From: Vampirovibrionaceae bacterium NZW_1234
GTDB taxonomy: Bacteria > Cyanobacteriota > Vampirovibrionia > Vampirovibrionales > JAGQHJ01
Assembly (NCBI GenBank): GCA_041697335.1
Contig: JBGUGD010000025.1
Location: 64,001-128,000, forward strand
Direction: 5' to 3'
DNA: 64,000 nucleotides
Below, piece after piece: positions 1 through 64,000 of the stretch. The translations under genes and the position numbers were made by a program. Numbering within the stretch: the first letter of the stretch is position 1; the number at the start of each line of letters is the position of its first letter. Under the pieces are notes generated by a model. It saw nothing but the letters and a program-made list of their open reading frames with translations. It was not told the DNA's origin and did no database searches.

Positions 1-6
1 GAGTTC

Positions 7-66
7 CTAGAAGCGAACGATTTGGATTGTATTACTGAAGGCCGAAGCCCCGCTGGCGTTGGTGGT
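7..66 (-). pseudogene. Relic copy of the last 18 codons plus stop of the S8 protease gene at 2228-3967
   Basis: Reverse strand reads TTNASGASAFSNTIQIVRF*, identical to the protease C-terminus from TNASG onward. An in-frame TGA lies about 10 codons upstream, so it is not a full gene. Confidence 0.9.
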
Positions 67-257
67 TGAGGTGACGCACGCCCCGCTGGGATCTCATGAG
101 CACTGGGGGCTATGCCTCGCTGAGTGCCGATTTGCTCGGGGGATTGGCTTTGGCATCCCTGATTGTGGATTTAAAGTGTAAACCCTGCGGCTGGTTGCCA
201 GTACTGGTCGTCTTAATGGCCGAGACCGCCTACTCCGGGGGACTGATCCGGCACCCG

Positions 258-635
258 GAGATTTGCATGAACACGGCATATTGCTACGATGAAAAGAAAC
301 GAGAGATGCATCAATCCGGGATTTACTGTGCGGTGTGAGACAAGGCCAAACGGAATCATCTGTTGAGCAGCACGCAAAAAAGGCGTCATTGAGAGAAGCG
401 TCGGGTACGCTCAGGAGCCGAACATCCTTACGCCCACATGAAGCACCTGCAGAATTGCCGCAGAACCCGTTATTGTGTATTGGACAAGAACCGCTATCAT
501 GCCACGTTCCAAGGAACGGCGTATAACTTCCGCGAGATGGTGTTTTTCCTAAAAAAGCAGGCCAAGCAAGTGTTAACCCGAATGACGAAAGTGATTGAAA
601 TTGAAGCAAGAGCGAACTGTGCCAAAATGGTGTAA
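258..635 (+). pseudogene. IS5-family transposase C-terminal remnant
   Basis: One frame read through TGA at 336-338 and 390-392 gives NTAY..KK..GIYCAV*DKAKRNHLLSSTQKRRH*EKRRVRSGAEHPYAHMKH..RRTRYCVLDKN..AYNFR. This matches the IS5 'R..vEHPF..K...R.RY.GL.KN...AYN' signature. Confidence 0.8.
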
Positions 636-812
636 AATAAGCCAAGGAGTGCTTTGGATTTGGTTTTGAAAGTAAAAAATATGTAAAAAAACGGAAGGTT
701 TAGCAGCGAATGATCTTGAGGCTCTATCATAAATGACAGCAAATTCAGAATTATTCAGTTAACCCTTCACTAAATCCAAGTAAACTTAGACTTTTGGAGT
801 ACTTGATTCGTT

Positions 813-1637
813 ATGACGACTGTTGAAACACCCTTAATCGCACAACTTCAACTCAAAAATCTCTATTTGGATTTAATGAAGCGTTGTTTGATGAATTTGA
901 TTTATGACAATGACGCCAATTTAGAGACAGGAGACTATGTCACCAATCCGGACACTGGGAAACTGATCCCTCAATCAGGTAAAGCCTACTCAGCGGAGGA
1001 AAAACTGACTGGCGTCATCTGGCCATCTGTAGCACACACGATGATTGGCTGGCATCGACTCACGAATTTACAAAATTGTGTGGAAGACATTCTTCAAAAC
1101 AATATTCCGGGCGATTTTATCGAAACCGGTGTCTGGCGTGGCGGGGCTTCTATTTTTGTTCGCTCCATTCTAAAAGCTTATGGTGTTACCGATCGTACTG
1201 TCTGGGTAGCCGACTCCTTTGAAGGGCTTCCGCCAACACAAGAATCCACCTATGAATCGGATCACAAATTTGATTGGCTCAGCAAAGTCGAAGTTCTGGC
1301 CGTTTCTCTTGACCAGGTGAAAGCCAACTTTTCCAAATACGGATTGCTGGATCATCAGGTGCAATTTTTAAAAGGATGGTTCTGCGATACATTGCCCACC
1401 GCACCCATTACCCGTTTAGCCCTTTTACGTCTGGATGGTGACTTGTACGAATCGACCATTGACGCACTAAATGCGCTCTACCCGAAACTCTCCGTCGGGG
1501 GATATGTTATTGTTGATGACTATCATGCCTTAGACGCATGCCGCATGGCTGTCCAAGATTATCGTCAAACCCATATTATTCATGATCCGATCCACGAAAT
1601 TGACGGCTCCGGTGTATTTTGGCAACGTACGCAATAA
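813..1637 (+). CDS. TylF/MycF-family (macrocin) O-methyltransferase
   Basis: Motifs AHTMIG, IPGDFIETGVWRGG, VWVADSFEGLP, LRLDGDLYEST, GGYVIVDDY. Confidence 0.93.
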   Translation: MTTVETPLIAQLQLKNLYLDLMKRCLMNLIYDNDANLETGDYVTNPDTGKLIPQSGKAYSAEEKLTGVIWPSVAHTMIGWHRLTNLQNCVEDILQNNIPGDFIETGVWRGGASIFVRSILKAYGVTDRTVWVADSFEGLPPTQESTYESDHKFDWLSKVEVLAVSLDQVKANFSKYGLLDHQVQFLKGWFCDTLPTAPITRLALLRLDGDLYESTIDALNALYPKLSVGGYVIVDDYHALDACRMAVQDYRQTHIIHDPIHEIDGSGVFWQRTQ

Positions 1638-1922
1638 ACAACCCCGGGTGGCATGGGTGGCTCGGCCCTGACGCTTTTCCTGCGTCGGCTGTTTCGCCGG
1701 AAGCCAGCGGCCAACGCTTAAGCTTGCAGCGAAGGTGCCACCTGTCTAGTTGGCCACCATGTTACAGAAAATACAAATGATGTGTGTCTTTGGGCAATCC
1801 GGAAGCACACATTGTTTTATTTCCTTTAGATGAACTTGGCCTCATGGTGCCGAATCCCGAATCACAATTTGACGGCGTGAAGAACGAAGGAGAGAACGGA
1901 ACTTGTTGGAGGAGAGAGGAAT

Positions 1923-2135
1923 ATGGACTTATCAATTTCATTAACCGTGGGTACCGCGATCTTATCCGGTACGGTCACCAATACAACACCCCAACGCAGT
2001 CAGTTGCCCAGTCTGATAGGCCGAATGGACAAGATAGAGAAGCATCTGCAAGGCTTTTCGTTGCAAACTGGCCGTCTCCCAACCCCGTCGGGTTTTATGC
2101 TGAGTGTTTCAAACCCGGATAGTCAGAGTTGGTAA
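1923..2135 (+). CDS. Small hypothetical protein (70 aa)
   Basis: Strong SD (GGAGGAGAGAGGA) just before the ATG; hydrophobic N-terminus followed by a short coiled-coil-like segment. No family recognised. Confidence 0.35.
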   Translation: MDLSISLTVGTAILSGTVTNTTPQRSQLPSLIGRMDKIEKHLQGFSLQTGRLPTPSGFMLSVSNPDSQSW

Positions 2136-2185
2136 TCCTGGGTTTCTAGTATCGATGTGAGCCCTACAGGCCATTCATCAGTTAG

Positions 2186-2219
2186 ACGCCAGCCGGAGCA
2201 TTACCGCTCCGGCTGGCGT
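2186..2219 (-). terminator. Stem-loop downstream of the S8 protease
   Basis: Perfect 14-bp inverted repeat ACGCCAGCCGGAGC-attacc-GCTCCGGCTGGCGT, 8 nt after the stop codon. Confidence 0.75.
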
Positions 2220-2227
2220 TGCTGTTT

Positions 2228-3967
2228 TCAGAAGCGAACAATCTGAATGGTGTTGCTGAAGGCTGAAGCCCCGCTGGCGTTGGTGGCCCGGACCCGGTAG
2301 TAGTAGTCCCGGAACATGCCGGAGCCCAGCGAATCCGTCCAGGAGGTGACGTTAACCCCGAGCGACTTTACCATGGTGAAGCCGGTTGTCGGGCTCGTGC
2401 TTCGCCAGACTTCGTAGGTGGTCTCGTTGGTGGCGTTGTCCACCCAATTGAGCTGGACATAGCGATAGGCCAGCCAGCGATCCTGAACCAGGCGGGGGGT
2501 GCCGCTTAGATTACTGGGGGCCGCCGGAACAGTGGGAGCCGGTGTTGGCGAGGGAGTGGGGGCCGGGGTCGGTGCTGGTGCTGGGGCAGGTGCCGGACTG
2601 GGGGATGGACTTGGCGCCGGGGCCGGGGTGCTGGGATAGCCTGCCGCAGCTAAGGCGTTATTCAGGTTTAACGTGCCACCGGTGACGGTTTTCCCGCTCA
2701 GGTAGCCTACCTTGCGAGTCGTGTCCATCAGGATTTTCTTGACCTGGGCGTTGGTGAGCCCCGGGTTCTGTGCCCACATCAGGGCTGCAGCCCCGGCCAC
2801 ATGCGGTGTCGCCATAGACGTTCCGCTGTAGAGGGCATACCCCCCACCCGGAACGGTGCTCAATATTTTTTCGCCCGGAGCGGCCAGGTCGACGCTACTG
2901 CCGCCGAAGTTGGAGAAGGACGACAGGGCATCGGCCGCATTGATGGAGGCAACCGACATGACATTGGGCAAATCATAGCCTTGGGGATAATACGGGGTGG
3001 AATCGGTATTGGTGTTATTGTTTCCCGCCGCTGCAACGACCAGCCCCCCGCGTTGATTGTTGCGGTTAATGGCATCGTAGAGTGCCTGGGAAAACGACGT
3101 GCCGCCCCAGCTGTTGTTGCTGAGAAAGGCCCCGTTATTGGTGGCATAATCCAAGGCCTTGACGGCATTGCTGGTATATCCGCTGCCGTTGTTATCCAGG
3201 AATTTCAGGGGCATGACCCGGATGCCTGCCGGTCCCACCACCCCGGCGACACCGGTGCTGTTGTTGAACGCAGCCACCAGGGTGCCGGACACATGGGTCC
3301 CATGGCCTCGATCGTCGCTGGGATTGTTGGTATTTGCCACGAAGTTCCAGCCTCGGATGTCGTCGATGTAGCCGTTACCGTCATCATCGACACCGTTACC
3401 GACTACTTCCCTCGGGTTCGTCCAGATTCGTCCCGAGAGATCGGGGTGGGAAAAATCGATACCGCTGTCGAGAACGGCAATCGTCAGGCTGTTCCCGGCG
3501 GGTCTGAACCGATCCCAGGCTTCTGGAGCATCAATGTCATTTCCGGCGATGCCGCTGGTTTGGCCGGTGTTATGAAGCCCCCACAGATCTTTAAAGCTGG
3601 GGTCGTTGGGGATGGCCACTTCGGTGACACGGTAGTTGGGCTCGGCCCCAGCCAGCTCCGGTAATTGACGGGCATAGGCCAGGGCGTTCATGATGGCCGG
3701 GCTGTTCAGGCGAATCCGAAACCAGCCGTCCGCGCTGATTTGTTCCAAGGGGGTTGCCTGCAAGCGGGCATAGACCTGTTGCATGATGGCAGGTGGCACG
3801 TTGGGCCGGACTTTAATCAACAGCTCGCCCGGCGCATACTCCAGGGGAGCCACCTGTGCCGCTTGTTGGCCAAAGGCCAAGGGCATTCCGGCCAGGCTGT
3901 GGCTGGCAAGAATCACCAGGCAGGATAAAACCGCCGCCGGACGGCGAAAGGAATCTCGAATAGTCAT
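2228..3967 (-). CDS. Secreted S8 subtilisin-like serine protease with Pro-rich linker and C-terminal fibronectin type III domain
   Basis: Signal peptide; catalytic motifs AVLDSG, GHGTHVSG, SGTSMATPHVAG; DDDGNGYIDD insert; (PA/PS)n linker; FN3-like PAAPSNL..LNW.DN..Y.V.RS..YYYRVRATN. Confidence 0.95.
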   Translation of the reverse strand: MTIRDSFRRPAAVLSCLVILASHSLAGMPLAFGQQAAQVAPLEYAPGELLIKVRPNVPPAIMQQVYARLQATPLEQISADGWFRIRLNSPAIMNALAYARQLPELAGAEPNYRVTEVAIPNDPSFKDLWGLHNTGQTSGIAGNDIDAPEAWDRFRPAGNSLTIAVLDSGIDFSHPDLSGRIWTNPREVVGNGVDDDGNGYIDDIRGWNFVANTNNPSDDRGHGTHVSGTLVAAFNNSTGVAGVVGPAGIRVMPLKFLDNNGSGYTSNAVKALDYATNNGAFLSNNSWGGTSFSQALYDAINRNNQRGGLVVAAAGNNNTNTDSTPYYPQGYDLPNVMSVASINAADALSSFSNFGGSSVDLAAPGEKILSTVPGGGYALYSGTSMATPHVAGAAALMWAQNPGLTNAQVKKILMDTTRKVGYLSGKTVTGGTLNLNNALAAAGYPSTPAPAPSPSPSPAPAPAPAPTPAPTPSPTPAPTVPAAPSNLSGTPRLVQDRWLAYRYVQLNWVDNATNETTYEVWRSTSPTTGFTMVKSLGVNVTSWTDSLGSGMFRDYYYRVRATNASGASAFSNTIQIVRF

Positions 3968-4290
3968 AAGGCGTGTGCTTCTCTTCTTCTCGTTACATCT
4001 CGATTGAAATCGCTACAAAACAGCCTGTTTCTCAAAATCAAGGAACGGCGAAAGGAACAGGCTGTACTGTGTTATACCCTATGAAATCCGACTTGACCAC
4101 TGTTGAGGTGGGCTGTGGTGAAAAACTGTGTTAGTGAGTGTTTTGACGTGTCGCTTGGGAAGAACGCTCTCCTTGAGTGCGATTAGCAGGCTCGTCGTTT
4201 GTAGTGACACACCGAAGGCATCAGGTTTGCGTCACACGTGCGTTTATCGTATATGTGGAACATCACTGGTTTTAAAAGGGAATCGAGCAA

Positions 4291-5505
4291 ATGATGCATG
4301 TGACGGGAGTCAATCGGCTACAACGTCCGGTCAAGGCAACTATCGGGAAACGTTCGGAGGGTGTTGCTACTGTAAAAACGCCATTGTTTAAAGGGGGGCA
4401 ATCCGATAAGGTCACCGTCTCCCCTCAGGATATGCCGTTACTATCGACGCCCTTTGTGCCCAGTGCCAAGTGGGTCGAGCAATTGAGAAAGGCAATGGAA
4501 GGCCCGTATGTGGGTCGATACGGCTTTTATTACCCCCGAAATCGCTATAACATCTTAACCGCCCCTATCCATAAGGCGATTGAAAACGCCGGTGTCAAAA
4601 TGACGCGATTTTTCAATGTCGAGGCGAAAATCCCAGATAAAGTCGTGGGCAATGGCCCTGATTTTGTGCCCAAGATGCAGGAAGAAATTCAATACAAGCT
4701 CTATGGCCCCTTGTGGAACATCTACCATTTCCATGGTGCGGTGAATCCCGATGTGGGTGTCGTCGCGGTTTCCGATGGAAAGAGCTTTACGCCGGAAGTT
4801 ATTCGGCGCTTGTCCGAAGGTTTTCCGCCGGTAAAAAGTGCGGCTTTCCCCAAGCTGCTCAGCGATCTGCACGATGAGCTGGTGGCTCACGCCCGGCAAT
4901 TCCCAGGAGAGCTTTCTGTACAGGAGGATAAGCTGGTATTTGCCTCTATTCGACCCGAATTAGGGACACTGGAGCCCCTGGATCGGCCTAACCGTAAAAA
5001 AGTCGGAGGCCCCTTCAAGCTGGAACGGATGCGTGGCCAAGACTATCTTGCCTTGGGGCAGACTCGGCTGGTGACGGACCCCAAGACCCAGGAGGAACTG
5101 CTGGCCCATATTCAGGTGGGTTTCGTGATGACGCCACCCCCCGCGGAATCCGTGTTCAGAAACGGTAATGTCAGGACTTTGGAGCCGCAGTTCCAGGCGA
5201 TGATTCAAGACCACTTGGAGGGACCCATTCAAGAGGCGCTGCAAAAGGTCCTCGAAAAGGATATTCGTCAGGAGGTGCTCTTCAAGGAAGACGGCTATCG
5301 CTTTATTCCCCGCAAGTTTCTGGGCTGGCAGCCTCAGGGCAAAAGCACCCATTGGGCTGATGCGTTGCCGATACCGACCCAAAAAGAATTGGGAGCGATC
5401 CGGGTCACCAGCGAGTCTGGGGAAGAGGAACATTCGGTGACCTTGAAGCATGTGTCCCTTCATTTCATCGACTCGAAGGGGACGTTCTACGGCGCGGATT
5501 TATAA
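4291..5505 (+). CDS. Hypothetical protein with N-terminal leader (PLFKG / DKVTVS)
   Basis: 404-aa ORF with normal composition; no family recognised. Confidence 0.7.
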   Translation: MMHVTGVNRLQRPVKATIGKRSEGVATVKTPLFKGGQSDKVTVSPQDMPLLSTPFVPSAKWVEQLRKAMEGPYVGRYGFYYPRNRYNILTAPIHKAIENAGVKMTRFFNVEAKIPDKVVGNGPDFVPKMQEEIQYKLYGPLWNIYHFHGAVNPDVGVVAVSDGKSFTPEVIRRLSEGFPPVKSAAFPKLLSDLHDELVAHARQFPGELSVQEDKLVFASIRPELGTLEPLDRPNRKKVGGPFKLERMRGQDYLALGQTRLVTDPKTQEELLAHIQVGFVMTPPPAESVFRNGNVRTLEPQFQAMIQDHLEGPIQEALQKVLEKDIRQEVLFKEDGYRFIPRKFLGWQPQGKSTHWADALPIPTQKELGAIRVTSESGEEEHSVTLKHVSLHFIDSKGTFYGADL

Positions 5506-5611
5506 GCACCCGGGCGCCGAGGGTACGCTGTGACATTTCTTCATACTTTGTCATGCATGCCGCTTGAGGGCCTTTCAATCTAACGGATATGCAACAAAGG
5601 AGTTTTTAGAG

Positions 5612-6133
5612 ATGATCCCTACCCAGCTTCGCTCCGGGTTCACCCCACCTCAGTTCAATGCCGGTGCTCGTACCAAGGCCCCCAATCACGTTGCATTTCG
5701 GGGTGCCACCGAAACACCGTGGGAAACTGCCGCGGGCCTGTTGGCCGATAATGCCGCCAACTGGTGGGTAGGCCGGATGAAAGAGTCCAAATACTATAGT
5801 GGCCATCCCACGCCGGGAAAAGGTCGGCTGATCAATGACGAGGAGTTGGGGAGATTCGCCGATTCACTCAAAGAACTTCTGAAACAGCGGTTTTTAAATC
5901 CCCAGGCCCAGGACGGCACCTTTGGCGTGACCGTTGAGATGGAATACTCGCCTTTCGGTATCCTGAAACAGGCCCTTCAAAACACCCCCATCGATAACGC
6001 CGCCACATTAAAGCTGATGCTGCCCTATAAGACCGGCATGACCATTAAAGACGGCACCATTATTGCCCACAGGGCCTCCGGTAAGGACGAATCTGTCTAC
6101 ACCCTGCCCGATGGCTATAAAGAGCTGCTTTAG
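5612..6133 (+). CDS. Hypothetical protein with N-terminal leader (VAFRG)
   Basis: AAGGAG SD precedes ATG 5612, in frame with the listed ORF starting at 5564. Confidence 0.7.
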   Translation: MIPTQLRSGFTPPQFNAGARTKAPNHVAFRGATETPWETAAGLLADNAANWWVGRMKESKYYSGHPTPGKGRLINDEELGRFADSLKELLKQRFLNPQAQDGTFGVTVEMEYSPFGILKQALQNTPIDNAATLKLMLPYKTGMTIKDGTIIAHRASGKDESVYTLPDGYKELL

Positions 6134-6153
6134 GTCGCTGATTAGATAAATAC

Positions 6154-8808
6154 CTACCGGACAAATTGCGCCAGCTGATCTTCAATGGTGGTCATCTGCT
6201 GCTTCAGCTCATCCAGGCGGGCCCGATCTTTTTCGACAACGGCCGCAGGCGCGCGTTCAACAAAGCTGGGATTATTTAGGCGCCCGGCCAGCTGATCGTA
6301 TTCTTTTTGCAGCGTTTCCAGCTTTTTCTTCTGGCGGCTGACTTCGGCATCCACGTCAATGGCTCCGGCCAGGGACACCACCACGCGGCAGGAGCCCACG
6401 ACATCGGCAGCGGAGTTGGCCGGTTTTTCGGTTAACGCCTCGGTCAAGGTCAGGGATTCCAGCTTGACGAAGTGGTGAATGACATCCTGGTTGGCCTCCA
6501 AGGCCGCCATTTCATCGGGATCGGTGACCTCCAGAATGACCGGCGTGGGATGCGGATGCGGCACACCCGAGGCCTGGCGGACGTTTCGGATGGCCCGGAT
6601 GACGTTAATGACCGTGAGAATCGATTCATGAACCGGCCGGTTTTTTTCGGGGTCATACGCCGTCAGCGTCGGATAAGCACTGATCATCAGAGACTTGCCC
6701 GTGCGATGGGGCAGCATTTGCCAGATCTCTTCGGTAATGTGAGGCATGATGGGGTGCATCAGGCGCAGGGTCTGATCCAGCACATAGAGCAGGACCCGCT
6801 GGGTGTTGGCCTTGGTGGTCTCATCCCGGAGCTGCTTCTTGGCATATTCCACATACCAGTCGCAAAACAGGTTCCAGATGAACTCATAGAGGTCATCGGC
6901 CAGCTCGCCGAAGCGAAACTCGCTGAGCGCCGTATTGGCCTGGTGCGTATAATGCTTGAGCGAGGCCAGAATCCAGCGATCCATATTGGACAGGGCCGAC
7001 TCGTCAATGGGTTGGTTGTCGACACCTTCCAGGTTCATCAGCACGAAGCGCGAGGCGTTCCACAGCTTGTTGGCAAAGAGCTTGCCCTGCTCAAAGCTGT
7101 CTTTGGACAACTTGATGTCCTGACCGCCATAGGTCACCAGGCGGGTCAGGGAGAATCGCATGGCATCACAGCCATAGCTGTCGATGATTTCCACCGGGTC
7201 GATGGTGTTGCCCTTGGACTTACTCATTTTCTGGCCTTTTTCGTCCCGAATCAGGCCGTGGATGTAGACCGTGTGGAAGGGACTTTTGTCTGTCAGCTCC
7301 AGGCCGTCCATCACCATCCGGGCGACCCAGAAAAAGATGATGTCAAAGCCGGTCACGAGAACCGAGGTCGGGTAGAACTTCTGAAAGTCGGGAGCCGAGG
7401 TATCGGGCCAGCCCATGGTGCTGAAGGGCCACAAGCCCGAGGAAAACCAGGTGTCGAGAACGTCGGTTTCCTGGGTTAGTTTTGAGGATTTGCATTTGTG
7501 GCACTGGGTCGGAGTCTCCACGGCCACCGTGATTTCCGAACAATCGTCACAGTACCAGGCCGGAATCTGATGGCCCCACCATAATTGGCGGCTGATACAC
7601 CAATCCCGGATGTTGTGCATCCAGTCGAGGTAAATCTTGGTCCAGCGTTCGGGGATGAACTTCAATTCGCCCTGATCATGGCTTTGAATGCATTTTTCCG
7701 CAAGCGGCTTGCACCGGACAAACCATTGCTTGGACAACAATGGCTCAATGCTGGTGCCGCAGCGCTGGCAGTGACCCACGTTGTGACTGTGCGGCTCTTT
7801 TTTCACCAGGAACCCATGTTGTTCGAGCAAGGCTTCGGTCTGCTTACGGGCTTCGAAGCGATCCAGCCCGTGAAGGCTTTCGGGGACCCGGGAAACGGTT
7901 TCCATGTTGCCTTTGGTGTCGATGACCCATTCGGCTTCCAGGTTGTGGCGAAGGGCCATCTCGAAGTCATTGGGGTCGTGGGCCGGGGTGATTTTAACGG
8001 CACCGGTCCCGAACTCGGCATCAACGTAGTCATCGGCAATAATGGGGATTTCCACATTGGCCAGGGGGAGAATCAGGGTCTTGCCGATGAGGTTCTTGTA
8101 GCGGCTGTCGTTGGGGTTCACGGCCACGGCCACGTCGCCGAACATGGTTTCCGGGCGGGTGGTGGCAACCACCAGGGCACCGGGGGCATCTTTCAGCGGG
8201 TAGCTGATTTCCCACAGAAAACTGTCTTCTTCGCTGTATTCGGTCTCAATGTCGGAAATGGCCGAGGTACAGCGGGGGCACCAGTTGACGATATAGGTAC
8301 CGCGATAGATCAGGCCCTTGTCATAGAGGCGAACAAAGGCTTCCCGGACGGCACGGGACAAGCCGTCATCCAGGGTAAAGCGCTGGCGGTTCCAGTCGGG
8401 GGAAATGCCCAGACGCTTGAACTGGTTGACGATATCGGTCTTACGGGCATTGGCCCACTCCCAGACGACCTCCAGAAACTTTTCACGGCCCAGATCGAAC
8501 TTGGTGACGCCTTTTTCACGCAGGTTACGTTCCACCACGTTCTGGGTGGCGATACCGGCGTGATCGGTTCCCGGCATCCACAGGGTTTCATGGCCCAGCA
8601 TCCGGTGCCAGCGGATGAGGATGTCCTGAAGAGTGTTGTCCAGGGCGTGACCCATGTGAAGTGTGCCGGTGACATTGGGTGGCGGAATGACAATGGAAAA
8701 TTGTTCGCTGGCATTGGCGTTGACTTCCGGCGCGAACAGGGTCTCCTGTTCCCAAAAGGCATAAATTTTGTCTTCAACGGTCCGGGGAGAGTATGTCTTT
8801 TCAAGCAT
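6154..8808 (-). CDS. valS: Valine--tRNA ligase
   Basis: PPPNVTGTLHMGHA (HIGH), DHAGIATQ, DWCISRQLWWGH, KMSKS, C-terminal coiled-coil arm. Start taken at ATG 8808. Confidence 0.98.
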   Translation of the reverse strand: MLEKTYSPRTVEDKIYAFWEQETLFAPEVNANASEQFSIVIPPPNVTGTLHMGHALDNTLQDILIRWHRMLGHETLWMPGTDHAGIATQNVVERNLREKGVTKFDLGREKFLEVVWEWANARKTDIVNQFKRLGISPDWNRQRFTLDDGLSRAVREAFVRLYDKGLIYRGTYIVNWCPRCTSAISDIETEYSEEDSFLWEISYPLKDAPGALVVATTRPETMFGDVAVAVNPNDSRYKNLIGKTLILPLANVEIPIIADDYVDAEFGTGAVKITPAHDPNDFEMALRHNLEAEWVIDTKGNMETVSRVPESLHGLDRFEARKQTEALLEQHGFLVKKEPHSHNVGHCQRCGTSIEPLLSKQWFVRCKPLAEKCIQSHDQGELKFIPERWTKIYLDWMHNIRDWCISRQLWWGHQIPAWYCDDCSEITVAVETPTQCHKCKSSKLTQETDVLDTWFSSGLWPFSTMGWPDTSAPDFQKFYPTSVLVTGFDIIFFWVARMVMDGLELTDKSPFHTVYIHGLIRDEKGQKMSKSKGNTIDPVEIIDSYGCDAMRFSLTRLVTYGGQDIKLSKDSFEQGKLFANKLWNASRFVLMNLEGVDNQPIDESALSNMDRWILASLKHYTHQANTALSEFRFGELADDLYEFIWNLFCDWYVEYAKKQLRDETTKANTQRVLLYVLDQTLRLMHPIMPHITEEIWQMLPHRTGKSLMISAYPTLTAYDPEKNRPVHESILTVINVIRAIRNVRQASGVPHPHPTPVILEVTDPDEMAALEANQDVIHHFVKLESLTLTEALTEKPANSAADVVGSCRVVVSLAGAIDVDAEVSRQKKKLETLQKEYDQLAGRLNNPSFVERAPAAVVEKDRARLDELKQQMTTIEDQLAQFVR

Positions 8809-8951
8809 GAGATCGGGCCACTTCAACTATTGTTAACGCTTCGACACAAAATTGACCGGCGAGGATGCCGGAGGTTATAGTAGGATATCACATCAACCCC
8901 CGAACGAGTAGCCTTTGACAGGCTGCCCGGATTGGGATAAGGTGACATACC

Positions 8952-9593
8952 ATGGGCAATAGACATGACTCAAGCGGAGAAGAAGATATGACCCCATTGT
9001 CGCTGGAAGAGCAAGAACCGGGCGTTTATGTCCGTAGTGATCGTCCATCGAACGAACTGGATTTTTTGTGGGATCGGGAGCGGAAGAAGGGTGTTGATCA
9101 GGATCGATTCAATCTCGGCTTCTTTTTAGGTGGTTTTTTTGTAGGGTCCCTGGCCACCTTGGCAGGGTGCCTGTTGTATTTCTCCGGCATGAAGATGTTT
9201 ATTCCGGCCCAGGATGCTGAAAAGCCCCCGGTCATTGAAGAACGGACTCTCGATAAGACTGTTCAGTCTGAGGTGCCGGTGAAGGCCGACTCCTCCCAAA
9301 CTGTGACCGCTCCGGAGCCGGTAAAAACCGAAGCAAAGCCCAATAGCGGCTTTCAACTGCCGTTCTTCTCGTCCAAACCCAAACAGGATGAAGCGGCAAA
9401 AACCGAAGCGCCGGAACTGAAAGCCCGGACGTATGAAGTGCAATCCGGGGATACACTCGGCAGCATTGCCATCAAGTTTTACAATTCCAGCAGCCAGGAG
9501 TTGATGGAAAAGATCAAGCGGGCCAACAACATGCAGGATGCCGACAGTCTGCAAATCGGCCAAAAGCTGACCATCCCGCCCAAGTCATACTAA
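8952..9593 (+). CDS. Membrane-anchored LysM-domain protein
   Basis: TM segment FFLGGFFVGSLATLAGCLLYF; C-terminal YEVQSGDTLGSIA...LQIGQKLTIP. Confidence 0.9.
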   Translation: MGNRHDSSGEEDMTPLSLEEQEPGVYVRSDRPSNELDFLWDRERKKGVDQDRFNLGFFLGGFFVGSLATLAGCLLYFSGMKMFIPAQDAEKPPVIEERTLDKTVQSEVPVKADSSQTVTAPEPVKTEAKPNSGFQLPFFSSKPKQDEAAKTEAPELKARTYEVQSGDTLGSIAIKFYNSSSQELMEKIKRANNMQDADSLQIGQKLTIPPKSY

Positions 9594-9719
9594 AAGAAAC
9601 CGTCTGCCTGTTGCAGGATTTTAAGGGCCTCCCCGTCTCAGGCAATTTCGACGCTTGAGGTGAGTTTATTGCGACACGTGTTTTCCCTTGCATAAACAAC
9701 CTATGAGGCCCTGTTCTCG

Positions 9720-10514
9720 ATGCCCCACGTCGCTTTACGTTTTTCTGCCCATTTTATTCAAACCACGGCCCGAGGCCTGAAACTGAAGCCGGAGGATGAA
9801 AAGCTTTGGCATGACACCGAGTTTTTCAGTCCGGGGTCATTTTACCGGCATCTTGGCGATCTGCGGGAGGACATGCCTGCCGGGACATCGATTTTCTCCA
9901 ATGCCTGCTCCACCGGGGAAGAGCCGCTGTCGGTGGCCATGATGCTGGTGGATCGCTTTGGCCCGGAAAAGGCAAAAGAAACGACCATTCATGCCATGGA
10001 CATTGGTGAGCAGGCCGTCCGCCAGGCTCAGAGTGACACGGTCTATGTCAACCACCAGGAGCGCCTGAATAGCCGAGACTGTTTATCCGGGGATATTGCA
10101 GACTTCCTGGATCCGATTGAACAGCAAGAGGATGCCTCTCGTCCCATATTACAGTCCAACAAACCGGCACAACCCCACCGCCTGAAGCCATGGTTTCGAG
10201 ATATACTGCGCAGTGGGCTGCTTCAGGTCAAACGCGGCGATGTGCGAACGGATTTGGCTCCCCCGTCGGATCAACCGGCCATTGTCCTGTTTCGCAATGC
10301 ATGGCACTACCTCAAGGACAAAGAGCGCACGGATCTGATTGGCAAGCTCTTTCAAACATTGAAATCCGGCAGCGTCATCGGGGTCGGCCATCTGGAACAG
10401 CAACGTTCCGGCGAATACGCCACCAAGACACGCCAAAGCACCGTGGAGTTGCTGGAGCGCGGTGGCTTTAAACCGATGACCAAAAAGAACCCGGTCTTCT
10501 TTGTAAAACCCTAG
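9720..10514 (+). CDS. CheR-like SAM-dependent methyltransferase (catalytic domain only)
   Basis: TEFF, ACSTGEEPLSVAM, IHAMDI, LFRNAWHYL, LKSGSVIGVG match CheR motifs; the N-terminal helical domain is replaced by a short leader. Confidence 0.8.
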   Translation: MPHVALRFSAHFIQTTARGLKLKPEDEKLWHDTEFFSPGSFYRHLGDLREDMPAGTSIFSNACSTGEEPLSVAMMLVDRFGPEKAKETTIHAMDIGEQAVRQAQSDTVYVNHQERLNSRDCLSGDIADFLDPIEQQEDASRPILQSNKPAQPHRLKPWFRDILRSGLLQVKRGDVRTDLAPPSDQPAIVLFRNAWHYLKDKERTDLIGKLFQTLKSGSVIGVGHLEQQRSGEYATKTRQSTVELLERGGFKPMTKKNPVFFVKP

Positions 10515-10547
10515 AAGAGACGATTCACATCCGAGTTCTATTAGTTT

Positions 10548-10913
10548 TTATTTCTGTTGCGATGGCGCCGATTTGGACGGATCCTCGGGAGCCGTTATTG
10601 CCGGAGTGTTTTCCGGTTTGCCTGAGCACCCGGCCGACCGCAATGCCGCCCAAAGGGCGCCCCCAATGGCGGTCGAGGTAATGAGCCCTTTGACCGTAAA
10701 GAACAGAATGGCCCAGGGACCGTATTTCTTGAGTCGCTGCTTCCACCGTGAAGGTTGTTGGGTGGCTTCAGTTGGTGCTTGGGGTGAAGCTGCAGCAGGC
10801 GGCGTGGATTCCGGCTGAGGACCTTGTGGGGCCGGGTCATGCCCAAATCGGGTGGTTCGTGAACACCCATAGCCTATGCCAACGGAGGATGATAGTGTCG
10901 AAACATTTATCAT
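10548..10913 (-). CDS. Small membrane protein with RFG leader
   Basis: AGGAGG SD overlapping the upstream stop; MINVS...TTRFG; basic/hydrophobic segment RWKQRLKKYGPWAILFFTVKGLI. Confidence 0.7.
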   Translation of the reverse strand: MINVSTLSSSVGIGYGCSRTTRFGHDPAPQGPQPESTPPAAASPQAPTEATQQPSRWKQRLKKYGPWAILFFTVKGLITSTAIGGALWAALRSAGCSGKPENTPAITAPEDPSKSAPSQQK

Positions 10914-10920
10914 GACGGGT

Positions 10921-11388
10921 TTAGCCTCCTTGGGTATGCTTCTTGGCCATTTCAACAATGACCACCCGAATGGAATCCAGGCGGTTTTTGGCCTCGTCCT
11001 GGGACATATTCTTATGCTCGGCATCCAGACGGTACGGACGCCCTTTGAAGGGAATCCACTGCACGAATTTGGGGATTTTACCCGCCGCTACCAGCAGTTG
11101 CCGGAGTTCTTTCACAAAGGTATCCAGCCCTTTGAACAGGGGTTGAAATTCGCCCTTGGTCAGAAAGATCGAAAGCTGATCGTGTAACGCCAGTCGCCGA
11201 TGCTTTTTATTGGGTTCCTTGCGCCGCAGTTGATCGATAAAGAAAAAGGCATCGGTATTCAGCTTGTCAACCAGGACGTGCTTCTCCAGAAATTGCGTAT
11301 AAAACGCCTTGTATTCCTCCGTTGCAATGCCAAACCGAGGGCGGACGTTCCGAACCGGAGCCGGATCCAGTGTTGCTCGCATCGCCAT
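10921..11388 (-). CDS. Hypothetical protein with RPRFG leader
   Basis: GGAGAGG SD; translationally coupled to the next gene. Confidence 0.7.
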   Translation of the reverse strand: MAMRATLDPAPVRNVRPRFGIATEEYKAFYTQFLEKHVLVDKLNTDAFFFIDQLRRKEPNKKHRRLALHDQLSIFLTKGEFQPLFKGLDTFVKELRQLLVAAGKIPKFVQWIPFKGRPYRLDAEHKNMSQDEAKNRLDSIRVVIVEMAKKHTQGG

Positions 11389-11627
11389 AAGTCACCTCTC
11401 CTAACCTACTTTTATTACCGAGAAAGACTCTAGATCAAACACACGTGGAAGTCGACCGAGGAGTTTTTATGATGCAATATCGGGCGATTTAATTATTTTT
11501 TCTGAGAGATCATGAAAAACATGGTCTATTTCTTAAGCTGACTTATTTAAATCTTAAGCGTATTTAAAAATCAAAAGCCCAGGTTTTTATCCTAGAAATG
11601 GCTGGACAGTACATTGGAGGGAAAGTT

Positions 11628-13481
11628 ATGGGCTGGTTTACGCATGGGTTCACAGGTTTGTCTGGAAATCAAGAACTGTGGGGCAACATAGCCACAAGCC
11701 GTGGGGAAGCCGACAAGAAAAAAAAGAAAGATAATACCTATTCGGCACGTCAGGACTATAAAAGCAATTCGGCCGTCAAATTATTGGAGTTGGATCACGA
11801 CATTGAAAAGTTGGCGCAGGCGTTGACGCAAAAAAAAGCATCCCAACAATCCATTGCCGAAGACTTTAATAAGACCGGTAAATTGCCGGAAGAAGTCAGA
11901 TGGGACGTTTTACGCGAGATTCTCAATGATCCGCAGGTCAAGGCGAAAACCGACGCGATGATGAAATTGGAATCGGAACTGGACACCAGTAATCAAGAAA
12001 AATTTACCGCCACATACCAAGCCGAGCTATGGGAAAAATTGGTGAAAGAAAAAAAGGATCAGCCCTTAGACCAGATTTTAAAGGGGTTTCTGGAAGAAAA
12101 ACGACAAATACAAGCGGAAGCGCCCAAGCGGCGAGAAGCCCTGGAGTTGGCTAACGTGAATTACGCCAAGGCACAGAAAGAATTTGAAGCCGCCCGAAAT
12201 GCCATCCCTGGAGACGAATGGTTCAATAACCCCGAGCGTGCGCGTGAAAAAATAAAGCCTCAGTCTGAGAAGTTAAGTGAGGCCACACGGGATCGGACTA
12301 TGGCGCAACGTGCAGTCATTGGTTCTGGGCTAAGAAAGACAGCCATTGAACGTGTGGAAAAAGAGTTTGCCGGTCGGGTTCTAAATGCTCCTGCCGACCA
12401 GAAACGTGAGCGTATTCAAGCTGTGCAAGACGGTTTTGCTTTAGAAATAGAACAAAAAGAGAAACAAACGCAGAAGATCTCTGACGCCCTTCAAGCCCAA
12501 TATAAAGCGTTTGACGAGTTCCAGGCTCAACGCATGAAAATTATTCGTAAATTGGATAAAAATGAAGCGCTGACACCGGAGGAACGAGCTTTTACAAAGC
12601 CATTTCTGGAATCGTATTTCCCCAAAAATATACAGGGGTTAGAAAAAGAAAAGCGATTTTTGACCGAGGCCAAGGGCTGGGTCAAAGACGGCAAAATCAA
12701 CGATTTACGCTTAAATGCCGATAAGCCCAAACAAGCCTGGCCGAAGAATTTTGCCGTGGCGACGGCCACCGGCCAGCGTCATATGGCTTGGGGAGGTTTA
12801 TATATGGATTCGGTTTTCAACCATTTGAAAACGGAAAAGAGTCTTCCGGCTGCCATTCGAAAAACAGAGCAGGCCAATAGTATCATCCATGATGTTGAAC
12901 GCAACGGCACGCCCCAGGGCAAAGCCTATCAGGTTCCCGTGTCCTCTACACGTCCAATAGAGGGGTGGAAGGTTTTTGGAGAAGAGAAAACACTGCCCCC
13001 GAGAAAGATACTCTATATTCAAGGGGGTACCAATCCCAATGAAGATCCGGCACGATTCAATCGGGAATATGCGGCCTTCGACAGAAATATCCGACATCAC
13101 TTCGGTCCTGCCGTGGAAATCCTTCGAGTCAAAGAACCCACGTTCAAGCAAGTGGATGAGGCAATAGAATTCCTGGCAAAAACCAGCGATGACAAAACCG
13201 AGGTCATGATTTTCATGTCCGGTCATGGCAGTGCTTCAGGCTTAGAGGAAGGGCTCACAGAAGAAGACAAGCTCAAAGAAGGCAGCCAAATCGGTTCATT
13301 TATGCTGAAAGGCCCAAGTAAGGACAACCCCAATGGCGAATTCCTGAGTGAGACTCACCTGAAGCAGCTGACCCAAAAACTGGCTCACTGTAAATCCGGG
13401 TTAATAATGATCGACAGCTGTCACTCCGGGGCCTGGATTGCAAAAGACACACCGAGAAAAACCACTGTACAGCCTACGTAA
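11628..13481 (+). CDS. Coiled-coil protein with C-terminal caspase-like (C14) peptidase, apparently circularly permuted
   Basis: GGAGG SD before ATG 11628; catalytic dyad motifs FMSGHGS and MIDSCHSG; about 350 aa of K/E/Q-rich helical N-terminus. Confidence 0.8.
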   Translation: MGWFTHGFTGLSGNQELWGNIATSRGEADKKKKKDNTYSARQDYKSNSAVKLLELDHDIEKLAQALTQKKASQQSIAEDFNKTGKLPEEVRWDVLREILNDPQVKAKTDAMMKLESELDTSNQEKFTATYQAELWEKLVKEKKDQPLDQILKGFLEEKRQIQAEAPKRREALELANVNYAKAQKEFEAARNAIPGDEWFNNPERAREKIKPQSEKLSEATRDRTMAQRAVIGSGLRKTAIERVEKEFAGRVLNAPADQKRERIQAVQDGFALEIEQKEKQTQKISDALQAQYKAFDEFQAQRMKIIRKLDKNEALTPEERAFTKPFLESYFPKNIQGLEKEKRFLTEAKGWVKDGKINDLRLNADKPKQAWPKNFAVATATGQRHMAWGGLYMDSVFNHLKTEKSLPAAIRKTEQANSIIHDVERNGTPQGKAYQVPVSSTRPIEGWKVFGEEKTLPPRKILYIQGGTNPNEDPARFNREYAAFDRNIRHHFGPAVEILRVKEPTFKQVDEAIEFLAKTSDDKTEVMIFMSGHGSASGLEEGLTEEDKLKEGSQIGSFMLKGPSKDNPNGEFLSETHLKQLTQKLAHCKSGLIMIDSCHSGAWIAKDTPRKTTVQPT

Positions 13482-13502
13482 CCACGTCACGAGGATGTTG
13501 GT

Positions 13503-13829
13503 TTAGGCCGACAATCGATATGCCATTGGAACAGGGCTGGTCCGATCGTATTGTTGTTGGGCTTGTTGTAAGTTGGCTGCAACGCTGTTCTGCTGCACGA
13601 GCAAGCCTTGCAAGATTTGATTGAAAGACTGAAGTCGACTATCAATGCCGAGATTCATCCGGCTATACGGATCGGTGCTTTGACTCAGGGCCAAGAGTCC
13701 GTTGAAGCCGGTACCAATATATTTGCTTGGTTTGCGACACTCCGTAAGTCTTCGAAACATCGAGTTGCATTCATAAAGAAATGTTTCAGCCCGACGTGTT
13801 GATGAGCACACATCCCGATTCAGGAGCAT
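13503..13829 (-). CDS. Possible small Gln-rich protein (true start uncertain, possibly ATG 13658)
   Basis: C-terminal half (MNLGIDSRLQSFNQILQGLLVQQNSVAANLQQAQQQ) looks helical and coding. Confidence 0.4.
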   Translation of the reverse strand: MLLNRDVCSSTRRAETFLYECNSMFRRLTECRKPSKYIGTGFNGLLALSQSTDPYSRMNLGIDSRLQSFNQILQGLLVQQNSVAANLQQAQQQYDRTSPVPMAYRLSA

Positions 13830-13863
13830 TAATCCGGATACCTAAAAATTGGAGAATACTGAG

Positions 13864-14433
13864 ATGACGATTCCTGCCTCCCCTCGATTTGGATACGGCT
13901 TGCTGCAGATCCATCCGTCACAACAGAACTATACATTATTGCAGGTTGTAAACGATCTCAAGACGACCACCGTGGATAATGACGGTTTGTATGTATACGG
14001 TTTTCATAATGATGTGCCTGCCTTGGCGGATGCCCTCAAGGTCAAACCGGATCAATTTAAACATCATCCCCATGGTAACTCCGATTATTATCTGCTCCAG
14101 GTCGATTCGCCTGAAATTCGTAAACAGGTCCAAAAACTAAACGCCGCGGTTGAATCCGGCCAAGAACCCTCGGCCCAGGATGTTCAGACCTTGCTGACGC
14201 TGGCCAAGAAAAAACTCGGCGTGAAGACATCCCTTTTGCCGAGATGGGCACAGCGCATTCTGTCGCCTATAAATGGCCATGGCGCTTCCGAGACTCCACA
14301 ATGGCTACAAAACGTATTTGATTATGCCTCCTGGAAGGCCAAGCCCGAGAAAATGGGACTCAACGATGGGTTTACTGACAAGAAAGGTTGGGAAACCAGC
14401 AATCTGCGCTGTCTCTATCCGGACATGAAATAG
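13864..14433 (+). CDS. Hypothetical protein with PRFG leader
   Basis: GGAG SD before ATG 13864; begins MTIPASPRFG. Confidence 0.7.
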   Translation: MTIPASPRFGYGLLQIHPSQQNYTLLQVVNDLKTTTVDNDGLYVYGFHNDVPALADALKVKPDQFKHHPHGNSDYYLLQVDSPEIRKQVQKLNAAVESGQEPSAQDVQTLLTLAKKKLGVKTSLLPRWAQRILSPINGHGASETPQWLQNVFDYASWKAKPEKMGLNDGFTDKKGWETSNLRCLYPDMK

Positions 14434-14635
14434 TTCCAGCCAATCCGGACAGGGGCAATTGGATTCTCTTTGAAGTACTGCGTTTCTGGACGACCTGATA
14501 ATGTGAGGATCACCGGGTCGTTCATTGCAATATAGATCCCAAGGATCTGATGAGGGTACGTCATGGGATGGCGTCTCTGGTATACTGCTGTCGGCACCGG
14601 GTGTGTCGGTTGCGTCTGTTCGGAGTGTCGTCAAC

Positions 14636-15082
14636 GTGTGCGGTGGTTTTTCCTATCAGCCCAAAGAGGCCAAAACGGGCCACGAAACGCCCAAGAAAAT
14701 CTATTTCCCCATTCCCTATGCCCAGATCCCCATTCTGTCCGGGGACGGCGATATTCGTATGGTGCAATGGGGCAAACGCAAAGGTGAGGATGAGGAATTC
14801 GATGTCCCCCAAACCGGCTGGGCTCGCATCGAGAGCCTGGTCGCCCATAAATGGGACAAATATCATCCCAGTCGTGTTCGTATTCCTGCGTTAAGCTGGA
14901 TGGAGAAAGATCCCGCACGTGACTCCCACTGGTTTGATTTGCAGCCGGATCAGTATCTGCTGGGTGTTAAAATCGAAGTCCCGGAAAAAGCATTTGTGTA
15001 TGTGGTCACGAAACCGGCCACAGAATGGTTTAAGCCCATCCACGATCGGGAACCCATGGTGGTCGGTCCTGAACAATCCTGA
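14636..15082 (+). CDS. SRAP-like (SOS response-associated peptidase/HMCES) protein
   Basis: GTG start after GGAG gives M-C-G-G, matching the SRAP N-terminal Cys; also WG, ARIES, RIPA..WMEK, VVT.PA, IHDREP. Confidence 0.75.
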   Translation: MCGGFSYQPKEAKTGHETPKKIYFPIPYAQIPILSGDGDIRMVQWGKRKGEDEEFDVPQTGWARIESLVAHKWDKYHPSRVRIPALSWMEKDPARDSHWFDLQPDQYLLGVKIEVPEKAFVYVVTKPATEWFKPIHDREPMVVGPEQS

Positions 15083-15324
15083 CACTCCCATGGATTTCAG
15101 ATCAGTTTTTATCGATACACCCCTACTTTTGGGGCCACTTTATCTCGTAAAAAAGCCTGCTGCGCGTATATCGAGAATTAGCATCAAAAGCTCGCCAGCG
15201 AGTTGGGTTTTAGGATGTATATCTTAACCAAATATTAATAAATCTTTAGAAACTATCACAGATATGCTTAATGATTGTTTTTCTATCAATAAGAGAGAGT
15301 TAGAAGTGAAAGAATGTTTTTGTC

Positions 15325-16458
15325 ATGACCATGAATCCGTTATTTTCGTACGGCTCAATGTCTCCCGGTAGCTATGGCTACGGTGGCGGAGGCTATGGTG
15401 TCCCTACCACAGGTTTATTACCCCCCATTGTTTTACCCCCGTCGTTTGCACTAGGCAAACCTACTGGCGTGTCTTACTCTGGTGGCTTTGGCGATCCCTT
15501 CGGGGGAGCTTTCCTGGGTGGATTTACCGGTGGTCTGTTAGGCAGCGGTTTTCCCATCGCGCCCAAACCGGAGCCCTATTATTCCTATCCAACGAAGATG
15601 CCGGGTTACGGTCAACAGTCCCAGACGCAATTCATGCAATTATTCCTGGTACTTCTGTTAACCCAGCTCCTGGGCGGTAAGATTGGTGGGCCAAGACCAG
15701 TGCCCGTACCGACACCAACTCCGGTACCCGTACCCACACCGACCCCGGTTCCCGTACCAACGCCGACTCCGGTCCCGGTACCGACACCGACCCCGGTGCC
15801 TGTACCCACACCCACGCCGGTACCTGTACCTGTGCCGACACCAACTCCAGTGCCCGTACCGACTCCAACGCCGGTACCTGTGCCGGTGCCGACGCCTACT
15901 CCGGTGCCTGTTCCTACTCCCACGCCGGTACCTGTGCCCGTGCCGACCCCAACCCCGGTGCCGACTCCATCTCCAACACCGAGTCCGACACCAACGCCAG
16001 CTCCAACCCCGACACCCGTTCCTACGCCAAGTCCGGTTCCCGTGCCGACGCCCCCGCCACCACCGCCTTATCCAACGCCGGTCCCCGTACCGACACCTCC
16101 GCCGGTGCCGCCGATTCCATCGCCACCGCCATTACCGACGCCGGTCCCTGTGCCGACGCCACCACCGGTGCCGCCGATTCCGTCACCACCACCATTACCA
16201 TCGCCGGTTCCTGTGCCGACGCCTCCGCCGGTGCCCCCGATTCCATCGCCACCGCCGTTACCGACGCCGGTTCCTGTACCGACGCCTCCGCCGGTGCCCC
16301 CGATCCCATCGCCACCGCCATTACCGTCGCCGGTTCCTGTGCCGACGCCGCCACCCATTCCACCGATTCCGTCGCCGCCGCATCCGCACCCACATGTGCC
16401 GATTCCGACGCCGCCCCCGGTACCACCCATTCCATCCCCCCCTCCTTTCCATAAATAA
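15325..16458 (+). CDS. Proline-rich repeat protein (Gly/Tyr-rich N-terminus, one hydrophobic helix, PVPTPT and PSPPP repeats)
   Basis: Repeats vary at third codon positions, indicating selection at the protein level in this frame; terminator-like hairpin follows. Confidence 0.85.
15694..16445 (+). repeat. Coding tandem repeats: PVPVPTPT units, then [20 protein letters not shown][T/S] units
   Basis: Visible in both the DNA and the translation. Confidence 0.9.
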
Positions 16459-16468
16459 AGACAGAATG

Positions 16469-16504
16469 ACGCTGCCAATACCACTTCCGGTACTGGCAGC
16501 GTCT
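16469..16504 (+). terminator. Hairpin after the Pro-rich gene
   Basis: GACGCTGCCA...TGGCAGCGTC followed by TCTGTTT. Confidence 0.6.
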
Positions 16505-16732
16505 CTGTTTAAGGGCAAAGTAAGGATTTAATTCTTTGAGGCAGTACTTCTGACGGACAATATTTTAAGCACTTTCAAATAAAGAAGGTGTAAGCCCGCT
16601 CCGCAATTAAGAACGACCCTGCTCACTAGACTGTCAGTCGGAATACGCAATTTTGACTTTCGGTTCGTGTTTACACGATTACCGATGAAACACTTTTCTT
16701 CGTATTACCAGAACGGAATAAGGAACGCACCC

Positions 16733-17116
16733 ATGCAGCTTAGTCCGCACCATGATGGAACCCGCTTCAGAGGACAGTTTCAACATATTCCCCTTACGGG
16801 CTTTTTCCCGGAGGGCGGGGATCACCCTGGAGAAGTTACGCCACCCGAACGTTTTATCCTACCCAACGGGCAACGTCGCACCACGCGCCAGGAACTGGAC
16901 GACATTCGAGACAGCCTCATGGATGGGGTTAAAGATGGCATGGAATTTCGGATTGAAGTCGATGAGGACGAGAAGACCCGGGAAGTCTGGGCCCGTATAA
17001 CAACCAATCCAGGTAATCCCGCTCCACCCCCTGATTCGCGTGATGTAAATGCATTAGATACCCGACTTGAGCAAGAACTCAAGTCACGTCGGATACCGTT
17101 CAACTACCTTGCCTGA
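16733..17116 (+). CDS. Hypothetical protein with RFRG leader
   Basis: AAGGA SD before ATG 16733; convergent with the giant ORF. Confidence 0.65.
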   Translation: MQLSPHHDGTRFRGQFQHIPLTGFFPEGGDHPGEVTPPERFILPNGQRRTTRQELDDIRDSLMDGVKDGMEFRIEVDEDEKTREVWARITTNPGNPAPPPDSRDVNALDTRLEQELKSRRIPFNYLA

Positions 17117-17125
17117 GGTCCAGAT

Positions 17126-20100
17126 TTATTTCAACTCAACAATGGTGAGATTCAAGTCCATGTATGAGCGGTCGCCGAAGGTTGGCACGTCATTAATGTC
17201 CCAGCCTTTTAAGAAATAACCTTCACCAGCTTTGTGAGGGGCTTGTCCCGTCCCAAAGCCTTTATCCAGGCTAACCCAGCGAACTGCTTTTCCATTGGCA
17301 TCGCGAATGGCAACTGCCTTATGGCCTTTACCTACGCTACGGGTCATCGTTCTATCAATACTCCAGCCTCGAGAAATAAAATAGGGTTCTAAATCCTCGA
17401 GCTTCTTCGGCAAGTGATCTGCAAGTCTGCTTTCCATTTTTGCTTTGGCGGTTGCCAAGTCCGTTCCAGGCTCAAACTCCACAGGCTCATAGGCCGATGG
17501 ATGCTTGGCCTGTTCCATGGCTTTGGAGGCTTTGGCATTGAGATATACTTTATAAATGGGTGGCTTGCCGCCAGGTTGCGGGATTTCGATAAGAATACCG
17601 CCACCGTTACATGTATCCACTACTTTACCTCCTAAAGCCTCGGCCAGCTCTTCTTTTGTATAGTTTTCAGATAATTTGCCAGACTTTTGCAGGTTTTTGT
17701 AAAGCCCTTCAGGCTTTTTCAAAAATTCGATACGCTCCTTGTGCTTTTCGGTAAATTTCTCATACCGTTCATACGCTGTTTTAACCTGTTTGTTAGCCTG
17801 GATTACTTTGGTCTGGAGTGTTTTATCTCCAGGGGTTTTGTTCAGGTCTTCAAGAGCTTTTACTCGTTGCTGCTCGGCATCCTTGATGTCTTTCAGGATA
17901 CTGTTAGCATCCTTCGACAAATCAGCTAAGGCCGGGTCGGTAAGGACCTTCTCTACCGCTGCAGTGCGACCATTCTGAGCCTCTTTGATTTCGGGGATAA
18001 TTTCATCTCGAATCATTTCCAATTCATTTATTCTGTCTGTATTGGGTTTCGGCTTACTTTTTTCGGCTTCAATCAGCTCGTTTAATCGGGAGACGGTAGC
18101 CATTTTTTCCTGAACAATGGCCTCACTTTCCATATATGAATCCCGATAAGCTTTGGCGGCTTGGTCGTATTCCATGTGCGCCTTATCAACCTTACGTTGG
18201 GCTGCTTCAATGGCCTCAAAATCAGTTCCTTCCAAAGCCTTTTCCAAAGCGGCCTCCGCTTCTTGGAGCTCTTTTGCCTTGGATGCCACATCGTTTTGCA
18301 ACTTCGCCGATTCATTCACACGGGCTTGGGCCTTTTCATCCTTCAGCTTAAAGGCCCGATAATGATCGGGAACGTGGCCATTTTCATGAAAGCCGTCATG
18401 AATGCGTACCTTGCCGTTGGCTTCACGAGGCAATTTAATAACAGTTGTCGCTTTTCCAGTAGCATCCACCGTGGTTTCAATCGAGGGGTGCTGTAACCCA
18501 TCAACTGCCTCATATTTTACATTGTCCAAATAACTGTCCGGAATCCCTTCTTTGCGCAACTGGTCTTTGAGCTGGCTTTTTAGAGGTTCCAGCAAGGCCG
18601 GGTCTGTTATTTCGCCGGGCTTGACGTCATGCCACAATTCATCGGCAAGATCTGCCGCTTCCTCATTGGGACGGATTTTATTGGTCGACATCGTTTGAGG
18701 TTCTGAGACGGAAGGCTTGTATCCTTTGGCAGCCGGGTCAACCATGGATACTTGGCGGTTCAGGGCAGGATCCATAATGACCTTGCCATTGGGGGTGTCT
18801 ACTTCCAACCATGTGTGGGGTTTCATCTTACCATCCACCAGGGCTTTACCTTTCACCAGTGTCGACTTGATTCCAGCCTGGTCCAACATGGCTTTGGTCA
18901 ACATGGCTTTGTGATGAGGTGATCCGGATTTTGCGTCCATGAATTCACCCAAGCCTACTTTTTGTCCGGCTTTGGCCTTACCCATTGCATCGGCCTTGGT
19001 GGATTCCGGCATGTACTCGTTTACCTTGTCCATAATGGCTTTGGTCTTCTGAGCGTCCGTTAATGCCGGATTGTTTTTTACGTTTTCCGCATAATCCAGT
19101 GCTTCTTTCACCTTGGGATGATTTGGATCAAAGGTTGTGGTTTCCCGTTCTTTAAGTCGTACGGGAGCATCTTCAAAGCCTTTTTCCAAGGGTGCTTCCA
19201 TGCGTTGTTCCAGCTTGAACAGTTCCGCCTGGCTAGGCTTGGGTGCCCCGTTGGCAATAGCTTTTTGCCGCACCAACTTAGGCAGATGTGCGACCTGTTC
19301 GGGCGTCATCTTGGCAAAGTTCTCTTTGGGCATCTCCATCCAAACTTCCGTTGGAATTTTGGCGACGGCCTCCGGCTTCAGATTGGCAAAGGCTTCGGGT
19401 GAAATTTCCTTGGCCACTTCCGGCGTGAGCTTGCGGGCACTGCCTGGCGTCACGGTTTTGGCGGTTTCCGGTGTCAAGGCTTTGGCCGCCTCTGGTGTCA
19501 ATCGAGGATTTGCCTTGGCATCATACAGCTTGTATCCAAGCTTGCCAGCGCCTTTATAGGTTTTACCCATGCTCTTCGCCAGTCCGGCTCCCATTTTAAT
19601 GTCAATAATGCCGTCGGCCGCCTTGCTGAGAGAACGGTCAAATTTCTCCTGGTCCCCATCCCGGATGGCTTCCAACATGCCAATGATGCCTTCATAAGCT
19701 TCTTCAAGGCCGCTCGATACCAGGTGATGTGCAGTCTTGACACCATGTACCGGGTTTAAGAAGCATTTCAGAATTTCTTTCGCCGTGCCTTCCGGGTCCA
19801 GAATAAACGGCGCGATGACTTTGGTCACAAAGCTCACTGCAATATTCTGGGCGGCTCTCGGAATCTGCTGAAGCTCTTTGGGCATGGGTTGCTGGTTCAG
19901 CCACTCTGTAAAATCATTAGCGCCAAGCATTTCCATCAGTCTCTGAACTTCTGGACTGTTTGTAGCATCCTTTGCTAAATCGCTCAGCCCCAGATCGGCT
20001 GCCCATTTGTCCAGCTTGGCATACATCTCATCCAGGATTTTTTGTTTTTCCGGATCGATTTTTAGCGGCGGTAACATTTCTTCCGGCGGTTTCATGCCCG

Positions 20101-23100
20101 GTTTTACCTTGACGGGTAGCCCGCCACCGGGTCTGCCGACACCAGGGTCAGTCGGTTGCTCGCCACTTGGTTTTTCAGCCTTACCTGACGCCTCGGGGAT
20201 ATCTCCTGCAGGCGCTCCCCCTCCGGTGGCAGGCGTTTTATCTTTGCCATTGCCAGGTGTATAGGGGATGGCGTCATAATCAAGCGATGGTTGTTCCGAA
20301 GGCATCGGCAACGGAGGCAGACCCGCAAGACGACGCTGTTCGTTGATGATTTCCAGTTTCTTTTCCTTTAGATGTTTGGCATCTTCGTTCATCTGCCAAT
20401 CGCTGAAGAAGGGCACCGCCATATCGTAGAAGGTTTTCAGATCGGATTCGCTGAGAAATGGCAGGTTAATATTAATGGCGTAGTTGCGAATCATGTCTTT
20501 GAATTCATCCGGGAATTTGTCACTCTTGGCGTCTTTAATGGCCTCAATAACAATAGCCCGCTTTTCCGGCGGTAGTTTTGAAATGAAAAACATTTCCCGC
20601 TCATTTTTATTTTGTTGGGCATCGGCATAAAAAGCCCCCGGATCGGAATACCATTCTACGGGAACCTGTGGAATTTTTGCGGTGGGTGCGCCCACCGAAT
20701 CCGCTGTGGCCATGATGCGCATATTATCCACTTGCTTGTTGAATTTCATCCGATCCTTTTCCAGTCTGATTTCCTTCAAGCGCAAGCGTTGCAGTTCAAT
20801 CTGACGATACAGCTCATTTCCTTCCGGGGTTTGATCCCGGCCTTGGGCACGAAGCGCATCAAGTTTAGCTTCTTTTTGTTTGAGATCGGGGGTCAGCTCG
20901 GCCTCTTCCTGTTGGAGTTTGGCAGCGGTATCCTCCCACCGGGCCGTGTGATTCGTCCGAATAACTTCTTCGGTTTTGCGTTTCATTGTCAGCGCGTACT
21001 GATAGCGCCGCTGGTATAAGGCCTCAAGCCGATGTTCCAGATCACTGCGTTTGTAATCCAGAGCACTGTCCGGGTTGGCTGCAATGGCAGCGTAAATCTT
21101 ATCCAGCTCTGCCTGGAGTTCATCCATGTCCTTTTTATAAATGGCATCATCCAGTTTTTGACGTTCTGCAGCGATTTGATCCAGTGTCGCCAGATATTCT
21201 TCGACGTCCCGGGTACGCTGTTCCTCCAGTTTTTGTAATTTTTCGTCCAGGTCTCGACGCTGCTGGTCAAGTTTTTGCCGCTCGCCGGAGGTCAGTTTCG
21301 GATCCTGCAATTTGGCCTTCAAATCATCCATCTGTTTTTGCAGCGCTGCCTTCTGATCCGTGTAGGCCTTGGTTTTGGCGCTAAATTTCTCGTCAGCCTG
21401 TTTCACCAACTGGTCAAACTCGACATCGAGCTTTTCCTGATTGGCGTCCAAATCGGCCTCTTGCTTTTTGATTTCGGCCCGAAGCTTTTCTAAATCCGCT
21501 TCGCGCATAGGATCCGTTTCGGCTGCCTTGGCAAGCTCCTTGGCCTGAGCTTCTTTTTTTGCCAAGTCATCGGCCAGCTTCTTGCGATCAACCTGTGTGT
21601 CTTTGACGGCAGGGAGAACCTGACTTTCTACTTTTTTTGTAATCTCGCCTTTAACCTTGGCATTGCTCAACTCGGTTCGCTTGTCTGCCAGCAGGCGATC
21701 TTGACGCACTCCTGCCTGTTGGCGATCGCCGCGTACGGAACGAATCGTTGCCTTGGCGTCATCCCGCTTTTTCGCCATGTCCGGGTCCTCAGGTGCACCA
21801 GCCCCGCCGGGTGATTTGGGAGCTGCACCGTCACCGGTCACATACACTTCATAGCGTTTTAGCTTGGCATCATAACGTTGCAAGGTTTTTTCCAACAAGG
21901 CCAAATAATCCAGATCGGATTTATCCGTGGGAAGCCCTTTGGCATCGTTTTCCATTTTTTTCAGCCGAATTTGGGTAGCCTCCTCCTGGAGCTTGATATA
22001 AATATTGGAGTCTATTTGGTAGGCCTTTTTCCCTTCGTCTAATAAAAAGGCATTCAGCTTTTTACGGGTGGCATCATCCACCTTGCCGTCAGCAAGTTTT
22101 TGCAAAGCAATATCGCGGGCCTTCGAACGAATATCGGACATCAGGGCTCTTTCGCTGATGCCGTTTTCTTTCAGACTGGGGGGGAAGGGCGGCATGTTGC
22201 CATCGAGGTACAATTCAGCCAATGAAAACACCGACTTGCTATTGATATCTTCAATTCGTTGATCTGCTGCATACGCATCTAACGGATCTATATTTTCAAA
22301 GGCATTTGGTTGATCGATATACTCGCTGAACTTTTTGCGGGTTTTTTGACTCAAGATGATCGCGTCATAAAAATTATTGGGCTGGCCTGCACGCCCTTGG
22401 CGAACTTTCTCGTATCCCAGCTTGACATCATCGTTAATCTCATCCAGCCTGGCTTGCTGAGGGGGATAGCCTTCGGGGAGATAGTCTTCTGAAGCATAAT
22501 TTTTCTTATACTCATCCGGCAAATCGGCGGGTACTTCGGGAAATTTTTTGGCATTGGTCAGCTTACGCGAAATAGCCACGTTTTGCTGAAGCCCAGTTTT
22601 AATATCCCGTTCCAACGTTGGCACGTCCTGCCAATACCGAGATTCATCCGATGAGGCTTGTTGGGCAATTTCTTTATCAGGGTTTCCTTGTAATTCCTGA
22701 AACCCTTTACGAATCGCTTCTTCATTTTCCTTTCTATACTTCTTCCAGTCGGCTTGTAATTGAATTAACGCGTAGCGGGCCCGATGCAGGTTCTCCGGGT
22801 TTTGATCGATGTCGTTCAGCATTTTCTGAATCGTCTCAAACCGGGTTTTAAACGCTTGCATGTCGGCCTTTGCTTTTTCAATCCGCTCTCCGGCAGGTAG
22901 TGACGCCAAGGTCTCTTCCGGCAGTGTTGCCGAAATTTGGAACAATTCAGGATACCCTGGCAGGCCTTGCGCTTTTCCCGTCAACGGAACCGTACTGGCT
23001 GAAAATCCTGTACCAAAGCTATTTAGCAGGGAGTCCAACCAAGGCTTTGCTGTGCCTTTGGGTATTACTTCAGTCTTAGGTTTGATGGGAACGGCCAAGA

Positions 23101-23182
23101 CAGGCGGTTTATCGGCAATAGTACCGGTGGCACCAAAGAGCGGTGTTCCGACAAACATGTTCTGTCCAGAAAAATTTTCCAT
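17126..23182 (-). CDS. Giant (about 2020 aa) multi-domain toxin/effector-like protein
   Basis: GAGG SD before ATG 23182; long coiled coils; [LMIV][TSK]PE 8-residue repeats; transglutaminase-like segment (HHKAMLTKAML..HTWLEV..IMDP); HENGH (HExxH); C-terminal Ntox21-like region. Confidence 0.85.
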   Translation of the reverse strand: MENFSGQNMFVGTPLFGATGTIADKPPVLAVPIKPKTEVIPKGTAKPWLDSLLNSFGTGFSASTVPLTGKAQGLPGYPELFQISATLPEETLASLPAGERIEKAKADMQAFKTRFETIQKMLNDIDQNPENLHRARYALIQLQADWKKYRKENEEAIRKGFQELQGNPDKEIAQQASSDESRYWQDVPTLERDIKTGLQQNVAISRKLTNAKKFPEVPADLPDEYKKNYASEDYLPEGYPPQQARLDEINDDVKLGYEKVRQGRAGQPNNFYDAIILSQKTRKKFSEYIDQPNAFENIDPLDAYAADQRIEDINSKSVFSLAELYLDGNMPPFPPSLKENGISERALMSDIRSKARDIALQKLADGKVDDATRKKLNAFLLDEGKKAYQIDSNIYIKLQEEATQIRLKKMENDAKGLPTDKSDLDYLALLEKTLQRYDAKLKRYEVYVTGDGAAPKSPGGAGAPEDPDMAKKRDDAKATIRSVRGDRQQAGVRQDRLLADKRTELSNAKVKGEITKKVESQVLPAVKDTQVDRKKLADDLAKKEAQAKELAKAAETDPMREADLEKLRAEIKKQEADLDANQEKLDVEFDQLVKQADEKFSAKTKAYTDQKAALQKQMDDLKAKLQDPKLTSGERQKLDQQRRDLDEKLQKLEEQRTRDVEEYLATLDQIAAERQKLDDAIYKKDMDELQAELDKIYAAIAANPDSALDYKRSDLEHRLEALYQRRYQYALTMKRKTEEVIRTNHTARWEDTAAKLQQEEAELTPDLKQKEAKLDALRAQGRDQTPEGNELYRQIELQRLRLKEIRLEKDRMKFNKQVDNMRIMATADSVGAPTAKIPQVPVEWYSDPGAFYADAQQNKNEREMFFISKLPPEKRAIVIEAIKDAKSDKFPDEFKDMIRNYAININLPFLSESDLKTFYDMAVPFFSDWQMNEDAKHLKEKKLEIINEQRRLAGLPPLPMPSEQPSLDYDAIPYTPGNGKDKTPATGGGAPAGDIPEASGKAEKPSGEQPTDPGVGRPGGGLPVKVKPGMKPPEEMLPPLKIDPEKQKILDEMYAKLDKWAADLGLSDLAKDATNSPEVQRLMEMLGANDFTEWLNQQPMPKELQQIPRAAQNIAVSFVTKVIAPFILDPEGTAKEILKCFLNPVHGVKTAHHLVSSGLEEAYEGIIGMLEAIRDGDQEKFDRSLSKAADGIIDIKMGAGLAKSMGKTYKGAGKLGYKLYDAKANPRLTPEAAKALTPETAKTVTPGSARKLTPEVAKEISPEAFANLKPEAVAKIPTEVWMEMPKENFAKMTPEQVAHLPKLVRQKAIANGAPKPSQAELFKLEQRMEAPLEKGFEDAPVRLKERETTTFDPNHPKVKEALDYAENVKNNPALTDAQKTKAIMDKVNEYMPESTKADAMGKAKAGQKVGLGEFMDAKSGSPHHKAMLTKAMLDQAGIKSTLVKGKALVDGKMKPHTWLEVDTPNGKVIMDPALNRQVSMVDPAAKGYKPSVSEPQTMSTNKIRPNEEAADLADELWHDVKPGEITDPALLEPLKSQLKDQLRKEGIPDSYLDNVKYEAVDGLQHPSIETTVDATGKATTVIKLPREANGKVRIHDGFHENGHVPDHYRAFKLKDEKAQARVNESAKLQNDVASKAKELQEAEAALEKALEGTDFEAIEAAQRKVDKAHMEYDQAAKAYRDSYMESEAIVQEKMATVSRLNELIEAEKSKPKPNTDRINELEMIRDEIIPEIKEAQNGRTAAVEKVLTDPALADLSKDANSILKDIKDAEQQRVKALEDLNKTPGDKTLQTKVIQANKQVKTAYERYEKFTEKHKERIEFLKKPEGLYKNLQKSGKLSENYTKEELAEALGGKVVDTCNGGGILIEIPQPGGKPPIYKVYLNAKASKAMEQAKHPSAYEPVEFEPGTDLATAKAKMESRLADHLPKKLEDLEPYFISRGWSIDRTMTRSVGKGHKAVAIRDANGKAVRWVSLDKGFGTGQAPHKAGEGYFLKGWDINDVPTFGDRSYMDLNLTIVELK

Positions 23183-23492
23183 GCAAACCTCACAACACAA
23201 CGACATAACCTGTACGACACACGAGAAAACACACAACACAATGAGTTATAAATATAAAAACAAAATTGAATTGTGTTGATGCTATTCTTGGTGTGCGAAT
23301 TCACATTCCGTTACATACTTTTTCACCTGGAATCTATGCGAGTTTTATTGCTACTGCTTATTAGTCTTCTATATTAGTGCCCTGAAATCAGTTTGACGGG
23401 TGGCGTGGTTGTCGTCACTGAAAGCATCAATCAAGTCGATGCTTTCCCTCGAACGATTAAATGTGGATGTCAAGATTAACGCACAGGGCCGT

Positions 23493-23528
23493 TACCTCCC
23501 GGTATAGACACAGTCATACCGGGAGGTA
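23493..23528 (-). terminator. Stem-loop downstream of 23550-24260
   Basis: 13-bp perfect inverted repeat TACCTCCCGGTAT/ATACCGGGAGGTA. Confidence 0.7.
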
Positions 23529-23549
23529 CTAAATAAGCTGAAGATCCGG

Positions 23550-24260
23550 TTATTTAGGCTGTATTTCTTTGAGTTTGGACCATACCGTCCCCAGTCCAAC
23601 CTCATTTCCGTTATTTGGACCCGCACCAGGATTGAGAGGTGGGTTCAAAGGTGTATCAGGTTTCGTGACCGCTGCCTTTACGGAGCCCGTAAAGCCTTTC
23701 ATCATGGCATTATTGACATCTTTATTCTGTGTTGGCGAAATAGGCTTGGGAGCTTCTGGGTTCGATGGCGTATCGGGCTTAGCGACCGCAGCTTCTACGG
23801 AGCCACTAAAGGCTTTCATCATCGCACCACTGACCGCTCCTGAGTTATTGGTCTGCTGATAGACTTCCAGGTCAACCTTGCCATCGCCATCGAAATCGAA
23901 TTGACGCACTGTTGAGTCTTTGCCCAGAGGCTTCACAGACATCTGATACTGACCTGACTCACTTTTGATCCGAAATGTATCTTCGGCGCCGATTTTTAAT
24001 TGTGTTGGTTTGGTGTTGTCTGCTCTACTTTTAAAATCCTTGGGAATCAAGGCTGTTATGTTATCGGCATTCTGATTGCCAGCAAGATTTAAGTCTGTAA
24101 ATCCGAAAGCATTTATGTTCCCGTCTCCAAGAATGGTTTGGTTGCTGCCGTCGTTTTTAAATTGGATTGTGACGTTCCGTCCCGGTTCATCGATATTCGG
24201 TTTTCGCTCTGGCGAAATTACAATCGGTGCTCCTGTGCCGGGCTTAATCTCTACAGGCAT
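23550..24260 (-). CDS. Hypothetical protein with DxDxDG Ca-binding-like loop and duplicated C-terminal segment
   Basis: GGAGGA SD; DFDGDGKVD; two copies of AMMK.F[ST]GSV.AAV.KPDTP.NP. Confidence 0.75.
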   Translation of the reverse strand: MPVEIKPGTGAPIVISPERKPNIDEPGRNVTIQFKNDGSNQTILGDGNINAFGFTDLNLAGNQNADNITALIPKDFKSRADNTKPTQLKIGAEDTFRIKSESGQYQMSVKPLGKDSTVRQFDFDGDGKVDLEVYQQTNNSGAVSGAMMKAFSGSVEAAVAKPDTPSNPEAPKPISPTQNKDVNNAMMKGFTGSVKAAVTKPDTPLNPPLNPGAGPNNGNEVGLGTVWSKLKEIQPK

Positions 24261-24789
24261 TTATTCCTCCCTCACTATTTCCTCTGTTCCAACGTACGAT
24301 GTTATAAAAAATCAAATTCGTTTAAAGAAATTCGATGATGATTACTATGGTATTGGCACTGGTATCTCCGTCATGGGAGATTTTTTACTTCCTTTGGTAT
24401 GTATGAGTGACATGAAATATACAGAGAAATTATTAATATTAAACCTTCATGTGGATCGGATATGTTAATGTTTAGCTGAGTGTAAAAAATATTGTTTTTA
24501 TACAATGACAAGACAGAAAAGGGAATTTAATTTCTACTCTTTAGACGGGTTATTCGCTGTCTATTTTCATTTATTTCCTTGCATTGATTCTTAGGCCACT
24601 CGTTTCATCGTCGCCTTGGGTTTAATTCGGTTCATACCTCAGAAAGGTCTTGATAAGAAAGAAACTTCAGCATTGCCTTTGAGGCTATCCTTCTAAAACC
24701 AAATCGTTTGGCATTTGGATCCGTTTTTATCAACCTTGCCAATATGATCCCCAAGGCAAAAAACGTTGAGCACCCGCTACACAGTGACA

Positions 24790-24827
24790 TAAATCGGGTG
24801 GAGCCTCTGAGTGCTCCACCCGATTTA
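24790..24827 (-). terminator. Stem-loop downstream of 24865-25359
   Basis: 15-bp perfect inverted repeat TAAATCGGGTGGAGC/GCTCCACCCGATTTA. Confidence 0.75.
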
Positions 24828-24864
24828 CTAAACGTTGATGTCGTTGGGGAAAGGAAAAAAACAG

Positions 24865-25359
24865 CTAGCTTCCGATGATCCGCTGTGCTGTGGTTGGTTC
24901 GGCAATGATTTGCGGATGTAGGCCGGGCGTGCGACCCGCTTCCTGATCACTGGGCCATGCATTGGTCATCACTCCCGGATTTGGGGCGACGACCACCAGA
25001 TCAATGCGTATTGCCGGTGTTTTAGGCTGTGTCTTTCCCAATCCGTCATCACTGGGCCAAGCCTGTGTTTGGGCGATGGGGCCCGGATTGGGTGTGATGA
25101 CAACGATATCAATAGGTTTAGGAGCAGGCCGCTTTTGTTCCGGTGGTAGCGCCACGGGAGTGTCATCGCTGGGCCAAGCATTGGTTTGTTTTTCAACCGG
25201 CTTTGGTGTCACAACCACCTCGGTTGGCTTACCTGGGGTGACTTTGCCGCCGGGCCTATCATCGCTGGGCCAGGCATTGGTCATCATTCCCGGTCCTGGG
25301 TCTGAAGGTTTAATCAGCCCTAACGAGCCGGTATAGCGTAAAAAGTAAAGATTCGACAT
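24865..25359 (-). CDS. Putative multi-core graspetide (microviridin/marinostatin-like) precursor
   Basis: GAGGAG SD; N-terminal LYFLRY; four T[NQ]AWPSD[DQ] cores separated by Pro/Val-rich spacers. Confidence 0.65.
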   Translation of the reverse strand: MSNLYFLRYTGSLGLIKPSDPGPGMMTNAWPSDDRPGGKVTPGKPTEVVVTPKPVEKQTNAWPSDDTPVALPPEQKRPAPKPIDIVVITPNPGPIAQTQAWPSDDGLGKTQPKTPAIRIDLVVVAPNPGVMTNAWPSDQEAGRTPGLHPQIIAEPTTAQRIIGS

Positions 25360-25614
25360 GCATTTCTCCTCAACGTTCCTCTCCTGTGCTTCGAAAAAAT
25401 AGCCAACGCAAATTGGATATATATAATAAAAGGTTTTTATTTTTCAAAGATTGCCTTTTGACTCCTCAGTTTGTTACATAAAGCAATACATCTGGTTTCA
25501 CCGAACGCGCAATTTACGCGCTCGGAGCTGTCTTACAAGCCGGCCACACAATGTGCCACGACAGTCCTGACGTCGCACTATCGGGAAAGACGCTGATGCA
25601 CTTTAGTTCACAAG

Positions 25615-26583
25615 TTAGCCGAATGGAGAGCGGATATAGCTTCGAATGGTAGAGGGCATGGGGGCATATCCATTACCGTAACCATAGCCGCTGAGCGGTT
25701 GAAGGATAAAACCGGAAGGGCTGGGTGGTGAGTAAGCCACCTGAATCGGCGGATTCACGGGTGGATTAGCGAGCGGATTGGCTGGGGCATTGACCAGAAC
25801 CGGCGGGGGCATCGGTCCTGGTGCAGGTGCGACCGGGGCAAGTCCGGGAGCCGACGTCGGCGGATTCCATCCCCAGAACGGGCGGGGTTGCTGTTGTGGA
25901 CGTGGAGGCGGAGCCACTACGGGCTGCATATTCGAGATAATAAAGAACCACAGAAACGGAAGAATCCCTAAGGGCGAACCTGGGACACCACGCAACAGCT
26001 CTGGGCGAAAGTTTTGGGCATTATCGCCTCGTAATGGCGCTGGCCCTTGCGGAAAGGGATTCACGGGTTTGACCAACTCCGGAATAATTTGAATTTCCGG
26101 CGGCGGCAGCACGGCGGCCTGCGGTGGCGGTGGTAGCGCCAAAGGAGGCCCACCAACAGGCAGGTTCTGAACGGGATTGACAGCGACGGGTGCCGGTCCT
26201 TGTGGCGCGGCTGGGTTCGCAGGGGCTTGCGGCGCAATCTCTGTAGGAAAGTCCGTTGCCACGGGATCCTCGGGAGAATCCTGCAATAATGGCAGATTTG
26301 TTAAATCTGTGGGGAAGTCCGTCGCCACTGGATCTTCGGGCGAGTCCGCTATCAGGGGCGGAGCGGTTGGGTCTGTCGGAAAGTCTGTGGCCACCGGGTC
26401 ATCCGGGGAGTCAGCCAGCAGTTCACCCGAAGCACCACTGGGTCCCATAGGAACCTCATTTCCCTGAGCATCGGGGCCTGCCGCCCCAACGCCAACCTCC
26501 GGCGAAATACTGCCGATAACGGTCTTTGTGGTGTTCAAGATGAAATCCGTAACGCCAATGCTGGGCAAATCAACTCTCTCCAA
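25615..26583 (-). CDS. Pro-rich protein with three DSP[DE]DPVATDFPT[DE] repeats (start uncertain)
   Basis: Repeats conserved at the protein level with synonymous variation; one hydrophobic segment, ILPFLWFFIIS. Confidence 0.75.
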   Translation of the reverse strand: MERVDLPSIGVTDFILNTTKTVIGSISPEVGVGAAGPDAQGNEVPMGPSGASGELLADSPDDPVATDFPTDPTAPPLIADSPEDPVATDFPTDLTNLPLLQDSPEDPVATDFPTEIAPQAPANPAAPQGPAPVAVNPVQNLPVGGPPLALPPPPQAAVLPPPEIQIIPELVKPVNPFPQGPAPLRGDNAQNFRPELLRGVPGSPLGILPFLWFFIISNMQPVVAPPPRPQQQPRPFWGWNPPTSAPGLAPVAPAPGPMPPPVLVNAPANPLANPPVNPPIQVAYSPPSPSGFILQPLSGYGYGNGYAPMPSTIRSYIRSPFG

Positions 26584-26765
26584 ATCGTCATTCTCTCTTA
26601 AAGATATAAAAACGATTATTCTGATTTTTGTGTTAGTGCATTTTTGTGATTCTTCTCACGAACAGTGAGCCCGCAATTACAACCCTCTTACAGGCTTTTA
26701 CCGGCACCTGGGCAGACACCTGAGGAAAACGAGGATACCCACTTGAGTTATAGAATGGAGTTGAC

Positions 26766-27065
26766 CTCATAGCACCCTTACGAACCCATTAATGCTAAGA
26801 TTGGAGATGACCACCATAAAGACCTGGACGGGTCATAGCACCCTTACGAACCCATTAATGCTAAGATGATTGACTGAATAACCCCCACAACAGTGGTGTC
26901 ATAGCACCCTTACGAACCCATTAATGCTAAGATTATTCAAAGAGAGATTCATTTTATATGATGGTCATAGCACCCTTACGAACCCATTAATGCTAAGATT
27001 GTATATGCTGCTGACCAATGCCGAGAGCGGTCATAGCACCCTTACGAACCCATTAATGCTAAGAT
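26766..27065 (+). CRISPR. Type II-C CRISPR array: five 36-nt repeats (GTCATAGCACCCTTACGAACCCATTAATGCTAAGAT) and four 30-nt spacers
   Basis: Repeats start at 26766 (first base C, degenerate), 26832, 26898, 26964 and 27030. The repeat ends in TGCTAAGAT, an extended -10 like Neisseria II-C repeats. Orientation agrees with the tracrRNA anti-repeat. Confidence 0.98.
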
Positions 27066-27112
27066 GGACACCCCAGAGAGTGGTGTCCATCAAGCGTTTT
27101 AGGCCAATGACC

Positions 27113-27439
27113 TTAAAATAAAACGAGCTGTTCACAGCCCACCTGCTCCTCATTTTTTCGTTTTCCAATCAACAATTCCATACGGGCGTATTGCTGCTCG
27201 GTCACCGTCATGGCTCGGACACTGCCCATGGTGGGGACGACTTGGCGCAGGCGTGCCAAGTGCTTCTGAGCCCGTTCCAAGCCCCGGCATGGGCGGGCAT
27301 ACACACTCCATTGAAGCATCACATAGCCGTCTTTCTGCAAATCCTTGCGAAATTGTGCGGCAGCCCGTTTCTCGGGCTTGGTACCTACCGGCAAATCAAA
27401 AAAGACAATCAACCACATCCATCGAAATCCATAGCGCAT
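27113..27439 (-). CDS. cas2: CRISPR-associated endoribonuclease Cas2
   Basis: MWLIVFFDLPV..FRKDL..DGY.MLQWSVY.R..GSVR...VTEQQY. Confidence 0.96.
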   Translation of the reverse strand: MRYGFRWMWLIVFFDLPVGTKPEKRAAAQFRKDLQKDGYVMLQWSVYARPCRGLERAQKHLARLRQVVPTMGSVRAMTVTEQQYARMELLIGKRKNEEQVGCEQLVLF

Positions 27440-28333
27440 TTACTCGGCTCCAAAAACAGGGACGTCCAAACGGGTCGGCAAATTCTCCCGGGTAGCGCGA
27501 ACCAGGCTCTCTACCATATGGGTGCAGGCCGTCAGTAGTGACACGGTATCGCTGTTCAAAAGCACCGGGCGATTCAGCAGATTGGCCAGGCGTTGGCGAT
27601 CCGTGACACTCAGGTCGTCATTCCAAGGGGTTTCCTCGCCCATGGAAACAACCCAGCCATCTACCAGAGGACGAAAGGGCTCGACCAAATCGTCGGCCAG
27701 ATTCCAGCCGTTTAGCTGGCTTCGGTGATGAAGCCCTAGGGCGGGCATAAAGCCGGCAGCCACTAATGCTCGACCTAAGGCGGCTCGCACCAGGGCATAG
27801 CCGTAATTTAAGGCGGCGGTATTACCAGTGCTGGAACGGCGTCGAAAGTCAGTGCCGAATACTCCATGCCAATAGCGCTTGGCTGCCACCGCTTCTCGAT
27901 TGTCGGTATCTCCACTTAAAACCCGGGAGGCATCATGTCGCAACAAAGCACCGGTCTCATCATCGCCTAATGCTTCCAAATGAATGGCTTGATTGGTGAT
28001 CTTAGCGATAATCAAACGTTGCCAACAGCGTTTTTTAAACGGCTCAGACCATGTCAATTGGGCATTCAGTTGGGTGAGTTGGCGGTGATGGGGTACAAAG
28101 GGCATTAATACCCCATTTGGCAAATGCTTGTCATCACAGGTCATTACCCCCACTCCGGCGTCGGACAAATGGCTCAGCAGGGCACCGGTGATGGTGCTTT
28201 GTGGGGTTTCCAGAATCAGCCAGGCCACATCTTCAATGGCCAACTGACTTACGCCATCCTCGTTTTCACAACGCAGTTGATTATGGCGTAGGGACAGTTT
28301 GGCGGGCTTTTGAACCATAATGGTGCGCCACAC
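27440..28333 (-). CDS. cas1: CRISPR-associated endonuclease Cas1 (type II)
   Basis: MWRTI, CDDKHLP, GDTDNREAVAA..YW, LNYGYALVR, LGLHH..N.WNLADDLVEPFRP. Confidence 0.97.
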   Translation of the reverse strand: MWRTIMVQKPAKLSLRHNQLRCENEDGVSQLAIEDVAWLILETPQSTITGALLSHLSDAGVGVMTCDDKHLPNGVLMPFVPHHRQLTQLNAQLTWSEPFKKRCWQRLIIAKITNQAIHLEALGDDETGALLRHDASRVLSGDTDNREAVAAKRYWHGVFGTDFRRRSSTGNTAALNYGYALVRAALGRALVAAGFMPALGLHHRSQLNGWNLADDLVEPFRPLVDGWVVSMGEETPWNDDLSVTDRQRLANLLNRPVLLNSDTVSLLTACTHMVESLVRATRENLPTRLDVPVFGAE

Positions 28334-31300
28334 GGCTTTTTTTCCTCCATTTTACAGGGGGGCGTACAGTTTCAGTCACCAGAGTAAGTTTTCCGAAGTA
28401 GTCGACATGAAACTTCTCAAAGGTTTTGAGGGTTAAAACACCGGGGTGTGGGAGGTTTGTGGTATCTGGGGCATCGTGAGGTTGAATACATATTTGCCCC
28501 ATAGCAATATGGGTTGTTTTATAATACCCAGCGACAACTTCCCCATTGGGTTTCACACAGCGGACGTAATCATTGGAATAGAGAGAAAATTTGAACGTAT
28601 AACTATCATCAATCTCAGGCCAGTTTTCCTGGGCGACTTTTTGCTTGCAATAGCCCATGGGAAGATGGCCAACCCGGAAGTGCCATGCAAAGACGGGAAC
28701 CAAGTAAAACTTGCCGTCTTTTTCAAACACATCAACCCGGACTTGGCTGCCATTGCTCACGACGCCGCCGCGCAGGCGACGGCCACTCATAATTTTGTCA
28801 CCCCATAAGCTGACCTTTTTAATGACTTTGGGGCCACTCGGGGTATTCAAGGTAAAAGGCGGCTTGAAGGCTTTCTGTGGATCGCCTCCGGCATCGGCAA
28901 TGGCTTGCAATAGCGCGTCATACAGCCATTTGTTACGGGTCTCCTTGTCAATCATGGCGTCCAGTTTCTTGACCTGCTCTTTTTTTAGCCCGGCCAGGGT
29001 GAGACGAATCACCTCGCGTTCTTCGCCCTGAGCATTTTTACGAGTTCGGGCAGGATTGGGGCCGTTGATTTCCCCGGTGACCTTACGGTTGGCCAAGCGG
29101 CTGATAATCCAGTTAGGATCATCAATACGAGCCATCACATCCTGTCGGAAGGTAGGCCATGGGTTTGGGGCATACACCTGTTCGCCCAGAGCTCTAGCGC
29201 GTGCGCGGTATTTGTTAAAGGCCGTAACCCGTTGAACCATGGTTTGCGTACAGGCGGCAATCACCATCGCGTCAATGGCATGGTGTTTTGGGGTCGTTCT
29301 GGATTTACGGGCGAAACCCCACGCATGGCGTAAGTCGGCCGTAATCTTACCATTAAGTGCCATCACGTTTGTTTGGTTCGGTTCGCCAGGCAATGCGAGC
29401 GTGGCTTGAATGTGATTCAACACCTGACGGGTAATCCAACGGGTGTCATTCAAATGGCGTTCTTTCCATTCGGCTTCCCGTTCGTTGAAATGTTGGTTGG
29501 TGAGACGATCGCGCTTGGGTTTGGGCCAGTGTGCAATGCGCGCCATCAGTTCGTCCCAGGCATGATCAGGCTTATCGGCTTGGAAGTACTCCCACGGGGT
29601 TCTATCGCCTTTATCCTGGTTTTCACCCGAGAAAACCAGCACTTTGTTCATATAACTGTTATCAAAAGAGCGGCTACGGGGCAGAATATGATCCACTTGC
29701 ACTAAGGTGCCGTCCTGCAAGGACCGTAAGGGAATATGCTCGCCACTGTAGGCGCAACAATTTCCTTGTTCGACCCACAGCCGATATACCAGCGGATCCA
29801 CAGCGAGCCCCTCACGAGCAATGTCGTTGCGAATCGCTTGGTTGCGCTCAGCGTTTTTCTTGTTTTCTTCTTCCAATTTGTCACGTTCTTTTTTATTCTT
29901 GGCAATTTCCCGGGCCAGCTCCACATGAATCCGATCCGGCATGCCGTAGCGGCGAATAATGGCATTAATAACTTTACGAGTTTGAGCCAAGGCACGATTG
30001 ACGATGGGATTGGTGGTTTCCGGAAAGGGCGGCAGTTTGTCAAAACGCTGCATGACGGCTTTACCGTAAGCTTTTAGCACAGCCTCGTCATAGCGGTCCC
30101 CAGCTTCTAAATAGGGGAGTAGATTCTGGATCGCTTTGGCAGAATGCCCCACGGTCCCTTTAAAATCCGAGATGACTTTCAGGCTGTCGATCTGCTCTTG
30201 TGTCAGTCCCCAAGTGGTATTGCCTTCAATTAGCTTTTGCTCAATGACATCCAAGGCCTGTTCAACGGACAGTATGGTCGCAATGGCATCCCAGGTATCT
30301 TGCTTGAGAGCCTCTATATTCTCGCCCAGAATGCCTTTCAGTCGGTAATAGCCCGGCAGGCTGATCCAGGTGGTCTTGTCTTCCACGGTTTTGACAATAT
30401 CTTCCCAGCGTTCCATGCCTTCCTGGTCCTGAGCACTTTGGGAAGCCTCGGCTTTTTTCTTACTGCGTTTGGCTTTGCCACCCGTTTGATAGCGTACGCC
30501 GTTAAAATACTCTTCAATGGGTAGATTTAGGGCTTTTCGAACTTGGGAATAAGTTGTCGTTTTATGAAGATGGGCCAGGCGATAGAGGATCTGGCGCTCA
30601 TCCTGGGTAAGTGGTCGGGATACCCCATGGCTATTGATAATCCGGCAATGATTAATCTTCGTCCACAACACGAATCGCTCGGCACTGCGACTGTGCTTTA
30701 CGGCTCGACGCTCTTCTTTTTCCAAGGAACAAAAGCCGATCATATCCGCCACGGATTGCAAGGGACGTTGTTCAAAGGCATGCACGGCATAGGCATTTTC
30801 CAGTTCCGGTGTCGCTATGGTAGAGCCCAAAGCACGTTGACGTTCAAAGATTAACGCGACTTCTTCTCGGTGTAGTTGTCGAAGAATCGTATTGCTATAG
30901 TCCCCATCAGTATTGCGGACTTTTTGACCAAGTCGCAACCGGCTTCCATAGAAATAGGAACCAACAGAGGGAGCTTTCGCTTCATTCAAGCGGGAACGCA
31001 AACTATTGGCATGGATGAGCATTTTTCCGGTGTCATCCAGGTCTTTTTCTTTTTCCTCACCCGTCAGGACTTCCCCTTTTTTGTTCGATTGGAATCCTCG
31101 GTGCTTGGCAATATGGTAGAGTGCTTGAGCTAATTCATAGGGTGTCAGAAGGCGTTCCAATGCCTCAGCTCTCAGTTGCCATGGGTTGATTGTAGCTGAA
31201 AGACGATTCATCCCCTCTTTATCGACATCAGTAAGTTCAGCCGGAAAAAAGGGAATACCATGATCAGTAAACAACTTCCGAAGGGCTTTCAAACGCCCAA

Positions 31301-31502
31301 CACGGCGACGAATGACGCGCCGGGCTCCCCGAAAATTCCTATAGGGTTCCGCCAGAGATTCGCCATCAGTCCCTTCGGCTTTATCAAACAAATGGACGCC
31401 ATGACACAAGATTTCGCCTTCTTGGGCGTTATCATCAAGAGCCAAAAGAGCAAACCCAATGGAATTAATGCCGATATCCAAACCAAGAATCCGAGACAAC
31501 AT
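28281..31502 (-). CDS. cas9: Type II-C Cas9 (1073 aa)
   Basis: RuvC-I LGLDIG, Arg-rich bridge helix, RuvC-II IHVELARE, HNH VDHILP..N...N..K, RuvC-III HHAIDA. No csn2 or cas4 in the locus. Confidence 0.98.
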   Translation of the reverse strand: MLSRILGLDIGINSIGFALLALDDNAQEGEILCHGVHLFDKAEGTDGESLAEPYRNFRGARRVIRRRVGRLKALRKLFTDHGIPFFPAELTDVDKEGMNRLSATINPWQLRAEALERLLTPYELAQALYHIAKHRGFQSNKKGEVLTGEEKEKDLDDTGKMLIHANSLRSRLNEAKAPSVGSYFYGSRLRLGQKVRNTDGDYSNTILRQLHREEVALIFERQRALGSTIATPELENAYAVHAFEQRPLQSVADMIGFCSLEKEERRAVKHSRSAERFVLWTKINHCRIINSHGVSRPLTQDERQILYRLAHLHKTTTYSQVRKALNLPIEEYFNGVRYQTGGKAKRSKKKAEASQSAQDQEGMERWEDIVKTVEDKTTWISLPGYYRLKGILGENIEALKQDTWDAIATILSVEQALDVIEQKLIEGNTTWGLTQEQIDSLKVISDFKGTVGHSAKAIQNLLPYLEAGDRYDEAVLKAYGKAVMQRFDKLPPFPETTNPIVNRALAQTRKVINAIIRRYGMPDRIHVELAREIAKNKKERDKLEEENKKNAERNQAIRNDIAREGLAVDPLVYRLWVEQGNCCAYSGEHIPLRSLQDGTLVQVDHILPRSRSFDNSYMNKVLVFSGENQDKGDRTPWEYFQADKPDHAWDELMARIAHWPKPKRDRLTNQHFNEREAEWKERHLNDTRWITRQVLNHIQATLALPGEPNQTNVMALNGKITADLRHAWGFARKSRTTPKHHAIDAMVIAACTQTMVQRVTAFNKYRARARALGEQVYAPNPWPTFRQDVMARIDDPNWIISRLANRKVTGEINGPNPARTRKNAQGEEREVIRLTLAGLKKEQVKKLDAMIDKETRNKWLYDALLQAIADAGGDPQKAFKPPFTLNTPSGPKVIKKVSLWGDKIMSGRRLRGGVVSNGSQVRVDVFEKDGKFYLVPVFAWHFRVGHLPMGYCKQKVAQENWPEIDDSYTFKFSLYSNDYVRCVKPNGEVVAGYYKTTHIAMGQICIQPHDAPDTTNLPHPGVLTLKTFEKFHVDYFGKLTLVTETVRPPVKWRKKSRVAHHYGSKARQTVPTP

Positions 31503-31518
31503 GTTTTAAAAACCTCTT

Positions 31519-31552
31519 GTCATAGCCATACATTTGTGAAACCATACTACTA
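31519..31552 (+). repeat. Degenerate CRISPR repeat abutting the cas9 Shine-Dalgarno
   Basis: GTCATAGC equals repeat nt 1-8 exactly; downstream GAAACCAT-ACTACTA resembles the repeat's GAACCCATTAATGCTA. Confidence 0.6.
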
Positions 31553-31573
31553 CTTCAATTTCAAAATTGAAGT
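31552..31573. promoter_or_regulatory. Perfect palindrome between cas9 and tracrRNA
   Basis: ACTTCAATTT-ca-AAATTGAAGT (10-2-10). Confidence 0.5.
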
Positions 31574-31609
31574 CTTATTTCAAAAATCTTTATCCATTAC
31601 TAGTACTTC

Positions 31610-31690
31610 GGGTTCGTAAGGGTGCTATGATAAAGATTTACTGAAAAGCACTGTCCCTGCCCTCCTGGGTAGGGACATCTTGTGTTTGTC
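31610..31690 (+). ncRNA. tracrRNA (ends approximate)
   Basis: 31610-31630 GGGTTCGTAAGGGTGCTATGA is the exact reverse complement of repeat nt 2-22. It is followed by TAAAG, CTGAAAAG, the hairpin TGTCCCTGCCC-tcct-GGGTAGGGACA and a T-rich tail. Confidence 0.93.
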
Positions 31691-31884
31691 CATAGGCTGA
31701 ACTATTGGCGGTATAAAACAAGTGTATTCCTGGATAGCCTTTCTATGAAAAGATTATGGCTTTTAAAATTCTGAAAACTTAATATATGATTAATTTAAGG
31801 CTAGTTTGGATTATTATAGTATATAATATAGTTATCCTTTTTGTGCTAAAAATCTAAAATAGTGTGCATTGGATTTTTCATTAC

Positions 31885-32215
31885 ACGTGAGTAGAAATGA
31901 GTAGAAACGAGTTAAAAAGCAAAATACTCAATAACTCAAAAAAATGAGTAAAAAGTGGAAACAGATAAAACACGGCGTAAACGTGAGTAAAAATGAGTAA
32001 AAAAATCAAAAAATGCTCGATAAAGTGAGTAAAACAAAGCGGAAATAGATAAACACAGAGTAAAAATGAGTAAAAACGAGCTCAAAAACAAAAAAATGCT
32101 CCGTCAAAGCGAGTAAAAATACAACCGAAATAAACCCACTGAGCAAACGTGAGTAAAACTGAGTCAAAAAAATAAATTGTCGATGAGCCGGGATGAGCAA
32201 AAACGAGTCAAAATA
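31885..32215 (+). repeat. Non-coding phased array of GAG[T/C]AAAA-like motifs
   Basis: Triplets spaced exactly 10 bp apart recur every 83-86 bp (see findings). Confidence 0.85.
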
Positions 32216-32262
32216 GACAAAATAATTTAACTCATCTCCCTCAGAGAGACAGGCCCCCGAGA

Positions 32263-34695
32263 TTAATCAACTTTGGTAAGTCGCTGGGTAATGTCATCTA
32301 GACTGAAGCCGTGCCAGCGACTGCCGCCCGAGGTGATGGGCAACTGGAGACTGCTCTTGGTGATGCTCCGGGCGTCGACGTTTAAGGTGGTGGGCATCAG
32401 GTACCACTTGAAGAAGGACCACCCCATGCGGCGGAAGAACTTGTCCATCCACTCTTTCTTCACCTCGGCAGACAAGGGCTTTCCGGCTTTGGTCATTTCC
32501 TTCTCGTACCAGAACTCCTCCTGCATCATCTCGTCGTAGGTCTGGCGCTTGTTCTCCAGACGCCACACGATCTCGTCCCGGAACTCATAGGGGCCGTAGT
32601 CATCCTCGGCAACCACGGGCTTGCCGGTGGCGGGGTTGATAGACAACTCCGCCCCGGGTTTCTTCAGAAGCACGGCCTCCGGAATGCACTGCTTCCCTTG
32701 CTTGGCCCGCTGAGCGTTCATAAACCGGGCCAGGGCAAAGAGCTTCATCTTGGTCACATCACCAATGGGTGCCAGAGCGCCGGACATATCCCCGTTGACG
32801 GTGGCGTACCCGACGTACAGCTCCGACTTGTCGGAGGTGGCGATCGGGAGGGTCTTGGCCCAGGTATTGGAAATCTTCCGCAGGTAGGTGGCCCGCATAA
32901 TGGCCTGGCTGTTCTGATGCGCCACATCACCCTCCACCGGGTTGCCCCAGAAGCTGGAAATCTGGTTCTGGCGCACCGGCTTGGTGAGACCTAACGCCTT
33001 GAAGATCCGGCCGAAGCGACTTGCCAGCAGTGTTTCTTTCAGGGCATCCCACCGCTTTTGCATCGGGCTGGCCAATGCCAACGATTGATCAAAGGTCGAC
33101 TCCAGTACCGACACCGCCGGGCCAATGGGCACTTCCACAAAGCGGATCCCCAGGTTCTCGGCCAGAATCCGGGCATCGGTCCGGCTTTCCTGAGAGGTGA
33201 TCTTGGACGGCATGCTGACCCCGAGAACGTTCTCCGGCCCCAGTGCATCGGCCAGCAACACGGCACAGACCGAGGAATCCAGCCCACCGGACAGGCCCAA
33301 AACGGCCCGCTTCATCCCGGTGTTGCGGAAGTAGCTCCGGATCCCGTGCACAATAGACTGATAGGTCCGATCCAGGTCGCGGGTATCGTGGGGATCAAAG
33401 AACTTCGGGACATCAAAGGTCGCCTCTTCCCCTTCGGGCAGAGCATAGATCCGGCCTTCGCCTTTGGCAGGGTTGACCACCATAAATTGTTCGCTAAAGG
33501 CCTTGGCTCGGGCCACGAGATTCCCCTGGCCATCATACACCCGGCTGGCCCCATCGAAGATGACTTCGTCCACCGCACCGGTGCGATTCACGTAGACCAT
33601 AGGACGCTGGTAGCTGCGGCTGACGGAAGACAGCATGTTGTGCTTCAGCTGTTCTTTCATGGTGCGGGTCGGCGAGGCCGAGGTATTGATCAGAACCTCT
33701 GCGCCACCACTTACCAGCTCAGCCACGGGATCCCGAGTGTAGAGCGTCCCCTTGGTGAAGAACTTGGCATCATTCCAGCCGTCTTCACAGATGGCCACAC
33801 CCCACTTGCGCCCGTGAATGTCGGCAGGACGCCCTAAAGGCTCCTGTGCCTGAAAACCCCATTTGGGGTTGTTCAACGTTTCAGCCGGGCTGATACCGGA
33901 GGCCGGCGAGGGCTCAAACATCCGATAGTCATTGAACTCCCCGTACGTTGGCAGCAGGGACTTGCGCACCACCGATTCAATTTTGCCTTCTCCGAGAATG
34001 GCAACGGCATTATACATTTCACGACCAATTATCGCTTGCCCCGGCTCAGGATGCCGGGCTTCCACAAAGCCCACGGCGACTCGGGTCTTGCCCGACTGCT
34101 TTGCCAGGGCTTCCAAGGCCACCTGATTCTGCTCGACCAGGGTTTTGTAGCGCCCAATGGCGTCATAAATGGGATACCCCATCAGCGACATTTCCGGGAA
34201 GACGATCATATCGGCCCCGATGGCCTCAGCCGCCTTCATATATTTCATGATCTTTTCGGCGTTCTCAGCAACCCGCCCGGGGATAGTGTCGATCTGGGCC
34301 ATCACGATATTGCCTTGGCCTCGGGCACCCATCAAGGTTTTCAGGCTATCGAGGATGACGGCTTTCTTTCCCGGCTGACTGGCTTCGGTCCATTGGCCCT
34401 GTAAAAACATATCCAGCGCCTCGGTCAGGTGGCTCATCGCCGTCATCTTGGTATTCTGATAGGGGCTGACCTGGCGGACCGAGTCTTGTGCCAGAAGGGC
34501 AAACTTTTCCACCGACAGGTTCGGATCCAGCAACGGATTCTCCGGAGCCGGGTTTGCAGCAAATCTCAATGTCAGGGAGTCAGCAGCCATGGGGTGTCGA
34601 ACCTGTATCGCCTGTCGTGCGGCATGCAGACGTGTGGACAAAGCCGTTTGCATCCACAACGCTACTTTAGGTTGTACACCAGACACACCACCCAT
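32263..34695 (-). CDS. nadE: Glutamine-dependent NAD+ synthetase with N-terminal extension
   Basis: Nitrilase domain (FPEM, RKSLLPTYGEF, ICED) plus synthetase domain (GLSGGLDSS, KSELYVGYAT..GD, PIGDV.K, AEL). About 125 extra N-terminal residues. Confidence 0.93.
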   Translation of the reverse strand: MGGVSGVQPKVALWMQTALSTRLHAARQAIQVRHPMAADSLTLRFAANPAPENPLLDPNLSVEKFALLAQDSVRQVSPYQNTKMTAMSHLTEALDMFLQGQWTEASQPGKKAVILDSLKTLMGARGQGNIVMAQIDTIPGRVAENAEKIMKYMKAAEAIGADMIVFPEMSLMGYPIYDAIGRYKTLVEQNQVALEALAKQSGKTRVAVGFVEARHPEPGQAIIGREMYNAVAILGEGKIESVVRKSLLPTYGEFNDYRMFEPSPASGISPAETLNNPKWGFQAQEPLGRPADIHGRKWGVAICEDGWNDAKFFTKGTLYTRDPVAELVSGGAEVLINTSASPTRTMKEQLKHNMLSSVSRSYQRPMVYVNRTGAVDEVIFDGASRVYDGQGNLVARAKAFSEQFMVVNPAKGEGRIYALPEGEEATFDVPKFFDPHDTRDLDRTYQSIVHGIRSYFRNTGMKRAVLGLSGGLDSSVCAVLLADALGPENVLGVSMPSKITSQESRTDARILAENLGIRFVEVPIGPAVSVLESTFDQSLALASPMQKRWDALKETLLASRFGRIFKALGLTKPVRQNQISSFWGNPVEGDVAHQNSQAIMRATYLRKISNTWAKTLPIATSDKSELYVGYATVNGDMSGALAPIGDVTKMKLFALARFMNAQRAKQGKQCIPEAVLLKKPGAELSINPATGKPVVAEDDYGPYEFRDEIVWRLENKRQTYDEMMQEEFWYEKEMTKAGKPLSAEVKKEWMDKFFRRMGWSFFKWYLMPTTLNVDARSITKSSLQLPITSGGSRWHGFSLDDITQRLTKVD

Positions 34696-34986
34696 TCCAT
34701 CACACTCCTAATTTTGTCCAAAACGAACATATATCTGACATAAAATATCAAGAAACAGTACCACAGCCCCGGATCAGCGTCAACGTAAAACCCCTTGTCT
34801 GTCAAACTAGAATGACCTTATTGCCCTATAAAACCCGTCTCACACGTAATATTAAATAAGCAAGCCTATTCACATTTGCACACGCTCTATCATGAACCGG
34901 GGATACCATGTGTTTATGCTTTTAGAGAGAGATTGTATATCTTTGATGTGTCGTATGTGAAGGAAATAATGAGAGGGGGTAACACG

Positions 34987-35565
34987 ATGTTTGGAGGAAG
35001 TGTTGAATCCGGTAATCTAGAGCGGTATCAGAACATGTTTAAACCACCGGCCTCACCTGCTGGGCCTGGCACAGCGGTTGCACCGGGAAAACCTGCCACA
35101 CCGCCTGGGCGCAACATTGTGGTCAACGGCGGTACGGTCAATATCGTCAACCCGCCGGAAAACAGCAATATCATCATTAATGGCGGCAACGTCACCATTA
35201 TCAACCCGCTGGATATCGGTGGTACAGGGCCGCGCCCAGGAACGCCTCCAGCCATTCCCGGAAACCCATCAGGAGGAAGCAATCCTATTCCTAGGATTCC
35301 AGAGGATAGAGATGGTCCTATGTCTCGATGGTATCGTAAGTACTTTCAACGTCAGTCGGAGGGGCCGTCCACTCCGAGCGCTCCATCTGGCCCGAGCACT
35401 CCACCCAGACCGGTGCCTGCTCTTCCGATGCCGGAGATCCAGTCTCGTGAGAAGCCGATTACGTTGCAACCGTATTCGTCGATGTCCACCATTAAATGCC
35501 ACCAGCCGCAGACGCAACCGAAGAATTTTGATCTGCTTGAGTCTTACGCACCCAGGCCACGATAA
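34987..35565 (+). CDS. Pro-rich hypothetical protein, paralog 1
   Basis: GAGGGGG SD before ATG 34987; shares the GRNIVVNGG.VNIVNPPENSNIIINGGNVTI.NPL block with the next gene. Confidence 0.8.
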   Translation: MFGGSVESGNLERYQNMFKPPASPAGPGTAVAPGKPATPPGRNIVVNGGTVNIVNPPENSNIIINGGNVTIINPLDIGGTGPRPGTPPAIPGNPSGGSNPIPRIPEDRDGPMSRWYRKYFQRQSEGPSTPSAPSGPSTPPRPVPALPMPEIQSREKPITLQPYSSMSTIKCHQPQTQPKNFDLLESYAPRPR

Positions 35566-35577
35566 CACAAGTGTTCA

Positions 35578-35622
35578 TAAATAGAGCCGCTTCGGCTGGT
35601 AAGGTAATAGGGCTCTATTTTA
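35578..35622 (+). terminator. Hairpin after paralog 1
   Basis: TAAAATAGAGCC...GGCTCTATTTTA inverted repeat. Confidence 0.5.
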
Positions 35623-35801
35623 GCGAGTTTATCAGACGTGAAAATAACGCAGAACATGAAGGAGGATAGGATGATGTAACTCTAATTTCCATTTGTTTCG
35701 GCACCACAATGATCCAGGATATGCAATCCGTTAATAGGCGATGCTGAAGGCATCGGAGGATTGCCCAGTATTGATTTGCAAGAAATTAGAGGGGGAAAGT
35801 T

Positions 35802-36377
35802 ATGAGTGTTAATCCGCCAGCAGTTATGCCAGGTCCATCGAATCCAGCTCCGGCAACAGGCGCAAAGCCGCCCACAACGGCTCCGGGGGGACGCAACATT
35901 GTTGTTAACGGTGGCAACGTCAATATTGTCAATCCGCCAGAGAATTCAAACATTATTATTAATGGCGGCAACGTCACGATTTTGAACCCGCTGAATGTCG
36001 GTGCTCCGCCAGCACCGATGCAAGGATTACCCGGCGTCCCCGGAAATGTTCCCGGACCCGGATGTCCTCCCGGATTGCCGGGTGTCCCTGGAGTTCCTGG
36101 CATACCCGCACCAGGCGGAGCCGCTCCTGCAAATCCGGCCCGGCCAGCAAACCCGACACTACCCGGTGTTCCTGGAACACCGCCTAATCCGCCACGGCAA
36201 GTGCCAAAACCTGCGAATGACTTCGAGCGCCTCTTTCCAGGTAATAATACACCCCAGCGAGATTATCGGCCGAATTTGCAGTTACGATCGACATCCACGA
36301 TTCAGTGCCACTCGCCACAGAATCAAACTCGTTCGTTTGACTTGACTCCTTTTCCTAATTTTGCTCCGGCTCGATAA
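35802..36377 (+). CDS. Pro-rich hypothetical protein, paralog 2
   Basis: GAGGGGG SD; same conserved block and a similar C-terminal STI.CH.PQ.Q...FDL motif. Confidence 0.8.
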   Translation: MSVNPPAVMPGPSNPAPATGAKPPTTAPGGRNIVVNGGNVNIVNPPENSNIIINGGNVTILNPLNVGAPPAPMQGLPGVPGNVPGPGCPPGLPGVPGVPGIPAPGGAAPANPARPANPTLPGVPGTPPNPPRQVPKPANDFERLFPGNNTPQRDYRPNLQLRSTSTIQCHSPQNQTRSFDLTPFPNFAPAR

Positions 36378-36672
36378 CCCGCTGGAAAACACCCGGAACG
36401 TAGCGTTGCTTTTCATGGCGGCGCTGCGTTTTGGTTTTATGGGCTGTTATGACGAAGCCGGTGCTTGTTGATGTAGGCTGCGAAGTTGGTTCAGCAAACG
36501 TAACTGAATGTGACAAATTGCCTGTCTCTCCAAAATACCGATGAAGACAGGAAATGCAGCGGCCTCATGAAGGGCAGGGTCATCTTTAAGAGAAGTCCTG
36601 AGTCAAGAGGATGCCGATTTTACAAAGATGCGCTATGGTTTTGTCATCTGTAGTTCCGAATCACAAGTGTCG

Positions 36673-38808
36673 ATGAGTGGAGTTTCTATGGTCGCACCCC
36701 GAAATAAAAACGCGAAGTCTGCTTCTAAAACCACATCCAGGTCTGTTAAATCCGACTCGACCAAGTCGACTGTTTCGAAATCGGTCAAATCGTCTACCAA
36801 GTCTGCGGCAAAAGCCAAGGCCGCGCCTGTAGTCAAATCGAAAAAGTCTGTTGCCCCAAAACCGGTTAAGGCCGATAAGGCCACAAAAGTCGAAAATCCT
36901 CCTCAACCGGTTGTCTTGGATCAGAGCCTGAAGAACGATCGGGGGGTGGAAATTCGAGGTCATATCAGCCTGACCTCCACCACGGTTGCCCAACTGCAGC
37001 GAGCCTTGTTGCTCCAGAATATTGCCAAGAACGGTCATCCTTCGTCACTGAAGTTTTATACCGGCCCATCATCCGCCAATCGGTATCGATTACAGGATCA
37101 GGCCGCTCTCGCCGATACGATGCTCCTGGTCAGCTCACCGGTGGATACGGTGATTAAGTCCGGTATGGGCTGCGATATGTTGAGAACCTTCTTGTCCGCG
37201 ACAGGCAAACGATACATGTTGGCAGGAGCAACCCTTCACATGGGTGTGGTTGCCATGAATGCCCCTTATGGCAAGAATAAAGCCAGCCAGGTTCGACGCC
37301 AGCTTTTTAACGATTACAAAAGCGACTTACAGACCCTGGTGATGATGAAGACCGGTGAAACGGATCGGGTGAAAGTCCATCGCGATTTGTTGAGTGCTCG
37401 CGGGTTAAATGCCATGCAGGCCTTGCGTTACGGCAAACAAGGCTTGATTGACGGCATCCTCATTGGGCACGATCAAATCATTGTGCGAGCCGATATGGAT
37501 GCCTTTTTCAAAAAGAAGAAGTGGAACGAGGAACAGGTACAGGAGTTCCTGAAGCACTATATCAATGTATATCAGCTTCCTACACGCACTTTAAGGGAGT
37601 ATGCCCCTGTGTCCGTTCCGGAAGGCAAACTGGTATTCTACAAGTCCTTGAAAAAGCCTTCAAACGACAAAAAAGATGCTTCAAAAGACGGCGAACCCAA
37701 AGAAGCAACTCCGGCAATCGCCTTGAAGGCTGATCCCAGCAAGGTCAAGAAAGTGAAAGGGAAAAAAGCCGTTGCCGAATCTGTGGCCGCCCCCGTCGTA
37801 GCCAAAGGGCCTGCTGACACACCCGCGGAAGAGAAGCCCTCGACCCCGGTATTTTATATCGGCGAGAAAAAACTTGATGAACTGCCGATGGTCACCAAAG
37901 CTTCCAAAGATAAATCACCGGCACGGATTATGGTGGATGTCGTTCCGAAAAGCGCCAATGGCATTTTAGATGATGACGTCATCTTCTTTAATGACGGGTT
38001 TCGGGATGAAACCGCCGAGCAGATTGCGGACAGTCTTTTGGCTTTGGAGCATAAAAAGCTTCAGAGCGGGAATAAAACGCATATCAAGATTATTGAGAAC
38101 AGCCCCGGCGGGAGCGTATGGTCAGGCCAGGAGCTTCGCAGCGTTATCAAATCTCTGAAAACCCCTGTGGACATTATTGTCCAAGGGATGGGTGCCAGTT
38201 GTGGTTCATGGCTGCTGTGCAGTGCGACAGGGAATCGGTATGCCACACCTCATGCCCGCATTATGTTCCATGAGGCGGCCAATGAACTGCGGGACTTGAC
38301 CCCGGCGGATCACTTCAATGAAATGCATGACGGCCTGGATCAGGCAACCTTGGACTATATCTCCATTGTGGCCGAGGCCACGGGACGTCCTTATGACGAG
38401 GTGCTCCAGGATTTCGATCATGATGTCTGGCTGAATCCTTTGGAAGCCCTTTTCTATGGTACGAAAGGCCTGATTGATGCCATTCTGGTGGGCCATAACC
38501 GCGTGATTCTGCGAGAGGATGTCGAGAAATACCTGCTGAAGCATTTCGGATCGGCGTCCAGGCTCAAGCAATACCTGATCGATAAGATTGAAGAGAAACG
38601 GGATCCCAGGCAAGCCATGGAATGGCGTCCTGAACGGCATAAAGAAGACGATCCCTTTGACAACCCATTGAAGATTATTCAGGCAGTCGCCGACACGGCC
38701 TCCAGGCCCATGGCGGAAATTCCCCGTTTCCGTTTATCTTTGCCGGATATCGATGCGCCTGAGAGAACCATTGACTTTTTCAACGTGGTTATCGACGAGA
38801 AAAAATAG
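36673..38808 (+). CDS. Tandem ClpP-family protein (degenerate domain plus catalytic-looking domain) with Lys/Ser-rich tails
   Basis: Domain 2: NSPGGSV, GMGASCG, R.ATPHARIMFH, DVWL.P.EAL.YG..LIDAI. Domain 1: PVDTVI, TGKRYML..ATLH, QALRYG..LIDGI, without intact catalytic motifs. Confidence 0.85.
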   Translation: MSGVSMVAPRNKNAKSASKTTSRSVKSDSTKSTVSKSVKSSTKSAAKAKAAPVVKSKKSVAPKPVKADKATKVENPPQPVVLDQSLKNDRGVEIRGHISLTSTTVAQLQRALLLQNIAKNGHPSSLKFYTGPSSANRYRLQDQAALADTMLLVSSPVDTVIKSGMGCDMLRTFLSATGKRYMLAGATLHMGVVAMNAPYGKNKASQVRRQLFNDYKSDLQTLVMMKTGETDRVKVHRDLLSARGLNAMQALRYGKQGLIDGILIGHDQIIVRADMDAFFKKKKWNEEQVQEFLKHYINVYQLPTRTLREYAPVSVPEGKLVFYKSLKKPSNDKKDASKDGEPKEATPAIALKADPSKVKKVKGKKAVAESVAAPVVAKGPADTPAEEKPSTPVFYIGEKKLDELPMVTKASKDKSPARIMVDVVPKSANGILDDDVIFFNDGFRDETAEQIADSLLALEHKKLQSGNKTHIKIIENSPGGSVWSGQELRSVIKSLKTPVDIIVQGMGASCGSWLLCSATGNRYATPHARIMFHEAANELRDLTPADHFNEMHDGLDQATLDYISIVAEATGRPYDEVLQDFDHDVWLNPLEALFYGTKGLIDAILVGHNRVILREDVEKYLLKHFGSASRLKQYLIDKIEEKRDPRQAMEWRPERHKEDDPFDNPLKIIQAVADTASRPMAEIPRFRLSLPDIDAPERTIDFFNVVIDEKK

Positions 38809-38893
38809 CGTTATCTCCAGCTCAGCGTGAACCATGGCGTCGATAGGGCTCTCATGGATACGTTGTCGATCGGTGAATTAATGCATGTTAAAC

Positions 38894-38908
38894 TTAACGT
38901 TAACGTAA
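38894..38908. promoter_or_regulatory. Possible operator TTAACGTTAACGTAA upstream of the rhodanese-mrp operon
   Basis: Dyad/direct-repeat ACGT motif, with a further GTTACGTTAA near 38938. Confidence 0.3.
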
Positions 38909-38979
38909 CTGTTAACTAGGTTCTCGTTTGCTTTTGTGTTACGTTAAACCCGTATTCCAGCCTGTGGAAACAGTTCATC

Positions 38980-39360
38980 ATGCCCATTACCCATATTGAT
39001 CCAGAAACCTTGATGAAGATGCTCGCCGAAAACCCGGAGCTTCAGATGGTGGATGTTCGAACCCCAGAGGAATTTGAGTATCTGGGCCATATTCCCCAGG
39101 CTAAATTGATACCCTTGTATGAACTGCCGTATGCATTTCGCATGCTGGACCCGGAAAAAGAAATCGCGATTACGTGCCAGCATGGGGTCAGAAGCCTAGA
39201 TGCCTGCTATTTCCTGCAGTCTCAAGGCTTCGAAAAACTCTACAATTTGCAGGAAGGCATGTCGACCTGGACGGGGGAGGTTGTCCGGGATGTGACGGGG
39301 ATGAATCGCTTAGTGAACTTGGAAAGCCCAATGGAGAACCATGAAAATGTCAGTGAATGA
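38980..39360 (+). CDS. Rhodanese-like domain protein
   Basis: VDVRTPEEF..GHIP.A.LIP, CQHGVRS, GF..LYNL.EGM..W. Confidence 0.93.
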   Translation: MPITHIDPETLMKMLAENPELQMVDVRTPEEFEYLGHIPQAKLIPLYELPYAFRMLDPEKEIAITCQHGVRSLDACYFLQSQGFEKLYNLQEGMSTWTGEVVRDVTGMNRLVNLESPMENHENVSE

Positions 39361-40435
39361 TGCCGAAATTCAAAAGCAAGTGCTGGAAGCCTTGCGCAAA
39401 GTGAACGATCCTGAACTCCACCGCAGTATTGTGGAGATAGGCATGGTGAAAAACCTGGTTTCGAAAGAGGGGCATGTGTCCTTTGACATCGTGTTGACGA
39501 CCACGGCCTGTCCCCTAAAGGCTCAAATCCAGAAGGAAGCCTCCGATGCCGCTTATACGGTTGAAGGCGTTAAAAACGTGACTGCCAATATCTCGGGTGA
39601 AACCTTGGCTCCGAAAGTGCCGAAAAAACAACCGATCCCGGGTGTGAAAAACATTATTGCCGTCTCCAGCGGCAAAGGCGGTGTCGGCAAAACCACCGTT
39701 GCCGTGAACTTGGCGTGTGCCTTGCAAAAACGTGGCGCAAGCGTGGGGATACTCGATGCCGACATCTATGGCCCCAATGTTCCCCTGATGATGGGCCTGA
39801 AAAATCAGACCATTCGTGAAAAAACCGAGGACAACAAGTTAAAGCCGCCGGAAAATCACAACATCAAGGTCATGAGCATGGCCTTTCTCATCAAGGAAGA
39901 ACAACCGGTAGTCTGGCGCGGGCCTTTGTTGGATCGGGTCATCCGCCAGTTCTTCAATGATACCGGTTGGGGTGAATTGGATTATCTCATTGTGGATTTG
40001 CCTCCGGGCACCGGAGACGCCCAGTTGACCATTATTGAAGCCGTTCCTCTGGTCGGCGCCATCATCGTAACCACGCCGCAGGAAGTGGCCATTCACGACA
40101 GCAAAAAAGGCCTGGCCATGTTCAAGAATGCCAACATTCCCGTGTTGGGCGTTATTGAGAACATGAGCTATTACATCCATCCGGGCACGGATGAAAAAGT
40201 CTATTTCTTTGGCCAGGGCGGCGGGCAACAGCTGGCTCAGCTTCTGGAAGTGCCTTACCTGGGTGAAGTCCCCATGAACCCCGAAGTGCGTGAATTTGCT
40301 GATCAGGGGACGCCCATTGTTCTGGCCAAGCCCGAAAGCCATCAGGCCGAAGCCTTTAACCAGATTGCACACCAGGTTACCACAACCATCTGTGAACTGG
40401 GTGTGAATGAGATGTTGGCGGGGGCAGCCGTTTAG
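39341..40435 (+). CDS. mrp: Mrp/ApbC Fe-S cluster carrier ATPase
   Basis: N-terminal DPEL..TT.ACP; SGKGGVGKTT; DADIYGP; WRGP; DLPPGTGD; ENMS. Confidence 0.95.
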   Translation: MKMSVNDAEIQKQVLEALRKVNDPELHRSIVEIGMVKNLVSKEGHVSFDIVLTTTACPLKAQIQKEASDAAYTVEGVKNVTANISGETLAPKVPKKQPIPGVKNIIAVSSGKGGVGKTTVAVNLACALQKRGASVGILDADIYGPNVPLMMGLKNQTIREKTEDNKLKPPENHNIKVMSMAFLIKEEQPVVWRGPLLDRVIRQFFNDTGWGELDYLIVDLPPGTGDAQLTIIEAVPLVGAIIVTTPQEVAIHDSKKGLAMFKNANIPVLGVIENMSYYIHPGTDEKVYFFGQGGGQQLAQLLEVPYLGEVPMNPEVREFADQGTPIVLAKPESHQAEAFNQIAHQVTTTICELGVNEMLAGAAV

Positions 40436-40483
40436 GAAAAACCGCCGAATCAGGTAATCACGAAACGACCCAACGGGAGGACA

Positions 40484-40669
40484 ATGACCATGTTCGTTAA
40501 AATCGTAGACGGATGCATCGCCTGTGGTGTGTGTGAATCCATCAGCCCAGAGGTGTTTACGGTTTTAGACACATCCGTGGCGGACAACAGTAAGGTCCCC
40601 GGTCAGGAAGATGCTTGTCGCGAGGCAGCGGAAGCTTGTCCGGTCAGTGTCATCAAGATCGAAGAATAA
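40484..40669 (+). CDS. Ferredoxin (single cluster)
   Basis: CIACGVC...EAAEACPV; GGGAGG SD. Confidence 0.92.
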   Translation: MTMFVKIVDGCIACGVCESISPEVFTVLDTSVADNSKVPGQEDACREAAEACPVSVIKIEE

Positions 40670-40708
40670 CCGTAGAATACACTCAGATTAGAGAGAGACC
40701 TCCATTTC

Positions 40709-42739
40709 GTGATGGCCCAGAACAGATTAGCGCATTCGGCAAGCGCCTACCTTCGTAGTGCGCAGCATCAGCCCATTGACTGGTACGAATTCGGCGAGGA
40801 GGCGTTTAAAAAAGCCGAAGAACTCGATCGCCTGATTCTACTGGACATTGGCGCCGTGTGGTGTCACTGGTGCCATGTGATTGACCGGGAGTCCTACGAG
40901 AATCCCGAGATCGCTCAGTTGATCAATGACAATTACATTGCCATCAAGGTCGATCGGGATCAGCGTCCCGATATTGACGCCCGGTATCAACAAATTGTGG
41001 CGTCAATGACAGGGCAAGGGGGCTGGCCGCTGACGGCCTTTCTGACCTGCGATGGACGGGTTCTCTATGGTGGAACGTATTTCCCCCCGGAAGTGATGAC
41101 GACGCTTTTGACACAACTTCCTTTGGTTTATCAGGAGCAAAAGGACCAGATCATGCAGGAGTCTCTGACGAAGGTCTCACAGGCGGATCTCGATAAATCC
41201 CTGGCCTCCAACGAAGCGGAGGCCAGACATCCCATTCCGGAGGATGTCTTTGAACGTCTGCTGAACTCCATTGATTCGACGTATGATTCTGAGAACGGCG
41301 GTTTTGGGGTGTACCCGAAGTTTCCGCACTACAGTACCCTCGCCTATCTGATTCAGCAGGCCCACCGAGCCGTTGACCCCGCCAAAACCAAGGAATTGAA
41401 ACAGGTCATTGATCGAACCTTGACCGAAATGGCCCGTGGTGGTGTTTATGACCATATTGGCGGCGGTTTCCATCGGTATTCCGTGGATCGCTTCTGGCAT
41501 GTGCCGCATTTTGAGAAAATGGCGTATGACAATGCCGAAGCCCTACTCGTCTATGCCCAAGCCTACCGGATGTCGCCCTCGCCGTTGTATCTGGAAACCA
41601 TTGAAGGCATTTTGAACTTTTTGTCCCAGACCTTATCCGATCCGGTACAAGGCGGGTTTTATGCCTCCCAGGATGCGGACATCGATCTCAATGACGATGG
41701 GGATTATTTCACCTGGACCATGGAAGACGTCCAGGAGGCCCTGTCATCCCATGAGGCCGAAGTTATTGTGCCTTACTATGACGTGACCCCGGAGGGCGAC
41801 ATGCATGAGCGGCCCGGGCGAAATGTTCTGCGCATCCGGAAAAACCTCAGTGAGGTTGCCAAAACTCTGGGGATATCCCTGGAAGAGTGCATGGAACGGC
41901 TTTATGCCGGGCGCCAGAAATTGGCTGCCAAACGCATGATGCGTCCCACGCCGTATGTGGATACCACCATTTATCTCAATTGGAACGGCATGATTCTGGT
42001 GGGTTATTTTGAAGTGGCCGATTTGCTGGGCAAGCAGGAAGCCCTGGTCTATGCGTGCAAAACACTGCATCGGCTATTGAACACCCATGTGGATCGGGAG
42101 AAAGACATTCTGCTCCACTCCGAGGGGGTTCCCGGCTTTCTGGACGATTATGCCTGGATGGTGGCTGCCTTGTTGCGAGCCAATCAGTCGACAGGGGATG
42201 AACGGTATTTGTCGGAAGCGACCCATTGGGCCCAAAGGGCTTGTGAACTGTTTGAAGATGCCCAGTTCGGCGGTTTCTTCGATATACCGGCCCCTGCGGA
42301 AAACGCCATGGCCCTGCTGAAATTCCGCCGCAAACCGACCGAGGACAATCCCTCCTCCAGTGCCAACGCCGTGATGATCCGGAATCTGATTCGGTTGTTT
42401 CATATTACCGAAGATACCGTCTATCACGAAAAGGCGGCAAAGGCCCTGGCGATGTTCGGGCGAGAATTGTCCGGGCGAAATGGGGTCTTTGTGTCTGCGT
42501 TAGCGATAGCGCTGTTTGAATTTCGCCATCCGCCCGTCCGATTGGAAGTCCTCGGACGTCAGGCCGAATTGCATGAGGCTGCCTTGGGTGTGTTTTATCC
42601 GGGCAAGATTGTCGTTCATCGCCCCGATGATGCTCCGGCAGAAGTTCGCTTGTGCGAAGGCACCCGCTGCATGATGCCCGTACGCCAGGTTGCAGATCTG
42701 GAGACGGCGGTGAATGCCCTGAAAGGAATTCCGGTCTAA
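40709..42739 (+). CDS. YyaL/SSP411-type thioredoxin-domain protein
   Basis: NRL...S.YL....QPIDW, WCHWCHV, ES, GGWPLT.FL, PKFP, GGFHRYSVD..W.VPHFEKM.YD. Confidence 0.93.
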   Translation: MMAQNRLAHSASAYLRSAQHQPIDWYEFGEEAFKKAEELDRLILLDIGAVWCHWCHVIDRESYENPEIAQLINDNYIAIKVDRDQRPDIDARYQQIVASMTGQGGWPLTAFLTCDGRVLYGGTYFPPEVMTTLLTQLPLVYQEQKDQIMQESLTKVSQADLDKSLASNEAEARHPIPEDVFERLLNSIDSTYDSENGGFGVYPKFPHYSTLAYLIQQAHRAVDPAKTKELKQVIDRTLTEMARGGVYDHIGGGFHRYSVDRFWHVPHFEKMAYDNAEALLVYAQAYRMSPSPLYLETIEGILNFLSQTLSDPVQGGFYASQDADIDLNDDGDYFTWTMEDVQEALSSHEAEVIVPYYDVTPEGDMHERPGRNVLRIRKNLSEVAKTLGISLEECMERLYAGRQKLAAKRMMRPTPYVDTTIYLNWNGMILVGYFEVADLLGKQEALVYACKTLHRLLNTHVDREKDILLHSEGVPGFLDDYAWMVAALLRANQSTGDERYLSEATHWAQRACELFEDAQFGGFFDIPAPAENAMALLKFRRKPTEDNPSSSANAVMIRNLIRLFHITEDTVYHEKAAKALAMFGRELSGRNGVFVSALAIALFEFRHPPVRLEVLGRQAELHEAALGVFYPGKIVVHRPDDAPAEVRLCEGTRCMMPVRQVADLETAVNALKGIPV

Positions 42740-42740
42740 C

Positions 42741-44537
42741 TTAACTGGCCGAGGGTGTCTTCATGGCCCGCTGGTTTTCTTCCACAGCCCGATCAATCGC
42801 AGCATCGTACCGTTCAACAATGCGTTTCCAGTTATGCTCCCGTTGAACATAGCGAATGCCGTTCAATGCAACGTCCGCGACTGTATCGGGTTGGCTGTTT
42901 TTTAGCTGCCAGGCCCGCTCTAAGGCCATACTAAATTGAGATTGCGCCTGGTGGATGACATGGCGATCCAAGGCACTCATTGGCTTTCCATCGCTCCATT
43001 TGGAAATGGCCTTACGATAGCGAGGAACGTCGATGGAGGCCATTTTGATCCCGTTCTGGCCATAAGCCCATACACGCTCTTCGGGGCCATCATCGAGGCG
43101 ATCCAGCACGGGGTCGGAGATGGTGGAGCGAATACCATCGACATTATGGGCAATGGGGATACAGCCCAGGCGCATCCCTTCCAATTGTGTCAAGCCATAA
43201 GGCTCGTACAGGCTGGGCATCAGCATAAAGTCTGCTCCGGCGTTCATTTGTACGGCTTGGGCCTTGGTGAAGAATTTGGACGCGACGATCAACCGGCCTT
43301 TAAATTCATCTGTTTGGGCCATGGTATCCACGAACTGCTGAATCTTGGGGTGATTACCCTGGCCGCCCAGAATGAGCTGCGCCTTGGGATGACGTCGAAG
43401 AAACGCTTGAGCTTCATTCATGACCATGAAGAACCCCTTTTGGTAGGGTTCAAAGCGCCCCAGCCATAGGAAGACCGTGGCCTGGGGATCCGGGTTCAGT
43501 CCCATGGCTTTCTGCAAAGCGACTTTGTTCGTTGTTTTATAGCGCATGAGTTCCCGGCGTTGCGCTTTCTTGCCAAAGACCCGCCGCAGTTCCGTGAACC
43601 CATCGCTCTGTAAGGCTGGGTTGTTGTAGGGGTTGTACTCTTCCGACAAACCATGATGCATATCGAACACACGCCCCTGGAGGAGCTTGTCTTTCAGGTG
43701 CTTGATAAAGTCAGCGCCCTTGCACAAGGCGGTATTGGTGATGGAACGCACATAGTTGGCATTGGCAATCACGACATCCGATAAGCCAATGCCCAGCGAC
43801 AAGGGTGAGACATAACGGCCTTTTAATGCCGGAGGAACCGCTTCTAGGTGATTTGTCCGTGCTACTTCCGGTGAGCGGCCTTCATCGTAAGTGTTATGCA
43901 GCATAAAGAGCTTTGCGGGTGAAAAGCCTTTCGGGAGTTGGTTCAGGAAAAAACCGGTCAGCCAGTCATGAACCATGACGAAATCCACATTACCCCGAAA
44001 AGGGTGAAAGCGTCCTGACGAGGTTTGGGCTGTTTTATCACTGAGTTCAGGCGCAAATTCAGCCGCTGCACGATTAAACATGGCTATGGCCCGAAAAATC
44101 GCATCAGAGCCCAGTCCCTGGTTGTCTTGATTTTTCGGGAAGTACAAGTGCTTGAATCGCCCGAAGTATTTGTCGTTCTCAATGGCGTATACCCAGGTTT
44201 GGCTATCTTTTTCGTACTTTTCCAGTAGCCGGAACGTTTCTATTTGTTGATCCGGTCCGGTGAGGGTCTTTGTAATCCCTGTATCCGTAAACCCGCCTTC
44301 GGCTTTTAAGGGCTCAAGCAGTGGCATCAGGATGCGAACATCTTTCTTCAGATAATGATTCAGAGCCCAGGGGATGGTTTTGGACACTTCGCCCAAACCG
44401 CCCACTTTGGCTGGGTTCCGTTCAACGGTAACCCATAACCCATTTTTTCCCTGACCGGCAAATGTAACCGGCTTCAGAACGCTTTGCGTATGCATGGCTG
44501 GTTTCTGCCATGGACCTGACCCCTGCGACAGTCTCAT
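42741..44537 (-). CDS. glgA: Glycogen/starch synthase (GT5) with N-terminal leader
   Basis: KVGGLG, HDW, MLHN, GRF..QKG, MPSLYEPYGLTQL. Confidence 0.88.
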   Translation of the reverse strand: MRLSQGSGPWQKPAMHTQSVLKPVTFAGQGKNGLWVTVERNPAKVGGLGEVSKTIPWALNHYLKKDVRILMPLLEPLKAEGGFTDTGITKTLTGPDQQIETFRLLEKYEKDSQTWVYAIENDKYFGRFKHLYFPKNQDNQGLGSDAIFRAIAMFNRAAAEFAPELSDKTAQTSSGRFHPFRGNVDFVMVHDWLTGFFLNQLPKGFSPAKLFMLHNTYDEGRSPEVARTNHLEAVPPALKGRYVSPLSLGIGLSDVVIANANYVRSITNTALCKGADFIKHLKDKLLQGRVFDMHHGLSEEYNPYNNPALQSDGFTELRRVFGKKAQRRELMRYKTTNKVALQKAMGLNPDPQATVFLWLGRFEPYQKGFFMVMNEAQAFLRRHPKAQLILGGQGNHPKIQQFVDTMAQTDEFKGRLIVASKFFTKAQAVQMNAGADFMLMPSLYEPYGLTQLEGMRLGCIPIAHNVDGIRSTISDPVLDRLDDGPEERVWAYGQNGIKMASIDVPRYRKAISKWSDGKPMSALDRHVIHQAQSQFSMALERAWQLKNSQPDTVADVALNGIRYVQREHNWKRIVERYDAAIDRAVEENQRAMKTPSAS

Positions 44538-44713
44538 AAAACGTATACCCCATTCGAAAATGTAATGAAATATGATGTCAATATTTAAAGATCAACATGG
44601 ACCGCTGTAAAGCCAATGTCGACATCAATACCCAAAGCGGGATGACGACAAGTGCGTGTATTTCCAAAGAATGTCCAACGAAGATCTTGAAATTGATTTA
44701 ACTAAATGAAAAT

Positions 44714-45571
44714 ATGAATAATGATTTGAATAATAAACTGTGTGTGTCCATGACTTCTCTCGTTGAACCCTATCCAACAACTGTTACCCTTGAAGACATT
44801 GATGTTCAGGCGTACCCTAACCCAGAAAGCCTGTTTCAGCGGATTGTCGAGGAAACGCAACGTCGAACACAGACGTTAATCTATGCCCTAAACGTCAATG
44901 CAGCCAATATCGCGTTTATTGATTCCCAATGGCGCTCCATTATACAAAAGGGACACATCATGTACTGCGATGGTGCTGGTATCGTTTTGGGTTCCAAGAT
45001 TCTAGGAACACCGCTTCCGTGTCGCTTAACGGCCGCAGATTGGTTGTTGGATGCAGTACGCTATTTTTCTGAGAACGGCTTATCAGTCTATTTCCTAGCG
45101 GGGGAGCCCGGTATCCCGGAGCGAGCGATGGCCCTTTTTGATAAAGCTGTCCCGGAACATCGGGTTTTGGGGGCGCATCACGGCTACATACTCGACGATC
45201 CGACACTGGAAAACGCCGTTATTGATGAAATTAACCGTCTAAAGCCGGATATTCTGCTGGTCGGGTTCGGGATGCCCTTGCAGGAATACTGGATTGAAAA
45301 AAATCGTCACCGCTTGCAGGTCGCTTCTTTATGGGCTATCGGTGCCACCCTGGATTATCTGACCGGGAAAGTGAGTCGTTGCCCGGGTTGGATGGGACGA
45401 TACGGCCTTGAGTGGCTTTATAGATTGCTATTGGAACCAAAACGGATGTGGCAGCGCTATGTCGTTGGTAATCCCTGGTTTTTGCTTCGTATTATCGGTA
45501 TGACGACGCTCAATCATTTGAGGCGACTTTTCTTTTTCATCAAACGCCCTATCGCTCCTGCTAATTCCTGA
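44714..45571 (+). CDS. WecG/TagA/CpsF glycosyltransferase
   Basis: CDGAGI, HHGY, LVGFGMPLQE.W, GATLDY..G...R.P.W...GLEWLYRL..EP.R.W.RY. Confidence 0.95.
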   Translation: MNNDLNNKLCVSMTSLVEPYPTTVTLEDIDVQAYPNPESLFQRIVEETQRRTQTLIYALNVNAANIAFIDSQWRSIIQKGHIMYCDGAGIVLGSKILGTPLPCRLTAADWLLDAVRYFSENGLSVYFLAGEPGIPERAMALFDKAVPEHRVLGAHHGYILDDPTLENAVIDEINRLKPDILLVGFGMPLQEYWIEKNRHRLQVASLWAIGATLDYLTGKVSRCPGWMGRYGLEWLYRLLLEPKRMWQRYVVGNPWFLLRIIGMTTLNHLRRLFFFIKRPIAPANS

Positions 45572-45728
45572 TAATAAATCCACGAATATCATAAATTGTC
45601 TTGCAAAATGATATTGTAAATATATATTCACAAGTTAACACAATTGATTGTTAATAAAGTTTTAATACTTATAAGAGATTAAGAATTTTTCATGAATTCG
45701 GTGGAGCAGGATAAGGAATCGGAGAGTT

Positions 45729-46895
45729 ATGGCACAATTTCGAAATGGATTCCCCCCAAGACGACCTGTCATACAGCCTCAAGTCAGACCACAAGGCCGA
45801 CCTGTTGGCGCAGTAGGACCGCGTCCGAATCTGGGTTTCGGTGGGGTCAATCCGCTCGTGGCTCAGAATGCAGCAGCACAGCAATGGGCCATGCAACAAT
45901 TGGCCGGACAGCAGAATTTTGCTCAACAAGTTTTGCAAATGCGTCTCCAACAACAGCGAATGATTCAGCAGATGCTCATCTTGCAGCAGATACGTCAACA
46001 ACAGCAGGCGCAGCTGCCTCTGATTCAGCAGCAACAGGCGCAGCTAGCTCAATGGAATCAGTTGCCGCGTGTGGCCAATAAATTGAAACAAGATGCCATT
46101 AAGCATGAAAATGAGGCCAACCAGCTGTTGAAGCAGGCAAAGGCCCTCAACCCGCGTGGAGGCGGTGTCGAATTTGCTGCCGACAATATTATCCGCCAAG
46201 CCAATCAGCTGATTACGAAAGCCGATGGCACCATTAATGCGGCAGATGCACAGCTTAACTTTTATAACGGCATCATTGCCCAAGTAAAAAAGAACTTCAC
46301 AGATCAGGAAGATGCCTTGCGGAATCAGGCAAATGCGAACCCCAATATGGCCCGTGCTTTAAACCGTCAAGCCGATCAAGTCAAAAAACAAGGTGAAAAC
46401 CAGGTTAAAAGACTGGAAAAGCAACGAGAAAAATCGGTTGCTGCATTGAAAGATGCAAAAAAACGCAGTGAAAACGCAAAAAAGACAGCACGGGATGCCA
46501 TTAATGCTGCGAACAAAGCAAAAGCGGATGAACAAAAGTTCCTGGATGAACTGGTGGACAGGATGAAAGATCCCTTAAAAGATTTGAAACTGCCGCCCGT
46601 TCCGTTGCCCCCTATTCCACCATTTGATCCGTTCCCCTTACCACCTCGACCGAAACCTCCAGAAATTGTGATGGCTCCCTTGGGTCCAACCGGAATGATA
46701 GGCCCGGTTGATGGTGAAAGACCCACAGTGGTTGTTATGGGCCCCACCGGCGCATCAGGTATGTCAGGTCCGATTGATGTTACAACCACAACAGTTGTTG
46801 CCCTAGGGCCTACCGGTCCCTCTGGTATGACGGGGCCTGTTTTGAAACCTACACCCATTGGTCCAACCTTGGCAACGGATGTTGCCGTTGTTTAA
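45729..46895 (+). CDS. Gln-rich / coiled-coil / Pro-rich protein with C-terminal GPTG..GM.GP repeats
   Basis: GGAGAG SD; modular low-complexity architecture. Confidence 0.75.
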   Translation: MAQFRNGFPPRRPVIQPQVRPQGRPVGAVGPRPNLGFGGVNPLVAQNAAAQQWAMQQLAGQQNFAQQVLQMRLQQQRMIQQMLILQQIRQQQQAQLPLIQQQQAQLAQWNQLPRVANKLKQDAIKHENEANQLLKQAKALNPRGGGVEFAADNIIRQANQLITKADGTINAADAQLNFYNGIIAQVKKNFTDQEDALRNQANANPNMARALNRQADQVKKQGENQVKRLEKQREKSVAALKDAKKRSENAKKTARDAINAANKAKADEQKFLDELVDRMKDPLKDLKLPPVPLPPIPPFDPFPLPPRPKPPEIVMAPLGPTGMIGPVDGERPTVVVMGPTGASGMSGPIDVTTTTVVALGPTGPSGMTGPVLKPTPIGPTLATDVAVV

Positions 46896-46990
46896 AAGGC
46901 TTTAATTTCTTCCATCCTAATAACGTATTTATTCTTATATAATTGAATAATTGAGAGTAAAATTTGTGGTTTATTTATGGGAGTGACTAG

Positions 46991-47983
46991 ATGTTCATCT
47001 CTCACCGAGTGCGAAACATTATTCGCCCTATTTTTTATTGGGTTAATTCTAAATGTCCTTCATTGATTTTAACCGTGCTTCGGTTTTTAACAAATCTGCA
47101 AGTCCCATTATCTTCTAAAAAGAAGTTATTAATTCAATTGAAATCTGCCATTGATAACCAAGAAGGCTTTGCGACTGGAAAGCTAGGTATCGGTCCTCTT
47201 CATTTTCTTTATTACCCACATCTGTCAGGAAGTTGCTTGGCCGAGGATAAACGTAGGTCATTAGAAGCACGTATTTTTTTTGAAATGGAGAAAAATACAG
47301 GAGTTTACCCCGCTAACCCAACATTCTGTGTTAAATGGTCCCAATTTTATCTCGATCAAGTTTACCAATTAGACGCTGTGGGGCTGATTTTTAATCAATT
47401 TATCAAAGATATATATAAGAATAATCGTATTAAAAATAATTTCTTCTTTTATGATTTGGATCCTGAACGACAGATTCCCTCATCTCCAGAAAATTGTTAT
47501 TTACAGTTCTTACAGGACAAGAAAGTACTTCTGATTTGTCCCTTTGCTCACCTACTAGCTGAAAGAGCTAATAAAGAGACTTTTGAGGCAGTGTGGTCAA
47601 AAACAGGAAAAAAATGGTTTAATCCCTCGTCTGTACAGTCCGTTGAAATTCCTTATGGTTTTGCTGAAGAAACTCAGAAAAATTTTCCAACCTCTTTTGA
47701 TCTGTTGGAACATATCTATAGTTTGATAGACCCTTTAGAGTATGATGTTGCATTAATCGCTGCTGCTGGCTATGCAATTCCTATTGCAACATATATCAAA
47801 CGACAAAATAAGGTTGCTATAGATGTTGGTGGCCATTTACAGGTTCTCTTTGGCGTGATGGGTAAACGGTGGCGAGAGAGTAAGGAATATCAAGAAAAAT
47901 ATATTACAGATGCATGGATTGACATGCCAGAAAAATATAAGCCAAAACGCACAGATGTATGTGATCAAGGCGCGTACTGGTAA
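46991..47983 (+). CDS. Hypothetical polysaccharide-locus protein (GT-D-like)
   Basis: KKVLLICPFA, DVALIAA..YAIPIA.YIK...KVAIDVGG.LQ.LFG..GKRW. Visibly more AT-rich than its flanks. Confidence 0.65.
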   Translation: MFISHRVRNIIRPIFYWVNSKCPSLILTVLRFLTNLQVPLSSKKKLLIQLKSAIDNQEGFATGKLGIGPLHFLYYPHLSGSCLAEDKRRSLEARIFFEMEKNTGVYPANPTFCVKWSQFYLDQVYQLDAVGLIFNQFIKDIYKNNRIKNNFFFYDLDPERQIPSSPENCYLQFLQDKKVLLICPFAHLLAERANKETFEAVWSKTGKKWFNPSSVQSVEIPYGFAEETQKNFPTSFDLLEHIYSLIDPLEYDVALIAAAGYAIPIATYIKRQNKVAIDVGGHLQVLFGVMGKRWRESKEYQEKYITDAWIDMPEKYKPKRTDVCDQGAYW

Positions 47984-47986
47984 TTT

Positions 47987-48763
47987 TTAATATTGGATTG
48001 CCTGCTTATGTAGCGAGGGTTGAGTTCTGATAACGCAATGTTGCAGAGGGATGGCGTGTCGGACCAACTTACAGAGGAACACCAAGGGATTTCCATCGCG
48101 CTGATAAATCGAATATCTGGGTACGCATTCTGGATTAACCAACGAAGAGCAAGCACCGGTATTTGTTGTTAACGCAAATACATAAGGCGATTTTTGGACG
48201 ATAGAGATTGTCTTATTATCGTAATCACCCCAAGGGTAGGCCAGAACTGGGATAAAGCTTTCACCAAGTTCTTCAGAAAGGATGTTGTAAGATTCCAAAA
48301 GTTCGTTTTGCAACTCACCTTCAGACAGTTGGCTAAAACGTTGATGGGTCAAGCCATGGCTGCCGAAGGTAATGTAGGGTGACATGGCCATTTGCTGAAT
48401 CTGGGAACGCATCAGCAACCGATCTCGCCGGTGTTCTGGTAAATGAGCCTGATCCCAGTCGTTGGTACCGGCAAACTTTCCTGCCAGCAGGAAGATGGTT
48501 GCAGGACATTTTTCCTGATGCAAGATCGGAGCAGCATACAGATAGTTATTTTCGTAGCCATCGTCAAACGTGAGGGCAAAGGTATTGGAAGGCATGGCCT
48601 GGGGTCCGCCAGCAGTAACAACATCTGCTAGAGAGACAGATTGATAGCCAAGGAAGCGCAACGTCCGGATAATCCAGCGAAGACCAGAAGGGGTAATGGA
48701 TAAATGACGTCGATCAAAGTGACGAGGACTGGGTTCTACGTGATGGAAATTAAAGATTAGCAT
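47987..48763 (-). CDS. Polysaccharide deacetylase (CE4)
   Basis: LTFDDGY, ATIF, FGSHG.TH, LAYPWG. Confidence 0.92.
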   Translation of the reverse strand: MLIFNFHHVEPSPRHFDRRHLSITPSGLRWIIRTLRFLGYQSVSLADVVTAGGPQAMPSNTFALTFDDGYENNYLYAAPILHQEKCPATIFLLAGKFAGTNDWDQAHLPEHRRDRLLMRSQIQQMAMSPYITFGSHGLTHQRFSQLSEGELQNELLESYNILSEELGESFIPVLAYPWGDYDNKTISIVQKSPYVFALTTNTGACSSLVNPECVPRYSIYQRDGNPLVFLCKLVRHAIPLQHCVIRTQPSLHKQAIQY

Positions 48764-49758
48764 GCTATCTTGACCTCGCTTTTTGGAAAAAAATCGTTAT
48801 GCTGCCATCGGAATGAATAGCAAAGTTTGATGATTGCCTGAACAGTGCGTCGGCAACCATAAAGGGCGTTAATACCGGTAAGCATAGTCAATAATGCCAG
48901 AACCCCTTTTTTGTTTATCAGCAAATCTTTGGGAATATAAGGAAAGAGCTGTCGTGCAGACTCAACAAAGCCGTACATCAGAAACCGGTAAAACAAATTT
49001 CGGGTCTGAATCTGCCAGAGTAATGACTGTTGGGCTTCAGTCAGAACAGAAGCGACACTGGTGACGACTGACATCTCCGCATTATAAGCTGTTGAAAATT
49101 GCGACAAAATTCTTCGGCACCGTCCTTGTGTCGACTGTCGATAAATGACAAGTCGTTCCCCCGTGGGTATGACAGGATAATTTTGGCAAGCCCGAATAAA
49201 GAAGGCTCGATCTTCGTGATAGCAGTTGGGGTCGAATCCACCCACGGTTTCAACAATTTGTTTATGAATCAAGGTTGTACTGGGCAAAAACAGACCTTCT
49301 TCGGTGATGACATCATCCGGAATCATCCCGTTTAGTTGATAGAGCGGAGATAAATGGATGAGTTTGCCTTCCTCATCCACGGCATAATATCCGCTATAAA
49401 CGATTGCAATTTCTGTCGATGCTTGAGCCAAGGTGTTGAGTTCAATTGCCAGCTTTTGGGGCAGCCAGCAATCATCGGCATCTATAAAAGCGAAATAGAT
49501 TCCTTTGGCATGTGCGATTCCTGTATTTCTGGCGACCGCCACACCTTGATTCACTTGGTGAATGACACGAATCCGTGGATCGTTCAGCTGCTGAAGAATC
49601 GATGCAGTCCCATCGGTGGAACCGTCATCAACAATAATCAATTCAAAAATGGGATGCGTCTGTGCCAATACCGACTCGATGGCTTTTAAGACAATATGTT
49701 CACCTTGATAAACGGGTAGGATAACGGAGACAAGGCTGTTCGTCATCGTATCAGTCAT
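48757..49758 (-). CDS. Glycosyltransferase family 2
   Basis: VSVILPVY, VDDGSTD, NQGVAVARN.G, FIDADD. Confidence 0.93.
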   Translation of the reverse strand: MTDTMTNSLVSVILPVYQGEHIVLKAIESVLAQTHPIFELIIVDDGSTDGTASILQQLNDPRIRVIHQVNQGVAVARNTGIAHAKGIYFAFIDADDCWLPQKLAIELNTLAQASTEIAIVYSGYYAVDEEGKLIHLSPLYQLNGMIPDDVITEEGLFLPSTTLIHKQIVETVGGFDPNCYHEDRAFFIRACQNYPVIPTGERLVIYRQSTQGRCRRILSQFSTAYNAEMSVVTSVASVLTEAQQSLLWQIQTRNLFYRFLMYGFVESARQLFPYIPKDLLINKKGVLALLTMLTGINALYGCRRTVQAIIKLCYSFRWQHNDFFPKSEVKIAC

Positions 49759-51040
49759 GCATAACATCCTGATAAACCGCTTCCAGCGACTGCATCATAT
49801 TGGCCAAGGTAAATTGTTTTGCAACAATCCCCAATTGGTCTTGGACCATATCTTTTTTCTCTTGCGGCCACTGCAATAGCTGGATTAATCGTGCAAAAAG
49901 AGCTTCTTCGTCACCGACAGGTACCATGAGACGCTGGGTCTCTGGAAGAAACAAGATTTCTGGTATGCCACCGGCAGCATAGGTCACGAATAGCGTTTTT
50001 GCGGCGGCTGCTTCGAGAACTCCCAAGCCAAATCCCTCCCTCTCGGAAAGAAAAACAAGGGCATCGGAAACAGCCATAAGTTCAGGAATATCCGATCGAT
50101 GACCCAACACATGAATTTGATCAGCAACGGCGCTCTCTGAAACGTGCTTCCGAATAAGCGATTCATCTTGGCCGGAGCCGACCATGAGGAAGTGAGTTTT
50201 CTCAAAGCCGGGTATTTGAGTCATACGCGCAGCGAATTGAATAAACTGCAATGGATTCTTATTGCTGACCATACGCCCAATATAGCTGACACATAACGTG
50301 TCCAGCGGAATACCTAGTTTTTGGCGAACTTGCGTACGATTTGTGTTCTGGGCACGAAGCTGCCAGCGATGCACATCAATACCGTCGTGAATGACATGAG
50401 AGGTGACTGTGTCTGGTAAATATTGTTCTTCAATTAAGCGATTGCGTTCGGCAAAACTGACAAAAATAAGGGAATCAACCGTCTTGATAAAATGCCTGAA
50501 GAGATATTGAAAAGGCTTCTTTAACCAGCGCCTAACTGAATTGGTAGTCTCACTGAGACTGTAGAGAGAGCCATAGCCATGGAATGTGTATACCAATTTA
50601 CACCCCATGAGTTTAAAGATGAGATTCTCGATGTGCCCGATCTGAATATGAACAACGTCCGGTTTCTCACGACGCAGAATCCACCATAATTGTGCCTGGG
50701 TGGCGAGGTCCAGGGGTCTTAAAGCCGGGCGCCGAAATAAAGGTAAAGTGTGAATGCCGTGAGTATCAATCCCATTTTCGTGAAGGTACCTTTGCAAGCG
50801 TCCACCGGCAGAACAAACGACAATAGGCTTAAAGCCCGGATTACTCTTTAAAAATGACGTCACATGGAGAATATAATGCTCAATACCGCCAAAAGCCCCA
50901 AAATCCGGATAGTAGAGTAAAATCCGGGGTTGTCCGAGGTATTGGCTGCCTGGTTGAATCGACAGCCTGGGCATCCAGAGCTTCTCCCAGGCCAGTTCAG
51001 GTTTTAATGAAAATGTCGGATTTAACGCCATTTCCGTCAA
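49751..51040 (-). CDS. Glycosyltransferase family 4
   Basis: GGIE, TFHG, IGR....KN, EGFGLGVLEA, GGIPEI. Confidence 0.92.
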   Translation of the reverse strand: MTEMALNPTFSLKPELAWEKLWMPRLSIQPGSQYLGQPRILLYYPDFGAFGGIEHYILHVTSFLKSNPGFKPIVVCSAGGRLQRYLHENGIDTHGIHTLPLFRRPALRPLDLATQAQLWWILRREKPDVVHIQIGHIENLIFKLMGCKLVYTFHGYGSLYSLSETTNSVRRWLKKPFQYLFRHFIKTVDSLIFVSFAERNRLIEEQYLPDTVTSHVIHDGIDVHRWQLRAQNTNRTQVRQKLGIPLDTLCVSYIGRMVSNKNPLQFIQFAARMTQIPGFEKTHFLMVGSGQDESLIRKHVSESAVADQIHVLGHRSDIPELMAVSDALVFLSEREGFGLGVLEAAAAKTLFVTYAAGGIPEILFLPETQRLMVPVGDEEALFARLIQLLQWPQEKKDMVQDQLGIVAKQFTLANMMQSLEAVYQDVMHD

Positions 51041-51263
51041 TATCCATTCTCTTACTGCGGCATCAAGGTTAATGAACCAGGATTGTGTATGAAAGTTAAA
51101 AAAAAAAGGCTATCCAAAGTGCGTGAATTGACACCGTATATGAAGAATTATGAATTTTTGATGGCATGTTGAAGAATTGCCTGCCCCCACCCTCGGTATT
51201 TTTGATGCGCCATTCTATAATAGAGATTAGTAGTATCAGTTTGAATCTGCGAAACGGTATTCT

Positions 51264-52262
51264 ATGATTGCGTCACCCTATGCACCCGAAGTCTATGTCA
51301 CCTTAAAAGGTATGAAGAATCAGGTTGCCGCGCTGGCCCGCCAAGCCAATGCACCGATTGTAGAAATCGATCCGGATCTTCCCTATTTTATCCAATTGAT
51401 GGATATCGATCCTCGTTCAGAGTTGGTTATTGCACTTTCAGATCGGATTAACAAGCAGCGAAGCCTGGAATTTCGGGATAAAATATTTCGAACGAATGCT
51501 GCTCGTAAGATTTACAGGCAGACCTATCTCTATAATTCCTGGGTTTGGGGAACCAATGCCTTAACCAACCGGGAGCGGTTTTTGGCCGGTCACCTGATCA
51601 CGGACCTGAAAAAACGCAGTGATGCTAAGGTGGCCATTGTCGTTGGGAATGGACCTTCTTTAAAAAGTTTTACGCAGCCTGTTTCAAATGCCGAAATATT
51701 TACCTGTTGGCATGCTTTATCCAAATTGCAGGCCAACAACATCGATCCGAATTACGTCATGCACATTGATGTTGCGCCGCCCTCTCAGGATTTCGAGATA
51801 ACTGCTTTACCCGCATCTACACCCATTATTGCCACGCCAACGGCTGCCCCCCAGTTTCTTGAGCAGTATTCTGAAAATCCCTTGTATGGGTATTTCAGTC
51901 AGGAAGTCGTTTTCCATTCCTGGTTTGCCAAACAACGTAATATTGCGGAGCACGAGGCTATTGACGGTACTGTTGTGACAGGGATGGTTAGAGCTGCCAT
52001 TTATGCGGGTTATCGCAATATCGCCTTAATTGGTGTGGATTTGGGCGATCCGGTGACCGGCAACAAAGACGAGGTTATTCTGGAAAAGAATCAATTTGGT
52101 CATGAAATTTCCACCAGCCCGGTCTATATGACCTATAAAGAAGGCCTGGAGTATCTTGCATCATCGAAGCCGGAGGTGCGGTTTTATAACTTAAGTCAGA
52201 TTGGGTTAGATCTGGCGGGTTTTAAGCCCGTTACCTGGGATGGCTTATTAACCCTTCAGTAA
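51264..52262 (+). CDS. DUF115 / Maf-like (MptE-like) protein
   Basis: AIVVGNGPSL, I.PNYV..ID, GTV, A.Y.GY.NIALIGVDL. Confidence 0.75.
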   Translation: MIASPYAPEVYVTLKGMKNQVAALARQANAPIVEIDPDLPYFIQLMDIDPRSELVIALSDRINKQRSLEFRDKIFRTNAARKIYRQTYLYNSWVWGTNALTNRERFLAGHLITDLKKRSDAKVAIVVGNGPSLKSFTQPVSNAEIFTCWHALSKLQANNIDPNYVMHIDVAPPSQDFEITALPASTPIIATPTAAPQFLEQYSENPLYGYFSQEVVFHSWFAKQRNIAEHEAIDGTVVTGMVRAAIYAGYRNIALIGVDLGDPVTGNKDEVILEKNQFGHEISTSPVYMTYKEGLEYLASSKPEVRFYNLSQIGLDLAGFKPVTWDGLLTLQ

Positions 52263-52465
52263 CGCGTAACGAATTCTTAAAAAAATTGCTTGACAGGAAT
52301 TCTGTTTATTTAATGAATACTCAGAATTTCTCAATCAAGGCTTTTCTTCTGAAAAAGATTGCAGTAAAAAGGCCCAGATTTCACGGAAAGTAGAGACCTA
52401 TCCAGCTTAAATTGAAATATTTCTTTACGAAAACGCAATTTCCAAAGTGTAGCAACTTAATTCCA

Positions 52466-53665
52466 ATGTCCCAAAGACAATCCCCTCTTTCCCCCACCAA
52501 CACGACCTTGGAGTTTAATTGCATGATGGAAGAATATAGGTTAAAACCTGCTTCCGGCTTAAAAGAGAAGATATTAATTAGTTTCAAGACACTGGCAATT
52601 CTCTTGATACTGGGTATCTCCCTATTGGCAACGACACCGCTGGTATCATGGGCAAATCCTTCACCTGAACAAGTTGAGCTACAAACCATCCAGGGGAAGA
52701 TTGAGTATAACGATAACAACTACCGTGTTGGCCCTGGGGATATTTTAAGTTTTCAAGTCTATCACCAGCCGGATATGGGACAAGCCGATATTTTGGTACG
52801 ACAGGACGGCAATGCGAGCTTTAATGGCATTGGCGAACTCAACGTCGCAGGGTTGACCGTGGATGAAATTACCCAAGCGTTATCGTTCCGTATCGCTGAA
52901 TTGGTTCGGGACCCCATTGTCACGGTAACAATTTCTCAAACGCGACCTGCCACAATATACTTAGCCGGAGCGGTACTTCACCCTGGCATGTATCAGATGA
53001 ATACGAACCAGGCTAAAGGGGTTAATGCAGGCACAACGGCCAATGCCCGTATCGATATGCGGGTGTCCAATATTTTGGCCAACAGTGGGGGAGTGCAACT
53101 CAATGCGGACTTGACCAATGTGGAAGTCCGACGGGGTGGAAAAATTAGCGAGACGAAACGAATCAATCTATGGAAAGTTTTAAAAGAAGGTGCCCGGGAA
53201 CAGGACATCTGGGTCCAATCCGGGGATACCATTTATGTTCCAGCCCTAGACAAAATTGCGATGAGCGAGGCAGATTACAATCTGTTACTCTTGTCTGCCA
53301 TTGGGCCTGGAACATTTCCAGTTAGGGTTATTGGTGAGGTGAATACGCCGGGTGTGTTCGACCTTGGTGGCACGTCCCCTTATCTGGCTTCGGCAATTGC
53401 CAAGGCTGGTGGGTATAAATACAGTGCCAACAAGAAAATGATCGCCATCCGGCGTTTTACCCCCAATAACAGTTCCACAACATTGTTCGTGGAACCGGAA
53501 AAGGAAGACGTAACTTTAAGGCCGAATGACGTGATATTTATATCCGAAAATAAAATTTATGCTGCTGGGCGCTTTATGGAGACCGTGTCCAAAGTCTTTT
53601 CTCCCATTACCAGCGCGGGATCTGCATTATTCTCGTTCGGCTGGATTATGGGCGCAGGGAGGTAA
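52466..53665 (+). CDS. Wza-like polysaccharide export protein (start uncertain)
   Basis: YRVGPGDIL, VRQDG, GEL.VAGLT, SLBB repeats (GAVLHPG; GEVNTPG; AIAKAGG), LRPNDVI. Confidence 0.9.
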   Translation: MSQRQSPLSPTNTTLEFNCMMEEYRLKPASGLKEKILISFKTLAILLILGISLLATTPLVSWANPSPEQVELQTIQGKIEYNDNNYRVGPGDILSFQVYHQPDMGQADILVRQDGNASFNGIGELNVAGLTVDEITQALSFRIAELVRDPIVTVTISQTRPATIYLAGAVLHPGMYQMNTNQAKGVNAGTTANARIDMRVSNILANSGGVQLNADLTNVEVRRGGKISETKRINLWKVLKEGAREQDIWVQSGDTIYVPALDKIAMSEADYNLLLLSAIGPGTFPVRVIGEVNTPGVFDLGGTSPYLASAIAKAGGYKYSANKKMIAIRRFTPNNSSTTLFVEPEKEDVTLRPNDVIFISENKIYAAGRFMETVSKVFSPITSAGSALFSFGWIMGAGR

Positions 53666-53670
53666 TATAA

Positions 53671-55779
53671 GTGACGTATTCTTTTATTCCCCTTCGGTAT
53701 GAGCGAATTACTTTTTTACCTCAGGAAAACCAGCCCCAGTCCCCATTAAATGCAGTGGTGGATACGCTAGCCCATGAAATTCCGCAACATCCTCAGCAAG
53801 ATGATGAGACGGAGCCTGTATTGTCCGACACGGATGTGAGTGAAGTTGTGAGCAAACCTGCCAGTATGGATAGGGAGCTGGTAGATGATGAAATATCAAG
53901 TATTGATGAGGAAAGTATTAAATCACCCTCCCCGTATCAAAACGCCGAACAACCTGCATTACCAGGAACCTCTCAACAGCAAGATGCCTCTTTGGATCTT
54001 ATTGTCGATAATACCCCGTATCAGCAGGATACTGAAAGACCCTTAAGCTGGTTTAAACGTCTCAGACCGGACTTTCGCGTTGCTGTAGTTCTGATGCTTA
54101 TTGTCTGGGGATGGGCTTTGATTTATGGGTGCTTCGGCTATCAGCCCAAATATGTTTCTCATTCAATGGTGCTGATTAAAGATTCAGCAATTACTGGGCG
54201 CTATGTTTTACCGGATCAATATTATGCGTTGCAAACGACCTCGTCCAGTGCTGCAAACCCTGTATTAAACACGATGGGGCTTTTAAAATCTGAATCCATC
54301 TCCAAGTCACTCTGGCTCTATTTCAAAAACAACCACCCGGAAGAATTGAAGCGCCTTAAGATTAAAACGTATGCCCAATGGGAAACCATGTATGGTACTG
54401 GTAAAAGCTACATCAAATCGAAGAATGAGCCGGGCACAGACTTGATCTCGGTTTATTTTACCTGGAACGACCCTAAAATGTCTCAGGAAGGCTTAAATGT
54501 TATTTTAAAAACGTTCAGTGATGCCAGCCTGAAATTGAATAAGGCCGAACAACGTAATCGCAGCAAATATCTCGAATACCGGGTTAAAGAGATAAATACC
54601 CAGTTGGAAAACCTGCGCCGGGAGAAGCGTGAATATAAAGATCAGGTTGGATCCATTAACTCGGATCCGAAAAATGAGGAACTGATCAAGGCCCAAATAG
54701 AAATTTCCAACCGTCTGAGCAGTACGTTGGCAGCAGCCGATGGAAAAGAGGCAGAGTATAAACGTTTTCAAACCATGTTGGGAATGACGCCGGAAAACGC
54801 ACTGACGGCGTCTGCAATTGGCCTTAATCCAACATTGTCCAAACTGCAAGATGACTACTATAAACTTTCTCAAAATTATGCCTTTGTCAAAGCCAGCTTA
54901 ACCGATAAGAATCCCAAAGTGCGTGAATTGCATGCCCAATTGGAAGAGATCGAGAAAAACCTCCGCTCGGAAACCGGACGTACTTTAGGGAAAGAAAGTA
55001 TCGCTTCACAACCTTCGGCAGCTGTTTCCGACACGACACGCGCCAAGGTAGTCAACCAAATGGTATCGGCTCAAGCTGAAACAATGCGGCTTCGTGCAGA
55101 GGCAGAAATCCTCAGTCGTCGTCTGGATGAGCTCAACCGACAAATTGATATTTTACCCACTGTGGAAGAACGCTTAACCAATATTGACGAGCAGGAAAAG
55201 TCATTGAGCAATGCGCTGTTTACGTTGCGACAAAAACAGTTGGAAGCACAAATGAAGGAAGCTGAAACGTTGAGCAACGTATTTATTGTGGATGCTCCCC
55301 ACTTGCCACGTAAAGAGAAATTTCCTAACCGCATTGCTGTTGTCTTACTTGGCATATTGGCCGGTATTGCTTCCGCTGGAGCTTTTATCGGCATTGCAAG
55401 AGCGGTTAGAGAAGCCTCCGGTAGTAGTTATTTATTGACGGTTTTTACAGGCCCTGCCGAGAATAATACAACAGCCCATGTTTTGGATAATGCTCATTCC
55501 GACTTTCAGGGACAATCTCACTCATTGTCCTCTCCTGTATCACCGGCTCTCATAGAGTCGAAAGTCAGAAATTGGATCTCCACCAATAACGATATGGACC
55601 AGTATCTTGATGACTTGTTTGACGGTAAACAGAACCCCAATGCTTCTGCTCACAATGCCGTAAGAGAGCAAGTATACTTATCGCTGCGCCACCAGACCCA
55701 GAGTTCCGCAAATCAATCTTCCTCACACGATGAAAAACAGAGTTTGGAAGAATACAGCCCTTCTCATTCCTTCTCCTAG
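53671..55779 (+). CDS. Wzc/GumC-like polysaccharide co-polymerase without kinase domain
   Basis: Two TM segments flanking a long coiled coil (LTDKNPKV; IVDAP.LP...FP). No Walker A in the C-terminal tail. Confidence 0.85.
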   Translation: MTYSFIPLRYERITFLPQENQPQSPLNAVVDTLAHEIPQHPQQDDETEPVLSDTDVSEVVSKPASMDRELVDDEISSIDEESIKSPSPYQNAEQPALPGTSQQQDASLDLIVDNTPYQQDTERPLSWFKRLRPDFRVAVVLMLIVWGWALIYGCFGYQPKYVSHSMVLIKDSAITGRYVLPDQYYALQTTSSSAANPVLNTMGLLKSESISKSLWLYFKNNHPEELKRLKIKTYAQWETMYGTGKSYIKSKNEPGTDLISVYFTWNDPKMSQEGLNVILKTFSDASLKLNKAEQRNRSKYLEYRVKEINTQLENLRREKREYKDQVGSINSDPKNEELIKAQIEISNRLSSTLAAADGKEAEYKRFQTMLGMTPENALTASAIGLNPTLSKLQDDYYKLSQNYAFVKASLTDKNPKVRELHAQLEEIEKNLRSETGRTLGKESIASQPSAAVSDTTRAKVVNQMVSAQAETMRLRAEAEILSRRLDELNRQIDILPTVEERLTNIDEQEKSLSNALFTLRQKQLEAQMKEAETLSNVFIVDAPHLPRKEKFPNRIAVVLLGILAGIASAGAFIGIARAVREASGSSYLLTVFTGPAENNTTAHVLDNAHSDFQGQSHSLSSPVSPALIESKVRNWISTNNDMDQYLDDLFDGKQNPNASAHNAVREQVYLSLRHQTQSSANQSSSHDEKQSLEEYSPSHSFS

Positions 55780-55813
55780 TTCACAGGCACATTAGACTAA
55801 CCGGGTAGTTCCA

Positions 55814-57364
55814 ATGTCACGTTCGATGGTTACCGCCATAAAGCCGATTCAGCTGCTCAGTCCTCAGCAGTGTCCCTGGGTGTTGGTTATACTCTTGGGT
55901 GTATTGTTGCCAGTTATTTGTTATTGCTTGCTTCCGAGTCTGGGTGTCGAAGTTTTTCAAGAGAATTTGACATTAAATCATTTTGCCTTAGTGCTTTCAG
56001 CAATCATTGGCTGTTTACTCTATGTCCGGTATTTTCAAATTGTACTGACGTGCCCCGAAATACTTATGTTCGCCGTTTTAGTGGCCTGGCCGCTGATTGA
56101 ATGTGGTAATCAATATCTAATGCAATTGGCCGGAATTAACATTCACTTTCGGTTATTTGTAACGCTGCTGTTGGTGTTACCTGCATGTTGTTACTTTATC
56201 TTGTCATCCAAAGTGTTGGTACGCGTTCTACCCTATTTGAATATGTATCTGGTGTTTTACGCATGTCTGTTTGCTTATACGCTGTTCTATAATGCACATG
56301 CCGTTGATCCTCGGTGGGCACAGGAAGGTTCCTGGTCTGGGGGAGGGATTGATACGGTTCAGGCAACCGCGTATCTGAACTGCCTGGTGTCCATGGTGGT
56401 TTGTGCGGTTGCAATCCTGAGACATCCGAATGTCACTCACCTCTTTGATCGTTTTAACCGACTCTTCCTTGTGGTAACGGCCTTGACATCTTTGGTCGCG
56501 ATTGTTGGGTATCCATTTGGCTTTCTAAGTATGATGCTGGATGGCTTTAATCGCTCCTTTGGTATTTTTACGCAGCCAAACCCGTTTGCCCATCATCTTG
56601 GCATAGTCTTACTCTATTCGCTGGGCTTGTATTGCTATTATCAAGGTTCAAGGCGTATTCGTATACCAACATGGCTGATAGTTTGTAGTCTGGTTTTGAA
56701 TTTGTTGGCTTTTCTTTTAGCCCTCTCTAAAACGGCAATTGCATTACTGTTGGGATGTGGCTTCTTGCTGTTTGCGCTCAATCTGTCATCACCTGCTGTC
56801 AGACGGGTATTTGTACGACTTGTTCTGGCTTTGCTGGTGATGGTTCCCGTCGGTTTGGTTTTATTTCAGATTATTACAGAGCGCAGCTTTTTAGAACTCA
56901 TTCAAGCTCGCCTGGAACAAAAAGAAAGTATGAACTGGCGTCTTCAGATCTGGCAGGATCTGCTTGGCAGCATTGATCCTATCAACACGCTTTTTGGTCA
57001 TGGATTTACCTCTGCCAATACCTTGGTTTATCAAATGTCCTATAATGATCGCAAGAACGCTCAGCCGTTGATGTTGGTTCATAATGGCTATATTGCTTTG
57101 TTTTACGATATGGGGGTTCTGGGGCTCACACTGTTTATCAGCGCATTCATGTTAATGGGGCAAGCCTTAAAACGATATTGGGAAGCTGCATACCAGCAAA
57201 GCCGACCGCTTTTGACAACGGTTATTGTATTAACCATTTATTTTTTAGTGGCATGCGGTTTTGATGAAATGACCTATATGTTCGATGCCCCAATACAGTT
57301 CTGGTGTTTGTCTACCATACTCACCTGTGTGGCAATTCGAGAAGCTGGAGTTAAAAACTCATGA
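55814..57364 (+). CDS. O-antigen ligase / Wzy-like polymerase
   Basis: Polytopic; R..GIF.QPN, S..WR...W, LFGHG, HNGY. Confidence 0.88.
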   Translation: MSRSMVTAIKPIQLLSPQQCPWVLVILLGVLLPVICYCLLPSLGVEVFQENLTLNHFALVLSAIIGCLLYVRYFQIVLTCPEILMFAVLVAWPLIECGNQYLMQLAGINIHFRLFVTLLLVLPACCYFILSSKVLVRVLPYLNMYLVFYACLFAYTLFYNAHAVDPRWAQEGSWSGGGIDTVQATAYLNCLVSMVVCAVAILRHPNVTHLFDRFNRLFLVVTALTSLVAIVGYPFGFLSMMLDGFNRSFGIFTQPNPFAHHLGIVLLYSLGLYCYYQGSRRIRIPTWLIVCSLVLNLLAFLLALSKTAIALLLGCGFLLFALNLSSPAVRRVFVRLVLALLVMVPVGLVLFQIITERSFLELIQARLEQKESMNWRLQIWQDLLGSIDPINTLFGHGFTSANTLVYQMSYNDRKNAQPLMLVHNGYIALFYDMGVLGLTLFISAFMLMGQALKRYWEAAYQQSRPLLTTVIVLTIYFLVACGFDEMTYMFDAPIQFWCLSTILTCVAIREAGVKNS

Positions 57365-58935
57365 CAATGCATTCACGTATTATTATGGGAATGCTGAGCG
57401 GTGCGGGAAACATTGCTGTTAAAACGGCATTGAACATTTTGCTGATTCCGGTTCTTATTTATCATCTCGGTGTGGATAGTTATGGCCTTTTTGTTCTTCT
57501 AATTGGCATTTTAGAAATATCCACGATGTTGGATCTAGGTTTCACAGCGGCTATGGTTAAAGGGTTGGGTGAATATCGGCATGCCAAGCAGGTGAAGAAG
57601 GCACAAGAATTATTGACGATGGGACATGTGCTTTATGGCTTTCTCGCAGTGCTACTTTGTTGTGTTGGTTGGGGGTGGAGTCAGGACCTTATCAAACTTT
57701 TTCATGTCCCTGGCTCTTTGATGCAGGATGCCCATACAGCGTTATTAATCGCAATTGCAGAGGGGGCGATGACATTGTATACCACCTATTATCGCTCAGT
57801 GTTGCTCGTCCATTGTCAACACCAGTGGGTGAATCTCAGTGAGAGTTTGGGATTAATTCTTTCCACCGGGATCGGATTATTGCTGGTTGCTTCAGGACAA
57901 GGGTTGATTGCTTTAATGATCTGTCGTCTTGTTACCGTGGGGTTGCGAACGATTGTGCTGATTTTTCAGGCACATCGAGTGGAGCCATCCGTGCTATTGC
58001 CTCAAGAGTGTCCTAGCAGAAGGACCGTTTCCGAGGTTATTACGACAAGTTTCCATGCCATGATGGTTAACTTGAGCATTGTTATCTCACATAAGATTGA
58101 TACTTTTGTGATTGCGGCATTTTTACCCATAAAAATGGTTGGCTATTTTGAAATTGTTTACCGATTTCTATCCGTTGCGTCACAAGTGGCCGGAAAAGTC
58201 GCTGAAGTCGTTTTTCCGTTGTTCAGTCGCTATGCTGCCGAAGGCCAGGATCACGAAATGCGGTACTTATTCTTGCGCATGAGTTGTGTTCTCAATTTTA
58301 CTGTGGGGATCCTGATTTTAGGCATCTGTATTTTCTACCCTGAGCTTTTCCGTATTTTTTCTGCAGGTAAGATTCCATTTGAACCGACACTGCCTATCCT
58401 GGTACTTGCCATACCCTGTATTTGGAGTGGTGTCCTGCAATTGCCGTCGGGGTACTACCTCTTCGTTTCCGGTCGGCAACGTTACCTAACCCTTACAAGT
58501 ATACTGGCTGCCGTATTTAATTTAGGGTTTAGCCTTCTCCTGATTAAACCCTTGGGCATGCCTGGTGTCATTCTTGGGACATTGATCCCTCAGCTGATCC
58601 AACATCAGGCCGGTTTGATACGACAAACATGTAAGGGATTGGGAATTTCATTTAAAGCGTATTTTGAAGCTGTTTACCAGCCCAATATCTTCCCCCTGGT
58701 TGGGACTGTCTTATGGCTGTTAATGGCAAAAACGGTCATTTTTTCTCCCTCACTAACGTTCTGGCCAGTCGCCTTTGTATTGGCGTCCGGCTTGGTCTTT
58801 GGCACCACACTTTGGTTGGCCTATTGCATGAATGACCATGAAAAAATGTACGTGGAGGTCAATTTCGTCATGCCTCTACAGAAAAAACTGGGAACTCAAA
58901 GGCCATCTAACGATAAAAGGGTGACGCATGGCTAA
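57361..58935 (+). CDS. Wzx-type flippase
   Basis: Polytopic; LG...YG, LDLG, KID..VI, FP.FS. Confidence 0.88.
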   Translation: MTMHSRIIMGMLSGAGNIAVKTALNILLIPVLIYHLGVDSYGLFVLLIGILEISTMLDLGFTAAMVKGLGEYRHAKQVKKAQELLTMGHVLYGFLAVLLCCVGWGWSQDLIKLFHVPGSLMQDAHTALLIAIAEGAMTLYTTYYRSVLLVHCQHQWVNLSESLGLILSTGIGLLLVASGQGLIALMICRLVTVGLRTIVLIFQAHRVEPSVLLPQECPSRRTVSEVITTSFHAMMVNLSIVISHKIDTFVIAAFLPIKMVGYFEIVYRFLSVASQVAGKVAEVVFPLFSRYAAEGQDHEMRYLFLRMSCVLNFTVGILILGICIFYPELFRIFSAGKIPFEPTLPILVLAIPCIWSGVLQLPSGYYLFVSGRQRYLTLTSILAAVFNLGFSLLLIKPLGMPGVILGTLIPQLIQHQAGLIRQTCKGLGISFKAYFEAVYQPNIFPLVGTVLWLLMAKTVIFSPSLTFWPVAFVLASGLVFGTTLWLAYCMNDHEKMYVEVNFVMPLQKKLGTQRPSNDKRVTHG

Positions 58936-59980
58936 TCTCTTTCCGTTGGTGTCGATTATTATGCCCGCCTATAATGCGGCTGCACATATTGCTGAGGCAA
59001 TTGAGTCTGTCTTGGCGCAGAGCTATTCACATTGGGAGTTATGGATTATTGATGATGCCTCTCAGGACAATACTGACTCTGTCGTGTCTCAGTTTCTGGA
59101 CAGTCGCATCCGGTATCATCGCATTGAAAAACAAGGACGTGCCGGTGCTGTTAGAAATGTTGGACTCCGCCAAGCCCAAGGTGACCTGATTGCGTTCTTG
59201 GATGCCGATGATGTTTATTTCCCCGATGCTCTCGAAGCCCTCGTCACACCTTTCAAACTAAATCCCTCTTTGATTGCCGTTTATGGTTTTGCCAACTACA
59301 TGGATGAACATGGCAAACCAATCCCAACGATGGATCTGCTGCGTCCGGATCGTCAAGGGCAGTATCACTTGCCGAAAGGTTATGATCACAGTTGGCGTCA
59401 GATTATTACCGGCAATTTCTCCTGTATGCTGCCCGGCCTGATGCTACGGCGTGAAACCCTGGAAAGAATTGGTTACATCGACGAGACGTTTATCAGTGGG
59501 GAAGATTACGAATTTTATCTAAGGCTTTTCCTGGATAATCATAACCAGGTTCATTGTCTGCCCCGCTATATCTACCGTTACCGTGTCCACAGCCAGAGCC
59601 TGACCAAGTGTCCAGAACAGTATCAGGCGATTTTAGAGAGTTGCCTTGCGATTGCCGACAGTGTTTTTAGTAATCCCCGGATTCCAGATGAAGCTCTCTG
59701 TCATAAATCCATGGCCTATTGGGAATGTTTTCGCTATTTAGCCCGTGAGCGCCTTATTCATGGGCAACCTTCCATTGCAAGACATATTATTCTTCAAGCA
59801 TTCTGTCACCGTCAGGTTGCAACATCGACCTGGCTACTTAAAGGGCTTCCGTTATTCCTACGTACTTTACTGCCAACAGAATTTAATCATCATTTAATCT
59901 CAATTAAATGTAAGCTGAAACCACCTTGCGTAATGGGTTTATCCCGCCTTTCCAACATATTCTCAGGAGGATTGCTATGA
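58928..59980 (+). CDS. Glycosyltransferase family 2
   Basis: VSIIMPAYN, IDDAS.D, RN.GL, FLDADD, EDYE. Confidence 0.93.
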   Translation: MANLFPLVSIIMPAYNAAAHIAEAIESVLAQSYSHWELWIIDDASQDNTDSVVSQFLDSRIRYHRIEKQGRAGAVRNVGLRQAQGDLIAFLDADDVYFPDALEALVTPFKLNPSLIAVYGFANYMDEHGKPIPTMDLLRPDRQGQYHLPKGYDHSWRQIITGNFSCMLPGLMLRRETLERIGYIDETFISGEDYEFYLRLFLDNHNQVHCLPRYIYRYRVHSQSLTKCPEQYQAILESCLAIADSVFSNPRIPDEALCHKSMAYWECFRYLARERLIHGQPSIARHIILQAFCHRQVATSTWLLKGLPLFLRTLLPTEFNHHLISIKCKLKPPCVMGLSRLSNIFSGGLL

Positions 59981-61164
59981 ACGCCCTTATGGCAGCGCCA
60001 ACAAGCACTCCTGGTTTAGGCGAGGTGTATCGGGCTCAGGTGGTCGACAGTCTCCAGGAGTTTGCTCAAATCCGTTCTCATTGGGATCATCTGATCCAAA
60101 ATTCGGGCCTGGACACCATTAACCTCGACTATTTATGGTTAAGTACCTGGATGGAGTCTTTTCCGAATCAATCGCTTTTTCTCATTCTGATTTATAATGA
60201 CCAGGATGAGCTGATAGCAGGTGCCCCTTTAAAGATCAGTCAGTCTCCATCGGGCCTGATGTGTCGACTATTACGCCATCTACAGTTTATAGGAACAGAC
60301 CCCTGTGTATACGATTGGATGGTTTTTCCCATGGTTCACAGTGCCAATGAAGCTCAGGTGATAGAAACACTAGCCAACTGCCTTTTCGAACATCGCACTC
60401 GCTGGGATCTCATGGATTTCAGATATTTGCAAAGTGAAACACAACTAGCGCATCTAAATCGAATCCTTTCTTCTTGGGGGAGACGTACCACACATCATGC
60501 CTCTATGGTGATTCCAACACGAGATCTCCCCGAGACTGTGGAAGAATATGAAGCATCGGTCAAGCATCGGGGATACAAACGTAATTTGAAGCGAATTCTG
60601 AATCAGATTCGTCGGGAGTTTAATGGTGAGCCCGTCGTTGTAGATGTTTTGGAAAATTCTCCCGAAACAATGGAGCAGATCGCCCTGTTTTTCGATCACC
60701 ATCGGACCTACTGGGCTTCCAAAGGCATAAAATGTGACCTGGAACGTTATCCCAATCTAGTCACGTTTTACCACCGTATTTATCAGGGTTTTGCCAAAGA
60801 CTTGAGCAATCCTAACAAGGTTTTATTTACGGTTTTGAAAATAGGAAGCCGGATTATCAGTTATAATTTCGATTTCCTTTCAGGAAAAAGCATTTGGGGC
60901 CACTTGTCCGGCTATGATCCCGCGTATCGCAAATATCGCCCCGGTGTGTTGCATATTGAACTATTGCTGCATTTTTCCATTCAAAATGGAATGTCGCGTT
61001 TTGAGTTTGGCAGAGGCGATCAATCCTACAAAGATCAATGGGCGAACCATCACATTCAACTATGGAATTTGATGCTCTGGAATACGCCATGGGCTTTTCT
61101 TTTCTGGAAAACGGATCAGGTACTCAAAAAATTAGTACGCAAGCCCTTGTTTTCATCGCAATAA
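59977..61164 (+). CDS. GNAT-fold (CelD/BcsL-like) acyltransferase
   Basis: AGGAGG SD; WL.TW, GYDP.Y.KY.PG, FEFGRGD..YK..W. Confidence 0.85.
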   Translation: MNALMAAPTSTPGLGEVYRAQVVDSLQEFAQIRSHWDHLIQNSGLDTINLDYLWLSTWMESFPNQSLFLILIYNDQDELIAGAPLKISQSPSGLMCRLLRHLQFIGTDPCVYDWMVFPMVHSANEAQVIETLANCLFEHRTRWDLMDFRYLQSETQLAHLNRILSSWGRRTTHHASMVIPTRDLPETVEEYEASVKHRGYKRNLKRILNQIRREFNGEPVVVDVLENSPETMEQIALFFDHHRTYWASKGIKCDLERYPNLVTFYHRIYQGFAKDLSNPNKVLFTVLKIGSRIISYNFDFLSGKSIWGHLSGYDPAYRKYRPGVLHIELLLHFSIQNGMSRFEFGRGDQSYKDQWANHHIQLWNLMLWNTPWAFLFWKTDQVLKKLVRKPLFSSQ

Positions 61165-61257
61165 AGCATTACAAACGGCTCAAACTGCGCAATTTTGCTT
61201 TCTCAACAGTATTTATTGATATACAAACGCTATTATGAATTTGTGGATCGTAGGCCT

Positions 61258-62010
61258 ATGAATGCGCATCGAGAAAGTCTGTTGTCTCCTTCGGGAGAAA
61301 CATCGCCCTACTTTGTCGTTGACAATGTCATGACCCATGATTCAAAACACGTCATTCATCCAAGGCGGCTTGAGCAAGAAGCCTTTATGGCCCGAGCCCT
61401 GAAAGAGTCAGGTAAACGGCTTTTTACGCTCCAGGACCTTACAATTCCAGGACTTGATGAAGCTATCCCGTCACAGGATTATGACTACTTGAAGCTAGCC
61501 TTGGCTTGGGTCCAAAAATTCATTATGCGTCCCCACCCCGGATTAAACCGACCCGGTGCTGTCTGTCCTGCTGTAAAGATGGCTATTGATGAAGGGCTGC
61601 TGTATTTCACCGTTGCACATCCTGAGAAAACAGATGAGTACCGATCTGTAGCCGATGAACTGCGTCAATACGCAAAGATATTTCATACTCTTCAACCCGA
61701 AAGCGGAGAGTTAGCCGGTTTGAAAGCCTTTGTTATCTTAATGCCTGAGTGTGAGCCTGCACATTTAACCGACCATAAGGCTACGATGAAGCTTAAAACG
61801 GAGTTACTTCATCAAAACCTTATGCTTGGCCAGTTTTTCCCTATCAATGACCCAAAAGAAGCTTTAAAATCCAAATTTTTTCCGGTACAACCTCCATTTC
61901 CCATTTACAGTATGAGAACCATGTTAGAAAGTGACTGGGTCTTTCTTCAGTGGGAAAACGAATGGCGGCAAATTTATGAAACTCGTTTCGGAGCGTTCCC
62001 ACAACCATAG
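61258..62010 (+). CDS. DUF6875-like protein
   Basis: W...FI.RPHP.L.R.GAVCP.V..A, LMLGQFFP, P.P....R.M...D..FL. Confidence 0.65.
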   Translation: MNAHRESLLSPSGETSPYFVVDNVMTHDSKHVIHPRRLEQEAFMARALKESGKRLFTLQDLTIPGLDEAIPSQDYDYLKLALAWVQKFIMRPHPGLNRPGAVCPAVKMAIDEGLLYFTVAHPEKTDEYRSVADELRQYAKIFHTLQPESGELAGLKAFVILMPECEPAHLTDHKATMKLKTELLHQNLMLGQFFPINDPKEALKSKFFPVQPPFPIYSMRTMLESDWVFLQWENEWRQIYETRFGAFPQP

Positions 62011-62108
62011 AGGGATATTGGGGGATATCCGTGATTTTAGGTGTCACAAAATAGCCATCAGTGGTTTTCATGAACCATAGCGCCATTGTTCCAGTAGGTT
62101 GACACCCG

Positions 62109-63107
62109 ATGATCTTGCGAATTGAGAGCCCATTACACCGCCATTCAACAACACCAACGTTAAAGGTCTCAGGACATTGTGGGAATAAAATCATCGATTC
62201 CGTTCGGTTTTCATCTGAAGCGGCCTCCAGTAAGCGTCGGAAGAATACGTCTGATTTTTTTGGTACGATTCGTTACTACTGGAACCGCCTGACAAAGGGC
62301 TTAGGTTCGATAGTGACCCAGCTCTTAACACGTATTGCATCGTTTTTCGGGTATTCTTCCAAAAACGCTTCTCCAAAACCTGTTAGGCCAATTCCGATTG
62401 AGGCCAAGATCACAGCCACTCATGAGCTTGGGCATGCGCTGTTGTGTCGCGCATTGGGAATATCCATGCATGAGATAAATGTAAAAGGCCATCAAGAATC
62501 CCGTTCTCGAGGTTATGTCGTCCATACATCCGTGGTGGATGCTCCAAAGTCAAAACCTAATACACAGGACTATCTTCGTGAAATTCTTGTTATGGCCGCC
62601 GGGTACGCATCGGCAAAAACGAAGCTCTTTACGCAACTGAACAAAGAACCAAAGAAAAATGAGAACGCTTTATTACAAATTCAACTGGGCCCCATTGGAG
62701 ATATTAATGCTATGCGCGCCGATCTCAAGAAGGCCAGAGAGAATGGCTACTTTCTGGATACCCCGGGATTGGCGAGCTGTGAGCTTGGACCTGCCGCGGA
62801 TGAATCCGAAGTAACGTCCTGGACAAGTCGTGAGGCACAAAACATTTTAAATACCTGGAAATACCCAATTATTTCCCATGCATATCAACTTGCTGCAGAC
62901 GTCATTGCGGCGGTTCCCGTCGAAAAATTTAATGCGATGGTCAAAGATCTGTTTGCCAAGGGTAACATTAAGGGCAAAGAAAAGATTAATGCTTTCTTTG
63001 AACACCATTTGGGAAGGAATTTTAGGTGGACATCAGTACAAAATAAGATTGACCACTACCTGAAGGGACCCCAACACTGGTTTGCACCGAAAGCGACAGC
63101 GGCATAA
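62109..63107 (+). CDS. Stand-alone M41 (FtsH protease domain)-like metallopeptidase with leader
   Basis: TATHELGHAL, GYV, I.V.AAGYA, G..GD. No AAA domain. Confidence 0.7.
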   Translation: MILRIESPLHRHSTTPTLKVSGHCGNKIIDSVRFSSEAASSKRRKNTSDFFGTIRYYWNRLTKGLGSIVTQLLTRIASFFGYSSKNASPKPVRPIPIEAKITATHELGHALLCRALGISMHEINVKGHQESRSRGYVVHTSVVDAPKSKPNTQDYLREILVMAAGYASAKTKLFTQLNKEPKKNENALLQIQLGPIGDINAMRADLKKARENGYFLDTPGLASCELGPAADESEVTSWTSREAQNILNTWKYPIISHAYQLAADVIAAVPVEKFNAMVKDLFAKGNIKGKEKINAFFEHHLGRNFRWTSVQNKIDHYLKGPQHWFAPKATAA

Positions 63108-63114
63108 ACGTCAT

Positions 63115-63399
63115 TTAAAGCTGAGCCCATTCCTCACATGAGTATGTTTTTAGCTCCAATGCGTGCAAATGGGTTTCAAAGTTTTCTTTCAAGAGGGCAT
63201 GAACCATACGGTGACGGTTGAGTAAGGGGACATCCTTAAATTGATCGGAAACAACCACAACACGAATATGTGTCTGCTGGCCTTCTGGGACATTGGACAT
63301 GGCCGCATGCCCCGCGTGACGCCAGCTATCATCAATGACCTCCACATGGGTGGCAGCCAGATGAGTATACAGTTTGTCCGTGATGTTTGGATTGGTCAT
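63115..63399 (-). CDS. bolA: BolA family protein
   Basis: V.DDS.RHAGH, TH..V.VVS..F....L.RHRMV, LHAL.L. Confidence 0.93.
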   Translation of the reverse strand: MTNPNITDKLYTHLAATHVEVIDDSWRHAGHAAMSNVPEGQQTHIRVVVVSDQFKDVPLLNRHRMVHALLKENFETHLHALELKTYSCEEWAQL

Positions 63400-63464
63400 A
63401 GCAACACTATCTTACAAGAGAACCGGTCTTTGATTCAACATTGCACTGGAGACTACCCAAATGG

Positions 63465-63707
63465 TCAGGCGATCTTTTCTGCGCCCATGATATTGCCCAT
63501 CAGTAAATTGAGTTTAACAGTATCCCCAGGCTTCGGATCCGGATAAAATGCTTCCGGGTTGATACGAGCCTGTTGAATTGGGGAGGAATCCGATGTGCGA
63601 TAGGCCACCTGATAATATAAGCTGCCGTGAATCCGAACCTCCTGAACATCAACGAGGGTGACAGTCAACGTATCCTGCAACAAATTCATGGGGGACAATG
63701 GCTCCAT
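63465..63707 (-). CDS. Small hypothetical protein
   Basis: AGGA SD; beta-rich, OB-fold-like pattern; co-directional with bolA. Confidence 0.65.
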   Translation of the reverse strand: MEPLSPMNLLQDTLTVTLVDVQEVRIHGSLYYQVAYRTSDSSPIQQARINPEAFYPDPKPGDTVKLNLLMGNIMGAEKIA

Positions 63708-63755
63708 GTTGTATCTGCAGTCATTATCCTACACGAAGCAAAGGAGTCAGACCAG

Positions 63756-63989
63756 TTACTCTGCAGAGCGAAGCCGCCCTTGTTGGTCTATTTTCAATCG
63801 TTGCGGTGAAAGGATGGCGCGAGAACCGATACCCTGATTAAAAATTTCGCGTACTTGGCGCATGTACCGTCGAGCGGCCGATACGCCGTCCTGAATGCTG
63901 TGTTCGGTAATTTTGGATACGTCATCCATGGAGGGTGTTTTTTGATAATGCTTACAAAGCCCAAAGTAATCAATCGTTAAGCTAATCAC
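63756..63989 (-). CDS. Small hypothetical protein
   Basis: GTG start near the window edge; co-directional with the downstream genes. Confidence 0.45.
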   Translation of the reverse strand: MISLTIDYFGLCKHYQKTPSMDDVSKITEHSIQDGVSAARRYMRQVREIFNQGIGSRAILSPQRLKIDQQGRLRSAE

Positions 63990-64000
63990 CTCATTGGCCT

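Follow-up and report, generated by a model that had tools for sequence, protein, structure and literature searches.

Leader-bearing genes in the window

The window, by which we mean the whole analysed stretch of 64,000 nucleotides, encodes eleven proteins that a first-pass annotation had singled out for a shared N-terminal leader, and all eleven N-termini were recovered where it had placed them. Leaders were scored in bits against a matrix trained on this genome; genes were called with our own hexamer model, so that some starts will be wrong. With internal windows of 57 residues as the null, 7.9% of proteins reach 5 bits, 1.9% reach 8 bits and 0.6% reach 10 bits. The leaders and the promoter-like motifs that precede four of the genes are the following:

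4291..4395 (+): polar N-terminus ending in TPLFKG, on a 404-aa protein without Pfam family; 5.0 bits, reached by 7.9% of internal windows; a weak case
5612..5704 (+): leader ending in VAFRG, on a 173-aa orphan; 8.0 bits, null 1.9%; borderline
9642..9669 (+): class A promoter-like motif GCAA..TTGAGG..TTTAT, 78 nt before the CheR-like gene; 18.5 bits
9720..9749 (+): short leader MPHVALRFSA, on a CheR-like methyltransferase (gene 9720-10514; partial match to PF01739); 11.6 bits
10839..10913 (-): leader ending in TTRFG, on a 121-aa orphan; 10.9 bits
11326..11388 (-): leader ending in RPRFG, on a 155-aa orphan with a strong Shine-Dalgarno sequence; 13.0 bits
13864..13896 (+): short leader MTIPASPRFG, on a 189-aa orphan; 13.8 bits
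16647..16674 (+): promoter-like motif, 86 nt before the gene at 16733; 13.1 bits
16733..16774 (+): leader ending in TRFRG, on a 127-aa orphan; 10.7 bits
23129..23182 (-): leader ending in TPLFG, on a 2018-aa protein; 12.1 bits
23255..23282 (-): promoter-like motif, 100 nt before the gene of the 2018-aa protein; 13.5 bits
34555..34695 (-): leader ending in DSLTLRFA, on a glutamine-dependent NAD synthetase (NadE; gene 32263-34695; PF02540 and PF00795); 14.5 bits
44454..44537 (-): leader ending in PVTFAG, on a divergent GT5 glucan synthase (GlgA; gene 42741-44537); 11.9 bits
62044..62071 (+): promoter-like motif, 65 nt before the gene at 62109; 17.9 bits
62109..62216 (+): leader ending in DSVRFSS, on a 332-aa HExxH protein; 13.0 bits

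Nine of the eleven cases lie far above the null, the orphan at 5612 is borderline and the protein at 4291 is indistinguishable from chance, so that the proposed sharing of a leader by about ten unrelated proteins stands for the nine. The genes described as free of it are indeed so: valS scores 2.1, mrp -4.9, cas9 -1.2 and the EPS genes at most 5.9 bits, and cas1 has no Phe in the range scored. The 2018-aa protein contains a weak transglutaminase-like stretch (PF13471, E 3.5e-4, below the cut-off). For the protein at 62109 neither Pfam nor the PDB gave a match, and its M41 label, behind which stands only the visible HExxH, was not upheld.

The leader is a protein-level feature of about a tenth of the proteome

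The RF-type leader is real and is carried by roughly a tenth of the proteins of this non-photosynthetic cyanobacterial relative (class Vampirovibrionia). Genome-wide it takes the form of a polar, acid-poor N-terminus ending in [VPLI]-R-F-[GSAQ], present on 340 of 3147 proteins. The tripeptide RFG occurs 156 times in residues 5-60 of 2858 proteins, against 35 expected. At 10 bits or more we counted 173 of 1622 N-termini, compared to 20-29 after shuffling and 7 and 8 among internal windows, so the enrichment over shuffled sequences that the first-pass annotation had proposed to look for is present. When training and test sets were split by contig, 57 of 772 and 54 of 850 N-termini scored, against 4-5 internal windows and 3-14 shuffled sequences. 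The motif is enriched in frame only (171 versus 29-49 in the other five frames) and the codons for its Arg, Phe and Gly are spread close to genome-wide usage, which together identify the leader as a protein-level feature. Starts upstream of the motif are preceded by a Shine-Dalgarno sequence in 225 of 306 genes and starts up to 40 codons downstream in 31, a comparison that favours the upstream starts and is partly circular, as Shine-Dalgarno sequences helped to choose them. Frame, codon, Shine-Dalgarno and cross-validation data together rule out mis-called starts or a DNA-level repeat as the source of the leader.

High contents of Ser, Pro, Arg, Ala and Thr and less than 3% Asp/Glu mark the leader; in 206 of 306 proteins its Phe precedes residue 30, and in 124 it is found at or before residue 15. 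The described lack of a Sec-type hydrophobic core was borne out, since an h-region is seen in 4.6% of leader proteins and in 19.6% of 2405 others; multi-pass membrane segments are likewise depleted. The suggested FlgM-like motif D-x-V-x-[IL]-S is ruled out as a general leader signal: the form D-x-[VFIL]-x-[LIF]-S occurs in 2.6% of leader proteins and 1.4% of others.

Pfam scans covered 146 of the 322 leader proteins scoring at least 10.5 bits; 68 of 120 had no family at E<=1e-7, as had 20 of a further 26 at 1e-5, and 193 of 306 leader proteins have no paralogue. The idea that the leader was grafted onto enzymes that normally lack it holds for many of them, as leaderless paralogues exist for citrate synthase, GDH, thiolase, ClpP, a ClpB-like protein, a release factor, DeoC, IMPase, FtsH, ALDH, guanylate kinase, NadD, IDH, an aminotransferase, GH77, CinA, PurA and GlgA (the housekeeping GlgA lies elsewhere in the genome, on C26). 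It does not hold for NadE, a single-copy gene with no other NadE found in the genome; the NAMPT/NAPRT-like and isochorismatase-like leader proteins also have no leaderless paralogue. Several AAA, Clp and FtsH paralogues and sigma-like factors are among the carriers, both flagellar FliD copies score 11-13 bits, and the N-terminus of FliW also scores as a leader. Eukaryote-type domains do not appear prominent: crude regular expressions for ankyrin, Ser/Thr kinase, F-box, SET, RING, CaaX and PTS1 matched 0 of 340 leader proteins, those for ankyrin, kinase, F-box, SET and RING having low power as they also matched 0 of 2704 other proteins, and an LRR expression matched 2 of 340.

A second flagellum-derived gene set without motor or filament genes of its own

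Judged by gene content, a complete second set of genes for flagellar-type export and a basal body (system II), without a motor or filament of its own, is present in the genome. Beside the normal flagellum it comprises FlhA, FlhB, FliPQR, FliO, FliH/I/J (the FliJ gene being FliJ/YscO-like), FliF with both Pfam domains, FliE and FlgB/C/F/G, together with FlgE/G-like, weak FliK-like and two-SPOA FliN-like genes and a lytic transglycosylase. The latter carries the leader (14.1 bits), and the rod genes of the set do not. The second copies of FliPQR, FlhB, FlhA, FliI, FliH, the FliJ/YscO-like protein and the two-SPOA protein are homologues of the injectisome core SctRSTUV, SctN, SctL, SctO and SctQ. 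As a second flagellum, system II would be without its own flagellin, FlgK/L, FlgD, P/L rings, FliG torque domain and stator; FlgK, FlgL, FlgD, FlgH, FlgI and FliG_C are each single in this genome (G000), and there are two MotA genes.

FlhA-I passes the FlhA cut-off with 863 bits. FlhA-II stays below both cut-offs, with 678 of 772 bits for FlhA and 586 of 692 for SctV (TIGR01399), and forms its own clade in the tree (support 1.0), the deep placement of which is unsupported (0.215). This distinct, intact clade runs alongside FlhA-I across the order and includes all six flagellin-less FlhA-bearing genomes (families f7, f8 and f9). FlgI, FliG_C and MotA_N were each matched in 0 of 4 flagellin-less genomes tested from these families, and 2-3 rod/hook genes are kept in 5 of 5. 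A gene at the FliG position is retained in 24 of 24 f7 genomes; its product compares to the FliG N/M domains with an hhalign E of 0.028 and a probability of 1.8%, Atlas FliG_M/N clusters gave 0.78-0.79, and its fold has no clear structural match.

The search for flagellar type III or type IV loci recommended by the first-pass annotation thus turned up this set, and no VirB4 (PF03135) was matched in the genome, which is 94.75% complete; a T4SS was dropped as reader of the leader on this count. Two secretins are encoded, neither within the system II loci. No translocon was identified for system II, and the CesT chaperone model (PF05932) matched none of G000, G052, G053 and G054, nor any of 14 controls.

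Co-distribution of leader, sigma factor, hairpin family and promoters

A FliA-like sigma gene lies beside flhB-II in 93 of 95 genomes of families f2-f4, f6-f9 and f11, and in 0 of 23 and 0 of 2 genomes of f5 and f10, respectively. A multicopy family of helical hairpins is present in all 50 genomes of the FlhA-II subclade a (IIa) families and in 0 of 70 others. Its members carry no leader, 42 of 46 contain PxxP, and the 109-aa protein is predicted with pLDDT 93 as a helix (3-46), a turn and a second helix (53-108). In 17 of 24 f7 genomes, read by hand, the best copy lies upstream of the system II cluster at a distance of 5-9 kb. The needle subunit SctF gave no sequence match to the family, and a fold search returned generic coiled-coil hairpins (Chlamydia CT398 on top with Z 13.1, rmsd 1.6 and 108 aligned residues; the IpaB N-terminus with Z 12.4), an uninformative result with no needle protein among the matches listed.

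The leader is seen in four families of one FlhA-II subclade, f1, f3, f4 and f7, where it recurs on GlgA, ClpP-like and hydrolase paralogues. Under a rule tolerant of its wording, written after some f7 matches were known, a flagellin-less f7 genome has the leader on 7 of 209 genes (2.4 on average after shuffling, with 7 reached in 0 of 50 shuffles) and the FlhA-less family f5 on 0 of 185 sampled genes. The hydrolase expression also matched 3 of 6 f5 rows, but inside the domain or a hydrophobic stretch. No enrichment was seen in samples of f8 (4/161) and f9 (0/53), which belong to FlhA-II subclade b; the small samples of f4 (1/60), f3 (0/35) and f2 (0/24), families that have IIa, showed none either. 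A first prevalence test, with random 80-200 kb samples and the RF-trained matrix, was underpowered because other lineages word the leader differently. NadE orthologues are mostly without a clear motif, as are those of an NTP-transferase family (motif at 2 of 9 loci), a putative GlgC family that was dropped on these grounds. Family f7 groups with gut Gastranaerophilales records.

The class A promoter, GCA-N10-TT[GC]AG, precedes 46 of 338 leader genes and 20 of 2373 others, and this association is spacing-specific. A related class B motif is found in 4-65 exact copies per genome in IIa families, compared to 0-6 elsewhere, and in six f7 genomes, among the sites listed, the hairpin gene follows it at a distance of 317-319 nt. 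As exact class B shows no enrichment ahead of the leader genes of this genome (4/338 versus 19/2373, p 0.5), the promoter link between leader and system II rests on the flanks and spacing that classes A and B have in common.

A candidate export signal and its alternatives

These observations point, with a probability of roughly 0.6, to the leader being the export signal of a second, flagellum-derived injection system; some 340 proteins would leave the cell by this route and probably enter a prey or host cell. Every link between leader and system II is one of co-occurrence, in lineages that are few and related. The dedicated FliA-like sigma would switch on a late regulon, the PxxP hairpin would polymerise as a needle on the rod, and the unfolded leader would use its invariant Phe to dock on the export apparatus or on an adaptor, for which the lineage-specific helical domain of the FliG-position protein is a candidate. 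The delivered enzymes may then rework the contents of the target for the predator, through NAD salvage, purine, TCA, beta-oxidation and glucan enzymes, Clp/FtsH proteases and sigma-like factors. The lineage-specific secretion motif proposed at the outset would thus survive as a lineage-specific tag without signal peptide and with a type III export machine as likely reader, though probably not the ordinary flagellum.

System II rather than the flagellum is the candidate reader because the leader occurs in flagellin-less relatives. Export by the ordinary flagellum (system I), as for Vibrio MakA, with system II a decaying or second flagellum, would suit the leader scores of both FliD copies and FliW, the two MotA genes and the reading of a partial set as genome reduction, as given in the accessible text of Di Rienzi et al. 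(2013; PMC3787301). We nevertheless consider it very unlikely, given leader proteins in f7 genomes without a match to flagellin, MotA, FliG-C or FlgI, the intact FlhA-II clade beside FlhA-I and the FliG-position gene kept throughout f7. A Tad pilus, T2SS/T4P, T6SS or T7SS as reader is quite improbable; one of the two secretins lies in a cluster that is Tad-like by our reading of its gene order, but T2SS cargo requires Sec/Tat signals, which leader proteins lack, and VirB4 is unmatched.

The proteins might also stay in the cell, the leader being an internal sorting, processing or degradation tag of a life-stage (attack or growth phase) regulon. A common promoter indicates co-regulation, not export, and leaders on single-copy NadE, other NAD enzymes and several AAA, Clp and FtsH paralogues would fit; we still regard this as unlikely, for it leaves unexplained the duplicated housekeeping enzymes, the roughly 190 orphans, the depletion of Sec signals and multi-pass segments, and the co-distribution with system IIa. 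It is rather improbable that the leader acts after delivery, as a mimic of mitochondrial or chloroplast presequences that would send enzymes to the organelles of algal prey, with R-F-S/G, which we take to resemble R-2/R-3 cleavage motifs, as a processing site. Its composition and a set of proteins suited to organelles (TCA, beta-oxidation, starch, ClpP, FtsH, sigma, release factor) speak for such a role; leaders with the Phe at or before residue 15, as in 124 of 306 proteins, are however too short for transit peptides, and f7, with its variant wording, groups with gut Gastranaerophilales. Such mimicry would still require an export route and could add to the injection reading, not replace it.

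The prevailing picture of gut Gastranaerophilales is that of free-living fermenters whose flagellum has decayed. A wider scenario, which we offer tentatively and rate somewhat below even, is that in Vampirovibrionia a flagellum was duplicated and evolved into an injector, separately from the canonical injectisome, keeping the rod, replacing the filament with a PxxP needle and adding a sigma-28 paralogue of its own and a Phe-centred tag carried by as much as a tenth of the proteome. Predators would thereby install metabolic modules (NAD salvage, purine, TCA, glucan) in prey, and human-gut Gastranaerophilales, which keep the system, would be cell-contact parasites or predators too. If true, this would be a separate flagellum-to-injector transition and a direct test case for type III evolution, would account for the "incomplete flagella" of gut Melainabacteria and, if a partner cell is needed, would suggest why they resist culture. 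To our knowledge type III signals normally carry no motif, and a sequence-defined one is unusual; a second export machine that is conserved and whose substrate tag can be read would yield a complete list of candidate effectors from sequence alone.

Comparison with known systems

The accessible literature listed for this lineage includes no description of the leader or of the second system, though the supplements of PMC4451040, PMC3787301 and PMC5877343 may list these genes. In the accessible parts of Di Rienzi et al. (2013; PMC3787301), the Melainabacteria list (flgG twice, flgC, fliF, fliH, flhA twice, fliI, flgE, fliPQR, flhB) equals system II in content, the ACD20 locus-tag order matches too, and MEL.A1 is without filament and L/P rings; these parts read the set as ongoing genome reduction and mention neither a second system, nor a secretion role, nor the leader. 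The published Vampirovibrio predation model, as far as its available text goes, is a conjugative T4SS (PMC4451040). The present genome appears to be without it.

System II resembles an injectisome in its export gate, ATPase complex, ruler-like and two-SPOA proteins, lytic transglycosylase, dedicated sigma and polar candidate substrates without signal peptide, and in the absence of motor and flagellin. We take its regulon to be comparable to the hrp-box-type regulon of Pseudomonas syringae. Its candidate helix-PxxP-helix subunit also has a parallel, PxxP being noted for PrgI in the consulted part of PMC2757720. It differs from injectisomes in keeping FliF, FliE and the FlgB/C/F/G rod genes rather than SctJ/SctD, in having no linked secretin (SctC), CesT chaperone or translocon found, in an FlhA-II below the SctV cut-off (586 versus 692 bits), and in a near-invariant substrate motif on about 11% of the proteome, unlike injectisome effectors.

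In Chlamydia trachomatis, GlgA and MalQ are exported by N-terminal type III signals (Gehre et al., 2016; PMC4829429, text available in part), and act outside the bacterium, a parallel to the candidate N-terminal signals on GlgA and MalQ/GH77 here; there the machine is a canonical injectisome and a common motif is not reported in that text, whereas the cargo here is far wider and often duplicated. With the flagellar early-substrate signals described in the accessible part of Bryant et al. (2022; PMC8983047) the leader has in common a hydrophobic residue near position 3-5, a Phe-centred motif and a disordered N-terminus. The flagellar motif recognised by the FlhB gate is, however, F-x-x-x-hydrophobic (FlgD 36-FLTLL-40) and lies at least 30 residues in, unlike the phi-R-F-G of the leader, which mostly precedes residue 30. 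The predator Lysobacter enzymogenes OH11, which has no filament, uses flagellar export genes to release toxic hydrolases (Fulano et al., 2020; PMC7688988), a set that, in the portion of the paper available, is the leftover of its only flagellar set; system II, in contrast, is an ancient paralogous set beside an intact flagellum, with its own sigma factor, hairpin family and substrate motif.

A polar leader recurs on proteins across the genome

The source genome (3.70 Mb, 94.75% complete; the window is contig C14, 64001-128000) yielded 3238 genes with a hexamer model. Among these gene calls the most enriched N-terminal tripeptide is RFG, observed 156 times where 35 are expected. The leader derived by EM is rich in Ser, Pro and Thr, poor in Asp and Glu, and ends in [S/P]-[V/P/L/I]-R-F-[G/S/A/Q]-[G/S/A], with the Arg at 68%; at a threshold of 10 bits it is found on 340 of 3147 proteins. 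The first-pass annotation had named eleven such N-termini in the window. All of them are present and nine score above 10 bits, whereas the gene starting at 5612 is borderline and that at 4291 lies within chance; the D-x-V-x-S motif proposed alongside is not general among leader proteins. Enrichment over shuffled N-termini was borne out in a training/test split (57/772 and 54/850, against 3-14 in shuffled sequences and 4-5 in internal windows). The motif is restricted to the coding frame with mixed synonymous codons, a start with SD usually precedes it, and leader proteins are depleted both in Sec h-regions and in segments of multi-pass membrane type. Some high-scoring calls (signal peptides, UDG, MqnA) are probably false positives.

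A second flagellum-derived export set

Two FlhA genes were found in the source genome with the FHIPEP profile. Set I is a full flagellum. Set II (system II) comprises export genes (FlhA, FlhB, FliPQR, FliO, FliH, FliI, FliJ), base and rod genes (FliF, FliE, FlgB/C/F/G, an FlgE/G-like gene), a weak FliK-like gene, a two-SPOA protein and a lytic transglycosylase; no second FlgK, FlgL, FlgD, FlgH, FlgI or FliG-C was found for it in this genome. The closest named relatives of its FlhA (FlhA-II), at 62-67%, are Gastranaerophilales/Melainabacteria records, which puts the source genome within Vampirovibrionia. In families of related genomes (f1-f11), FlhA was detected in 59 of 61 genomes, mostly in two copies, with no match in either f5 genome; a flagellin search in f5, f7, f8 and f9 gave 0/8. 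In a tree of 72 FlhA sequences, for which ORFs shorter than 600 aa and alternate outgroup loci were left aside, all six flagellin-less FlhA-bearing genomes fall within the FlhA-II clade (support 1.0), which splits into IIa (f1, f2, f3, f4, f7; 1.0) and IIb (f6, f8, f9; 0.987). Flagellin-less FlhA-II genomes retain rod/hook genes, and those tested gave no match to FlgI, FliG_C or MotA_N. This gene set is reported, and interpreted as reduction, by Di Rienzi et al. (PMC3787301), and Utami et al. (PMC5877343) record differing opinions on partial flagellar sets. System II is not a second flagellum. Separately, a secretin-containing cluster lies at C2:141071-150242, with a gene order that, read by eye, we take to resemble a Tad pilus operon.

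Further parts are inherited with system II. A FliA/WhiG-like sigma gene adjoins flhB-II; among genomes of f2-f4, f6-f9 and f11, 93 of 95 have a homologue, against none of 25 from f5 and f10; IIa genomes mostly hold two. The gene standing where FliG would be is limited to IIa families (f7 24/24, f3 9/10, f4 2/2, f2 3/14; elsewhere 0/70), its product joining a lineage-specific N-terminal helical domain to a tail that weakly resembles FliG N/M. Free-standing paralogues of this N-terminal domain occur in f7 genomes (e.g. G052:C11:855575-856108) and are candidate substrate adaptors. A 109-residue family, at 3-21 copies per genome, is present in all 50 IIa genomes and in none of 70 others; in 17 of 24 f7 genomes one copy sits upstream of the system II cluster, at a distance of 5-9 kb. 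Its predicted fold is helix-PxxP-helix, an arrangement described for PrgI (PMC2757720). As sequence and fold searches gave no tie to SctF, we only infer that this hairpin protein is a needle. In two lineages a conserved gene of 270-290 aa adjoins hairpin genes (C10:11553-12428, locus L360, in the source genome; L026:271-1089); its product is a candidate tip or cap protein.

A putative promoter motif is enriched before leader genes

Unbiased word counts showed GCAA-N9-TTGA to be enriched upstream of leader genes. EM extended this word to (T)AGCAA-N16-GTTTTAT, and most sites fall 60-120 nt ahead of the gene start. At 10 bits or more the extended motif precedes 112/338 leader genes and 169/2373 others (65/269 and 127/1411 for long intergenic regions only). 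Two classes make up the motif. Class A (GCA-N10-TT[GC]AG) is enriched before leader genes (46/338 versus 20/2373), and exact class B is not (4/338 versus 19/2373). Class B has 47 copies in the source genome, 4-65 in IIa and 0-6 elsewhere (reversed control 0-5), and in at least six f7 genomes stands 317-319 nt before the hairpin gene. The putative promoter motif was also seen some 70 nt ahead of one f7 and one f4 leader gene. We infer that both classes are promoters, read by the two sigmas. System II structural genes carry neither class, a parallel to the flagellum, whose early genes have no sigma-28 promoters.

Some low-complexity genes of the window (26583, minus strand, 20 bits; 45729, 11.5 bits) have the putative promoter motif without the RF leader, so their products may be additional substrates or surface proteins.

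Other features of the window
11598-13481, plus: leaderless 627-aa protein, weak C-terminal caspase-like (Peptidase_C14) match
14525-15082, plus: ORF presumably of SRAP/DUF159 type, judging by C-terminal motifs
15325-16458, 23550-26583, 34876-36377, 45729-46895: low-complexity Pro/Gly/Gln-rich proteins, several internally repeated
27113-31502, minus: type II CRISPR with cas9 (1073 aa, HNH + RuvC), cas1, cas2
36628-38808, plus: protein combining a histone-like N-terminus, rich in Lys, Ser and Ala, with ClpP-like domains in tandem; orthologue-like protein in genome G006
44714-61164: leaderless exopolysaccharide cluster of lower GC (glycosyltransferases, export and flippase-like genes)

Leader proteins include additional copies of enzymes

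Pfam families were found in 52/120 and 6/26 leader proteins, two scanned batches that make up 146 of the 322 proteins with at least 10.5 bits, each protein being at least 150 aa and from part of the genome. Among 306 strong cases a paralogue is absent for 193, leader-bearing for 64 and leaderless for 67, and many leader-bearing enzymes are additional copies beside leaderless ones. The leader-bearing citrate synthase is 55% identical to its leaderless copy, the alignment beginning at residue 58 of the former and 10 of the latter; GDH, thiolase, ClpP, ClpB-like, FtsH, release factor, ALDH, IDH, GH77, PurA and others are likewise duplicated, as is guanylate kinase, with two leader copies. A leaderless GlgA elsewhere in the genome is the counterpart of the GT5 enzyme in the window, and additional GlgA copies with the leader recur in a genome of f3 and another of f4. 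An apparent NAD salvage set also bears the leader (isochorismatase-like, NAMPT/NAPRT-like, NadD, CinA, NadE); unlike the duplicated enzymes, its isochorismatase-like, NAMPT/NAPRT-like and NadE members are each single-copy.

Two loci group leader genes. At C2:8640-13102 (L138) a sigma-54-activator-like AAA protein adjoins a sigma-70-like protein of 719 aa, and the two are candidate transcription factors for export; at C5:200162-205961 (L160) DUF444, PrkA-AAA and ClpP-like genes form a single run, a candidate exported proteolysis module.

What reads the leader

Most probably, in our view, system II reads the leader as a signal for type III export (probability roughly 0.6). A rival is export of the leader proteins by the flagellum. 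A wording-tolerant leader rule, which gives 139/2391 in the source genome against 25-31 internally, gives 7/209 in flagellin-less f7, a count reached by 0/50 shuffles, and 0/185 in FlhA-less f5. Its counts in f8, in f9 and in small samples of f2, f3 and f4 do not exceed chance. Within one hydrolase family the leader is present in f1 (2/5 rows), f3 (4/8), f4 (2/5) and f7 (2/2) and absent from f2 (0/1), f6 (0/1), f8 (0/1) and f9 (0/3); the regex matched 3/6 f5 rows, none within a polar leader. This distribution fits IIa, with few lineages underlying it.

The leader might instead be read by another machine; VirB4 had no match in the 94.75% complete source genome. Other rivals make it an internal tag or an organelle presequence mimic. 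No eukaryote-type domain is prominent among leader proteins, a weak test, and the target of an export signal read by system II may therefore be bacterial, or else an alga with organelles.

Comparison with known systems

This analysis turned up the second machine with its sigma and hairpin family, as well as the putative promoter and the pattern of paralogues. The leader is without gate-motif geometry. System II stands apart from the canonical injectisome family, since it retains FliF and the rod and misses the SctV cut-off; in function, we propose that the leader is comparable to an injectisome signal.
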